From NCBI RefSeq assembly GCF_004010195.1, contig NC_057718.1:66030770-66094769 (forward strand): a stretch of 64,000 nucleotides of DNA. The letters are read 5' to 3'. The translations under genes and the position numbers were made by a program. The notes beneath the pieces are model-generated. The model did no database searches. It had not been told where the DNA came from and was given only the letters and a program-made list of their open reading frames with translations. Positions 1-64,000 of the stretch are shown here, piece after piece. The stretch is from Chiloscyllium plagiosum (taxonomy: Eukaryota). How positions within the stretch are numbered: position 1 is the stretch's first letter; each line of letters begins with the position of its first letter.

Positions 1-69
1 CCCTATGTTATAACTGAATGCATATCTTGTTCCTAAAATCCTTTGAACAATTACATTTCAATTGCAGTA

Positions 70-960
70 TCATAGAGTCAATATGGCACAAAATGAGGCC
101 AATGACCATTGAGTCTATGCCTGGTTTGTCGGGTAATCCACATAGTTTCCTTCCTGCATTTCATCCACAGTCCTATAAACTTATTTCTCTCTAGTTCACT
201 TCCAGTTTCCTTTTGAAATCATTCACTGGTTCCTCTTCAACAGCAATTTGCAGATCATTACCACTTCCTGGGTTTAAAAAGATATCATCCTTACAACTGC
301 TCATAATGTTTTGTCCAAAGCCTTAATATAGTGTCCCTTAGTCCTTATGCCATTAGTGAATGGGAATTGATTTTGTCTACTTTACGTAAGCCTATAATAA
401 ATTTGCAAACTCCTATCAATACTGCCCTCAATTTCCTTTGATCCAAGGAGAACTGCTTCACTTTATCATTACTGTTGTTAGGCCTGGAACCACCCTGATA
501 AATTTTCTCTGCACACTGTCAAGGACTCTTTATTCATCTTTATGTGGGGTCACCAGAACTAGATACAGTACTCTTATTGGAGAATGTTTAGCATAGCTTC
601 CTGTCTTTTGCATTCAATACCCACATTTCAGATGCCCACGATCCCACAAGTTATGCTAACTCATCATTCGCTTTGTCCTGTCACCTTCAAAGATTTATGC
701 TTATCAACATCCATATTCCTTTGTCACTCTTTACAATTATGGTATTTAGTTAATATTACAGTTCTATTAATTCTTCCAAAATTTCTCTATTAAATTCCAT
801 TTGCCCTTGTGTGCCTGTTCTGGAAACCCATCTGTATTCCGTTGTAGTTGTATAGTTATATATATGAACAACATTGTACGGTGTCTTTCAGTCTGAAAAA
901 TCTGCCTTTTACCATGGCTGCTTTTCTGTCCTTCTACCTTGCCCAAGTTGACGCTTGCTG
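70..960 (-). mobile_element. Old CR1-like LINE 3' fragment
   Basis: Reverse complement resembles the CR1 ORF2 end and tail seen in younger copies (e.g. caccagaactagatacagtactc = EYCIxFW motif); heavily decayed. Confidence 0.65.
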
Positions 961-1029
961 TCCCCTTCTATGAGCTGTGTTGTTGACTAGTCCTTTTTGT
1001 AGTAAATAGAAATATGCTGATGAAAAGAT

Positions 1030-2560
1030 TTAATTTCAGTGCTTTGTTCCTGACTTACAAAGTACAATAAGTGGAAAAGTATAATATTTTGAACAAGAGG
1101 CATTGGAGCCAAGTGCTTGTTTGTTGTGTTTCCCATCAACTACGTGCCATGGGTTTTTCTGAGTATCATTTTTGGTAACCTCATTTCTCAGTACATCATG
1201 ATTTTCAGGGATGTTTTGCTGGCTATAAGCAAGAGAAGGCATATAGGGGCTATGACAATGTCTTGCACCCCTACTATGGTAGTAAACTTTAATTTGGATG
1301 CTTTGCATTTCTGCCCCTTGCAGTCCACATTCATCAGTTCTATTTTTTATAAGAATGAGTGTTGTGAGATTGGAAATTGTTTGGAAAATTGGATATTGGG
1401 TTGTTAGAAATGATACAGTTTTGATGTGTTGGTGTTAATTTTCCAAAACTTATTAGATTTGGGGAAGATTCCTTGAGGAAAAAAGTTTGCAACCAGACAA
1501 TAAACGATGTTCCACACAACTTTAAATGGGGAGGCTGCTTTGTCTGATATATGGTGAAACTACCAATTCCTGGGAGGTTATTGTTAACAGTACAAGATAA
1601 GTTTTGAATTGATTCTTCTGTATAAAGATTTTGTGCTCAGTTAGCTTGTGTTCCTGAAACGTAAAAGAATTGTGTGAGAACTTGAAATATATTTGCTACT
1701 TGCTAATTGAACAGGAACTGTCAAGAATAATAAATATAAGCAAATTTTGAGGGGTTGATATAATATCTGTATGTATTGATATGGGAGGGATAATTTTATG
1801 AAACTATTGCCATAATTCTTGTCTTCTATCGATTGTTTGAAAAGCCCATCTGGTTCACTAATCTCTATTGTAAAGGATTTCTGCCGTCCTTCTGGTTTAA
1901 CTGTGACTACAGACTTATAGCAATGTGGTTGTCTCTTAACTGCCCTCTGAGCGTTAGGGATGGGCAATAAATCCTGGCCAAACCAGTGACGCCCACATCT
2001 GTGGAGTGAAATTTAAAAACTTGCCCCCTCTCCTGAATCACTACCTTGAAGGACTTAGTGTTGGCTGCATCACATTTCATTGGTCCTTTGACCAAAGTGG
2101 TATTCAGCTTCCCAAAAGATGACTGGCACATTCCTAGGCGCACTTTTTTGGCGTGGAACTGTCAGTGGAGCAACTGTTGCACTGGACTTTGGTCGAAATC
2201 TGAGGTAAAGCCCATATATTCCCAAAAATCTTGTTATTTCCTCTTGAACTTTAGGGTCAGGAAACTCCACCATTGCTTGTATTTTTGTTGTTCTTGCCCT
2301 ATTATATGTTCTAGTCTATTTATTGTCACCTTTGCAAATTTAGTTCTGACGAGGTTTGCCTCTAAATCAACTGTTTGTAATTTCCAAACCAAAGCTTCCA
2401 GTTCTTCCAAGTAGTGCCCCAGCATCAATGTAATTCACAATTAGGAACAATGGCTACTTGGTTCATCAATCTCTGGAAAGTTGCTGGACACAATTTTTTG
2501 CCTGAATGGAATCACTTGGGATTGGAGCTGATGGTCTAGTGCAACTGAAACACATCTCTT
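1030..2560 (-). mobile_element. Degenerate Ty3/Gypsy LTR-retrotransposon pol remnant (RT end, connection, RNase H start, possible integrase zinc finger), interrupted by a SINE
   Basis: Frameshifted minus ORFs: HYLEELEALVWKLQTVDLEANLVRTKFAKVTINRLEHIIG (RT end), VEFPDPKVQEEITRFLGIYGLYLRFRPKSSATVAPLT (FLG..GYYR.F....APLT), PMKCDAANTKSFKVVIQ (PF.L.VDAS..G.GAVL.Q). Confidence 0.6.
1790..2020 (+). mobile_element. Shark tRNA-derived SINE, 3' part (LINE-derived tail gggatgggcaataaat...cccacat)
   Basis: cccatctggttcactaat...aactgccctct...agggatgggcaataaat motif recurs at 4395-4860 (+), 13525-13970 (-) and 38140-38345 (-). Confidence 0.7.
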
Positions 2561-2564
2561 TAGT

Positions 2565-4160
2565 GTCATTGAGTCACACAGTATGAAAACAGGCCCATCA
2601 GTCCAACTCGTCCATATCGACAAATTTTCCCAAACTAAACTGGATCCAGTTTATTCATATACATTTCCAAATGTCTTTTGAGTGTTAATACTGTAACTGC
2701 CGTGCCATTTTCTCTTGCCATTCATTCCATATACTCACCACCCTCTGTGGAAAAAGCTGCTGCTTTCAAATCTTTCCCCTCTTAACTTAAACTAATGCCC
2801 TTTTGTTTGAAACTCTCCTACCCAAGGGAAAATATCTTTGCCATTCATTTTATCAATGCCCCTCATGATTTTATAAACCTCCATATGATCACCCCTCAAC
2901 TTACTATGCTCCTGGAACAAACGTCCCAGCCTATCCAGTCTCTCTTTATAACTCAAACCCTCCAGTACTGGTAATAATTTTGTAAATCTTTTCTGTACCC
3001 TTTCCAATTTAATAATATTCTCCCTATTGAAGTGCAACTAGAACTGCATACACCATTCTAAAAGAAGCATCACCAATGTCGTATGCAGCTGCAACATGAT
3101 GTCCTAACTCCTATATTCTGACCAATGAAGGCAAATGCCCTCCTCACCACTCTGTCTACCTATGATGCCACATCCAAGGAACTATGTACCGAGGTCTCTC
3201 TGTTCAACAACACTTCGGTGAGGCCCTACTATTAACTGTGTAAGTCCTGTCCTGGTTTGTCTTACCAAAATATAGCACCTCATATTACCTAAGTTAACTT
3301 CCATCTCCCACTCTACAGCCCAGTAGCCTGGCTGCTCAAGATACAGTTGTGCTCTTAGATAACCACCTTCACTGTACCACCAATTTTGGTGTCATCCACA
3401 AACTTAGTAACCATGCTTCATACAGTCTCATCCAAGTTTTTTGTGTAAATGGCAAACAAAGTGGACCCAGCACCGATCCCTGCAGAGCACTTCTGGTCAC
3501 AGGTCTCAAGTCTGAAAACCAACCCTCTACCACCACCTTAAAGCTTCTACCTTGAAGCCAATTTTGTATCCAATTGGCAAGTTCACCTTGGATCCCATGT
3601 GTTCTCACCTTACTATTCAGTCTACCATACAGAATCTTGTCAAAGGTCTTTCTAACATCAGTGTAGACAATTTGTACTGCACTACCCTCTTTTATCTTAT
3701 TGGTCACATCCTCAGAAATTCAATAAAGTTTGAGAGACACAATTTCTCACACACAAAGTGGTGTTCGCTATCTCTAATCATTCCTCTCCAAATGCATGTA
3801 AAACCTGTCTCGCAGAATCCCCTCCAACAATTTACTGCCCACTGATGTCAGAATCACCAGTCTGTAGTTCCCTAAGCTTTTCTTGCAACCTTCTTTGAAT
3901 AAGGGCATAACATTAGCCAACGTCTAGTCTTCCCACACTTCACCCATAACTGTAGATGCAAATATTCCAGCTCGGCGAACAGAACCACAACAACGAGCAC
4001 CCGAGCTACAAATCTTCACCCAAACTTTGAGCAAATGTCTCTGCCAGGGTTCTGCAAGTTTGTCTCTCTCTTCCCACAATGCCCTTGGATACGCCTCTGA
4101 TCCCAGGGATTTACCTAACTTTATATTTTTTAAGACCTCTGGCACCACCTCTTCAGTAAT
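2565..4160 (-). mobile_element. CR1/HER1-like LINE, RT and 3' end, disrupted
   Basis: Minus ORFs [64 protein letters not shown]; tail at ~2565. Confidence 0.9.
3968..4030 (+). mobile_element. Short Penelope-like terminal fragment inserted in the LINE
   Basis: cccgagctacaaatcttc motif shared with 19436-19797 and 27442-27548; flanked by gcaaat(a/g)t. Confidence 0.5.
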
Positions 4161-4394
4161 AGGACTGGGTGTTAAAGGAACTTGCCGATTATATTTTTTG
4201 CAAATCTATTTCAGTAAGAAATCTGACGATGCCAACTTAATCCTTACAGTTTTCTAAGCGATGAACTGATAAGAGTGTGATTTTGTTGCTGTATTTTACA
4301 ATTCAGGACTTAGTGTCAGTAACTAAGCCTCATGATTCAACTATCAAGGAAACTCCAGCAGCTTTGACTAGATTAATTTGGCTGTTTTCCCACA

Positions 4395-4860
4395 TGGAGA
4401 AATGATGGCCTAGTAGTATTATCACTAGACTATTAATCTAGAAACTCAGCTAATGTTCATAGAATCATAAATACCTACAGTGTGGAAACAGGCCCTTCAG
4501 CCCAACAAGTCCACATTGATCCTCTAAAGAATACCCCACCCAGACCCATTTCCCCATCTCTATTACTCTCCATTTACCCATGACTAATGCACCTAACCTA
4601 CACATCCATGGACACTACGGCCAATTTAGCACGGCTAATTGATCTAACCTGCACGTCTTTGAAGAAACTGGAGCTCCCAAAGGAAACCCATGCAGACACA
4701 GGGCGAATGTGCAAATTCTACACTGACCCTGGTTTGAATCCCACTATGGCAGATGGTGAAATTTGAATTCAATATAAAAAAAATTGGAATTTAGAATCTC
4801 ATGAGCATGAAACCCTTGTGGGGGAAGTGTCTATCTGGTTCACTAATATCCTTCAGGGAG
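4395..4860 (+). mobile_element. tRNA-derived SINE interrupted by a minus-strand V-SINE
   Basis: A-box-like tggcctagtag, B-box-like ggtttgaatccc after the insertion, tctggttcactaat core. Confidence 0.65.
4458..4726 (-). mobile_element. HE1/V-SINE-like element
   Basis: acagtgtggaaacaggcccttcagcccaacaagtccac tail and gaaacccatgcagacacagggcgaatgtgcaaa V-domain, matching copies at 12800-13365 and 51399-51651. Confidence 0.8.
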
Positions 4861-4974
4861 TGCAGAAGATAAGGCTGAAGCATTTGTAGCAGCCTGTAGC
4901 CAGAAGAGCTGAACAGATGATCTATCTCTGCCTCCTTCAGTGGTTGCCAGTGTCACAGATGCCAGACGCTTTAG

Positions 4975-5095
4975 GATGAAAGATCTCCATTCGAAACATC
5001 AACTTCTCCACCTCCTGATGCTGCCTGGCTTTCTGTGTGCTTCCAACCTTCTGTTTGTCTACTTTGGATTCCAGCATCTAGTTTTTTTTTAATCT
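4975..5095 (+). mobile_element. Decayed Penelope-like 3' terminus (family A relative)
   Basis: gatgaaaga...cgaaacatc...gatgctgcctggc...ccagcatct resembles 6137-6263. Confidence 0.55.
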
Positions 5096-5644
5096 CTATG
5101 TAAGGATAGAGATAGGTAAAGTGAATAGGCAAAGATCTAGCAAATGGTGTACAATGTGGCGAAGTGTGAAATTGTCCATTTTGGCAGAAAAAATAAAACC
5201 GAAATATATTACCTAAATAGTGAGAGGATATAGAGCTCTTAGTTACAGAGAGCTCCTCTGCATAGATAGCAGAATGTTCATGTGTGGGTACAGCAAGTAA
5301 TCAGGTAGAATGTTGTTTTATTGTGAGGGGAGCTGAACGCTGAAGTAGGGATGTTACCTGGAGTACTGTGTACAGTGCTGGTCATGTGCATGTGGATGGA
5401 TATTGATGCATTGGAAAGATGTCAGCGAAGGTTTACTAGTCTAATACCTTATGAAGAAAGGCTTAGCTTGTATCTTGTATAGTTTAGAAATTCAGAGGTG
5501 ACTTAATTTGAAGCACTGTAAGATCCAGAGTAGACTTGATCAAATGCTGCTAAAAGGAGGTTTTCTCTCAAGTGAGAATCTAGAACTTGGGATCATATCT
5601 TAAAAATAAGAGTCACCCATTCAGGATAGATATGAGGAAACATA

Positions 5645-6263
5645 TCTCTGTACCCGATGTGGCCTCCTCTATATTGGGGAGACAGGCCGCCTACTTGCGG
5701 AGCGTTTCAGAGAACACCTCTGGGACACCCGGACCAACCAACCAACCCACCCTGTAGCTCAACATTTCAATTCCCCTTCCCACTCCACCAAGGATATGCA
5801 GGTCTTTGGACTCCTCCATCGTCAGACCACAGCGAAACGACGGTTGGAGGAAGAACGCCTCATCTTCCGGCTAGGAACCCTCCAACCACAAGGAATGAAC
5901 TCGGATTTCGCCAGTTTCCTCATTTCCCCTCCCCCCAGCCTGTCTCAGTCAAATCCATCAAATTCAGCACCGCCTCCCTAACCTGCAATCTTCTTCCCGA
6001 CCTCTCCGCCCCCACCCCAATCTGTCCTATCACCCTCACCTTGACCTTTTTCCACCTATCACATTTCCAACGCCCCTCCCCCAAGTCCCTCCTCCCTATC
6101 TTTTATCTTAGCCTACTGGACAAACTTTCCTCATTCCTGAAGAAGGGCTAATGCCCGAAACGTCGATTCTCCTGTTCCCTAGATGCTGCCTGACCTGCTG
6201 CGCTTCTCCAGCAACACATTTCCATCTCTGATCTCCAGCATCTGCAGACCTCATTTTCTCTTC
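5645..6263 (+). mobile_element. 5'-truncated Penelope-like retroelement (family A): GIY-YIG endonuclease C-half, 3' UTR, hammerhead-bearing terminus
   Basis: Stop-free frame 5649-5981: CTRCGLLYIGETGRLLAERFREHL...HPVAQHFNSPSH...RRLEEERLIFRLGTLQPQGMN; perfect 14-bp TSD TATGAGGAAACATA at 5631-5644 and 6264-6277. Confidence 0.92.
6132..6168 (+). ncRNA. Minimal type I hammerhead ribozyme motif (Penelope-associated)
   Basis: CTGAAGA (6137-6143), A, stem II GGGC-TAAT-GCCC, GAA, palindromic ACGT, C (predicted GUC cleavage after 6164); short imperfect stem I. Confidence 0.75.
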
Positions 6264-6855
6264 TATGAGGAAACATAAAAACAAGCAGCAAGAGCTTCTG
6301 CAGGTATAGAAAAAAGGAGAGTAGCTAATGTAACTGGGACCCTTGGAGGGTACAACTAGGGAATTGATTGTGGGGAGCAAGGAAATGGCAGACAATTTAA
6401 GCTAATATATTTCATCAGTCTTCACGATGGAGGACACTATAAGCATCTCAAAGATAATAGATAAGCAAACTGCTAATGGGAGGAAAGATCTTGTAACAGT
6501 CTCTACCAGTATTTGACAAACTAATGAGACTCGAGGCAGACAAATCACCAGGAACTGATGACCTGCAATCATGGGATTTGAAAGGAGTGATTTTAGAGAT
6601 TATGGAGGCATTGGTCAAAATATTTCAGGCCCCACTGATTGAAAAACTGCAAATAGGACGTCCATGTACACGAAAGGAGAGAAACAAAGCAGGAAACCAT
6701 TGACCAATTAGCTGAACATATGTCGTTCGGAAAACGTCCTGTGTTTTGTAGTTTCCTTTGAAAACTACAAAAACGTATAGTACTTTGTGACAGCGTCTTA
6801 TAGAATTACCATTGTTCATACATGTATGGTAAATGATTATCTCTTTGACTTACAG

Positions 6856-6973
6856 ACCTCTTGTAACTGAGACCATGAACACATCACTTTTTCAGCAGCT
6901 GGCTGAGCAATTCCAGCAGCAAAACTTCGAGCAACTTCGGCAACAGATATTGGAGCAACAGCAGACACAGCAG
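6856..6973 (+). CDS. SCAF8: SCAF8 internal coding exon (Q-rich region); first exon visible in window
   Basis: tttgacttacAG|a...cag|GTacaa; 118 nt (1+39 codons); PLVTETMNTSLFQQLAEQFQQQNFEQLRQQILEQQQTQQ resembles recalled human SHVSESVNNSIFHQIAEQLQQQNLEHLRQQLLEQQQPQK. Confidence 0.9.
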
Positions 6974-7619
6974 GTACAAGAAGAAGTATGAGTGATTACT
7001 GTGAATATAATTTAAACAAACTAAGTTCACATCCAAATCTGAGAGGAGGTATCATACTTTTAAAGTGATGTCAGTGCAACTTTTGCATCTGTTAATACGT
7101 CTTGAAGCAAGTTATATTTGTACCTTTATAGGGCCTACATTTTTTATGTTTATTTGAATCTCAATTAAAAACAAAGTATATTTATCAAAATGTGTCTTTA
7201 TAACAATGATTACACATTATAAATTTATGGCACATTGTACATTACAATCAAATCAGACACTCTGCAAATCATCATTTATGCTTTACTGTCTCTAATGTGT
7301 GAAGCATAATTATATTTCATTTGTACCGCCAGTCCAAGTATAGTCTTTGAAAGTTTTTGCCATGTGTTTCGTACTTATGGAGATTACCATTGAGGCAAAT
7401 TTCAACAATTTAACCATAGAGGTTGCAACCATTAGCATTCAATGTTAGAATTTAGCAGAATAAATGTACAGAATATGAATATATGGTATATTGGATGCCG
7501 AGAGCTCAAACACTAGAAACCCTAATGGTCGTTATAAAAAGGTGGGGGGTTTCGCTTAAAACAAAGAAAGAGCATGAAAAACACTGACACGTAAAATAAA
7601 GAAAACACTTTTTAAAAGT

Positions 7620-9330
7620 ATTTTCAGTAGCACGGAAAGAGTGTACCCCATTAGGAACCAAAGTGGAAAACTGCTTGTGGAACTAGAAGATAGACAAGGT
7701 TTTAAGTAAGTACTTTGCATCTGTATTCACTATAGAAAAGAATGAAGTAAGTGTAGAAGTCTTAATGATACTTAATTATACTTGAATAAATTACATTTGA
7801 GAGGGCTCAAATTAGTGGACTCAGAATTGGATAAATCCCTAGGGCTAGATAAGATATGTCCCAGGCTCTTGTGGGAGGCAAAGGAGAAGATGGCAGAGGC
7901 TTTGATAATTTTAATTCCTATCTGGACACAGTTGCCGAACAACTGGAGAACAGCTAGTGTGGTTGTACAATACAAGAAAAAAAGCAGGGCTGAACCAGGA
8001 ACTAATGGCTATTGAGTGATGGAGAGACTCATAGAAAAAGTTTGAGGTGCAAAATTAATCGCCACCTGGAGTGGAACGGATTAATCAAAGTTAGTAAGCG
8101 TGGCTTTGTCGGGGAGATTATGTCTGACTGGTTTGATTGACTTTTGCGGAGGTATAAGGTGAGAGTAGTGTAGTGGATGTAGTCTACATAGACTTTATAA
8201 TGTGGGGGTGGCAAAGGTCAGCAGACACATGAAAGCAGGTTATAGTCCAACCAGTTTATTTGAAATCGCAAACTTCTCACTGAAAAAGGAGCCGCGCTCC
8301 AAAAGCTTGTGATTTCACATAAACCTGTTAAATTATAACCTGGTGTCATGTGACCTCTGACTTTACATAGACTTCAATAACGTTTTTGACAGGGTCTCGC
8401 ATGGGAAACTAGGTAAGAAGATAAGGGCTCATGGGATCCGAGGCAATTTGACATACTGGATCCAAAATTTGCTGAGTAGCAGGAGATGTGTGTGATGGTC
8501 AAAGATGGTTTTTGGGACTGTTTCCAGTGGCATACTGCAGGGTACAGTGCTGGGTCACTTTCTGTTTGTAGTGTACTTGAATGACCTAGACATTAATATA
8601 GAAGATTGGATCAGTAAGTTGATCAGTAAAACTGGTGGTGTGATAAATAGCAAGGAGGGAGGACTTAAGACTACAGGATGATAAATAATGGGCTGGTCAG
8701 ATGAACAGAACAATGGTAAATTGTATTTAATCCAGAAATATAGGAGGTACTTCGGGAGGAATAATAAAACCATGGAATATATAATGAATGGTAGTGCCTT
8801 AGGACATGCAGAACCTTGAAGGCAGCAGGTCAGGTAGATCAAGTAAAACCGGCATATGGGGCACTTAGCTTTATTAGTCGACCCATTGAATAGAGCAGGA
8901 AGGTTAGATCCCTGCTGGAATACTGACTGCAGTTCTGGTCACTACAGAAGGAATGTGATTGCACTGGAGAATGTGTGAAGGAGGTGCACCAGATGCTTGA
9001 GGTTGGAAGGTTTCATCTGTGAAGAGAGACTAAGTAAGCTCGGGTTTCTAAGGGGCACAGAAAGGGGCAAAGCCTTTTCCCCTTATGACAGCAAACACTA
9101 AGCGGCAACTGTAGATGTATGGATAGGAGGCTTAGAGGGGATCTAAGGGAAATTTTTTTTCATTTAGAGGATGGAGGTTATATGGAACTCACTGCCTCAG
9201 GCATAAATCATCACCACAATTTGGGACTATTTAGATAAATACTTGGTAGTGCTACAGCATTGCAAGGTTTTGGGCCCCCAAGCTCTCTGAAAACTTTGAT
9301 TAGAGTAGTTGGTGCTTGTTGACTAGTTTA
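7620..9330 (+). mobile_element. CR1-like LINE ORF2 remnant
   Basis: DKSLGLDKICPRLLWEAKEKMAEAL ORF, VDVVYIDF, QGTVLG, LEY..QFWS motifs with many disruptions. Confidence 0.88.
8196..8363. mobile_element. Fold-back Penelope-derived mini-element (family B relative)
   Basis: Inverted arms caggttatag...tttatttgaaatc / gatttcacataaac...ttataacctg; decayed hammerhead ctgaaaa-a-ggagc-cgc-gctcc-aaa-agct; 11-bp TSD TACATAGACTT (8185-8195, 8364-8374) inside the LINE YIDF codons. Confidence 0.75.
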
Positions 9331-9701
9331 TTTGAATTCTAGTGTTAATGGTTTGTGCTTGTCATAATGTGCATTTCATGACCATCAAATTCATTGTTTT
9401 GTAGCTGACAATCTACAACTTGGGAGAAGGACTTTTTATGCATATTTGAGAATCATGGGATGAATTGCAGTCATGCATGTTTGGCTTTAATTGTTTGAAA
9501 TGCATAACACTAAGTAGTACTCATACTGATGTCATAAAGCTAGTTTCATATGTGTGCAAATTATTATGCTTGGACATTTTTGTTTTGTCCTAGCAAAGAA
9601 AATCTATACATGCTGTATTTTGATAACTAAAAGGGCTAATGGGCTTTCCAGAAAAATGCTTAGGGTTCAGATTTGAATTTATGAATTAAATTACTTTGCA
9701 G

Positions 9702-9830
9702 AATGCAACTTTGGACAATCAGGAAGTAAGTTTTGGATCTGAACAGTCAGTGACCCCTTCCCAGAGCAGCACTCATCAGCAACAAGAGCAAGAGATCAGA
9801 GTGGAGGATCCACTTGAGCAACAACAACAG
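9702..9830 (+). CDS. SCAF8: SCAF8 coding exon (linker)
   Basis: ttactttgcAG|aat...cag|GTagaa; 129 nt, phase 0-0; NATLDNQEVSFGSEQSVTPSQSSTHQQQEQEIRVEDPLEQQQQ, similar to human ATPQDSQEGTFGSEHSASPSQ...QQQ. Confidence 0.88.
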
Positions 9831-10929
9831 GTAGAAAGACAGTTTTATATAATACCATACTGAACGCATTCTAGAAATCAGCTTTGATGTGCATATTAAT
9901 GAATAAGTATTAGAACGTTTTGCTGAAATCTGAGAGAATAAAACTGTTTTTGTATTTTGTTCCATAACTAAAATTAAATCAGATCTGTCAAAGTGATTAA
10001 TCTTGGAGCGGTTGCATCATGTGTTTACGAGCTCCTCTCAAATCAAGTGTATAGGAAATATTGAATGTCATTTATCTTGACAAGGGAGAAACAAGAAGTG
10101 GAAATTAAATATAACAGCCTTATTACTCCATATATTGTTTTTAAAAATCCATATATACGAGTGAGCTCAGCATTAATTTCATCTTTGTTAAAGTTTACTT
10201 TGCAGAAGGAGGCTGTTTGAGCAGTCATCAATATCAGTCCTTAACTAAATAATCAAACTTTCCCTCCCCTTGTTCTTATTCTTCCTCTGCTTCACCTGTT
10301 TACGAGTTGTAAACCGCACCTCCCTCCACCAACCCCAAACAGAGTATGCGTAAAGAAGTTGACTTGAAGCAGGGTGTGTCACAGCCTCCTTCTGTACAAT
10401 GGTTCTGTTTGACATACCATGCCTCCAATTGCAATACCTTCCCTGGTACAATGGAAGTAAGTTCCAGGATCTCAAATAATTTGAAAATTGTTGCCTGAAT
10501 GCTTTGTGAATATATTCCCAAGTAATAAAATGTTGATATTAAGTAATATTTTTTTTTTCTACTTCTCGCCATTTTGGATGAAGGAAATGATGTAGAGAAT
10601 GGTCATGTAGATCAATAAGTATTGTATTTTGACAGTATTAGGTGGCATATTTCATTGTTTGTACTATGTGGTGTTAACTACTTGAAGCATGTGGAAACTG
10701 ATGTAGGAACCCATTCGTAATACTGCATGCCAGAAACTCCATGCACTTGGAATTAGAAAATGCAGTTGTACCTGGCATTCCCTCATTATATTTGGAGCAT
10801 TCAGTGTTAATTTCTAGAGCAGTCAGTCATCTCATTTGATCTAGAGTCATATGAACTAAATCTGGTTTATACTGTTGTCCGTTGAATTAATTGTTATTTA
10901 TGTTTTTAATGATGCCATGGGTTATTAAG

Positions 10930-11048
10930 GATATGGATATTGATGCACCTGATGGTCAGGACCTTATTGAAGAAGACATCTTTCAGCATGAAGAAAAAAA
11001 GCCTTTAGTACGTTCAAGATCTCTGACACACTCAAGATCTCGTTCAAG
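10930..11048 (+). CDS. SCAF8: SCAF8 coding exon (acidic stretch, start of RS domain)
   Basis: ttattaAG|gat...tcaag|GTgtga; 119 nt; DMDIDAPDGQDLIEEDIFQHEEKKPLVRSRSLTHSRSRS(R). Confidence 0.92.
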
Positions 11049-11181
11049 GTGTGATATTTATTTACTCTCATTTGAAGGAGTTCACTTAAAATATTAAATA
11101 AATATATTCGACATAGTTTGCACATTATAAGGAATTAAATGTAATATTTGAAAGCTTCACATTTTGTATATTTTTGATTAG

Positions 11182-11375
11182 ATCACCTCGAAAGAAAAGG
11201 TCCAGATCCCGCTCAGGGTCTCGCAAGCGCAAACATCGGAAACGCTCTCGCTCAAGATCAAAAGAAAGAAAAAGGAAGTCGTCTCGATCCTATTCCAGTG
11301 AAAGACGAGCAAGGGAGCGTGAAAAGGAACGCCAGAAAAAGGGTCTACCACCTATCCGTTCGAAAACACTTAGTG
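11182..11375 (+). CDS. SCAF8: SCAF8 coding exon (RS domain)
   Basis: tttttgattAG|a...agtg|GTatgt; 194 nt; SPRKKRSRSRSGSRKRKHRKRSRSRSKERKRKSSRSYSSERRAREREKERQKKGLPPIRSKTLS, nearly identical to recalled human SCAF8; follows a 133-nt intron. Confidence 0.97.
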
Positions 11376-12797
11376 GTATGTAATTTTAAAATGGATTAAT
11401 TTCCTTCTGTATTTGAATGTAATTGACTGTAGCAAAGTTTTCTTTTGTTTTTATTCAGCATCTTCAGGACCGAAGATGGTTATAATGCAACAGGCTGTAC
11501 ATGTAACAGAGTATTTTGGACAGAGCTGAGAGATTGTGAAACTTGCTATGTTTCTTAACTATGTTCATAATATCCCAACTCCATAACAGAATGAATAGCA
11601 ACAGTTTACATGTTACAGCAGACAATTAGTTGTGTCAACTAACATTGCTAGTTATCCATGATAAAAGTCCTGCACCTTATCATGAAATTCTTTATGGCAG
11701 ACATAAAATGAGCAGGATTGCAAAGCTGTAAAGATAATTGTTTCTGTATTGCAGTTTTTTTGAAATTGTACTGTAAATAACAGATCAATAATTAAGGTGT
11801 CCTGAAACACAATGTTAAACCATAATATGAGAAGAATTGTGAGGGTTCAAATTGAAAGTTTTTCATGGTGTTAGCTTGCCACCAAGAAGACAATAATTTA
11901 AATGTTTTCTTAATCTTGTGTGGCACTTGTATATCAATGTTATTCAATATTTTATATAATAGACCCATGGATTATCAGGTATCCAAATATGCCTAATTGC
12001 ATTTTTAATTAGTGTATGAGAAATGAATAATGGATATTGACATTGGGCACTCACAAATTATATGGCTAATGGTGAGATGAAACTAGTTTTGATCATTAAA
12101 ACTTTACTTCCTTGATAACTTGATGCAAAGTAAATATATATTAATCATTTTCCTGCACCGAGTGTTTGTAGGGTAATTTTCTGCAATAACTCGTGTTTAA
12201 AATAACCTTTGCCATGATACTGACTATCCCGCAATTTATACAAGACAACACTTAATACATTTTAGTGGGTAAACTGAAGAAATATCAGTGACTTATAACA
12301 AGGAATAATGTGTGTTATTTGACATAAATTTGACAAACTCCTTACATCTATTTTTTATACTTTTAAGTGTTTTTTCTACAATGCCAGTTACAGTTTATCA
12401 CTTCCAGAAAACAGGTTTAAAACCTAAAAGGAATTGTTCTAGTTCAAGTTTTATTTTTACCAATACTTGCTATTCTGGCTGTCCAGCTGTCAACAATATC
12501 CTGAAATAGAATCTATTTGTCAAGGAAAGATCAAAATTTATGTAGCACATTTACAACAGGCAGCATTTTGGAAAGTGTTTTACAGCTGAATTCTTTTAGT
12601 ATAGTCAATGTCGTGATGTAGGAAACTGTGTAATCATCTGCATCATCTAAGCTCACTCAAACAGCAAATACATAAATTGTGTGATGTTTATTAAGCAAAA
12701 ACAAATTGACCATATAGCAGAGATACTCCTCTGTTCTTTTTCAAAATAGTGCAATATGATCTTTTACACTCACCTAAAAGCTATTAGGGACCTTTCT

Positions 12798-13097
12798 TTA
12801 GATTAGATTCCCTACAGTGTGGAAACAGGCCCTTCGGCCCAACAATCCACACCGACCCGCCAAAGCGCAACCCACCCAGACCCATTTCCCCTCTGACTAA
12901 TATACCTAACACTATGGGCAATTTAGCACGGCCAATTCACCTAACCTGCACATTTTTGGAATGTGGGAGGAAACCGGAGCACCCGGAGGAAACCCACGCA
13001 GACACGGGGAGAATGTGCAAACTCCACACAGAGTTGCCTGAGGCAGGAATTGAACCCGGGTCTCTGGCGCTGTGAGGCAGCAGTGCTAACCACTGTG
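12798..13097 (-). mobile_element. HE1/V-SINE-like element, near full length
   Basis: tRNA-related head, V-domain ggaggaaacccacgcagacacggggagaatgtgcaaactccacaca, LINE-type tail tagattagattccctacagtgtggaaacaggccc. Confidence 0.9.
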
Positions 13098-13368
13098 CAC
13101 ATTGGTTAGCACTGCTGCCTCACAGCGCCAGAGACCCGGGTTCAATTCCTGCCTCAGGCAACGGACTGTGTGGAGTTTGCACGTTCTCCCCGTGTCTGCG
13201 TGGGTTTCCTCCCACAGTCCAAAGATGTGCAGGTCAGGTGAATTGGCCATGCTAAATTGCCCGTAATGTTAGGTGAGGGGGAAATGTAGGAGTATGGGTG
13301 GGTTGCGCTTCGGCGGGTTGGTGTGGACTTGTTGGGCCGAAGGGCCTGTTTCGACACTGTAATTAATC
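13098..13368 (+). mobile_element. HE1/V-SINE-like element, head-to-head with the previous copy
   Basis: tggttagcactgctgcctcacagcgccagagacccgggttcaattcc (A/B boxes), V-domain, tail gggccgaagggcctgtttcgacactgt. Confidence 0.9.
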
Positions 13369-13524
13369 TTTAATATCTCATCTGAAACGTAACACCTCTG
13401 ACAGTACTCATTACTGCAATGGTGTGTAACCTTGTTTCTCTGCTCAAGTCCTTAAGTGGGACTTGAATTCATAACCTTATGACATTGAAAGTGCTACCAA
13501 CTGAGCCATGCAGACATATAATTT

Positions 13525-13975
13525 TTTTAAAAAATTCATTTCTGGGAAGTAGACGTCACTGGCTAATACTGCATTGATTTCCCATCCTTATTTGCTCTAA
13601 CAAATTTGGTAATGAACTGCATTCTTGAACTGCTGCAGTCCTGAGCTTTGCTACAACTGTGAGGCTTGTTAGGCCATTTCAGAGGGCAGATAAGAGTCAC
13701 CACATTGCTCTGAGTTTGGAGTCCCATGTAGGCAAGAACAGTTCAGGGTTATAGATTTATTTTCCTATAAGATATTCATGAACTTTTTTTTAAAACAACA
13801 GTTCACAATGTTTACATGCTCACCATTAGAGTAACTTTAACTGTGACTTTGTCTTTTAAGTTCACGTTTTATCATTGGTCTTGTAACATTTGAGCCCGTG
13901 TCCCCAGCGTGCTAGCCTCCAACTCTGGATTAAAAATCCAGTGACATTGCTGTTGTCCCATGGCTTCTCCCTAAT
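13525..13975 (-). mobile_element. tRNA-derived SINE with LINE-like tail
   Basis: agagggcagataagagtcaccacattgc is the reverse complement of the core at 1920-1950; poly-T tail at ~13523. Confidence 0.6.
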
Positions 13976-14469
13976 GCTTTTTAAAGTCTTAATTCTTAAC
14001 CAAGATTTTGGTCACCTGCCCTGAGATTTTCTTGTGGCCCCTGTTAAATGTGTTACTGAATACAAGTTGTTGTATGTGTAATGATTTGGAGTTAGAGGGA
14101 CGATGGTATTTAGCATTGACACAAAATTATTGGGTTGACAAATGGCCCACATGATCCAAAAATAAATAACAATGGAATGGGCGAACTGAATGTTGGATGC
14201 ATTTCACAGTTGGGATTGAGTGCTACAAGTTCGGGTTAAGAACAAAGAATGGAAACATCCATTTATTGAGAGAGCTCTGCATCACAAGGCTAAGCAGCAT
14301 TATTCCCTGATAGTAAGAGACCAGGTAAATAAAGGAAAACATTGAAAACAGTGGTTAGGCCAAATTCAAGATATAATATGCAGTCTTGAGATTGCTCATT
14401 AAAGGAAGAACATTCACCATCATTAATCATAGATTTTCCAGGTGGATGCCCAGGGTTTCTTTTAGGTGT

Positions 14470-14830
14470 CAGTTGTGGTTTATTAATAGCACTGTTGTTT
14501 TTGAGTCTGAAGCTCTTAGAAGAGTCTTTCCAGTCTTGTACTAGGAGAGTGCATCGCGATTGGAGATGTCTCTTTCAGGCGCGACATTAAACTGAAGCCC
14601 CATCTGCTCACAAGGAAATTTAAAAGCACATCATGCTTTTGAGTTAACAATTCTTTTTCCTTTGGCCATTGCCATGTTTATCCCTCAGCATAATCACCAA
14701 CACACACGATGTGGTTGTTATCACTTTAGCTGCTAGATTTTCTGTGCTATAACAATGACTGTACTCTATAACACAAGTGCTCAAGTTGCCTTGCAACTTT
14801 GAAGGGCCATGAAAATAGTTGTTTTTCTAA
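14470..14830 (+). mobile_element. Deu-domain SINE, decayed
   Basis: ggagatgtctctttcaggcgcgacattaaactgaagccccatctgc...ttggcc...tttatccctca resembles the Deu domain. Confidence 0.6.
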
Positions 14831-14997
14831 TCTCATGTACTGGCACAGATTTTATTTTGCATTCCAGCTTGTGTAGAAAATTCATTCTCCTATTTTACAC
14901 ATTCCTATTATAATAAGTGAAAGCTATAGAGTTTTTAATGTACATTGTGATTTCTTTGTAAGTTCTTTTCTTTGTTTATTTCATACCTGCACTTCAG

Positions 14998-15098
14998 TAT
15001 GCAGTACTACACTGTGGGTTGGTCAGGTAGACAAAAAGGCAACACAACAAGATATAACCAATCTCTTTGAGGAGTTCGGCCAGATTGAATCAATAAAT
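14998..15098 (+). CDS. SCAF8: SCAF8 coding exon (RRM, N-terminal part)
   Basis: long pyrimidine tract, cacttcAG|ta...aat|GTaagt; 101 nt; (V)CSTTLWVGQVDKKATQQDITNLFEEFGQIESIN (RNP2 LWVGQV). Confidence 0.97.
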
Positions 15099-16822
15099 GT
15101 AAGTATTAATTTGTGGTACTGTTTGTGTAACATTTGACTTTTTAAGTACTTGATTTTTAAATAGTGTTTCGCGCTCTGAAGATAGATAAAGCAGCCGATA
15201 GGAAATTAATATTTGTACATTAGCCTGATTATATTTTCACTTGTTGATCAATTATAACTGACCAATTTAAGTAGAAGTGTAGAAACAACAGTCATAACAT
15301 TATAGTAATCAAGGAATGCTGAAATACCAGTGGTGCAACATTGATATTACGAGGCAATTTTAGAAATCAGACTTGAATATTTTCATTGACTCTTGATGCT
15401 TTGCAAGTAAAAATACCACTAAGTACTTTTCCAAATGTACATTCGAACCTGTTGCTTTTCACTGTATGGAATTTGAATGAGATATTTTTAAATAATAGGT
15501 ACATGTGTAAGAATGTTTAATGTCTTTAATTGATTTTGCATTTGGTGATTTTTGCGATCTGGTTCAAACCCTTTTAATATGATTAATGTTTCTGGAAATT
15601 TTCCCTTTTCAGCAAATTGTTTCTATAGATTCTGAAAAAATCAAAGATTTTACCACATTTGATCAAATTAAACTTCATTGATCTCTCTCTCTCTTGCTTG
15701 GCTGAACAATTTCAAACTAAGTTCAAGCTGATTTGAAAATAAATTGATAGTATTTTGGAGCTGGAATCCATAACGGCTGGTTAAAACAGAGAGTTAGTGG
15801 TAACTGAGCAACTTGATAAATGAAGAATAAAAGATGACAGAACCAAAATGTTATGTTTTTATAATGTTACATGTTATTTGTTTTTAGGGATATGTATATG
15901 AAATGTTAATTTTTTAAAAAAAAGTTGCCCCTTGATCTCTGCATTCTTAGTGTATTATATAAAGTAATGTATGTACTTGAGCTAAACCTTCAATTAAAAG
16001 AAATGGACAAACTATTCTAAGATGAAGGCATCTTGAGTCCAAAACATTTTTTTAAAAGGATACTGAATAAATAAGCATCAATCAAGGTAAAGTAAGAAAA
16101 TCCATTCCTTGAGCACCATTCAGAAATGTAGCCTCATTTTTGTTCTAAATAAACACAAAATGATACAGCACAGAGTAGTCGTTGGATCTTTAAAGGTCCT
16201 ATCCCAATTAATCTCATCCTGCTATATTTTCATGCAAATTATTCCATTTCAAGAATTGAAAGTTGTATATAAATCTGCTTTCACCATCTTTTCAGACAGT
16301 GCATCCCACATCATTGTAATTTTTCTTTAAAAATCCATATATTCCCTTTGGTTCTTGTGCTAATTACCTAAACTGAGTATTTTTACTGACCTACCACTGA
16401 AAACAGTTTGTCATTATTTAATCTGTCAAAACCCCTCTATAAAAATCTCCTGTTAGTTTTTTTTGTTCTAAGGACATCAACCCCAGTTCATCTAAATGCT
16501 CTATGTCACACCAGTACTGTATCTTTCCAGTAAATCTCTGTACCCACTCTAAAACCTGGATGCATTTTCTAAAATATGCTGCTGAGAAGTTTGACACGAT
16601 ACTCCAGCAAGATCTTGTATGTGCATTCTCGCTATCACTTTTAAATTGTGGACTTCAATATTGCCAATTGTTTTATTAAGTGGTGCTTTGTCTGACTACT
16701 TCAGGGACTACTTCATTAATCTAATCCCATTACTTCATAGTTAGTCTATTAATGTGAAGTATTATTGAATGCAGAAGGAAGGTTTTAAACGTTTGTTTCA
16801 GTTATTGTTATATCTTTTCTAG

Positions 16823-16936
16823 ATGATACCACCTCGAGGATGTGCATACGTTTGTATGGTTCATCGACAAGATGCTTTTCGTGCTCTTCAGAAACTAAGC
16901 ACTGGATCCTTTAAAATGGGGTCTAAAATTATTAAG
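16823..16936 (+). CDS. SCAF8: SCAF8 coding exon (RRM, RNP1)
   Basis: tcttttctAG|atg...aag|GTgagt; 114 nt; MIPPRGCAYVCMVHRQDAFRALQKLSTGSFKMGSKIIK. Confidence 0.97.
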
Positions 16937-17489
16937 GTGAGTTTAAATTCTGAACAAACAACTATTAAACAAGTCATTTTCAGAAATTGAAAATAATGCA
17001 AAACAATGTCTTTGGCTTGTATTTTTTTGAATAAACACAATATACTTGTATAAAAGAGTTATTAAAAATGATACCACTTTAGAATTTTTGTGCATTTTTG
17101 GTCTGGAATGTCTCTGTTCACAAGGAAGAGTGCAGAGCAGAGTTTCATTGACTCCTAATGCCGGTACAAGTGAAATACATGAACAGTGATTTGTCTGCCC
17201 ATCTCCAGATTTGTTCCATGTATTATTTCAGAAAAAAATTGTTTTTCTCTTAGATTTTGGATCAGTATTAGAGGAAGATTTTGTTTTGTTGAATGGCAGA
17301 ATGTATTTAGATACTAAATCCTCTGTTGGAATGTATTTCCAAGATGCATCGACCAAAGGAAATCCTTCTTCAACAGTAACTTGAGATCTTTATTTTGTTT
17401 CCTATTAGCAGGTTCCAAAGAGTAGCATATTTTTCATTAACATTTTTCTTGTCACTAAATACTGCTTTGTCCTGGAAGTGGGAAAGTGG

Positions 17490-17790
17490 GACATTTTTAA
17501 TCCATTCATGAGATATAAGCACCCTTGCCAAGGTCAGCACCCTTAAGAAGGTAGTGTTTACCCCTTCCCTTTGATGACTGCACTTAATCTGGTGTAGATG
17601 CACCCACAGTGTTATAGCGAGGGAATTCCAAGTTTTGACCCAGAAATAATGAAGGAATGGCTGTATTGTTCCAAGTCTGGCCAGTATATCCAATGGAAGG
17701 AAACTTGCAGGTGGAGGTCTTCCTATGAACTTACTGTTCTGCTTTTGGTAGTATTCTTTGGAAGTATAAGAAGCTTGGTGAATTTCTGGA
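17490..17790 (-). mobile_element. LINE 3' end (family of 53460-55990)
   Basis: ggtgtagatgcacccacagtgttatagcgagggaattcca and the tail match the reverse complement of 55860-55990. Confidence 0.55.
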
Positions 17791-17809
17791 ATGCAGGAAT
17801 TGTATAAGT

Positions 17810-19030
17810 GAGGTGATCTTATTAAAACATTCAAGACTCTGAGAAGGTTTGACGGAGTAGATGTTGAGAAGATTGTTACACAAATGGTGGTGGGTGAGTT
17901 GGGGGAGGATTAGTGTTGGAACTGCGAACTTGTGGGCATCATTACAGAACGAGGAGACCCATTTAAAATTGTAATGTGAAGAAATTTGTTCATACAGAGG
18001 TAGAATGTTTGGAATTCTCTACCCCAGAGAACTTTGGAGGCTAAATCATTGAAAGTATTTTAAAGAGTAAGTAGAGATTTGAAGTATCGGGGAGTTGAGA
18101 GGTATGATTAGCTTGCATGAAAGAGAAGTTTAGTCCTGAGCGAGAGCAACCATGATCTTATTGATTGGTGGGGTAAGCTTGAGAGGCCAAATGGCTGTTT
18201 CTTCTGTTCTAATGTAGATAAATTCATGAAGTGAGCAGGTAGGTGGCAATTCAAGTGTGAAGTGATATAATTTGCTTTGAATACCATGAAGAGACAATGT
18301 ACAATAAATAATGCAACTCTAAAGGGGGTGAGAAACAGAGCGACCTGTGTTTAATTTACTTACTGAAGCTGGCAAGACAAGTTGAGAAAACTGCTAATAA
18401 AGAACATAATATTCTGGTCTTTATTAATGGAGATCTAGAATACAAGAGCAAGATGGTAATGTTGAACTTAATGTTAGACATGAATTCAATGTCAGCTAGA
18501 GTATCATGTCCAGTTCTGTGTAGCACACTGTAGGCACCATGTGCAGACATTGGTAAGAATGTAGTATATATTTGAGATTAGTTCTAGAGATAAGAAATTC
18601 CAGTTAAGATAGGTTGGCAAAAGCTGAGGCTAAGAAGTGATTTCATTGGAGTATTCAAAATCATGAAAGATTTGGTTAGAGTATTTAAGAGAATAAATAT
18701 TCCCTATTCCTGAAAGGGTCAAGTACAAGATTTATTAGTAAAAGAAGCTTAAGTGATATGAAGGGAAACAAATTCATGCAGCAAATGGTTAGATTCTGGA
18801 CTGCACTGCTTGAGACTGTGGTGGAGATGGTTTTAATCATAAGATCATATGACCCTGCCCTTTTCCCCACTTCTCTTGATTCCCCTATTGATCAAGAGGC
18901 ATTCCAAAGGGAATTATGGCTAGTTGAACAGGAACAATGTGCAGGATTACATGGAGAAGGCAGGAGAATGAAATTATGTGAGATGCTTGTTCACAGACAT
19001 TTATTCAATGGCCTGTTGCACTGTAGCTAT
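17810..19030 (+). mobile_element. Two adjacent old CR1-like 3' fragments
   Basis: gaggtgatcttattaaaacattcaag (RGDLI..FKI), tggaattctctacccc (WNSLP); second fragment from ~18230 with CPVL/FWTAL remnants. Confidence 0.7.
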
Positions 19031-19435
19031 ACTGTGAAATCCACTACCTGCAAGCAACTCAGTTGTAAATGCCTGGAAAGCACATAGTATAACTGTACAG
19101 AAACATTTATTACTTGCATTGTTTCACGGTAGTCAATTGCTTAATCAATCCTTTTCCAAATTTAGTTGCTTTTAAAAAGTGCCTATTGGTATATTATAGG
19201 GAAAAAATGTCTGAATTGTAAGAATCTTATACATTTAAAAAATAAGCTGAGGTGGTGATTAGTTTGATTCATCTCATAGTGTTCAGCCATAGTACCTTAT
19301 TGATTTCAAAGCAGTGCTGTCAAGTATTTCCGATCATCAAACACCACAATTGGGACAACCCTTGAATTGCATTGCCTGACAAATTCTGAAAAGGGAATTA
19401 TAAATCAAGAGGTATTAATGGAGAAAAATATCTAT

Positions 19436-19797
19436 GCAAGGTTTGTGAAGGTTTGTAGCTCAGGTTGAGGTTTAGGGTGCAGGTTTGCTCGCTGACCAAC
19501 AGCAAACCTACAGCTCAGCGAGCAAACCTACACCCTAAAACTCAACCTGAGCTACAAACCTTGCAAAAACCTATGGCCGCAACACGCTACAACTTGCCCA
19601 AAGATGGGAAAGGAATGCCATCCGAGAGAGTTCCACCCACGAACAACTGTACTTCCTGCATGAATGTTTAAGAAAACAGGTACTGCCAAAATGTCTCCAA
19701 TATAAACCGCTGATAAAAACACCTCAAGCCAGAATAAAACAGCTGCAGAATGCTCCGAGAACTAATACCTACAGCTCAGTGAGCAAACCTACATCCT
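19436..19797 (+). mobile_element. Penelope-like element (family C): inverted plus tandem terminal repeats and ORF N-terminus
   Basis: Inverted repeat 19447-19500 vs 19513-19562; repeat again at 19768-19797; frame from 19572 YGRNTLQLAQRWERNAIRESSTHEQLYFLHECLRKQVLPKCL resembles the Penelope N-terminal FL..C....PK motif; TSD-like aaaa(t/c)atctat 19425-19435 / 19798-19808. Confidence 0.7.
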
Positions 19798-20023
19798 AAA
19801 ACATCTATATTTACTGTGATCATGCTCCAATATTTTATATACTACAGGAGTGGTTTGTGAAGTAGTAATAAATGCATGAATTTAGTATACGTAATTAAGG
19901 GAGGATAATAGTACCAAAAAATACTGATGGAATCTAGAGAGGAATCTAGATGAACTATGTGCTTTTAATACCTGGAATCCCTTGATATCCTTGTCTAATC
20001 TATCTTATCTTTTTTTCCCTTAG

Positions 20024-20180
20024 ATTGCTTGGGCTTTAAATAAAGGTGTGAAACCTGAATATAAGCAGTTTTGGGATGTGGACCTTGGCGTTACATATAT
20101 TCCATGGGAAAAATTGAAATTAGATGATTTGGAAGGCTTTTCTGAGGGAGGCATGATCGACCAGGAAACTGTTAATAGTG
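20024..20180 (+). CDS. SCAF8: SCAF8 coding exon (RRM end and conserved extension)
   Basis: tttttcccttAG|att...agtg|GTatgg; 157 nt; IAWALNKGVKPEYKQFWDVDLGVTYIPWEKLKLDDLEGFSEGGMIDQETVNS. Confidence 0.97.
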
Positions 20181-20929
20181 GTATGGGGCCATCATTATCC
20201 CTTAGTGGATTATCAAATATCTCTGATACATGTGATAATTTCCCTGCTTTTTTTTTAGTCTCAGGAATTGTCTATTCCTTGGGCTTTCAGTTTTATGTTG
20301 AGTCTTAAATTTGACCACTGTTAATGGTGCCCTTTTCTGTTTTGTCAAGCCTGTTTGCTTATATATATTGAGTTTATATATTGTTTCAATGACCAGCTGT
20401 AGCTCCAATATAAGTAACAGTTCTGCACATTGCAGTAGAACACCAACCTCCCAACTTTAGCGTTTTGGCCTGGCCTACTCCAAATTCAGACTGCTTTGGC
20501 TGGTTCACTTTTGCTACCTGCAATTTACAAAATGAAAGCCAGTTTGTGGCCATGACCAATACATCACCCAGTTTGTAAGATGTGTGCATACACCTATCCA
20601 CCTTTTTATTTTAAGACCTCATTCAACTATCTGTCCAAAGATTAGAACTAGATTTTTACTTAATACAGTTATGACAGACATATGATAACATATGAAGTTT
20701 AAGAGGGGTAGGGAAGATTCTTCGCTGTTAAATTTTGAAAAAAATAAAATAGCACTGAAACTTGTGTGTATCGCTCAGCATGTTATTAGGGAAGCATCCC
20801 AGGTCTTCTGTGGCTCCATTGTCAGAAATGGATTGCTAATGCAATCAAGTAATGCTAACATAAACTTGTTAGCAAGGTATGTTGATCCAGTTAAGGGGAC
20901 CCTGAGACTTTCACCATTGTACATGATAA

Positions 20930-21330
20930 AGACATGAATAGGTGCAAAAGTAGGCCATTTGGTCCTTCATGTTTGCTTTGCCATTCAGCAAGATGATGGC
21001 TTCAATCCACTTCCCTGTGCTGTCTTTTAGACCCCTTAATACTCAAAAGCTACTCTGTCTTGAATGTATTCAAAAACTGAATATTCAGTGTTCTGAGGTA
21101 GAGAATTCAGGATTCTCAACGTTGCAGTAAAGAAATTTATTTTCATTTCTGCTTTAAATGGCCAACTACATTCTGTCATCAGCAAACTTGGATGTACACT
21201 CAATAACGTCCACTTTACACTTAGTATCATTCACTAATTCATTAATACAGATTGTAAATAGCTATGGCCCAAGTCTGGATCCTTGCAGTTCATCCCAAGT
21301 TACAACTTGACAACTCAAAAGTTTTCGAAT
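20930..21330 (-). mobile_element. Old CR1-like 3' fragment
   Basis: aataggtgcaaaagtaggccatttgg tail; minus ORF FFTATLRILNSLPQ (FF.QRV...WNSLP). Confidence 0.65.
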
Positions 21331-21868
21331 ATGCCTGTAAGCATTAACCAATCCTCAATCATCATCTTTATGAATTACCTCCAATTTCATGGCTCCTCAT
21401 TTTGCATTCATCAGTTACTTTCTGAAAGTCGTCAAGTACACTGTCTTTATTGGTTCCCCTTTATCAATTCAATTATGTTCTCAAAAGCTTCTAGGTTTGT
21501 TAAACACCTTTCCTTTCCATAATTCAATGGTGACCCTGCTTAACCATAGCGCATTCTTAACAGTTAATTGTCCGTTGACTAACAAACTTTAATAATGCTT
21601 TGAAAACCCTGGAATTTATTGTAAAAGTATTTGGCGAATCTGTGATTGTAGCCTTTATTCATCAAATTCCATATAGTGCTTGCTTCTGTTAATACTTCCT
21701 GTTTTTAAGATTGCAAATAGTAAGTAGCAAGAAAAAATTGAAAACACAGGAAAGGTGGAAGTTGAGAAGAATATAGATTAATTATGAAATAAAAGTTGTG
21801 CACTATAAATTACAGTAAGATACTCCATAACCTCTTTTTAGTAGTAACGACCGAACACTATATTTCAG

Positions 21869-21993
21869 AGTGGGAGTCAAGGAACACTGAGCCTGTAAAA
21901 GAGAATGTGATCCAACCTGTAACTACTGAAAGCACTCAACCAACATCACAAGGAGAGACATTCACACAAGCTGTCACTATGCTACCTGTTCAG
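21869..21993 (+). CDS. SCAF8: SCAF8 coding exon
   Basis: tatttcAG|ag...cag|GTaaca; 125 nt; (E)WESRNTEPVKENVIQPVTTESTQPTSQGETFTQAVTMLPVQ; phases match neighbours. Confidence 0.9.
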
Positions 21994-22556
21994 GTAACAG
22001 CATTATTTAATCTTCAGCAAATATACTTATTGTTTTATTGTTTTTTGTAATACCTATTGTTTTAGTTGTACAAGCTATTTTGGTAGCTCAAGCAAATAGA
22101 GAATGTCAGTTTAAGCCAAGAACAAGAAAAGTCTTATTACTTGAATGATTCATTAAATTTAGAAACTGAATTCTACTTATTATTCTGTTAATGAAGGTGA
22201 TTATAAAGGGATTGCCTTGTTGGTAACATGTAACTTTATTTTTTACATAAAAGTTATCTTGGAATTGACATTGACAGATTTCCATGAGGTAAAATAAGTA
22301 ATAACCAGTCTGTCACTTCAAGTTTCCTCTTGTATTTTAGAGAAGCAAATTGCTGAAAATGGTACTCAAACCACATAGAGTGAGTAAACTTATTACAGTT
22401 TAAGAAAGAACAGTATCTGCGTCATATTTCTCATCCTAGATATTCCTCCAGTGAATTTCAAGGTTTCCAAACAATTGATCTTTGGCTTTGTTTGAGAGTC
22501 TGCTCCAAAGCATTTGTTTAATTCATTATAAGAGAAAATATAATTGTTTTTATATA

Positions 22557-22769
22557 GTTAAAAATCACACAATACCAGGTTATAATCCAACAGGTTTAAT
22601 TGGAAGCACACTAGCTTTCAGAGTGTAGCTCCTTCATCAGGTGATAGTGGATGAAGGAGCAATGCTCCGAAAGCTAGTGTGTTTCCAATTAAACCTGTTG
22701 GACTATAACCTGGTGTTGTGTGATTTTAAACTTTGTACACCCTAGTCCAACACCGGCATCTCCAAATCA
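22557..22769. mobile_element. Fold-back Penelope-derived mini-element (family B)
   Basis: ~80-bp inverted arms plus 3' tail; perfect 12-bp TSD TGTTTTTATATA (22545-22556, 22770-22781); minus-strand hammerhead CAC-CTGATGA-A-GGAGC-TAC-ACTCT-GAA-AGCT-A-GTG at 22609-22643. Confidence 0.85.
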
Positions 22770-23115
22770 TGTTTTTATATACTTTTCACAGTCTTGGCAA
22801 TCCTGTGTAGTTTGAGTGTTGTCACTATTGTAAAGGAGAAAGAGCAGCAATTTATTCTACCTAATAACATTGGTATACTCTTTGTGGTAGAGCTTATGTT
22901 TGCCACAGTAAAAGACATCATAACATCATATAAGATGAAGATTGTCCATTAAAGCTACAGCAGTGAGAGCACTTAAAGGCAATTATTAAAAAAAAAAGTT
23001 CCAGTGATTGTTAAGTGTGTGAATTTCCAATAATTTTTAGATGAGTCAGGCATATGTAAGAAACATAATTTCAGAACTTTCATTCTTTATGCAATTAATT
23101 ATCATTTGTTTTCAG

Positions 23116-23266
23116 ATCCCAGTGACTCCAACTGTTTCAGCGATTAGCATGGTGCAGCCACCAGCCTTTCCTGTATCAATGTCTATCCCTCCTCCAGGCT
23201 TCAACCCAGCCATTCCACCACCTCCATTTTTACGGCACAGTTTTAATCCTTCGCAACCACCACCAG
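23116..23266 (+). CDS. SCAF8: SCAF8 coding exon (Pro-rich)
   Basis: tgttttcAG|atc...ccag|GTacag; 151 nt; IPVTPTVSAISMVQPPAFPVSMSIPPPGFNPAIPPPPFLRHSFNPSQPPP. Confidence 0.95.
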
Positions 23267-24166
23267 GTACAGAATGATCAGTTTTTGGCTCTTCTGTGTG
23301 CAGTGTTCTAAATGCTAAATTCGTATAAAATAAGTTGTATTCTGCTTGGACTTGGTTTCTCCACTATTGTACGTTGGCTATTCACTGAGTTAATATAGCT
23401 GAACATTGTAATGCTGCAGCAATATGTTTTGAAATTGGCAGTTCAGCATTTGCTGAATTTTGGAAGCCACCCACCTACATTGCTGCTACTTTACATTGAA
23501 AATACAGTTTCCCATGTGAGTTGACTATCAAATTTTAATAATGCCTCAATAATAATCTATTTGTGAAAATCTTTGGGGCAACTTCAGTAACTGACTCCAT
23601 GAAATGCTTGCTGCTGTTAAATTTGATAAAACCTGGTAATGCATGCAAATCAACAGTTTTCCCACAGCATTTAATATGTGATCTTTATGAAAGAATTCTA
23701 ATTTTGACTTCCACTTGGTATCTTGGATAATGGGTTATACTTTAGTTCCTCTCAGCATACTGGCAGTGTAACACTTGATTGTGAATGTCTTACTTTATGT
23801 AGTTTTCTGAATGTAGTGAATTATACAAATATATTAATCCATTTATACTCATGGGTCACCATGCAGAAGATTATGATTTATATGCATCACCAAATAATAT
23901 TGGTTGTTAAGCTGGTGAAAGAAAATACCTGCAAATGCTGGAAATTTAAAGGAAAACCAGAATAAGTTGAAATCTACAGCTGATCGCTTTGACAAAAAAA
24001 AATGGGTATGTAGTCTTTTGTCAGAATGGAAAACTAAAGAGAAGGAGGTGTGAAAAAGAACAGATTTGCCAGTCATGAGGCATAAATGAAGTATGATAAC
24101 CTGAACTTTGTCTAATAGAAAATTATTAGCTGGCATAAACGATTATTGGTAAAGTGAAGATACTGA

Positions 24167-24675
24167 ATAGAGTCATAGAGATGTACAGCATGGAAACCGA
24201 TCTTTCAGTCCAACTCGTGTGTTCAGTTCTGGGCTCCTTCCTATTGGAAGGATGTTGTTAAATTTGAAAGGGTCCAGAAAAGATTTACAAGGATGTTGCC
24301 AGGGTTGGAGGCTGAATAGGCTGGGACCTTTTTCCCTGGCACGTTGAAGGCTGAGGGGTGACCGCCGAAAGGTTTATAAAATGATGAGGGGCATGGATAG
24401 GATAAATAGAGAAAGTCTTTTCCCTAGAGTGGGGAAAATCCAGAACTAGAGGCCATAGGTTTAGGGTGAGAGGGGGAAGATATGAAAGGGTCCTAAAGGG
24501 CAACCTTTTCACACAGAGAGTGGTACGTGTATGGAATGAGCTGCCAGAGGAAGTGGTGGAGGCTAGTACAACTGCAATATTTAAAAGGCATCTGGATGGG
24601 TATATGAATAGGAAGGGTTTAGAGGGATATGAATCAAGTGCTGGTGAATGGGACTAGATGAGGTTGGGATATCTG
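24167..24675. mobile_element. CR1/HER1-like 3' end with internal inversion
   Basis: Tail on minus strand (24167-24218) joined to ORF2-end segment on plus strand (24219-24675; LFTQRVVRVWNELPEEVVEA...EWD). Confidence 0.85.
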
Positions 24676-24912
24676 GGAATAAAATAACAAAAGACTACAA
24701 AAATGGTAAATGTAAATACACAGGCGAACCCCAAGCAAAGGCATGGACATTGGGAAGAATAAAAGGTTGTCTGGAGTCAGTGAATGTGTGGAACTGTAAA
24801 AGCAGAAAATCGGAAATAAAAACAAAGTAGGAGCAGAGTGGATCTGTCAGCTCTGAGAAAAGGAAAGTACAACAACATTTAAGCCTCACTATTGGTGGAG
24901 TATGCGTATGGT

Positions 24913-25597
24913 CGTGATTTGGAGATACTGGTATTAGACTGTGATGTACAACGTTAAAAATCGCACAACACCAGGTTATAGTTCAATGGGTTTATTTGGA
25001 AGCACTTGCTTTCAGAGCGCTGCTCCTTCAGATGGTTGTGGAGAATAAGATCGTAAGGTACAGAATTTACAGCAAACGTTTACAGTGTGATGTAACTGAA
25101 ATTATGTATTGAAAAAGACCTGGATTGTTTAAGTCTCTCATCTTTTAGAATGACTATGTTGGTTTCAGTTCTTTCTTATGTAAATGGCAAAACCTTTTTT
25201 TGAAGTTGCATTCTCAAGTGAACTTTAACAACTTGTGTCATGTCGGCCCAGAAAATGCACTGAAGGTGTGAGATTCTGTGCCACAATAGTCAGACTGATT
25301 CTAATCTAAAAAATGGATTTATAGAATCTTACATAGATTCATGCAGTTTTTGAGCAAAATAAAATGTACTTCTGCAAATACAAATTCACCCCACAAACTT
25401 TTATGTGTATGTGCGCGTGTGGGGGAGGTGGGGGTGTTGGGGGTTAAGAGTGTCTGAGTGAGAGTGAATGTAAAGGGGTAGATGTTTGTGAGAGGCTATG
25501 ACTGTGGAAGTGTATGTGTGAGCTTATGAGTGTGTGTATAGTACAATGGGGTCACCTGTGGTGTGGCATGAACCCAAGGTCCCAGTTGATTTTTAAC
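24913..25597 (-). mobile_element. 5'-truncated Penelope-like element (family B): ORF end, 3' UTR, terminal repeat
   Basis: Same terminal sequence as the 22557 and 46935 elements; minus strand near 25590-25553 reads N-W-D-L-G-F-M-P-H-H-R-* (cf. GLNRDLGFMSHY*); TSD ta(t/a)gcgtatggt 24901-24912 / 25598-25609. Confidence 0.8.
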
Positions 25598-26179
25598 TAA
25601 GCGTATGGTGTTTACCTTTTTTATCGAGGGATCAGGGATAATGCTTGATAAATCATGATTTGTGAAGAATCACAATTGTTTAACTGTACAGGAGGTGGCC
25701 ATCGTGTCTGCACCAGCTACCCACTGAGCATTGTGACTGTCTTCTGTCTTTTAGCCGTACTCTGGCACATTATTTCTATTCAACTACCCATCTAGTACCC
25801 TTCGCATTGCTTCAGTTGAACCCACCTTCTCCACATTTCCAAGAAGTGCATTCCTGACCTAAAGTATTCATTGTGTTAAAAGATATTTGTTTTTCTCAAT
25901 CAAACTTCCTCAGACTACAGATGCTGACTGATGTGTATTTGCAGTGTTTCCTATTCTTTCCCAATTTTTTTGTGCAATAAAGTTTAGGTGTTTAGTTTTC
26001 TAATAATAGAATAGAGTTGAAGGCTTGTGAATTCTAAATTGGTCACAAAATATATTTAGTTAATAATTGTTAAGGTAATTGTGGCAAAATATGTAGCTGC
26101 AGATTATTCAGGTTTATTGTAAGATTTAAATTGTTGTAAGAATTAAAAGAGAAAGTATATCAGTTGAAAGCAAATCTTA

Positions 26180-26912
26180 GCAAGACTTATACATTTAATG
26201 GTAATGTTCTAGAGTACACATTCTTAGTTCCTTGAAAGAAAAGTCACAGGAAGATAGGACAGTGAAGAAGGCGTTTGGTACGCTTTCCTTTAATGATCAG
26301 AGTATCGAGTATAGGAGTTGAGAGATCATATTGTGGCCATACAGGACATTGGTTAGGCCACTGTTGGAATATTGTGTGCAATTCTGGTCTCCCTCCTATT
26401 GGAACAATGTTGTGAAACGTGAAAGGGTTCAGAAAATATTTACAAGGATGTTGCCAGGGCTGGAGGATTTGAGCTATAGGAAGAGGATGAATAGGTTGAG
26501 ACTGTTTTTCCTGGAGTGTCGGAGGCTAAGAGATGACCTTATAGAGGTTTATAAAATCATGAGGGGCATGGATAGGATAAATAGGCAAAGTCGTTTCCCT
26601 GGGGTGGGGGAGTCCAGAACTAGAGGACATAGGTTTAGGATGAGAGAGGAAAGATATAAAAGGGACCTAAAGAGCAACTTTTTCATGCAGAAGGTGGTAC
26701 GTGTATGGAATGAGCTGCCAGAGGAAGTGGTGGAGGCTGGAACAATTGCAGGATTTAAAAGACATCTGGATGGGTATATGAATAGGAAAGGTTTAGAGGG
26801 ATGTGGACCAAGATCTGGCAAATGGGACTAGATTAATTTAGGATATCTGGTCGGCATGGTTGAGTTGGACCGAAGGGTCTGTTTCCGTGCTGTACATCTC
26901 CACGACTCTAAA
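26180..26912 (+). mobile_element. Young CR1/HER1-like LINE 3' end
   Basis: Open ORF 26331..26831 YRTLVRPLLEYCVQFWSP...RVQKIFTRMLPGLEDLSYR...WNELPEEVVEA...KWD*, followed by typical tail. Confidence 0.93.
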
Positions 26913-27441
26913 TTGACCAAGGATGCTAAATAATCATAAAATTCATTCGTGTTAACTGTAAAATGGGATTATAAACACGTAGTTGATTTGGGCTGGATGT
27001 TTGTTTGATTGTCAGCTCTCAGTACCTTATACACAGCATATTGTACCCCCTAAAACAGAAAATGCCTATGCTATTGAAGCTAGAAGCGAACTTTCCATGC
27101 CATGGAAGCATTACCATGCAAGTAACTTCCAAATGGAGAAAGTTAAAAGACTAGTGCTACAATATTTTAGTACATCTTTAATAGCTGCCGATGTAAAATG
27201 TATTAGAATAAATAACAAGTTGCTGAATTGACTCCAAAGTTGTGTAGGGTAGACAAATGTTAAGTAATTTGTACTTGCCTGTCTTGACTTAATTTTTTGA
27301 AAGGCAGATGCTATTTAACAAAATACAAAATGGTTCATTTCAGTCATTTGGCTGCATTAGCACATATTGAGTTATGTATGTTACAATAGTAATTTATCTA
27401 AGTTATTATGTTGTGGATTCACTGGAGGCTCACTTATGTAT

Positions 27442-27548
27442 CTAGTATGATGAGAAAATGTCTGAAAACAAACATTCCAGCTCAGTGAGCAAACTTACAT
27501 CCAGAACCTCAACCTGAGCTAGAAATCTTCTCAAAACTAGCTAAATTA
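27442..27548 (+). mobile_element. Penelope-like family C terminal fragment
   Basis: cagctcagtgagcaaacttacatccagaacctcaacctgagct matches 19511-19555; 8-bp flanking repeat ttatgtat (27434-27441, 27549-27556). Confidence 0.65.
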
Positions 27549-27660
27549 TTATGTATACGACTTTAATTAAACTAACCTGACAGATCTTACTCTGATTTAG
27601 GCAAAGCAAAATAAATTACAGCTTGCAATACTGAAGGACTGCTTTTAATCCCATGTACAG

Positions 27661-27729
27661 GTTACCTACCACCGCCACCAGTCGTTCCACCTCCAGTTGT
27701 TGGGCCTTCTATTCCTCCAGTACAAACCT
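27661..27729 (+). CDS. SCAF8: SCAF8 short coding exon (Pro-rich)
   Basis: ccatgtacAG|gt...acct|GTgagt; 69 nt, phase 1-1; (G)YLPPPPVVPPPVVGPSIPPVQT, cf. human GFMPPPVPPPVVPPPTIPPVVPT. Confidence 0.9.
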
Positions 27730-28619
27730 GTGAGTATATTTAAAATATTTACGGTTGCTTTACGTATGTCTCAATTTTTGATGGCTGTTACTGCACTAGT
27801 TTACAGAAGGTTAATTAAAGAGAAATTTAAAAGACTTAATTTTTTCATTCTGATGGATTATTGTTTATTAAGAACAAATGAATGCATCAGGGATGAGAAA
27901 TCCTCATTGTTAGATGGAATTCTAACTTTTTAATAAAGAGGTCAAGCTGTTTAACTTTTTTTACTATTACCTATGCCTCCCTTCTGCCTTCACTGCTAAT
28001 TACTCCACAGTCAAAGCTGGGAAGAGAGAGCATTTGAAAGTCTGGAAATCTTTGCAAGTACTGAGGTCAGGAGCAGACACAAAGGAATAACCACTCATCT
28101 CCTGGCAGAGGTGGGATCTGCTGGCTGCTTGATTGAGATACGGATTTTAGCAGAGAGCAGTGGGAAGAAGCAGCAGAAACTTAGTTTCAGCTCGCTTTGA
28201 GAAACAGTTGAACGCAAGTCGGAAGGAGCAACCAACACCCACATCTCTGCACAGTTTAGCCAGTGTAGGGAGCGGCAAGGCTCCCAAATCTCAGCAGAGT
28301 TTAGCAGGCAGGGTGCTGGTGTTGGCAAGATTGCCGAATGGGTTGAGGGGAATGAATGGGAGGGGCTTTTGGTAAGTTGGTCAGATGTGGAAAGAGGAAA
28401 GGAGCTGGCTACATTGTGGTAGTGGACAGAAAGACTTCATTAAGCCTTATATCACCAAGGGATTGGAGAACTTGGTTGAATCCTATATGAATACTTGAAG
28501 AATTTTGATACTTACCTATATTATCTGTTGATCTATAACATGCAAACATTAATTATATACTGAATACTACAATGCTGACAAATTGTTTAGTTTTTGCTGG
28601 CATCTAAGCTTGTTAATTT

Positions 28620-28870
28620 TTGAATGTCTTAATTTTACACATTCTTGCATGGGATGTAGATCGTGGCAAAGCTGGCATTTGTTGCCCAACAAGAATTTCC
28701 CTTGAAACAATGGTGGCGAACGGGTCACATTGGAAAATAGCTTGTGAATCACTGCCATTGTCCTTTCCTTCACTGTGTTTGCATGATCCAGCATGGTCAT
28801 GCTCTTATGTTGTTATAGACTTGTGTCTTTTATGACCTGAACTAACTGCATTGAATGCTAAGGTCATTTT
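28620..28870 (-). mobile_element. LINE/SINE 3' tail remnant
   Basis: gcatgggatgtag...gctggcatttgttgcccaac is the reverse complement of the gggcaataaatgctggc...cacatcccatg tail. Confidence 0.5.
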
Positions 28871-29199
28871 AGTGATTTTATGCATAAACATTGGTCCATT
28901 AGTTTGCCGGTTATAGAGATAACCCTAAGGAAGACTATTGTTCCTATCCTCCTGAAGTCTAACAATTCTACCTTTTAGAAGTGGCCTAGAAACATTTACA
29001 TTCACTGCAGATCATAAAAGATGTTATAATTACTTGAATCCTTTAGCAAATTTTCAGACCAGTTTGTCTTCGTTCACTCTCATCCCTGAATGCATACTTT
29101 CTGAACTGTGGAAATGAAGTAGATTGTTCTTAATTTTGTTTGAAGATTATTCTCAAGTTTGTTGTCTAAAATTAATAGTGCAAAAAAATTATTTTGCAG

Positions 29200-29445
29200 C
29201 TCTAGTTTGCCCGCCTCTTTCCAACACCCAAGACAGTACAAAGGATTCCCCGTTTGGGAACCTACTTTCACACATAGGCTCTGGGCACAGCAATCTCCCA
29301 GCTCCTAGTATTCCACCAGGGAGTATGTTTAATCCAATTGGCACACAGCCTCTCTCTTCTGGTCCAGGTGGATCAAATGACTTAGGGGCACCACGCACAG
29401 GTAGCCAAACGTCATCATCTGAAACAACATCTACTTCTGGGCCAG
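29200..29445 (+). CDS. SCAF8: SCAF8 penultimate coding exon
   Basis: attttgcAG|ct...ccag|GTatgt; 246 nt, phase 1-1; (S)LVCPPLSNTQDSTKDSPFGNLL...SETTSTSGP. Confidence 0.88.
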
Positions 29446-29756
29446 GTATGTAGTTCTTTTGAAACATTTTTGCACTATCTTAGTTATTACAACAAATTTA
29501 TCTCAGTTAATACAGATGATACCTTCTGCAATCTTTTTTCCTTATCCACAACAACTGTTAGTTGAGTGAAAAGTATGTGCTGTGAGAATGCTTAGTTATG
29601 CATAAATTGAAATCTGACACTTGGATTGAAAGGAAATGATTTCTGCTTTGAAAATGCAATTTTTATTTTTGTTTTAATTTTAAAATGAGCAATTTCTGTT
29701 TTCATTAGCTATAACTTTAGCTATCTTTTTCCACCATATATACATAAATCTGGCTT

Positions 29757-29880
29757 TAGACAATAGGTGCAGGAGTAGGCCATTCAGCCCTTCGAGTCTG
29801 CACCGCCATTCAATATGATCATGGCTGATCATTCCTAATCAGTATCCTCTTCCTGCCTTATCTCCATAACCCTTGATTAA
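29757..29880 (-). mobile_element. Short young CR1-like 3' end (second subfamily)
   Basis: aataggtgcaggagtaggccattcagcccttcgagtctgcaccgccattcaatatgatcatggctgatc; CpG-retaining; related to tails at 39305 and 40535. Confidence 0.75.
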
Positions 29881-30599
29881 CCCTTGGCTCTTTCTTTAAA
29901 CATGATGTTTTGTAATTGCAGTATTATAACAGTATATAGAGATTTAACTTTCAATTTGGTTGAAATAATGAGACATAAATGTTAAGTTTTTATATTTTGG
30001 TATTTCAGGACATTGGCACAGTTGCTCACCATCCACAAGGTGACAGTGTGACATATATTGAGTTGAACTGCATTGTCAGTGTTGCACATCCAAAGCTACA
30101 CATTTATAGGAAGACACAATAGTCTATTGTAGTTTCTTTGTTTCATTTTGGGCTATTTAGAGAATCGCATGCATGTTTCAATACATAGGGTGCATGATCA
30201 GCCATAGATTTATATTTAATGGCTTCTCGAGAATATTTGATTCCCAATTCAATGACCTTATCTCAATCACAAAGTTATAATGATGTCAGCTTCAATAAGT
30301 AGATTTTATTGTGATTTAAAGGTAGATCGAAAATGATGTGACTTGCTAGTGACATGCAGTTGTTTAGCAATGTGTTATTTGATTGAATGAAATGATTCTG
30401 GTGTTTCTGCAGCAACTTAACCAATCTCAAGTGTTCCCCCACCCTCCACTACAATAGTGATGGAGTTGTCAACATTTTGTTAATTGTAGGGACATTTTGC
30501 TACAGTTGTTGAGTCTATTGATAAAACCGCGTTTGTAGAAATATGTACTGTTTCAGTCTCGTTAGTTAAGAGTGACATTCAGATCTGTTCAAAAAAGGT

Positions 30600-31400
30600 T
30601 CACTCGACTTATTTCTGGGGTGAAAGGCTTTACTTACGAGTAAAGTTGGGCCTCTAACCATTGAAGCTTAGATGAATGGGAAATGTTCTTTTTAGAAGCA
30701 TAAAAGATCCTAAGGTGAATTAACATTTTGACTCCTGAGAGTACACTCCTCCTTAAGGGAGAAACTAGAACTAAGGGAAACTGTTCACTGTTAAGGGATC
30801 TTCAGTTTAAGATCGATATGATAACGTTTTTTCTGAGAGTTGTTGGCCTTTGGAATTCTTTTTATTCAAAGATCAGTGGAGGCTGGGTCAGTGAATACTT
30901 GAAGCTGAGTGAGATAAATTAGAGTCTTAGAGATGTACAACATGGAAACAGTTCCTTCCATCCAACTCAACCATGCCGACCAAATATCCTAAATTAATCT
31001 GGTCCCATTTGCCAGCATTTGGTCCATATCCCTCCAAACCCTCCTTATTTATATGCTCATCCAGATGCCTTTTAAATGTAATTATACCAGCCTCCACCAC
31101 TTCCTGTGGCAGCTTATTCTGTACACACACCATCCTTAGGACCATCTTAAATCTTTCCCCTTTCCCTTTAAACCTGTGCCTTCTAGTTTGAACTCCCTCC
31201 CCCAAGGAAAAAAGACCTTGATTATTCACCTTATCCATGCCCCTCCTGATTTTTCCTGTGGGAGGGTTTCAAGGTATATAGGGAGTAGACAGAAAAGGAT
31301 AGTTGCGGTCATGATCAAGTCTGTCATAGTCTTATGAAATGGTGGAGTAGGAGCTTGAGCCAAATGGTCTACTCCGGCTCTTAATATCTATGTTCGTATG
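30600..31400 (+). mobile_element. Old CR1-like 3' fragment with a nested younger minus-strand copy
   Basis: FFLRVVGLWNSF ORF remnant; tail resumes after 31255. Confidence 0.65.
30920..31255 (-). mobile_element. CR1/HER1-like 3' end
   Basis: Minus ORF MDKVNNQGLF...LPQEVVEAGIITFKRHLD...GKWD plus tail; reverse-complement homolog of 26555-26912. Confidence 0.88.
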
Positions 31401-31548
31401 TAAACATGGACAATAAAAACGAATACTGCCAGCCGATTTAATGCTTCAATATACATTACAATACATACCTCGATACTGTAGACATAGAATATGATTGTGT
31501 TCACCTGGCCAAAAGCATCCTATTTATTGTGAGTCCTTACTGTTGCAG

Positions 31549-32603
31549 GAACTCAAAGTACAGTTTCAACTGGGTCAGTTCTGGGATTGCAACCATCAAC
31601 ACCTGCACCAGGACTACCCAATTTGCCACCTCCAAGTATGGTTGGACCAAGGATACCTGGAGTACTCCCACTGGACGTGCGTCCCGGAATGATGCCACCA
31701 TCGCCAGGACAGCGGTTTCCATTGCTGATGCCCCCTCAGCCGAACCTGCCCCCTCAGCCAAACCTGCCCCCTCAGCAAAGCATGCCTCCTTCGTTATCAA
31801 TTGACAGACCTCTTCACTCAGGGTCCAGAGCTCCCTTTCCACCAGTAAGTTCTTTCAGTAGGCTTGAAGGAGCATTTACAAGATCTGCAGTCCCCAGTTC
31901 TGAGAGCAGTACTAATGCAAGCCAAGGTACTGCAGATGAAAGAAGATCTACTGGAAATGATCATTCTTTTCAGCGAAACAACATACAACAAGAAGGTGAT
32001 CGGGATTATCGCTTCCCACCAGTGGATAACAGCGACAGTCTTGGAAGACGTGATCAATTTGCATTTGGTCCTGACCAAAGATGGGGCTCGAGAGATTTTG
32101 ATGAACGTGAGCGTCGTGCCATGCCCTTTGGTGGTCCTAAAGGTTTTCATGATGATCATGAAGCATATAGTGGAAGAAATTTCAGGTTTGATGGAAGAAG
32201 TGGTCCGATATGGAACCGGAGTTTTGACCAGGAAACCCATAGGGATCTTGATGATCGCAGTAGGCCTTGGGAACGCCAGAGAGATCGTGACGACCGAGAT
32301 TTTGGCTTTCGCCGAGATGTAAATGGAAACCGTTTTGGAAGAGACAGAGAGCAAGATCACTGGGTTCCTCCTCGGCATAGGTTTGACTATTTTCAAGGGA
32401 CCACTGATCACCAAAAACCTGATGATAGGCCTCGGGTAAATGGTGACTTCTCAGAAACAAACAGCCAGACACCAAACAAGGAGCTCGCAAACAATGACCC
32501 TGAAGTGTCTGTGAACCTTGCATCTCCATCAGATGGAAGTGTGGAGAAGGATGACTTAGAAAATCAACCTGTAACCGAAAACACAGATACCGAGGGGACA
32601 TAA
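31549..32603 (+). CDS. SCAF8: SCAF8 terminal coding exon to stop codon
   Basis: ctgttgcAG|ga act caa; in frame with ORF 31587..32603; contains NIQQEGDRDYRFPP, RDFDERE, RPWERQRDRDDRDF and terminal ENTDTEGT*, diagnostic of SCAF8 rather than SCAF4. Confidence 0.96.
31731..31784 (+). repeat. Coding 18-bp tandem repeat x3 (PPQPNL PPQPNL PPQQSM)
   Basis: ccccctcagccgaacctg / ccccctcagccaaacctg / ccccctcagcaaagcatg. Confidence 0.9.
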
Positions 32604-34350
32604 TTGTCATACGGTATGGCAATATTTTGTATAGGTGGTCATCTGCAGTGGACAAAATGGTTGACTGGAACTTGAGAAAAGTCACTGTTGTCTGCGAGAC
32701 AATTTAATCCGATGTACATCCTTTCACTCTAATAACTGAAGTTAATGTGTACAACTGACCTGTACAGACTGTTGTTCTTTAGTTGAACACGGTAGGTAAC
32801 GACATTTTTTTTTCATGCTTAGAGGCCAGAACTCCCACATTTCTTTTAATTTGAGGAAGATATAATAGCTTGCCAAAAAAAATTTTAAATTGATCTTCCT
32901 ATGGAAGATAAGTAAATTTGTAGCTGTTACAGCTGGGATGGAATAAAAGTGGAGATAGTAATACTTGACAGAAAGGCATAATCTGAATTTTTCCATTCCC
33001 TGAAACTGCTACAATATTTAAATTTAATGCTTTGACAAAAAGGAGTTACTGTTTCATGTTTTATCCTGTTGACAGCAATCGCCTAGCCCATTCACAGTGA
33101 GCAGTGCAGTACTGAGGTGTAGAAAAAAAATTGTAATACGTTTCTGTTTTGTAAAAACAAAAAAGATATTTTAATTCTCTTATAGTCTGGTCTCTGTTAA
33201 TCCCAGAATAATAAATGTTTGTGATTTGTCCCTCGTACTGCAGTGAGTAACGGCTGAAAAACAGTCATTTGAATGTTGGGTGCATTCTGTTTTTAGATGC
33301 TAATAAAACGTTTGTTTGATAATGTTGTGATCTTCAGTTCATCTGTTTTTTTTTGCAAAGGAAAGGTGCCATCAAAAAATGGTGATTTGATTTAGCATCA
33401 GGAAAAATGTAAAAGAAAATAATTAAAGAAAATAATTAAGTAGCAATGGGGGAAAGGAGTCCAGAGCCACTCAGTGTTGTGGAAGTTGAGATTTTTTTCT
33501 TTAGAATTGCCTTTCATCTCACCATCTCTTTTTTTTTTCCTGAGTCTTCCAGTAAAAGTGTGGTTGATGCAATTTGCCCTATGCCATTCGAGTTATCCAG
33601 TGAGCGGGCCAAGTTGGATGTTTAAATTTTCCTTCCGTTGAGATGAAAACTTTGCATCTGTAAAGCACTCTATCTGGTGGTCCAACTGATGTGAAACTAG
33701 CTAGAATAAAACAGGCCTTTAAACCTAATCTTCACCCTTCTCGAGGGAAGAAAGTGCTGATCTGACCTGTGTAGCTATGATCTGTTTAAATGAAAATCTC
33801 CATAATTATTTTGTACTTTAGACAGATTGGTAAAGAACAAAAATGAAATGAATTGTTGGCTAGGACTAATGTTTATTTCAGTTGAATGCTAGCATAAGAG
33901 CACATTGAGTATTCTGTGAAATAGGCTTGACCAAATTTCACATGTGCTTTAGCCATCGTAATATTGGAACATGTTAGGCAGCATTGGTTAATGCAATGCC
34001 TTAAAAGTTTGTTTGCTCTTGTTAAAAGAAATTCTTGTGACTTTTTCAGCTAGTTGAATGAAAGGCAAGATTGTACAGGGATTCATGAACATTAAGTGGT
34101 CGACCATCAGTCTGTATTGAAAACACTACTAATAGAGCCAGATTTTATACCAGTTTCACCATAAAATGTAATCTTCTTCCTGTATTATCGAATTATTTAT
34201 ACCTACAGAATTTTGGAAGCCAGAGCTTTCTGATTTAACTTACTGCTTTGAATCTTGGATCTGTATACAGGTCAATGTTCTATCAATTACTTCTATTTGT
34301 GTTTCCCATAATTGTATTTTCCAATAAATAAGAGTGCTTGTTGTTTTAGT
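32604..34350 (+). other. SCAF8: SCAF8 3' UTR (extent uncertain)
   Basis: AU-rich sequence without recognisable TEs after the stop; AATAAA at 32942, 33210, 33302, 33705 and 34323. Confidence 0.6.
33302..33355 (+). terminator. Candidate poly(A) signal with downstream GU/U-rich element
   Basis: AATAAA 33302-33307 followed by tttgtttg...tgttgtg...tgttttttttt. Confidence 0.55.
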
Positions 34351-34360
34351 TGTACAGCTG
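34323..34360 (+). terminator. Candidate distal poly(A) signal
   Basis: AATAAA 34323-34328 preceded by TGTA (ttgtattt) and followed by ttgttgttttagttgt. Confidence 0.45.
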
Positions 34361-35949
34361 ATCACTATTGACTGTTATTACAGTAATTTTTCATAAGTAA
34401 GCACTAGTGTGAGAGTTTAAAAGATGTTCTGTTTGGATCTGAACTTGTAGCTGTTTTACCTAAATCTGTATTTCACAAAAATATTTTAGGTATTCATGTG
34501 CCCTTAGTAAAATTTTAACAGATTTACAAACATGTAGAATTCAGTGCTGTTGTTGAAACCTTTTTCAAATGTAATTTTAGGATTGTTAATGACAATGACT
34601 GTATTTGGCAAAAAGAAAGTAAACAAAACTTGCAATCAGTGCAGATTTGGGTTTTCACGCATTAAGAGAAAATTACTTTGTAGAAATATTGAAGAATGAT
34701 GAGCTTGGGAATGGAGGGGCAAAACTTCAAATATCTGTGTGCCAGGGAGAAAGTAAGTTGTATTCTTCTAGCAGTTGAGTGGCAAGTAATGGTGTCAGAG
34801 CTTCTACCATTAAGTCACCACATACCCTAACTTAGTGTCCTTAACAGAAAATGCCCAGTTCCAAGATTTAGTTAGTGCCTGCTAATGGAAACTGTTGGTT
34901 ATTTATAGCATAAGGATTTTAAAATTTATATATTTATCTATTCATTATGGATATTAGAACCTATTGTAGGTATAAGTTCAGAAATAATTGTGGTATGAGA
35001 TGAAAAACAAGTCAAAAATTGCAAATACTGAGCAGAAAAAGCAGGTCAACCATCATCTGAAGAAAAATGTATTTGATGTTACTATCATTTCAAGAATTTG
35101 TAACTTTTTACTGCTATATTATCATCACATGATCCTTTCTAGTATTTTTGGTTATGTTGCCGAGCCTCAAAGTTATCCAGCTACACATTTTATGTTGGAA
35201 TCTAGGTAACTATTTTGTGTGAAAATGAAGGGAATAGCAGAAAATTGACATAAGGTGGGAAAGTAGAGTGAATGCAAAATTCAGCCATGATCTTATTGGA
35301 TCTCAGAGCTTGTGAACTCAAGCATACTCCAGCTACTACATTGTTAAAGATGACTAAATATATTAAATACGTACCAGTAAGCAATAAGATTCACCAAAAA
35401 TAACTTAAGTGCAGAATCAAATTGTGCATCCTGCTGTTCTGCCACTACTTCTTACAGTGCTCGCCATGAGCAAAATATTCACTATTATGTAGCATTACTC
35501 TCAATTCAGACTTTAGACAGTTTGGTAAAATCTCTTTGTTTTAACCCTCTTGTCCACAGACAAAAATATTATCTAAATTTTTTTGTCTAAACTGCTATGT
35601 ACTGCAGAATTGGGCTCCTTGGTTTTGGTGCTGTGGTGCCTTTTTGATAACAAAATGATGTTGCACCACCTGCATATTTCTGTTGCAGTACTTTCCACCC
35701 AGCACCTTGTTGGAGGTATTTGCACTGGAAGTGCCCTGGAAGTCAACACATTAATCAGATTGTTACATCTTTCATGTGTAACAGATGTGGTGCCAGTGTT
35801 GCCATTTCAGTCTCATTGCCAAGCTAACATAGACAGCTGAACATGCGTATGGCAACAAGATGAACCTCCCCACCCACCCTTGCTCCAGTTCGTCAATTCT
35901 ATTTAAAGGGATAATTGTCAACTTGCAAATTAGTTGCAATTCTGTTCAA

Positions 35950-36800
35950 GTTTGTGGAAATTCATGGTGGTTAGAAGAGTTGAAGAAGTACTTATTGCCC
36001 AGCACTAAAGATAGGAAAGTCTTTGAGCATGCAAAGGTTTTGGTCTGGCCACTTGATTTTAGTCAGAGGTATTCTTGCTAAAATTCAGTAAGGATGAGGG
36101 CATGCTATTTTAAGAGGGAGGACAAAGGACTTTCAGCAAGAAGCAGTCAACTATGGTGAGAACAGTGGATTTGTCATTTTTGCTTTACAAAATGAGACAC
36201 TCAAAGAAGTCTGCCACTTATTCTCACTCGACCAGGAAATAACTTTGCTAATACTGGATGTTCATGTGACCATAGCTGTCCATTTCTTCTTGTTTGGCTT
36301 TTAAATTAGCTCATGAAGCATATTTGTCATCTCCGTGTTTGCTGTCCATTGCTGCAGCTGACAGGTGCACTCTATGCCAAGAAACAGAAGTTTACTCTGC
36401 ACTCTGAACAAAGAGAAACAAGTATGCATAAGCTTTTCTCCAATAATGAGCTTCCATGGGACTCAACGTCATCAGCTATAAGTAAGTGGCCATGGCACTG
36501 CATTTCTATGCTGGGATCCAACTCGGCTACAAAAGTTTTCAAGCACTGTATGCACGTTTTTGTGTGTGATTACATTCAGATGTCATACCTGTCATCAATG
36601 CAGCAATCATAATGCTTTCTACACCAATCTGCCATTGCCTTAGTTTTTCAAACACCACATCAAATCAGAGGGTACTTGCTGGCGACTAGGACTATCTGCT
36701 TTACACCTAGCTCATGATTCCATTCTGCAATCCAACCACAAATGATCAGCATGCGTGCATTGTGAGCCATTGAACAAAACATTGAAGTCATGAAGCAAAA
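35950..36800 (-). mobile_element. Highly decayed RTE-like LINE
   Basis: Faint minus-strand remnants (E.WT.Y; SLLK; D.AAL-like) in the order expected for RTE ORF2. Confidence 0.35.
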
Positions 36801-37179
36801 ATCCCACTGCTTGGACTACCTGAAGAAGGAACTGTCATGAGGTCATAGCTCTTTCTGTCAGGGGTACAGCAAGTAATTTGAGGAGATGGAACAGAAGAGT
36901 TGGCTAGTACTGTACATCTCTTTTCTGGCAAAGCTGTTGATAGCCACATACAACTGTTCCATTGAGTGCGTCACAAGCCCCTCCTATTGTACAACACATC
37001 TTGCCATCCTGTTGACCACAGTGCTGATACAGAAGCCACCACAAAACAATCATTCCAAATCAATTTCATCCAACATACCAACCAATATTCTAAGCAAAAG
37101 TGAACTAATTATCCTTATATCTATATCCGATTGTCCTTAGCTGTCTTTTATTGTCCTTGCCAGGCTTAATATGCCTTCA

Positions 37180-37295
37180 ACAAAACACAATTTGCTGGAG
37201 AAGCTCAGCAGGTCCGGCAGCATCTGTAGAGAGAAAGCAGTTAATGTTTTGTATCCAGTTACCCTCCTCCAGCAATTTATATTTTTGTTTCAGAC
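37180..37295. mobile_element. Older fold-back Penelope-type remnant
   Basis: aacaaaacacaatttgctggagaagctcagcaggtccggcagcatctg ... ctccagcaattt inverted ends; related to 50577-50735. Confidence 0.55.
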
Positions 37296-38137
37296 TTTCA
37301 TCCACATTTTCTTGATTTATTTTAGTAGATCTTCACATTACTGGAGTAGCAATGCAACATGCCTGGTAGAAGGCGCTGACTTTTATAAATTAAGATGGTG
37401 GATAACTTTAAACGATTCTCTTAGGCAGATTGCACAACCTCTGTGTGGGTGGCAGCAGTCTGGGCTGGTTGACCATCAGCAGAAAGGACACTAGCAGTTG
37501 TGGGAATATAACTGCTGTTACCTCGATGGAACAGGAGATGCATGCCCCTCTCAATGACCTGCACTCCCTTAGGATGTTACCTTAACTAACCTACTAAGGG
37601 GAAACAAAATGCAGGCTTCTCAAGACCCTGAATCTAAAACTGTCCAAGTAAGAATGACAACGAGTTGACATTTTATGACTTCAAATAGAATGTTCACATC
37701 AACACTCGCAAACAGGAGCCATCCAATGCACTACACCAGAAGATGAGAGAATGGCAATTGAATGTTGCACATGGTGGAGTCCACAAGTGTTTTTCCACTA
37801 TTTCCCCACCAAAAAAGATATGGTGTAATGTCTGTGTAAAACTCTTTACCAGATTGGAGACAGATTCCTCCTTGTTTTCTGACAGTAGCAACGCTTTTCC
37901 TGGCAAACCTACTGGTGGGTCAATAAAGATGTACATCAACCTTTTTTGGCTGCTCCTTCAGAGTTCTCTGCAGCAGAATTCCTGTAATCTCTCCATCCGA
38001 GGAATTAACATCGACGCTATCCATTTCCTCCAACACCTGGCTGCACCCACTCATACCTGGTCACTCACCATGTGTAGATCTGGAGTTGTGATTTTTCTTA
38101 AGTCCCTTGAAATTCTGGGTTGACACCAGATTGAAAT

Positions 38138-38345
38138 TTTTTTATTCATTCACAGGATGAGGGTGTCGCTGGCTGAGCCAGCATTTATTGCCCATCCCTA
38201 ATTACCTAGAGGGCAGTTAAGAGTCAACCAGATTGCAGTGGGTCTGGAGTTAGATATAGGCCAGACCGGGTAAAGATGGCAGAGTCCAACCAAATGGATT
38301 TTTCCAACGATTGACAATGGATTCACGGTCACTGTTAGACTCTTA
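38138..38345 (-). mobile_element. tRNA-derived SINE 3' part
   Basis: ccagcatttattgcccatccct...agagggcagttaagagtcaacca is the reverse complement of 1925-2010. Confidence 0.75.
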
Positions 38346-38924
38346 TCTAGCATTACTTGGGTATCTGAAAAGATGTAAGTACCAGGATAGAGTTTGTATG
38401 AGCTAAGGTGGGAAAGTAAGGGGTGCATGTTTACACCATCTGCAGCTTGACGAATCAGGATAATAGGATGTAGAAGACATTAATTGTATGAAGGTAGGTT
38501 AAGTAGGACCAAACTGCCATCCTTGGCTTTCGCTTCATAACCTCAATTGTGGCTGCACAAATGACTGCCAGCTTATCCCTTCATTGGCTTTGAGAGCATG
38601 CACCCTTGTCTTGCCAATGCTGGTTCAGACTACTACTTCCAGTATGGCCCCAAGTGTTCCTGTAAGTGTGGGTCGTGTGTATATTGTAAGATGAGAATAA
38701 GATTTGCAGTAGTGCTGAGTCTCTGAGAATGAGGTAAGCCTATGATTGTTTGTATAGGTCATTCTTGTTTGGTATTCTTGGTAGATGAGGGACAGGTATG
38801 TGGTAAATAAAGCTGGTGTGTTTGTAGCATATGGCATCTGAAAATGCATTCATTAACATGGACCACTCATGAAGTCATTGAACTTTTTTTGCAGCACTGC
38901 ATCCATGTTAATGGTGACAGAGGC

Positions 38925-39220
38925 CTACAACACAGATAAACACCCATCAGTCCACCACATATGCGCTAGTCAAAAACAACCATCTAATTGTTCTAAACCC
39001 ATTTTTCAGCCTTGTATGCCTTGGGTTCGCAAGTGCACATCTAACTACTTCTTAAATGTGAGGGGTTTTGCCTCTATGACCCTTACAGGCAGAGTTTCAG
39101 ATTCCCACCACCCTCTGGATGAATTTGTTTTACATCTCTGAACGGTTTGCCCTTATCCCAATGCCTCTTGGTCATTGATCCCTTCCTCCATCCTACCTAA
39201 CCTATCTAGGCCCCTTGTTC
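38925..39220 (-). mobile_element. CR1-like 3' end
   Basis: gattcccaccaccctctgg (reverse complement of QRVVGIW) and tail features. Confidence 0.6.
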
Positions 39221-40519
39221 TTGAAGTTATACTGCTGACATGGACAGTGGTAGCTCTTTGTTCCTGCTGCCTTCTTACTGTGTTTCTGGAGAACCTATGA
39301 ATTGAGAATAGGAGTAGGCCTTCAATCCCTCAAGTCTTCTCTGCCATTTAATAAAATACTGGCTAATCTGCTTGTAATCTCAAGCCCAGATTCCAACCTG
39401 CACGATTAACCTTTCATCTCCATGCTAAGCATGAATCTATCCTGCTGTACCTTAAAAGTATTTAAAAATTCTGTTTCTACTACATTTTCAGGAAGAGCGT
39501 TCTAAAGGTTTATGATCCTCTTAGAGAAACAAAAATTGCTTCATATGATCGATGTTAAGGTAACTGGCTTGTAATTTCCTGTTTTCTGCCGGTCTCCCTT
39601 TTTGAATGTAGGAGAAACATTTGCAATCTTCCAATTTTAATAGAACCTCTTCAGAATCAAAGGGGTTTGGAAAGTTAAAACTAATATATCATCTATCTCA
39701 TTTGCCACTTGTTTTTACCTACACATGCTAAAATTAATTAGGATGTGGGTATTTGTCAAGCCTTACTTCCAAAACCTTACACAGCACCAGTTCTCTAGTG
39801 ATTGTGATCTTTGAGTCTCTCCCTTCCATCTCTTGATTTAAAGCTGATTTTAGGAGCTTACTTCTAATCTCAATAGTGAAGATTGCAAAATACCTTTTCA
39901 ATTAATCTGCCATCTCTTCATTTTAAATTTTATAATTGTCCCGACTCACCACCTCCAGAAACAAGGTTCATTTTGTTAACTCTTTACAAATATTTATAGA
40001 AAATCGTACTGTCAATTTTTATATTTCTGATCAGCTTTCTCTCGTGCTCTAATTTTCCTTCTCAATTAATTTTTTTTTAAACATTCTGTCCAATTTTCTG
40101 GCCTCCTAACAGTCTTTGCACAATTGTATGCTTTTTCTTTTAGTTAGTGGCAATTTGGCCCTTAGAATTTTTTAACTTGTTGGAATATATGTATTCTTTG
40201 TATTCTAAAACATTCCTTTTAAATGTTTGCCGCTGCATCTCTATTGATCTATATTTACTCTAATTAACCAGTTTTGCATTTACACTGTTGTAATTATCCT
40301 TATTGAAAATAGTCTGAGATCCACTCCTGTTTCCCTCAAGCTGAATGGACAATTCAATCGTATTGTGATTATTGCTAGCAAGTTGTGCCTTTTCTGTGAG
40401 ATGATTAATCCTATCTTGTTACATAATATTGAGTCTACTGTAGTCAGCTCTGTTTTGATTCAGTACCTGCTGTCGTCTGAAACTATCCCAAAAAATGTTT
40501 TGTGAACTCCTTATCGATA

Positions 40520-41600
40520 AGACTCTAAGAAATGGGAATAGGAGTAGGTTGTTCAGCCCCTGGAATGGGCTTCACCATTCAATAGGCCTATGTCTAATCT
40601 GACACTTCTCGCACTGACTTGCTTGCATTTTTACCATAACCCTTGATTTGCTGTACCGGTCAAGAATGTATCTATCTCAGCCTTAAATATACACAACAAC
40701 TCTGCTCCCACAGCTGTGATAAGGAGTTCAAAGGCATTCAACACTCTGAGAGAAGATATTCCTCGTTAACTCAGTCTTCAATTAATGGTCCCTTATTCTG
40801 AGTATGCCCTCTGGTCCTTGATTCTCCCATGAGAAGAAATTGTCTCTGCGTTTACCTTGTCAAGCCCCTAAAGAATCCTATACGTTTCAGTAATATGGTT
40901 CAGTAAGCTACCTCTCATTCTTCTAAGTTCCAGTGAGTAGAGTCCCAACCTGTTAACCTTTGCTTATAAAACAATGCCTTCATACCATGGATCATCCTGA
41001 TGAATCTCCTCTGAACTGCCTCCAATGAAATCATATTCCTCTTAAATAAGAGAATCAAAATGGCTCACAGTACTCCAGATGTAGTCACACTGGCACCTTG
41101 TACAGATGGAGTAAGACTTGCCTACTCATATACTCCAACCCCCTCGAAATAATCGAGAGTGTGCCGCTGAAAAAGCACAGCCGGTCAGGCAGCATCCGAG
41201 GGGCAGGAGAATCAACATTTTGGGCATAAACCCTTCTTCAGGAAGGACGTATGCCTAAAACATCAATTCTCCTGCTCCTTGGAGCTTGCCTGACCTGCTA
41301 TGCTTTTCCAGCGCCATGCTCTTGACTCTGATCTGCAGTCCTCACTTTCCCCCTTGAAATAAAGGCAAAAATTCCATTAGCCTTTCTGATTATGTGCTGT
41401 ACCTGTGCATTAGCTTTGTGTTTTGTGCACAAACACCCTTTTCTGCAGTTTTTCTACATTTAAGTAATACTGTTGTTTAATTCTCCCTTCCAAAAATGAA
41501 CAACTTCACATTTTTCTACATGCTATACCATTTGCTGCCTTTTTGCCCAATTATTTAACGTATCAATATTTTTCTATAAACTGTATCGCTCTCGCAACTT
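40520..41600 (-). mobile_element. Nested CR1-like 3' fragment
   Basis: Tail aataggagtaggttgttcagcccc; cacagtactccagatgt (HLEYC) and tttgcccaa/taccatttgc (WAK.WQM) on minus strand. Confidence 0.8.
41153..41348. mobile_element. Fold-back Penelope-derived mini-element (family A)
   Basis: Inverted copies of the 6137-6230 sequence plus 3' tail; TSD ccccct(c/t)gaaataa 41139-41152 / 41349-41362. Confidence 0.85.
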
Positions 41601-41939
41601 GCTTACTTTGCTCATCTGTCATTTTAAATCCACATATGGATTAAAGTCAACCATAGTTATCACCATTGCCTTCCTGACAGGTTCCCATTATTTCTTCCTT
41701 TCTGTTCCACCCTACCATGTGGTTATTATGAGGGGCCTGTACATCACTCTGACAAGTGATTTTTTTTTTGTCTTTATCATCTCTCAGTTCTGTCCAAACA
41801 GCTTCCACATCCGGATTTCCTGAACATCACTTACTCTCTGTTGTGCTAATATCATTAACCAACAGAGCAAGACCTCCACCTTATCCGAGTTTCCTTTCTT
41901 TCCTAAATGCCCGATATTCTTCAACGAGCCAGGACAGGT

Positions 41940-44184
41940 GTTAGGAATTGCGGTGGGGGATTTCTTTGGGAACACTGACTACAATTCTGTAAGTTTTAGA
42001 ATACTTGTAGATAAAGATGAGTGGTCCTAAGGGAAGAGTACTAAACTGGGCCAAGGCCAATTATATCAAAATTAGGTAGGAGCTGAGAACCTGTGGATTG
42101 GACACAGCTATTTGAAGGGAAGTCCACATTTGAGATGTGGGAGGCTTTCAAAGATAGGTTAAAGATAGTGCAGGATAGGAAGGGCAAGATTCATGAACCG
42201 TGGATGACAGGAGAAATTGTACGACTAGCGAAGAGGAAAAGGGAAGAGTACATAAGGTCTAGGCAGCTAAGAACAGAACTGGCCCTGGAGGAATATCGGA
42301 AGAGAAGGACAAGTCTTAAACGAGGAATCAAGCAAGCTAAAAGACGTCATGAAATAACTTTTTAGCAAGCAGAGTTAAGGAGAATCCCAAAGCATTTTAT
42401 TCTGATATAAGAAGCAAGCGGGTAACTAGAGAAAGGATTGGTCCACTAAAGGATAATGAAGGAAGGCTTTGTCGAACCTGAGAGAATTGGTAGGATTCTG
42501 AATGATTACTTTGCAGCGGTGTTCACTGAGGAGAGGAACATGATGAATCTTGAGATTAGAGATAGAAGTTTGATTAGTCTGGATCACATTGACATAAGTA
42601 GGGAAGATGTGATGGGTAGGCTAGAGGTTATTAAGGTGGACAAATCCCCAGAACTGGATGGAATCTATCCCAAGTTGCTTAGGGAGGCAAGAGAGGAAAT
42701 AGCTGGGACCCTGACCAATATCTTTGTGGCATCCTTAAATACAAGTGAGGTGCCAGAGGACTGGAAGGTTTCTCATGTTGTCCCCCTGTACAAGAAGGGT
42801 AATAGGGATATTCCGGGTAACTACAGACCAGTGAGCCGGTGGTGGGGAAGTTGCTGGAGAGGGTACTGAGAGAGAGGATCTTTTTATATTTCGAAAAGAA
42901 TGGGCTTATCAGTGATAGGCAACATGGTTTTGTGCAGGGGAGATCATGTCTTACCAACTTGATAGAGTTCTTTGAGGAAGTGACCAAGTTGATAGATAAA
43001 GGAAGGGCTGTTGATGTCATATACATGGACTTTAGTCAGGCGTTTGATAAGGTTGCCCATTTTAGACTAATGGAGAAAGTGAAGTCACATGGTGTGCAGG
43101 GTGTTCTAGCTAGGTGGATAAAGAACTGGTTGAGCAACAGGAGACAGAGAGTAGTAGTTGAAGGGAGTTCTTGAAATGGAGAAAGGTGACCAGTGGTGTT
43201 CCGCAGGGGTCAGTGTTGGGTCCACTGTTGTTTGTAATATACATAAATGATCTGGAAGAGGGCACTGTTGGTATGATCAGCAAGTTTGCACATGACACAA
43301 AGATTGGTGGACTGTCATAGAATACAGGAGGATATAGATAGACTGGAGAGTTGGGCGGAAAAATGGCAGATGGATTTCAATCCAGACAAATGTGAAGTGA
43401 TGCATTTAGGTAAGACTAATTCTAGAGTGAATTATACAATGAACGGAAGAGCCTTCGGAAAAGTTGATGCGCAGAGAAGTCTGGGAGTGCATGTCCATTG
43501 TACCCTGACCATTGCTGCACAGGTGAGTAGAGTGGTCAAGAAGGTATATAGTATGCTTGCCTTCATTGGATGGCGTATTGTGTATAGGAGCTGGCAAGTC
43601 ATGTTAAAATTGTACAGGACGTTGGTTTGGCCACATTTGGAATACTGTGTATAGTTCTGGTCGCCACGTTGCCAAAAGGATGTGGATGCTTTGGAGAGGG
43701 TGCAGAGAAAGGTTTACGAGGATGTTGCCTGGTATGGAAGGTGCTAGCTGTGAAGAGAGGTTGAGTAGGTGAGGTGTATTTTCATTAGAAAAAAGGACAT
43801 TGAGGGGGACCTGATTGAGGTTTAAAAAATCATGAAGGGATAGACAGGGTGGATAGAGACAAGCTTTCTCCCAGGGTAAAGGATTCCATAGCGAGAGGTC
43901 ACTGTTTCAAGGTGAGTGGTGGAAAGTTTAAGGGGGATACACGCGGCAAGTACTTCACACAGAGGGTGGTGGGCGTCTGGAACGCGTTGCCAGCAGAGGT
44001 GGTAGAGGCAGGCACGGTAGATTCATTTAAGATGCGTCTGGACAGATGCATGAGTAGGTGGGGAGCAGAGGGATACAAATGCTTCGGAATTGAGCGACAG
44101 GTTTAGACCATATATTTGGATCGGCTCAGGCTTGGAGGGCCGAAGGGCCTGTTCCTGGGCTGTACATTTTCTTTGTTCTTTATT
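41940..44184 (+). mobile_element. Relatively young 5'-truncated CR1-like LINE (RT domain), frameshifted
   Basis: ORFs DKSPELDGIYPKLLRE...GNYRPVS, QHGFVQGRSCLTNL...[27 protein letters not shown](K), LEYCV, WNALP; tail; 5-bp TSD CAGGT 41935-41939 / 44185-44189. Confidence 0.95.
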
Positions 44185-44846
44185 CAGGTATCAATGCATG
44201 TCATCCTGCAGCCATGTCACTGTGATGACAACCAGATCATCATTGTTTATCACTCACTCTGCTCAGTTCATCTGTTTTGAAAGTTATGTGCTTTCAGAAA
44301 CAGTATCTTTAGTTTTTGCTTTTTATTCTTATCATGACTTCAAGTCTTATTTGTTGTTCCACTCTTTGATTTGTCTCTTTCTGTTATGGCTCTGTTTAAC
44401 ATTTCCCAATTTAATAGTTACCTTTGCTTTGTCTTAGTCTTTGATCTACTAATCTTACCAAATTTCTAGTTAATCTTCTCAACTTGCCTAGTTATTGCCA
44501 CTTTCAGGAATACCAGGTGCAGCGTGGTTCAGGTGTAGACTGACCCAGTGACATAGGTCCCATTTTGGCACCAATACTGGAGAATGTCCTGTGAACTGGA
44601 ACCTATTTCTTCCACACCCGCCAGTGAACTGCATTTCATCTTTCTGATCTGATTTGCTCTATGCTAGTTTGCATGTAGCTGAGGTAATAATGCAGAAATT
44701 GACTTTAAGGTTCTGCTTCTTCATTTGATGCCTTGATCCTCATACTAACTATACTGACCTCTACATGCACCACAAAAACTGGATCCTCTCTCTCCCCATG
44801 CAAGTTCCTCTCCAGCCTTTAGCCAATGTCTTGAACCCTGGCAGCA

Positions 44847-45091
44847 GGAGAAAGTGCCGGCTGCAGATGCTGGAGATCAGAGTCAAAAAGTGTGGTGCTG
44901 GAAAAGCACAGTCAGTCAGGCAGCATCTGAAGAGCAGAAGAGTGGACGTTTCAAACATAAGCTCTTCATCAGGAAGCTGATCATCAAGAAAATCACTATT
45001 CCTGATGAGCTTTTGCTCGGAACATACACTCTCCTGCTCCTCGGATGCCGCCTTACTGGCTGTGCTTTTCCTGCACAACATTTTTTGACTC
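44847..45091. mobile_element. Fold-back Penelope-derived mini-element (family A, long arm on minus strand)
   Basis: Inverted arms; TSD tgaaccctgg(ca/ag)gca 44832-44846 / 45092-45106; minus-strand hammerhead CTGATGA-A-GAGC-TTAT-GTTT-GAA-ACGT-C at 44945-44972. Confidence 0.85.
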
Positions 45092-46934
45092 TGAACCCTG
45101 GAGGCAGACAGGCAACGCAGCTGTCCAGATTTCAAGTTCTTTGTTGCAATGAATGAGGCTAATCCCTCTGGTTATACTGTCCCTTAGTACAATTATATTC
45201 TTTTCACCTTAAGTGACATACTGTACCACAGTCTCATGGTGCATTAGCTCCTCTGAGATCCCTACAGTCCCAATTCTCATCCAAACAAACAGCAAGAACC
45301 TCACACCAATTGCAAAGGCTGAGGCTCTTACCTTCAGAATACTATTACCCACTTCACTCAGGCACTCTGTTCTGTCCCTGAATAGTTGATGATAAAAGTT
45401 GACTTCTATTTAGGATTATCAATTAGATTCACAATGTGGTTCACACTTCTGCTGGAAGCTGCATGTATTAGCATCCGAGAACTGTCTTCTGCAGGAAAAA
45501 AAGGAATGTTTCGAATTAAAACAAAGTGTAGGGCAATAGTTCCTGATGCATTCTTCATTTCAGCCCTTTGGCAATAACTTGCCAACCAGAAAACGTCCTT
45601 ACTCCATGCAATATGAATTGTTGTCCCTTTTAAATTTCGTGTTCTTTATCCTGATGACAACATGCCCTTTAATCCATCAAATTCCTGTTGTGTTTCTGTT
45701 CAGAATACATGTTATTGTCAGAAATTGTTTTACCTTCCTCTTGGAATAATAAATGGGGTAGCTCAGAACATAATTAAATTTAATTTTGGAGAATATTTCA
45801 CTGCACTTGAATTAGTAAAGGTCTTTAGGAGGCATTTTATGTATACTATACTTGCAGCCAGTCTCTTGATAAAGTATGAAGTCAATGATATTTGCATGTA
45901 CTATTGATAATAAGATTCTCCTATTCCCTATACAAGAGAAGGGTATCAGCCTGTGACTTTTATTCCCAGTAGATGCAAACTGGTCATTTCCAGTTTAAAT
46001 ACAGTAAATATATTTAGTAAAATTGTTTTTTATGTAAAACTAAAATCTGCCTGCAATAGTGTTCATCAATTGTAATGCTTTTCTGTTGAGTTATGGCGGG
46101 GAATGGTGTATCTCAGATTTAAGCATATTGCTTCAATGTGGTATTGGTATTGGTCCATAAGTTAAATGTTCTCTTATTGCTAGAGTGTGATGTTTTGTGA
46201 TTTCACACTCAACTTTGCTTCTTATCAAATTTTCGACTCAGTTAATAGTATGAAGAAAAAAACATGCTTATGTTTGGCAATCTGTTAGATTTGAATCCAT
46301 TCCCAGAGGTAAAGTGTATTAAAAATATTTATTGCATTTTCAGTTCTTAATGACCAGTGGGAAAGTATGATAGCGAGTCAAAGGGTAAAGAGGTAGACAA
46401 GAAAGTAGAGCTGAGGCTACAATCAGATCAGCCATAATCTTATCAAATAACAGAGCAAGGTAAAGAGGCCAAATGTCTACTCCATTTGTATGCAAGCTAG
46501 TCTGATTGTTGGAACTGTCACATCAAACCAGAAAAATCTTGATATCAAAGTTTCTAGCATTTTTTGTTCCCAACTTAAGTCTTAATTAGTTCACAAACTG
46601 TTGATGGAAATTTATGTAAATCAGTTTCTAACTGGGACTTTGCATCTACATCTTTTTTAATCCACATTTTATTTCAATAAACAAATGAATGCAAAATGAA
46701 AAATCACGATTTCTTTTCATGTCCTCAGCACATGTAAAAAAAAAACATGGTTGTTCATGTCTGCATAGTAATTTAACAGCTCTCAGTCCAGAACTGACAC
46801 CTTTTCTAGCAATTTTTTCATATCGCTCAATCTTACTACCAAACACTGACTTAACTCTACATCACCCTCTGTGTCTGTCTGCAGAGGTATGTGAGAATTT
46901 CATGAGTTGAGAGTTCCATAAGTTTCTGGGATGG

Positions 46935-47142
46935 ACAAAGTTAAAAATCACACAACACCAGATTATAGTCCAACAGGTTTAATTGGAAGCACACTAGCTT
47001 TCGGAGCGAAGCTCCTTCATCAGATGAAGGAGCGTCACTCCAAAAGCTAGTGTGCTTCCAATTATACCTGTTGGACTATAACCTGGTGTTGTGTGATTTT
47101 TAACTTTGTACACCCCAGTCCAACACCAGCATCTCCGAATCA
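46935..47142. mobile_element. Fold-back Penelope-derived mini-element (family B), near-perfect palindrome
   Basis: ~87-bp arms centred on 47022 plus 33-nt tail; perfect 12-bp TSD TTTCTGGGATGG 46923-46934 / 47143-47154. Confidence 0.9.
46992..47026 (-). ncRNA. Minimal hammerhead ribozyme motif (family B)
   Basis: Minus strand: CAT-CTGATGA-A-GGAGC-TTC-GCTCC-GAA-AGCT-A-GTG; perfect 5-bp stem II, palindromic AGCT, predicted cleavage after UA. Confidence 0.72.
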
Positions 47143-50100
47143 TTTCTGGGATGGGGTTGAGAATAATGTTTTTTACAATTTGAAGCCAAAACCATTTTTC
47201 ACTTGCTCTTAAAGGCAGTTATTTTACAGATGCTGAGTTCCATTTTTCTAATTGAAGCTTAAAGGTTTTCATCATAGGTTGAAGGAGGTGCTGATGAGAT
47301 GTATCCCATTGATATTACTTTTCTGCTGGCCTGTGTTTTTCAGGCAATTTTTCTGTTACTGATTGGACTTAAGAGGAGGAACTAAATTTACAGTTGATCA
47401 AGTTCTAGCCAGAGGATTTGCATTAATGTGCTACTTTGCTTTTCTCCATGAGCATTTATCAAACAGTGGGGTGTAGAATCTTTGAGATTTGTTGCATTCT
47501 GTGTTTAAGTTGACACTGCTCATTTAAGAATACCAAGATAGGATACATCCACTTAAGTAATGGAATTGTAAGAATTAATGGTATTAACAATCTAAATATG
47601 AAATAGTTAATACTGGCTACAGCATTCCTTTTCTTGTACTTTAACCAATTACATAAGCAGCGTAATAAATTAAAATTATACCTAGAGCAACTGGATTATT
47701 TCAGAAGGGTCAAAGATTATTTTTCTTAATTATATATTTGTTGAAGTGCAGGTATATTAGTAACAAATTAATGCAAATTCGGACAAAGGAAGCAGCTTTT
47801 CATACTCGATAATAATGAGGATTTCTTCAGTTATAACTGGAGAGGATTTAGTAAGAGTGATCTATTTATAATCCTCCTTTGAAGAGGCAGTTACATCTTT
47901 GATAATAAAGATCACGCAAATTTTGAAAATGCTTCTGGACACAGAAGGGATAAAAAAAAGGTTGGCTGAAGAAATTTATATACAAATTAGGAATCCTGCA
48001 AAGTTCTCCATGAAGTACTTGACTGAATGGGAAGGGGATGTACATTGATTTGAGAGTGGTGAGGAAAGAAGTTTTGAGTGTGATAAGTACACACGCAAAA
48101 GCTATTAAATGGAAAACAATGGAATTATATTAATGCAAGTATGATGCAAGATGAAGATAATTAGTTTTGTTATAAAATCTATTTCAAATGGCAAGTGTTC
48201 TAACAAGTGGGGCAGAGTAGGAAGACAAACAGGTATGGTAGTACAAAATGAAATAGAGTCTGAAAGGAAAGGTATTAATTAAAACCATACAATTTTACAG
48301 AGCACTTGTGCCTGGTCTCTGACTTTGAATCGCAGAGGAATTGGGTGCAGAATCTACAATTTACTTGTCTACAATCCTCAAAATTTGTTCCTTCCTGGTG
48401 ATGCAGAATGAAATGGAACACTGTACAAGAAAAATTTACTTGCCTTAGCTTGAGATGTGCACTTAGTCTTTCAATTTCTCCACAATCTCTCATATACAAA
48501 TGCATTTCCATTTGACTCTAAGAAGCCAGCTGAAACACTGGAGCAAAATTCAGAATCATTGGTCACATCATTATCTTTATCCCTTTATCTCCTGGTTTGT
48601 ATGTAACAAATGAGTAAGAAAGCTTCAAGATGTAATGGCCACCAAAAGAGTGAAGTCCATTACAGTCAAAGATCCTACTGCGCCCACATGCCCTGTTAAT
48701 TTTTATTAAATCATTTAGTATTTCCATATACAGGTCAGGATAGTATGTGGCTTGGAGAGGAACTTACATGTATCTTCAAGCACAAGTTACAATGACCATC
48801 CAGTGGCCTTAGGTGTTGCCCTGTCCACAACATTATATCTACATCAATATATAGACAGGAGAAACCGTTATCAGTTTGAACTGGTTTTAACATTTTTTTA
48901 GATCATGGTCGTCCTGTATGTTAAAACCTACCTTTATTACTCTGACCCAGCTACTGAATCTGAGACAATTAAAATTTATTTAGCATCTACAGCTTCTTGC
49001 AGAAGAAAAACTTCTGATTTCTGCTGCTATCACTGTGGAAACATTTTCCTGACTTCTGTATTATTTAGCTGAGGTCTAGTTTTAAGTTTATACTCACCCA
49101 CCGCATCCCATGTTCTTTTCTCCCTCATCAGATGAAAGAGTAACTGTTAGCGTATCGTTTACCATTTTAAAAAGCTTCAATTAGAATACCACTCAACCTT
49201 CTAAATTTAATGGAGATGACACAACCTGTAATCATAATTTAACCCTTTCAGCTGTGATATAAGTTTGGACAATTTGTCTGGAATGACTACAGGGCTAATG
49301 GAGATCACAGAAATGAGTTTGGATGTAGTTTAGCATTACAGTGAGGACTTTAAAATCGAGGTGTTGGAACCTTGGAAACAGAGTATATCAGCAAGCATGG
49401 GTGATGGGTAAACTGAACATGGTGCAAGTTAGGATACAGGTAACATTGTTTTGAATGAGTTTAATATGATGAGTGAAAAATGGGAAGCTGTCCAAGAGAG
49501 CATTGTAAAAGTCATTTCTGAAGATAAAAGCATGAATAAGAGTTTTAATGACAAATGAGATGGGGGAAAAGCGCAGCGAGAGTTAATGTTACATGGAAGT
49601 ATGTAGAATATGAATGTGGAAACTCAAGGATGCAGAAGTTGTGAGCAATCTTAATTCAGCCTGTGACTGGGCACCATAGAATCATTAGCCTTGGGGTAGA
49701 ATATGCTGAGGGCTGCAGATAATGTTCAGCCTTCCAAGTGTTTGTTTGAGAAGATTTTTAATTCTGCAGGACTGGATGTCAGGTAAGCAGGTTGAATTCA
49801 CAACCTATGGAGGGGTCACGTGGTAATGGCCTTGTGGTGATATCATGGAGTATTATTAATCCAGAGACCTAAGTAATGTTCTGCATACCTGGTTTCAAGT
49901 TCTACCATGGTAGATGAAACTATTGTTGATGATTTTGTCAAAAAAACAAAGCAGATGCATTAGAGGAAGGTGTGATAAATTCTGAAAGGCTGAAATCAGG
50001 TCAAGTAAAATAAGGAGGGATGGGGAACATGGTTAGTCACATAGATTGCAAGTTGTAATTTTTCCACATTGGATTCCATCTGCTAGTTTTTTCATGCACT

Positions 50101-50576
50101 TAAACCATGTACTTCTCTTCAACTCCTGTTGTGACCTTTCATCTCAGTGCTTACTTCATAATGTTGCATTATGTAGTGCACTTTATTCCCTTGTGTGCTT
50201 TGGATGTCAGCTTTATATCATAAATGGGAGAGGGCTGTATCACAACATTAGCCTAATGTTAACTGAAACCTTTTTTTAATTCACTGGGCTTATGTTAACA
50301 ATATGTATGAAACACTTGCAGTACTTATTTTCTGCTAAGATGTGGTTTAAATGTGCTATCTGCAGTTTATGCAGTTTATCATCTGCCCCAGGTGATATTA
50401 GATTTATGCTGCAAAACGCGAAATAAAACTAAGTTTTTTTTTAAAAGAAATTCTATCGAAGATTAGTTCTTGAGTATTAAAATTGAGATGATGGTTTGCA
50501 GATCAGTTTCCATTCCGAACTTTTTACACGAAATGCAAAGTCAAATAGTAATAAGAACTGTATCCATTCTGATTTA

Positions 50577-50735
50577 AAACAAACAAACACACAATGGTGG
50601 ATGCTAGAAATCTGGAATAAAAACTGTTGGAGAAACACAGCAGGTCTGACAGAGTCACTGAACTGGAAACGTTAACTCTCTTTTCTCTGTATTGATGTTG
50701 CCAGACCTCCTGTGTTTTTCCATACACTGTTTTAA
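50577..50735. mobile_element. Older fold-back Penelope-type remnant
   Basis: ggagaaacacagcaggtctg ... cagacctcctgtgtttttcc inverted arms; central gaaacgtt half-core. Confidence 0.6.
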
Positions 50736-51398
50736 CTTCACTTAGATTCCTCCAGTAAATTTCTCCTTACTACACTTCTAAAGATTTTATCAATCTCTCA
50801 AAATGTGACAACTAAGGTTGAACTTTATTTTGAAAGTTTTATTCTTTCAAATATATATTTTCTGCCTGCATTCTGCACTCTTTAGCTCCTTCCGAAATGG
50901 TTACAACATTCTTGATTCATATAATAGGAATCACTTTCTTAACTTTACGTTTTACATGACAGACCAGACATCCCGAAGATATAAATGCAAGTGTGCATGT
51001 CAACATTCCATTCATGCTGCCAGTTATTTAATTTTGGTGAATAGTTAATATCTATTGTTCAGAGTTTGCCATCCCAGGATCATCATTTATCTTTATTTGC
51101 CATGCAGTATTTATAAGAGTGTGACTTGAAAGCAGGAAAATGTCATTTTCAAAATTGGTTCATTTACAAACAGTATGTCCCAAGTTCACTGGAGTGTTGT
51201 CAAGCAAAATCTGACCCATATTAATAGGAAAAAGCTGGATAGCCAAGAGCTTGGTCAAAATGGTAGATGTGAGAGTACCTTAAAAGAGAGAAACAAGTTG
51301 AGGAAGAGGCCTACGGCACTGACAAAATCCCATCCACGGTGGAACAATTAAAATTCGGGATGGTCAAGTTATCAGAATTAAGGCAGCTTAAATTGCTG

Positions 51399-51651
51399 AT
51401 TAGATTAGATTAGATTACTTAGTGTGGAAACAGGCCCTTCAGCCCAACAAGTCCACACCGACCCGCCGCAGCGCAACCCACCAGATCCACACCCCCACAT
51501 TTACCCCTTCACCTAATACTATGGGCAATTTAGCATGGCCAATTCACCTAACCTGCACATTATAGCCTCAGAGACCCAGGTTCAATTCCCGTCTCAGGCG
51601 ACTCTCTGTGTGGAGTTGCACATTCTCCCCGTGTCTGCGTGGGTTTCCTCC
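51399..51651. mobile_element. HE1/V-SINE-like element with inverted 5' half
   Basis: 3' half and (TAGAT)n tail on minus strand (51399-51561); 5' half on plus strand (51565-51651). Confidence 0.85.
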
Positions 51652-51899
51652 CTGAGGGCTAAAGTGCTGGAGAAGAATATGGAATGCCAGAACAGATTAG
51701 CTCAAGATTTGGGAGGCAATAATTTGATCATGAAGTTTGTGGAGAGACAAGAGGTAGTAGATTATATATTTTCACTGAATGTAGGTGTAATCCAGCTTCA
51801 GTCAGGGTCCTCATGTTCATATTTGTGTACATGATTATGATGGTCAAATAATTCAACAGTGCACTGAACTCTAGTAACCTGCTACAAAATAAAAATCAA

Positions 51900-52076
51900 T
51901 TAGGTGAAAATGAGGACAGCAGATGCTGGAGATCAGAGTTAAGAATGTGGTGCTGGAAAAGTACAGCAGGTCAGGCAGCATCAGGAATGAGTCAAGACTT
52001 ATGCCCGAAACATCAATTCTCCTGCTCCTCAGATACTGCCTGAACTGCTGTGCTTTTTCAGCACCACACACTCGAC
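51900..52076. mobile_element. Fold-back Penelope-derived mini-element (family A), centre deleted
   Basis: Inverted arms; perfect 16-bp TSD ACAAAATAAAAATCAA 51884-51899 / 52077-52092; half-core ttatgcccgaaacatc. Confidence 0.85.
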
Positions 52077-53011
52077 ACAAAATAAAAATCAAAACGGCTA
52101 GTGGATTGTTAGCCTTTACAACACAAAAGCTAAACTATAAAGTGGAGAAAATCATCTTGCAGCTGAACAAAAACCCTAGTAGCACTTGAAATAATGACTA
52201 CATGTTGCAGTTGGCAAAGCAAGGTGGCTTGCCATTAGTGAAGAGGTCTCACTGATCTGTTTCTGCCACCATGAGGTGGTACTGCAGCTGCTTCCAGTAT
52301 TCCATACTGGACATTCTTGGAGCAGAAGTGATGTCACTGGGCAACCTACTGAAGCAACCAATCATCTTTGACGATTTTTACATTGCCAAATGGCACAAAA
52401 TTATAAATACTTTTAAAAATGCTTTATGTAAGCCACGCTGAAGATTAGAAATATATATCTATATGAAGGTAGAAGGTAAAATATGCTAAATTCTTTATTT
52501 ATTTTAAAATAATTTTAAAGAATTAACTCATTCTTTTAACATCACTCCATGAATGTAACATAACATCTATTATAGGCAAATTCTGCTCTTCATCAAATTT
52601 TGTTAAATCCCATCACCATTACAAAACTAATAATACGTGCTTGAATGAAGTGTAATGTTTTGAGGTTTTTAACAGTAATTTGGAGGGGGAGGATTGAAAT
52701 TTAATAATTGCTACATTTGCAAACTGGTGGGAGGCAGATGAAAGTGTCTGCTGTACAACTTGTGACAGATTGTGAGTGATAAGCAAGAGCTTTAGGATTT
52801 CTCTACCACTGCACAAGCACTTAATTTGTGGTCAGATGCAGTGGACAATGACAAAATACTGGTCCTTCATTTTCAAGGAGGGTCCTCCCCTATTGCTTGG
52901 CCTGCAAAGTCCCGGGTCTTAAATTACCTTGGGAGGAATACAGTACGGACTTACTGAAATGTTACCGGAGCTAAATTATGAGAAACAATTGCATCGACTC
53001 ACATTTCATTT

Positions 53012-53249
53012 GGAGATTGTACGGACTGCAGATGCTGGAAAGTCAGAGTTAATAAAGTATGGAGCTGGAAACAGCATAGCAGGTCAAGCAGCATGAGAGG
53101 CACATGCGACTCTACCTTTTAGTTTGGAACCTTTCATCAGGACTAGATGAGTCCTGATGAAAGGTTCCAAACTGAAACGTCAATTCACCTGCTCCTCCAA
53201 ATGCTGCTTGACCTGCTGTGCTTTTCCCAGCTCCATACTTTATCCACAA
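53012..53249. mobile_element. Fold-back Penelope-derived mini-element (family A variant)
   Basis: Perfect 24-bp inner arms 53121-53144 / 53150-53173; plus-strand core CTGATGA-AA-GGTT-CCA-AACT-GAA-ACGT-C (53154-53181); TSD tcac(a/g)tttcattt 52999-53011 / 53250-53262. Confidence 0.82.
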
Positions 53250-53459
53250 TCACGTTTCATTTAAAGTCAGGCAATTCAGACCAGCTGCTTGGGAGCTCTT
53301 CTTCATTACAAACGATGGTTAAAAAAATGATAAATTCCATGTCACAAAAGTCAGTAGATCCATGTTCAATTAAAATTTTAAATCTGGGATTGATTTTTTC
53401 CCAAACATATAAAATCTGACATTTAAAAAAATTTAATGTCAGCAATTGTGACTATGAAA

Positions 53460-55990
53460 ACATTGTTTGAGACAGCTGTTTCACAGACTCATCAAAGAAC
53501 AGCCTGCTGTAGTTGTACTCATTCGGTCACACCTTATAATAAAAGCCCTAGTTGACATCAACAGTATTGGGGATATCCTATCTCACGAGCAGGGCAGAAC
53601 CATAAGATGTCATATACAGAAGGGAATTGTCCTGGCAATCCTCAATATTGACTCTGGGTGCCATAATGTCGCATGCCTTTGGATCAAACACGGCCAAGGA
53701 AAGTTTATTCTAGTTACATCGACTGCGGCGTCTTAGCTGATGAATCAGTCCTGTTCCATTTTGAATACCACGTGGAAGAAGCAAAGATACAAAATATACA
53801 CTGGATGGGTGACTTAAATGTCATTGCAAAAGTCTTGAAGTAGAATCAGAAGCTCATCAAGTCCTAAAGAATATAGTTTCTGGATGGTCTGCAGGAGAAG
53901 TTGTGGAAACAAGGGGGAATCATCTACTTAACCAAGTTGCAAATGCATCTGACCATTGCACAGTCTTTATGGAGAAAACATTCCATTTTTGTATTGAGGA
54001 TACTCAACATTTTGTTTAATGGCATTGTAAGTAGGAGATTTCAAACACGTGAAGCAACTTAAAATTGGCACAATTGAATCTCTGGTTCCCAACCCTTTAA
54101 GGCCTGACATGTCCCCAGCTTTGCTATTACCATCGAGAGAATTATCCCCATTTCAATGATGACTGCAGAGATCCAGGAGCAATATCAGGTATACCTAAAA
54201 ATTCGGGATCAAGCTGGCGAGGCTGTAATACTAAAGAAGCTGCATGTCAAACAGTGATAGTAACAAATGATGGACATGGCTAAGCTCTGTAATCTTGCCA
54301 TATCCATTTGTGAATGGTTGTGAATAATTAAGCAACTAACTAAAGTAAGAGGTTCCACCTTTATACCCATCTTCAATAATGGGAGTGCCCAACACATTGG
54401 AGCAAAAGCCAAAGCATGAAACATTACAGTATCCTTTAGCCAGAAACGCTAAATGTGCAATTCATTTTGGTTACACCTTGAGGTTCCCACATCACAAGGC
54501 AGTTTTCAGCAAATTCAACTCACTCCTTGTGATATCAAGAAATGTCTAAAGGCACTAAATATTGAAAAAAACCAAGGTTCCTGACAACATTCTGGTAATA
54601 GGACTGAAGATTGTGTTCCGGATCTAGCCCCATCTCTTGTCAAGCTGTTCCAGTATGGCCACAACATAGGCATCTACCTAATGAAGTGGAATATTGCCCA
54701 GCTACATCTAGTCCACAAAATGCAAGACAAAATCAACCCAGCTAATGACCGTCCCACCAGTCTACTATCTGTTATAAGCTAAGTAATAGATGGGATTGTT
54801 GACAGTGCTATAAGCAGTACTTACTCAACAATACCTACTCACTGACACTCCGTTTGACTTCTTCAAGGCCACTTAACTTCTATTACAACGTTTTCCCAAA
54901 TATATAAACTTTAGAGGGAAGATTACCTCAATATCAAGACAGCATTTAATAACGTGTGGCTTAAAAGAGCTTTGAAAAACTCATGTCAGTATGAATAATT
55001 GGAAGTGTGCTAAATTCTCCACACTTTCTGTACTGGTTGGAGTCATATCTAACACATAAGAAGTTGGTGTAGTTTTTGGAAGTCAGTCATCTCAGTCGTA
55101 GAATACCACTGCTGGAGGTATTAGGCTAGGCCCAGCCATCTTTAGCTGCTTTATTAATAACCTTCCATCCACCATCAGGTAAAAAGTGATGTTCACTGAT
55201 GGCACAATGTTCAGGGCCATTAGTGGCTTCTTGGATATGAGGCTGAACATGTTTTAAACGTAACCTGGAAAGTTTTTCGGCTTGGGCTGCTAAGTGGCAG
55301 GTGACATTATAATGCACAAATTCCAGGCAAAGACCATCTCTAACGAAAGAGAATCGAACCATGTCTTTATGACATTTACTGGCATTGTTGCTGAATTCCC
55401 CCAACTTTAACTTCCTGGCATTACCATTATCCAGAATCTGAACTGGACCAGTCATATAAATACTCAGGCCACAGAAGCAAGTCAGAGGCCTGGAGTTCTG
55501 CAACATGTAACTCACCTCCTGAGCTCTCAAAGTCTTCCCACCAACTACAATACATTAGTCAGGATTGAATTGAAATTTTGTTCATTTGCCTGAATAGGTG
55601 CAGCTCAAACAACACCAAAGAAGTTCGACATCATCCTAGACAAAGCAGCCCACTTGATTCGCACTTCCACACCTGCAGTAGTATCAACATATACAAGATG
55701 AACTGAAGCAACTCAATAAGACTTTTTTTTTTTAGCAATTTCCCAATCTGTGACCTCAATCACCCAGAAGGACAAGAGTTGCAAAGGCGTTTCCAAATCA
55801 CACACCTTCCAGAAGTGGAATTATTTTGCCATTTTCTTCTATTATTGCTAGATCAATATCCCGGAACTCCCTTCCTAATAACTCTAGGAGCATATGCAAC
55901 CATAGACTATTGATTTAAGAAGCAGCTCACTGTCATCATTACAAGGCCAATTAGGAATGGACAATAAATAGCAAGATTTTCCCAGTCATT
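53460..55990 (+). mobile_element. Old non-LTR LINE (CR1/L2 group) whose 3' tail is shared with the local tRNA SINE
   Basis: PDNI (cctgacaacatt), K.NPAN.RP (aatcaacccagctaatgaccgtccc), LGPAIFSCFINNLP (ctaggcccagccatctttagctgctttattaataacc), FTD, and tail aattaggaatggacaataaatag. Confidence 0.75.
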
Positions 55991-57649
55991 AATGTGAATG
56001 CTGTTATGTTTCAGAGTCTTTGAAATGTTTTCCTTTGTCTTTTCCTAGAATGTTGGAGAATTAAGAAAACAGTATCTGGAAGGGAGATGCTGTTCAACCT
56101 TCAGACAGTGAGCAGTCCCTCTAGCTGATTTTGCAGGAGCATTGCTTGAATACTTGTGGAACTGGCTTCAAGAAGAATATTAGTGTTAGTGGCCTGAGGA
56201 TTTGGTAGAGACTTTGCTGATGAAATTTCTCTAGTGTTCTTATGGGTTGCTGATACAAAGTATACTAAAATTTGGTGACAGCAACTACCCTGTACACTAA
56301 AACTTTTGCTGACTTACAGAAGTCTTTGTTATTAAACATGCACCTAAGCAGACTTTGCATTGACCTAACTCCTTCAAACACACAATCCAGGAGGGGTGCC
56401 AGTTTTTTTGATTTGGGAATGCCTACATAAAATTTAATATTTCTTCTGGCAGAAAAAGGATACTTTTTATAGTTACATGATGTTCAGCTTTGTCAGCAGT
56501 AGGGTGCCATTTACATTGGCCTTTCTGATTCTATTTTTCCCATTAGTGCTTTTCTAAATATTGGAATCACAATCAATCCTAGCATTAAACTCCACCAAAA
56601 TGGTAATCTTGTTATATTTTGGGATAGCAGTGAAGACAAGGTTAGAATAGAAATGTTCTGTTGTCTTCATTAGAGTTGAAGGTTCGTGAATAAACATTGA
56701 TACACGACATTTGGTTATCACTGAGCTGTAGGTGAGGTGTAATTTTTATACAACTGGGACATTCTGTCAGTGCATCACAGATCTTATTCCAGATGACAAA
56801 ACCAATCCATGGACATGTATTTAATCTGTCTGTTTCAGCATAAAATTTATCCTATACATGTTTACTCAGCTACCATTCCCTGGAAGGCTGGATTTCATTG
56901 CGGGCATTGTTGTCTATGTAGACTCTTGGTAACTCATGTGGTACATTTTGAAGTTCCACTTTCAGGATGGTCAGTTTCAAGATTATCCATGAGTACTTAC
57001 TCGTTTCAAGTTGCAAAATTCAAAGTTTTCTTTCTTTAATAAGCAAAAACATGCTCTAACAGGGTGTGGAGGAGGTGATCCAGCCTATTTTTAGTGCATT
57101 CTTATTAGCGCATACCCCTCCCTATCCTTTGGGGTGACCAGAGGGTAGAAGACTTTTCAGTTTCAAATGTTGCTGCCCAAACGCACCTCTGTTCCAATAC
57201 AGGTGCCCATAAGACTCTGTTGCTTGTGTGCACATTTCTGACCCAGCACTACCAGATTCACAATTCTATCACTGTTGCCAATTCTCCATCAACATGGAAT
57301 TTAGCAAATCAAACCTGGTAGAAACCGGGATGTGATTCTACTTGATGCATAGGACATTGTCCACACAACCTCAACGGATTGATGGTCAGATCGAGATCAG
57401 CTCACCATCTTCTGCCTTTGTGGCTGGGTAGACATACAGACTTCCTTTGTCTAATCTGTTAATGCATTAATGGACAGCAGTCTTTTTGGCACCTTTTATC
57501 ATTGCTACCGTGGATAGCCCTACCATGAGTATGGAGCTCTGAACAACATTGTTCAAGGGATCATTGATACAATCAAGCCTCTTCACTATGCCAAAGTGCT
57601 GTGGAGGAAGATGAGCAGAATAGTCGGCAGAATTTGTACCTGAATGGGC

Positions 57650-58400
57650 ATTTCTACTGCTGATTTTGAATTTGCTGCTTTAACAACCAGCCACACCACC
57701 TGGTTCTAGTAACTCAGTATTTTTTTCATCAGCATCATTCAATCTGCAATATTTGGGAATGTCGCAAATAATTCATTTCAGATGGGATGTTTTAAAGTGG
57801 TGCACCTTTGCTGTTAGCAGAAGAGGCCAATCCTTCAGAGGCAGGTTCTGCTGTAGGTGCTCTAAATGGAGTTTTGTGTCATTGTGAGTTGTTTTCAGTG
57901 TTGGCACTTCTTGCGAAGCTGCTACAGTTGTTCATCTTAGTGGTACACTCAATTGACCGGAGCTATGATCACTTTCCTCTGTCACCAGCTAGTGGCTTCT
58001 AGTTGTGATGATCATTGTTTAGGCCCTTTACTTCATGATTGCATGCATCCTCAAAGAGCAGCTTTTGCTTTCCCATTGGTTGTCTGACTTTGGCTGCCTT
58101 AACATACAGAACATCCTTGGGCATGCAACCATCTTTCGTCTTCCACACATGCCCAAGCCAATGAAGGTAACCAACTAGAAGTTCTGCATTTGAGAGGACT
58201 GCTTCGTTTGTGAGTTTCTACATGTAATGTCCCACAAATAGTGAAGATGGAATTTTTTGATTGTTTGATAATTGTAAGTCATCCATGATTCAAAGCCATA
58301 AAACAAGATGGTGAGAACATAGACCTTTAACCATCAACTTGAACTTAGTCCATGTGTATTTCTTGAGTTGGCCAAAGATATCTGCCTTCCTTACATGTGT
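57650..58400 (-). mobile_element. Decayed RTE-clade LINE 3' region
   Basis: 58167-58113 minus reads LHWLGHVWKTKDGCMPKD (RTE RLRWLGHV.RM.D.R.PK motif). Confidence 0.6.
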
Positions 58401-59859
58401 ATCAAGCTCTTCATCAAGAGGCTATGTCAATATTATAATTCTAATATTAGTAAGATAATGTACCACTGGAGCTCACTTTCTTTGTTTTATCTGCTTCAAA
58501 CATTAATGAGATGCTCCAGTTAATGTTAATTTCCAGAACAATTGGAAAGATTAAAGAATGCCAAATGTTCCAAAAACTTATGATACCCCATATTTGGGAG
58601 TGGAAAAAAATAGCCCTCTGGTTTCTTCTTTTTCTGGTTCCAAATGTTCAAGCTAATGGATCATTCACTAACATGAGGGGGAATCATGCTTTTTCTACAT
58701 TTTAATGCAGCCATTTGAGTTCATGCTAATAACCTTCAGTTCAAGGTAAAAACATCGATCCTTAATTTATAATTGGCAATATAGCAGGAGCGTTTTGCAA
58801 ATCTCAAAGATAGTGAGCAATTTCATGATCTTCAACGAGAAGTTAACATCTCTCAATTTACAACCGATTGAAGCATTGTTTGATGGTGATTCCCAGTATC
58901 AATTTGCAGTAATGGCGTTAAATTGTCTAAGCAGCCAATCACATGAAATAATTTTCACACACTTCAAACAAATATTGGGACGTCACATGGTGTATGAATC
59001 TGAAATATTATTAAAACACACCTTTTAAATTTAATTATTTTGAAAATGTAGTTTGAATGAGACGTTTTCTGAAATTCCACATTTTGTACAGGAGCAGATT
59101 AGTGGATTCAGCTTTTGTTATTATTTAGATTGCTGTTAAGCATCCAGTTGTACCTCATTGAGTAGTGCTTAATTTTTAACAAAGTTTCATAATAGTTGTA
59201 TTATATTAGAAAATGTAAGCTGTCAACAAAAAGCAATTACTTGTTTAATTGCTGGCTGAGTGGAGAGAGAGCTTTGGTGGGTGCTGTGTACAAAAGTCTA
59301 CAAATAGTCTCAGGTAGAACAATGAATGAAAGACTGAAACTTCAGGATTTCTGTGTTGATCTGTGTTTGTACCAAATCCTGAAGTTGCAGTTAGGCTCTG
59401 AGGAATAATACTGGTAAACACTGACAGTTCACCATCAAAACCCCACAAAACAATAGCTAGAGTCTACCACTCGCTATATCCAGAACTCACTACTGCTGAG
59501 CTATCTGAGAATAAACTGGCACCCTGCGACACACATCATCTTTTAGAGGCTGGTGTGATCTAAACAAGCACTTGTCAGTCTGAGGTTTCCCTAAAGAATA
59601 CATGACATTTGTCCCAGATGAGGCAGATAAAGGGAAACTGGCATCTCATTTTACCTATAGGGTGGTGCAGACCGTAGATGCCCTCTTCACCCATGACCAA
59701 CTGAGAAGTCACGCCATCAGATCCTGCAAGCCTGAGCAGAGATTGCCACCCAGTCTGTGATCTCTGACGTTTGGAAGACTACTGACTGCCTGTCCTAAGG
59801 TTTGGCAATTCTGGGCTAGACAAGAACTTGCAAGAAAGGGAGGACTCAGTATCGTGATC

Positions 59860-62310
59860 CAAGTTGATACCATTGACATAGAACTAGGAAAGAGGTTCTG
59901 TTGGAGAAGTATGAGAAGCTAGGCACTAATTTACAAAGCAGAACCTTATAAGTAATAAACTGAAGATTGTAATTTATGCCATGTGCAAATTGGCATAAAA
60001 CGAATATTTTGAAATGAATGCATGGCTCAAAGACTGCTTTAAGAAAAGTTGGTTCCAGCTGTGGGGCACTGACAGTGGTGCTGGGGAGGTGGGATCCATC
60101 TGAACCATGCACGGATTGATGTTCTAGTGAGTGGCTTAGCTAGGGAAGTAAAGAGGGCTTACAAATAAGTAAGGATTAAAGGATCAAGCTTGGGTAGATA
60201 TAGCAAATATAAAGGTATAGAGTCAGGAGAGCAAAACAGTAACACGAGAAATCAATCTCAGAATGGCAGGAAGGGATCAAAGGATACAACTAAGTGTGCA
60301 CCATCAGTCAAGACCAGAAATTACAAAAATGAAAAGAAAAAGCTCTGGAACTGAATACCAGAGCATTTATTAGAAAAAAACTAAATAAATTGATAGCATA
60401 GTCTGAATAAATAAATATGATCTGATTGCCATTTTGGAGGTATGGCTGTAGGATGGCATGGATTGGGTCCTGAATATTTAGAGACTTATGATATTCAAGA
60501 AGAATAGAAAGCTAGGCAAAGAAGGAGGTGCAACACTCTAAATTGAAGTTGGCATTGGTGTAATAATTAGAGATCACCTTGGTTCAGGAGATTAGGGTTA
60601 GTGTGGAAGAGGGCATGGAATAAGAGAGGGAAAGTAGTCAATAGTGGGACAGGAATAATTGTGTGTGGTTTTAATCTATACATCAACTGGAATAATCAGA
60701 TTAGCAGTGATAGTCTAAATGAGGAGTTCATTGTTTTTGAGGTAGTTTCTCAGAGTAGCACACACTGGAACCAACCAGAAAGCAGATGATCCTGATCCTT
60801 ACATAATATTAACTAATGACTTCAAAATAAAGGCATTTCTAGGCAGCAGCAATTACAATATGATTGAATTTTACATCTAATTTGAAAACGAGAAAAGTAG
60901 TAATTTAATTTTTTTGGGTATAAAAGCTGAACTAGCTGAAGTGAACTCTTATTAGACTTGGAGACAGATGAATGGTGAAGCAGTCACAGACGTTTAAGGG
61001 AATACTTCAGAATAAGTATATTTAAATTGTAAAGGAAAAATCCAGAGGGAGGACCCACAATCTGATTAAATAAGGAAGTTAAGGCAAACATCAAACTTGA
61101 GGGAAAAGGTCACTCTTGTGCAAGATGAAGGCAGCTTAGGTGATCCGTCAGAGTATAAAGAAAGGCAGAGAATGACTGAAAGGCTAATTAGGAGAAAGAA
61201 ATTAGAATACGAGAGGAACCTAGCTGGAAATGTAAAAACAAATGACAAGTGTTTCTCCAGGTACATAAAACAAAAGAGCAATTGAATGTTGGTCCTCTAG
61301 AACATTAGAATGGGGAGTTATAAGGAAATGGATGAAATGAACAAATATTTTGCTTGCCTTTATATTGTGTTAATTATATTGCTCTTAATATTATGTTAAG
61401 GGGAATCAAAGACATGGTAGCTAAACTTGGAGATGAGACAATGATTTGTTCTATAGAGAACGCAGTAAGATTGCAGATGGTTGTGGGTAAGTTAAATGAA
61501 TGAGCAAAAATTTGACAGATGAAATATAAAGTGGGAAAATGTAAAGTAGTTCGCTTTAGCGGAAAAATATAAAAGCGTACAACTTAATTGTAGAATTGAT
61601 GCTGAATTCTAAGATGCGGAGGAATTTGGATGTCATAGTGTAAGAATCACAATAAGTAATTATTCAGGTACAGCAAATAATGCAAAAAGCTAATGGAATG
61701 TTGTCCTTTATTATGAGAATAATTACAAGTATTTCTACAGCGCTTTGTTTTTATTTCAGATCTTCAGCAATTGCAGTATTTTGCTTTTTGAAAAGTAAAG
61801 ATGTTCTGTTTCAGATATACAAGACATTGCAGAGACCATATCTCAATTACTGTGCAATTTTGATCTCCTTATTTCAGGAAGGATTTAAATGCATTGGATG
61901 CAGTTCCAAGAAGGTTTACTAAATTGAACAAGGTTGTCTTATGGGGTTAGGTTATACAGAATGGGTTTGTTTTCACTGGAGTATAGAAGAATAAGGGATG
62001 AATTGACTGAAATATAAAAGGTTTTGAACAGTCTTGACAAAATTAGGAGCCTCCTTCCTAGGGCAAAGATCAGGATTTATTTTTTGTCTCGGAGCAGTGT
62101 GCAATTTGGAACTCTGCCTTAATGGAGTTGGGGTCAGTGAATAATTTTAAGACAAACATAGGTAGACTCTTATTAAGCAAAAGAATCAAAGGTTATCAAG
62201 GCTGGATGAGAATGTAGAGTTCAAGACCATTAGCCATGCTGTTATTTAATGACAGAGCAGGCTCAAGGGGTCGAGTGGCCTACCGCTACTCCTAATTTGT
62301 ATTCATGTAA
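59860..62310 (+). mobile_element. Old CR1-like LINE (ORF1 end, endonuclease, internally deleted RT, tail)
   Basis: YDLIAI.E.WL (tatgatctgattgccattttggaggtatggctg), RKLGKEGGA, KLEYERNLAGNVKTNDKCFSRYI, YKTLQRPYLNYC; tail ...gagtggcctaccgctactcctaatttgt. Confidence 0.8.
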
Positions 62311-64000
62311 GCTCTTCGGGTGTATTGGTGCTAACGTTGGGTGGCTATTCTGCATAACAGTCATGCAACAAACTGATTGATTAATCAGAATCCTATCCCT
62401 CAGCTAACATCCCATACACCTCCATTAGAGGACATCTTGTTCCACCAACTGAATAGACTCATTTGAGGTGGGAGCATCATGGTATACAAGCGAGAGGAAT
62501 GTCCTTCTGAGTTCTCTATGTTGATCTGGATCCCATGAAATCTTGTGGCTACATGAGATGGAAATGTTCATCTCAATTTTGTGGAGAGAAAATTATGCTT
62601 TCATTCTGTTGACATCTTAACTAGCAATGCCATTAATAGGGTAGACTGAGAACAGATCTTGCAACTCAGAGATATGAGAAACTATGCATGATGAACAGTA
62701 ACAGAACTGTACTCCACCACAACCTGTGATCTGATGCCCTAACACATTTCTCACTCCCCAATTACGAAGCAGATTGATCAATGAGAAATGCAAAAGAGCA
62801 TGGCTTGACCATCACTATTAGTCAAGACATTGTAAAAAAGGTGCTTAAATTTTCTATGACACCTTACTTTTCTCAGTTTGATAGGCACCCTTCAATCTCC
62901 CTTCATCCCAGTTCAGTGTTTCTAAATGATATGCTTTGCCTACTAGTTTTAAAAGGTATTAATGAATTTAAAATGCAAGTGTTTGGTTATGTAAAAGGTG
63001 ATGCAGAATTGCAGCCTTGGAATGGGCACAGTGGTAGTGGTTTGGAAATAGACTTGAAAATGAATCTTGAGTGGTGCCACGTAATGGTGAGACAATAACC
63101 CAAAGTAGTTGAAATTGTAAGTGTTAAGATGATGACTTCAACATTGCAGGACAGACAGAAAATGGAAGGGTGTCCTTGTAAATAATATTTTGCCCAACTT
63201 TGATTCTTAGGATCCAATTTTGAGCATATAAAATTTAAAGATGGCCAGAGGATCAAAACCAGAAAATCAGAATCAGAAAATTAGAATTCAGTGTTTGTAT
63301 ATTTAAGTAAAATTCACAAAGATATCACTGGGTTTATTTAATGTATTTATATCAGTACAGTTTAGGAAAAGTTCCACTTATTAATGAGCTTTGATGTGAT
63401 ACTGCAGTATGTAATGAATGGCCACTTGGTTATTTCTGTAACCACCAGTTATAGGTGGTGTGACCAGCAGTACTTGGCATTAGCATTGTACAGTTTAAAA
63501 TGCTCTTTCCAAGACACAAGCCAACTTTGTATGATAGAACTGATAATTATATTGTTGGATATTTTTCACCATATAGTGGACAAAATAATGCCTTGTCAAA
63601 GTTCTTTTATTACAATTTAAGGAAATCCTAATTGCAGCACTGCAATATTACCATATAATATGTATTTGAGTTATTATTTATTAGACATTGCATTGTTACT
63701 GATGAATTATGTTCACAATATCTACAGGAGTGTTACATCTCTGTAAAGTGTATTTCAATCTTGGAGTATATTAATAAAAGACTGCTTCATTCCAATTATT
63801 GTTTGTAGACACTTTTCTAATCCTGATCTAGCAACTTAAAAACAATTCATACTTGTCACTCATTTCAAACTTTGGCCACCATTACAACAGGGAAAAAAAG
63901 TACAGCTAGCGTAACATAGGAAACTAAACAGGGGACCTAGAATGAAGAAACTGAGGTATTATTAACAAACTTAGTTTAGTATTATATAATCAATTGAAAC

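What the first reader, a model, noticed from the sequence alone, without database searches (positions are those of the whole stretch)
8196..53249. Seven short TSD-flanked fold-back elements built from two inverted ribozyme-bearing Penelope ends
Seen: 8196-8363, 22557-22769 and 46935-47142 (family B); 41153-41348, 44847-45091, 51900-52076 and 53012-53249 (family A). Each is ~170-245 bp, non-coding, with its own 11-16-bp TSD, two inverted arms meeting at or near the hammerhead core, and usually one arm longer by a ~30-35-nt tail. Longer coding parents of both families are in the same window (5645-6263, 24913-25597). They look like MITEs but are retroelement termini. Established: Penelope insertions often have an inverted partial terminal repeat and a short 3' tail. 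Inference: either independent insertions of a short ribozyme-delimited RNA (a retrozyme-like non-autonomous system), or collapse of unstable inverted insertions. The junctions cluster around the ribozyme in two unrelated families, which suggests a shared mechanism.
Basis: partly seen in the sequence, partly recalled or inferred. Interest (0 to 1): 0.72.

Follow-up and report, generated by a model that had tools for sequence, protein, structure and literature searches.

The report
Penelope hairpin stubs mark RNA start
These seven ~200-base hairpins are real stubs of Penelope-type jumping genes in a known layout; each pairs a tailed with a tail-less arm, and the commoner family's copies pile up just before the ribozyme motif rather than at its predicted cut, likely because both cut DNA strands copy the RNA until they run off its start.

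Summary
All seven fold-backs are real, with 11-16-bp target duplications. They are ends of endonuclease-bearing Penelope-like elements (PLEs), not MITEs: family A arms match the sequence behind a GIY-YIG gene end. Inverted end + tail + TSD is published PLE anatomy. All seven centres differ, so this is no amplifying mini-element. 13 of 14 arms begin 12 nt before to 12 nt inside the hammerhead core, well upstream of the predicted cut, so they are not cleavage-delimited retrozymes. In public runs of two organisms, family A 5' ends pile up at 6133/6134, 3-4 nt before the core, on an initiator-like A; family B was confounded. Each element has one tailed and one tail-less arm (7 of 7); in 4 of 7 neither arm contains the other. 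Best reading (0.6): both nicked strands prime cDNA at the two internal start sites, run off the RNA 5' end and are joined head to head. RNA start and dual priming are inferred. The scan noted the same thing many times on other DNA.

The parts
8196..8363 (.). Fold-back B1: tailed left arm (5' end about +23 to +30 from core C3), tail-less right arm from -4; TSD 8185-8195 / 8364-8374
22557..22769 (.). Fold-back B2: tail-less left arm to -11, tailed right arm from +3, 2-nt overlap at 22650-22651; intact core at 22640-22612 (minus); TSD 12 bp
46935..47142 (.). Fold-back B3: tail-less left arm to +1, tailed right arm from +3, 1-nt overlap at 47023; TSD 12 bp
41153..41348 (.). Fold-back A1: tail-less left arm to -3, tailed right arm from +6, 3-nt overlap 41242-41244; TSD 14 bp, 1 mismatch
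44847..45091 (.). Fold-back A2: tailed left arm to -3, 22-nt spacer (44976-44997) holding a near copy of the arm end, tail-less right arm from -4; TSD 15 bp (13 match)
51900..52076 (.). Fold-back A3: tailed left arm that skips about 40 nt of the ribozyme between two 4-nt repeats and ends at -7; tail-less right arm from about +7 to +12; TSD 16 bp
53012..53249 (.). Fold-back A4 (distinct subfamily): both arms from -4, 5-nt spacer 53145-53149; TSD 13 bp, 1 mismatch
5645..6263 (+). Long 5'-truncated family A copy (P1): GIY-YIG gene end, spacer, hammerhead, tail; TSD 14 bp
5646..5939 (+). C-terminal GIY-YIG endonuclease fragment with the CCHH residues of PLEs
6130..6135 (+). Initiator-like hexamer (BBCA+1BW) whose A, 6133, is the genome-wide 5'-end pile-up; predicted RNA start
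6137..6164 (+). Minimal type I hammerhead-like core; predicted cut after 6164
6219..6260 (+). Family A tail: between the tail-less 3' ends (6218/6221) and the tailed 3' end (6260)
24913..25597 (-). Long family B copy (P2): mostly non-coding, tailed, with an 11-nt inverted tail-less stub at 25587-25597; TSD 9 bp exact
37192..37310 (.). Older A-type fold-back: tail-less arm from +1, very short tailed arm; no clear TSD
50598..50737 (.). Older A-type fold-back: short tailed arm, tail-less arm from about +8; no clear TSD
4968..5090 (+). Old single-arm A-type copy beginning at about the core; no TSD found

Best explanation
Each hairpin is a separate, very short insertion of the end (pLTR) of an endonuclease-bearing Penelope-like retroelement, likely written by two reverse-transcription events, one from each nicked target strand, that likely run off the RNA's start just before the hammerhead motif and are then joined head to head. 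Steps: (1) inferred from the TSDs: the GIY-YIG nuclease nicks both strands 11-16 nt apart. (2) Inferred, with in vitro precedent: the two 3' ends prime at the two internal start sites, giving one tailed and one tail-less arm. (3) Inferred: on the 5' pLTR of a transcript that starts at -4, cDNA runs off after about 90-130 nt; some arms stop early or skip inside the folded ribozyme. (4) Inferred: the two cDNA ends are joined by 1-3-nt overlaps or across a short spacer. (5) Inferred: the stubs are dead ends, since they lack the RNA downstream of the tail that the enzyme needs, and their single sense hammerhead is paired with the antisense arm. Shown directly: TSDs, PLE origin, tail asymmetry, distinct centres, and the fixed 5' stop in family A.
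For: PLE origin: A arms align to the sequence behind a GIY-YIG gene end; its homologue P0008 has RT plus a C-terminal GIY-YIG (E 1e-18, match at residues 812-899 of 902). One tailed + one tail-less arm in 7 of 7; chance 0.007 if tails were independent at the X1 frequency. In 4 of 7 (A1, A3, B1, B2) the tail-less arm holds 8 or more template bases that the tailed arm lacks, so neither is a copy of the other. Both arms of B1, of B2/B3 and of A4 share subfamily marks. Family A genome-wide (24 of 2,177 loose-end rows shown): 4 of the 9 5'-side rows, one in each run, are at 6133/6134 (237, 254, 306 contigs; 205 reads); in the three contig runs the loose parts are long (median 180-255 nt) with flank-like agreement 0.31-0.32, whereas their other 5'-side rows are 12-16 nt with agreement 0.54-0.72. 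Depth steps 4.9-6.7-fold there. 6133 is the A of a BBCA+1BW match (1.6% of window positions; consensus from PMC5287114, abstract). A G stands directly before 6133/6134 in 3 of 4 such joints shown and in the loose-end majority of X6 and X15, where P1 has C, as a copied cap would give. PAc protein cuts and extends both strands and starts at two sites that bound the tail, and needs RNA about 55 nt past them (PMC11167929).
Against: No RNA 5' end was seen. Family B did not give a clean peak: its 22643 row (127 contigs, X1; 12 of 305 rows shown) mixes true ends with copies that continue upstream, and the B arms here start at -11, -4, +1, +3, +3 and +23-30. The two opposite-strand joints shown (15 of 113 joints shown) are 6143/6189 and 6153/6185, neither at -4. 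Five opposite-strand rows pair -3 to -10 with +31 to +38, close to the cut and to stem I, which snap-back or cleavage could also give. The G before 6133 could be the end of an inverted arm. Other subfamilies with a different spacer may inflate the depth step. Frangieh et al. saw no strand difference in start site, so why the two arms take different sites is unexplained. Non-nested arms could come from later trimming of the palindrome centre.
Confidence: 0.6

Rival explanations
1. Dual priming holds, but the stop at -4/-3 is a roadblock or processing site (end of stem I, bound protein) inside a longer RNA, not the transcription start.
For: -4 is also the first base of stem I; A3 skips the ribozyme and 7 of 14 arms begin inside the core; the hammerhead of PAc folds only with protein.
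Against: An enzyme moving 3' to 5' should stall on entering the fold (about +32), not after leaving it (inference); initiator match and extra G at 6133.
Confidence: 0.15
2. Snap-back self-priming: one cDNA (or an antisense RNA, as proposed for Adineta PLEs) folds on itself, for example through stem I, and copies itself back.
For: Self-priming was proposed for head-to-head palindromes (PMC3846280). Five opposite-strand rows (6 contigs) join -3..-10 to +31..+38, the two strands of stem I; A2 and A4 are near symmetric.
Against: Copy-back makes the second arm a subset of the tailed first arm; not so in 4 of 7. It does not explain why the second arm ends at the fixed tail-less site.
Confidence: 0.12
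3. Longer inverted insertions collapsed after insertion, through palindrome instability, to a stable remnant at the ribozyme.
For: Arms are old (6-24% apart); uneven centres are what trimming would leave (general knowledge, recalled).
Against: Copies running into unrelated flank stop at the same 6133/6134; A2 and A4 keep both arms to -3/-4; deletion should not favour one base.
Confidence: 0.07
4. A retrozyme-like non-autonomous element: a short RNA cut out by its hammerhead, or the fold-back itself, is amplified.
For: Animal retrozymes derive from pLTRs (bioRxiv 10.64898/2026.07.22.740005). Four joints to 6133/6134 have depth 53-172, above single-copy level (orientation not given). B1's tailed arm ends near the cut.
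Against: 7 of 7 centres differ; 13 of 14 arms pass the cut; no tandem repeats of the unit; the joints have about single-copy depth (5.6-9.6 against flank 5.5).
Confidence: 0.05
5. MITEs of a DNA transposon.
For: Short, non-coding, inverted ends.
Against: TSD length varies 11-16 bp; ends unequal by a tail; arms match a PLE.
Confidence: 0.01

Closest known systems
EN+ PLE insertion with inverted pLTR, tail and TSD (Adineta Pen2a, PMC3846280; Craig 2021 Fig. 2 legend, PMC8557442; passages read)
   Same: Head-to-head inverted 5'-truncated copy, 30-40-bp tail at one end only, long TSD, palindrome at the junction near the pLTR 5' end.
   Different: Here no ORF lies between the ends: the insertion is two pLTR pieces of about 80-130 nt. 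Arkhipova 2013 explains the junction by self-priming on an antisense template; the non-nested arms here fit that poorly.
PAc (Poseidon of Anolis) in vitro, PMC11167929 (parts 1-2 of 4 and passages read)
   Same: Two internal start sites bounding the tail; both strands cut and extended; hammerhead cleavage not needed; no RNA ends at the cut.
   Different: The parts read do not link this to inverted insertions or report a fixed 5' stop; supplements not seen.
Minimal hammerheads of metazoan pLTRs, PMC4209133 (parts 1-2 of 4 read)
   Same: Same core, bulged base before stem II, palindromic stem III remnant; pairs on opposite strands 100-700 bp apart were noted in Schistosoma.
   Different: Here the two cores abut or overlap; junction positions were not mapped there.
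Animal non-LTR retrozymes (bioRxiv 10.64898/2026.07.22.740005; part 1 of 5 and passages read)
   Same: Non-coding, pLTR-derived, type I hammerhead.
   Different: Retrozymes are head-to-tail tandems with two or more whole ribozymes; these are single head-to-head units that do not end at the cut.
LINE-1 twin priming and retroviral minus-strand strong-stop DNA (both recalled, not from a call)
   Same: Both target strands prime; a short cDNA runs off the RNA 5' end.
   Different: Twin priming gives inverted pieces of different RNA parts; here both arms copy the same part.

Membership tests
EN+ Penelope-like elements | GIY-YIG endonuclease C-terminal to an RT | tested here: met
   Family A only: P1 frame matches residues 812-899 of the 902-aa RT+GIY-YIG protein P0008; direct Pfam hit weak, E 0.061, under cut-off. 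Family B: no coding evidence from tools.
EN+ Penelope-like elements | CCHH motif with two cysteines before YIG | tested here: met
   CxxC before YIG and two later histidines in P1 (definition).
EN+ Penelope-like elements | Minimal hammerhead in the pLTR | tested here: met
   Intact boxes in 5 arms or copies, stem II 4-5 bp, stem I partial; no Rfam hit; cleavage untested.
EN+ Penelope-like elements | 30-40-bp tail at one end, inverted 5'-truncated copy, variable TSD | tested here: met
   7 of 7; fixed 3' ends genome-wide.
EN+ Penelope-like elements | Telomerase-related RT and clade (Penelope/Poseidon, Neptune, Nematis) | not testable with these tools
   No RT in the window and no genome held.
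Non-LTR retrozymes | Head-to-tail tandem units, each with a whole hammerhead | tested here: not met
   Head-to-head; none of 4 tandem-repeat rows involves them.
Non-LTR retrozymes | Unit bounded by ribozyme cleavage | tested here: not met
   13 of 14 arms pass the cut; peak at -4/-3.
Non-LTR retrozymes | Circular RNA | not testable with these tools
   No suitable RNA run.
MITE | Fixed short TSD and equal terminal inverted repeats | tested here: not met
   TSD 11-16 bp, unequal ends.
MITE or amplifying mini-element | Same internal junction at many loci | tested here: not met
   7 distinct centres; listed joints in 1-2 contigs each; a few multi-copy joints unresolved.

The most novel reading that the evidence does not exclude
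Vertebrate PLE integration is two-ended: a dimeric RT-nuclease primes both target strands on one RNA at the two tail-bounding sites, and most events run off a capped start set by an initiator 4 nt before the hammerhead. The commonest product is then a strong-stop-like hairpin, and these stubs map the PLE promoter and replication cycle at single-base resolution.
Probability: 0.45. Interest if true: 0.62.

Novelty: new variant of a known kind. Interest (0 to 1): 0.42.

Why it matters
How PLEs make their inverted ends and one-sided tail is stated as unresolved in PMC8557442 (passages) and PMC11167929. If the reading holds, the stubs give a sense-template, two-primer answer in place of antisense self-priming, name a base as the RNA start, and make predictions testable in the existing PAc assay. 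They also matter for annotation: they look like MITEs and score as microRNA hairpins. The elements themselves are not a new mobile family. I found no paper mapping this 5' stop or explaining the fold-backs by dual priming in searches (open-access library only; Dfam, Repbase and the 2005-2006 PLE reviews could not be seen).

Tried and rejected
No genome is held, so no per-locus census. Collection scans for relatives: 0 in viral contigs, 0 in prokaryote genomes, 1 metagenome locus sharing only the hammerhead core. No RNA holder listed. RNA run X21 (2% read) showed no start or end peak and reads on both strands; it is a poly(A) single-cell library and says nothing on the RNA start. A-to-I editing: A>G places 62 of 322 in RNA against 18 of 141 and 20 of 143 in DNA contigs, p 0.11 and 0.19, different individuals: no evidence. 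Free-energy folding did not return the hammerhead fold. Splice acceptor at -4: no AG before 6133 in P1. Assembly artefact: rejected, as arms differ by 6-24%, TSDs are present and 10 runs hold half or more of the words of 44001-54000. Protein atlas gave no name for the host exon.
Full report
Observation. All seven elements are present at the stated coordinates. The inverted arms are among the longest in the window, 76-94% identical within an element, and fold far below shuffles (z -6.5 to -26, 30 base shuffles each). Each has its own direct repeat of 11-16 bp; scores of 9-16 were reached by 2 of 300 random stretches. The closest proteins to the long family A copy are named from a bamboo shark (88% and 71% identity), so the host is likely a cartilaginous fish. 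No genome is held.

Identity. The A arms align to 6133-6260 of the long copy P1, which begins with about 98 codons of a GIY-YIG nuclease bearing the CCHH residues of PLEs. Of 11 homologues among 98 candidates, P0008 carries RT and GIY-YIG, and P1 matches its last 90 residues. The B arms align to P2, which has no long frame and no hit to those 11 proteins; its PLE status rests on the hammerhead, tail and TSD anatomy. A and B do not cross-hit. A motif scan found 7 matches, 5 of them in these families; stem II has 4-5 pairs and stem I is partial. Rfam gave 16 matches, none a hammerhead. This is the minimal type of PMC4209133 (parts 1-2 of 4 read), which needs a second ribozyme in the same orientation; a fold-back transcript has one sense core, paired with the antisense arm, so I predict no cleavage.

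Junction map (core C3 = +1; cut after +28 in A, +29 in B). A1: -3 (no tail) / +6 (tail), 3-nt overlap. A2: -3 (tail) / -4, 22-nt spacer. A3: -7 (tail, with a 40-nt skip over the ribozyme between 4-nt repeats) / about +7 to +12. A4: -4 (tail) / -4, 5-nt spacer. B1: about +23 to +30 (tail) / -4. B2: -11 / +3 (tail), 2-nt overlap. B3: +1 / +3 (tail), 1-nt overlap. So 13 of 14 arms begin between -11 and +12, and 1 of 14 is compatible with the cut. All seven centres differ. Each element has one tailed and one tail-less arm (7 of 7; 0.007 by chance). In A1, A3, B1 and B2 neither arm contains the other; in A2 and B3 the difference is 1-2 nt and in A4 none. Both arms of B1, of B2/B3 and of A4 carry the same subfamily marks, which points to one source RNA per insertion.

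Genome-wide test, family A (three contig runs from two organisms and one RNA read run laid on P1 at 80%). Depth rises 4.9, 5.6, 6.3 and 6.7-fold across 6128-6148; contig depth is not copy number, and subfamilies with another spacer may add to the step. Of 2,177 loose-end rows 24 are shown. 3' ends fall at 6218, 6221 and 6260, defining a 39-42-nt tail. Of the 9 5'-side rows, 4 are at 6133/6134, one per run (237, 254, 306 contigs; 205 reads). In the contig runs they have long, unlike flanks (median 180-255 nt, agreement 0.31-0.32), as the 3' ends do; their other 5'-side rows are short and alike (12-16 nt, 0.54-0.72), the mark of subfamily differences. No shown row is at the cut (6165), but a smaller peak among the 2,153 hidden rows is not excluded. 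Long unlike flanks mean that many of these are single-arm copies, so the stop is a property of the template and not of palindrome collapse. 6133 is the A of a BBCA+1BW hexamer (1.6% of positions; PMC5287114, abstract). After an earlier scan note (e1-8620553) suggested a cap G, I checked: G precedes 6133/6134 in 3 of 4 such joints shown (12 of 112 rows) and in the loose-end majority of X6 and X15 but not X1 or X21; it may instead be the end of an inverted arm. Against my reading: the 2 opposite-strand joints among 15 of 113 shown are not at -4, and the four joints to 6133/6134 have depth 53-172, above single copy, with orientation not given.

Family B (laid on B2's left arm, two runs). The tail-less 3' end at 22556-22558 is clear. 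The 5' side is confounded: the row at 22643 (-3; 127 contigs, agreement 0.38; 12 of 305 rows shown, none for X15 there) begins with the letters that continue upstream in P2. Of 7 joints, 5 are opposite-strand (6 contigs, about single-copy depth) and all pair -3..-10 with +31..+38. That fits run-off plus a second stop near the cut, or snap-back through stem I; the sample is small and its detection bias unknown.

Mechanism. PAc protein cuts and extends both strands, starts at two internal sites that bound the tail, needs RNA to +172 while starting at +111-118, and does not need hammerhead cleavage (PMC11167929). D. virilis Penelope has an internal promoter in its pLTR, with the start 46 nt before a 75-nt intron (PMC2377424, passages) whose end maps to helix I, so a start close to the ribozyme has precedent. 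I infer that initiation in the 5' pLTR of a transcript starting at -4 yields a short run-off cDNA; when both nicks prime, two such cDNAs are joined head to head. This accounts for the TSD, the one-sided tail, the non-nested arms, the single-arm copies and the 11-nt inverted stub on P2. Confidence: PLE stubs made at insertion about 0.95; dual priming about 0.75; RNA start as the stop about 0.65; whole about 0.6. Unexplained: why the two arms take different start sites.

Comparison. Inverted 5'-truncated copy, one-sided tail, TSD and junction palindromes are published (PMC3846280; PMC8557442; passages only). Retrozymes are tandem and pLTR-derived and do not fit. I found no paper with the fixed 5' stop or the dual-priming account in searches; supplements were not read and repeat databases were not available. 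The scan's own notes hold the same observation and reading many times, in this genome and others (8 shown of 442; 8 of 2,530). My dual-priming and run-off idea was noted, before I saw them; they are unchecked and not independent support.

Verdict. Real, a minimal variant of known PLE anatomy, not a new mobile family. Interest 0.42, carried by the single-base 5' stop and the testable two-primer model.

Noticed in passing
window 12805-13369: Head-to-head fold-back of a tRNA-type SINE (HE1-like, name recalled) with no spacer, both arms starting near the SINE 5' end; TSD only 6 bp, at chance level. A ribozyme-free fold-back joined at an RNA start.
   Followed up: partly
window 51408-51651: Same SINE with its 5' part inverted against its 3' part and no overlap, like classical twin priming.
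   Followed up: no
window 19439-19800 and 27412-27545: Third family (C): an inverted end followed by a 78-codon open frame without Pfam hit and a partial third repeat, TSD 11 bp; and a solo copy with a TSD that begins about 10 nt before a decayed hammerhead-like core, read by eye.
   Followed up: partly
window 6240-6263 (loose ends behind 6260): The family A tail ends in a pyrimidine run, and the majority letters beyond it contain TAG in all four runs, like a 3' splice site at the tailed start site.
   Followed up: no
table 5c: Four joints from 6167/6168 to 6133/6134 with depth 53-172; if same-strand they would be tandem hammerhead dimers of about 36-nt period.
   Followed up: no
window 31533-32600 (+): 356-codon proline-rich frame, likely a host exon (resembles SCAF8/SCAF4, recalled; atlas hits under 0.8), so upstream elements may be intronic.
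   Followed up: partly
window 26322-26828 and 42450-42866 (+): Open frames that look like CR1-type LINE fragments (by eye).
   Followed up: no
L001:501-533: A metagenome contig shares 31 of 33 bases with the family A hammerhead core but not its flanks.
   Followed up: partly
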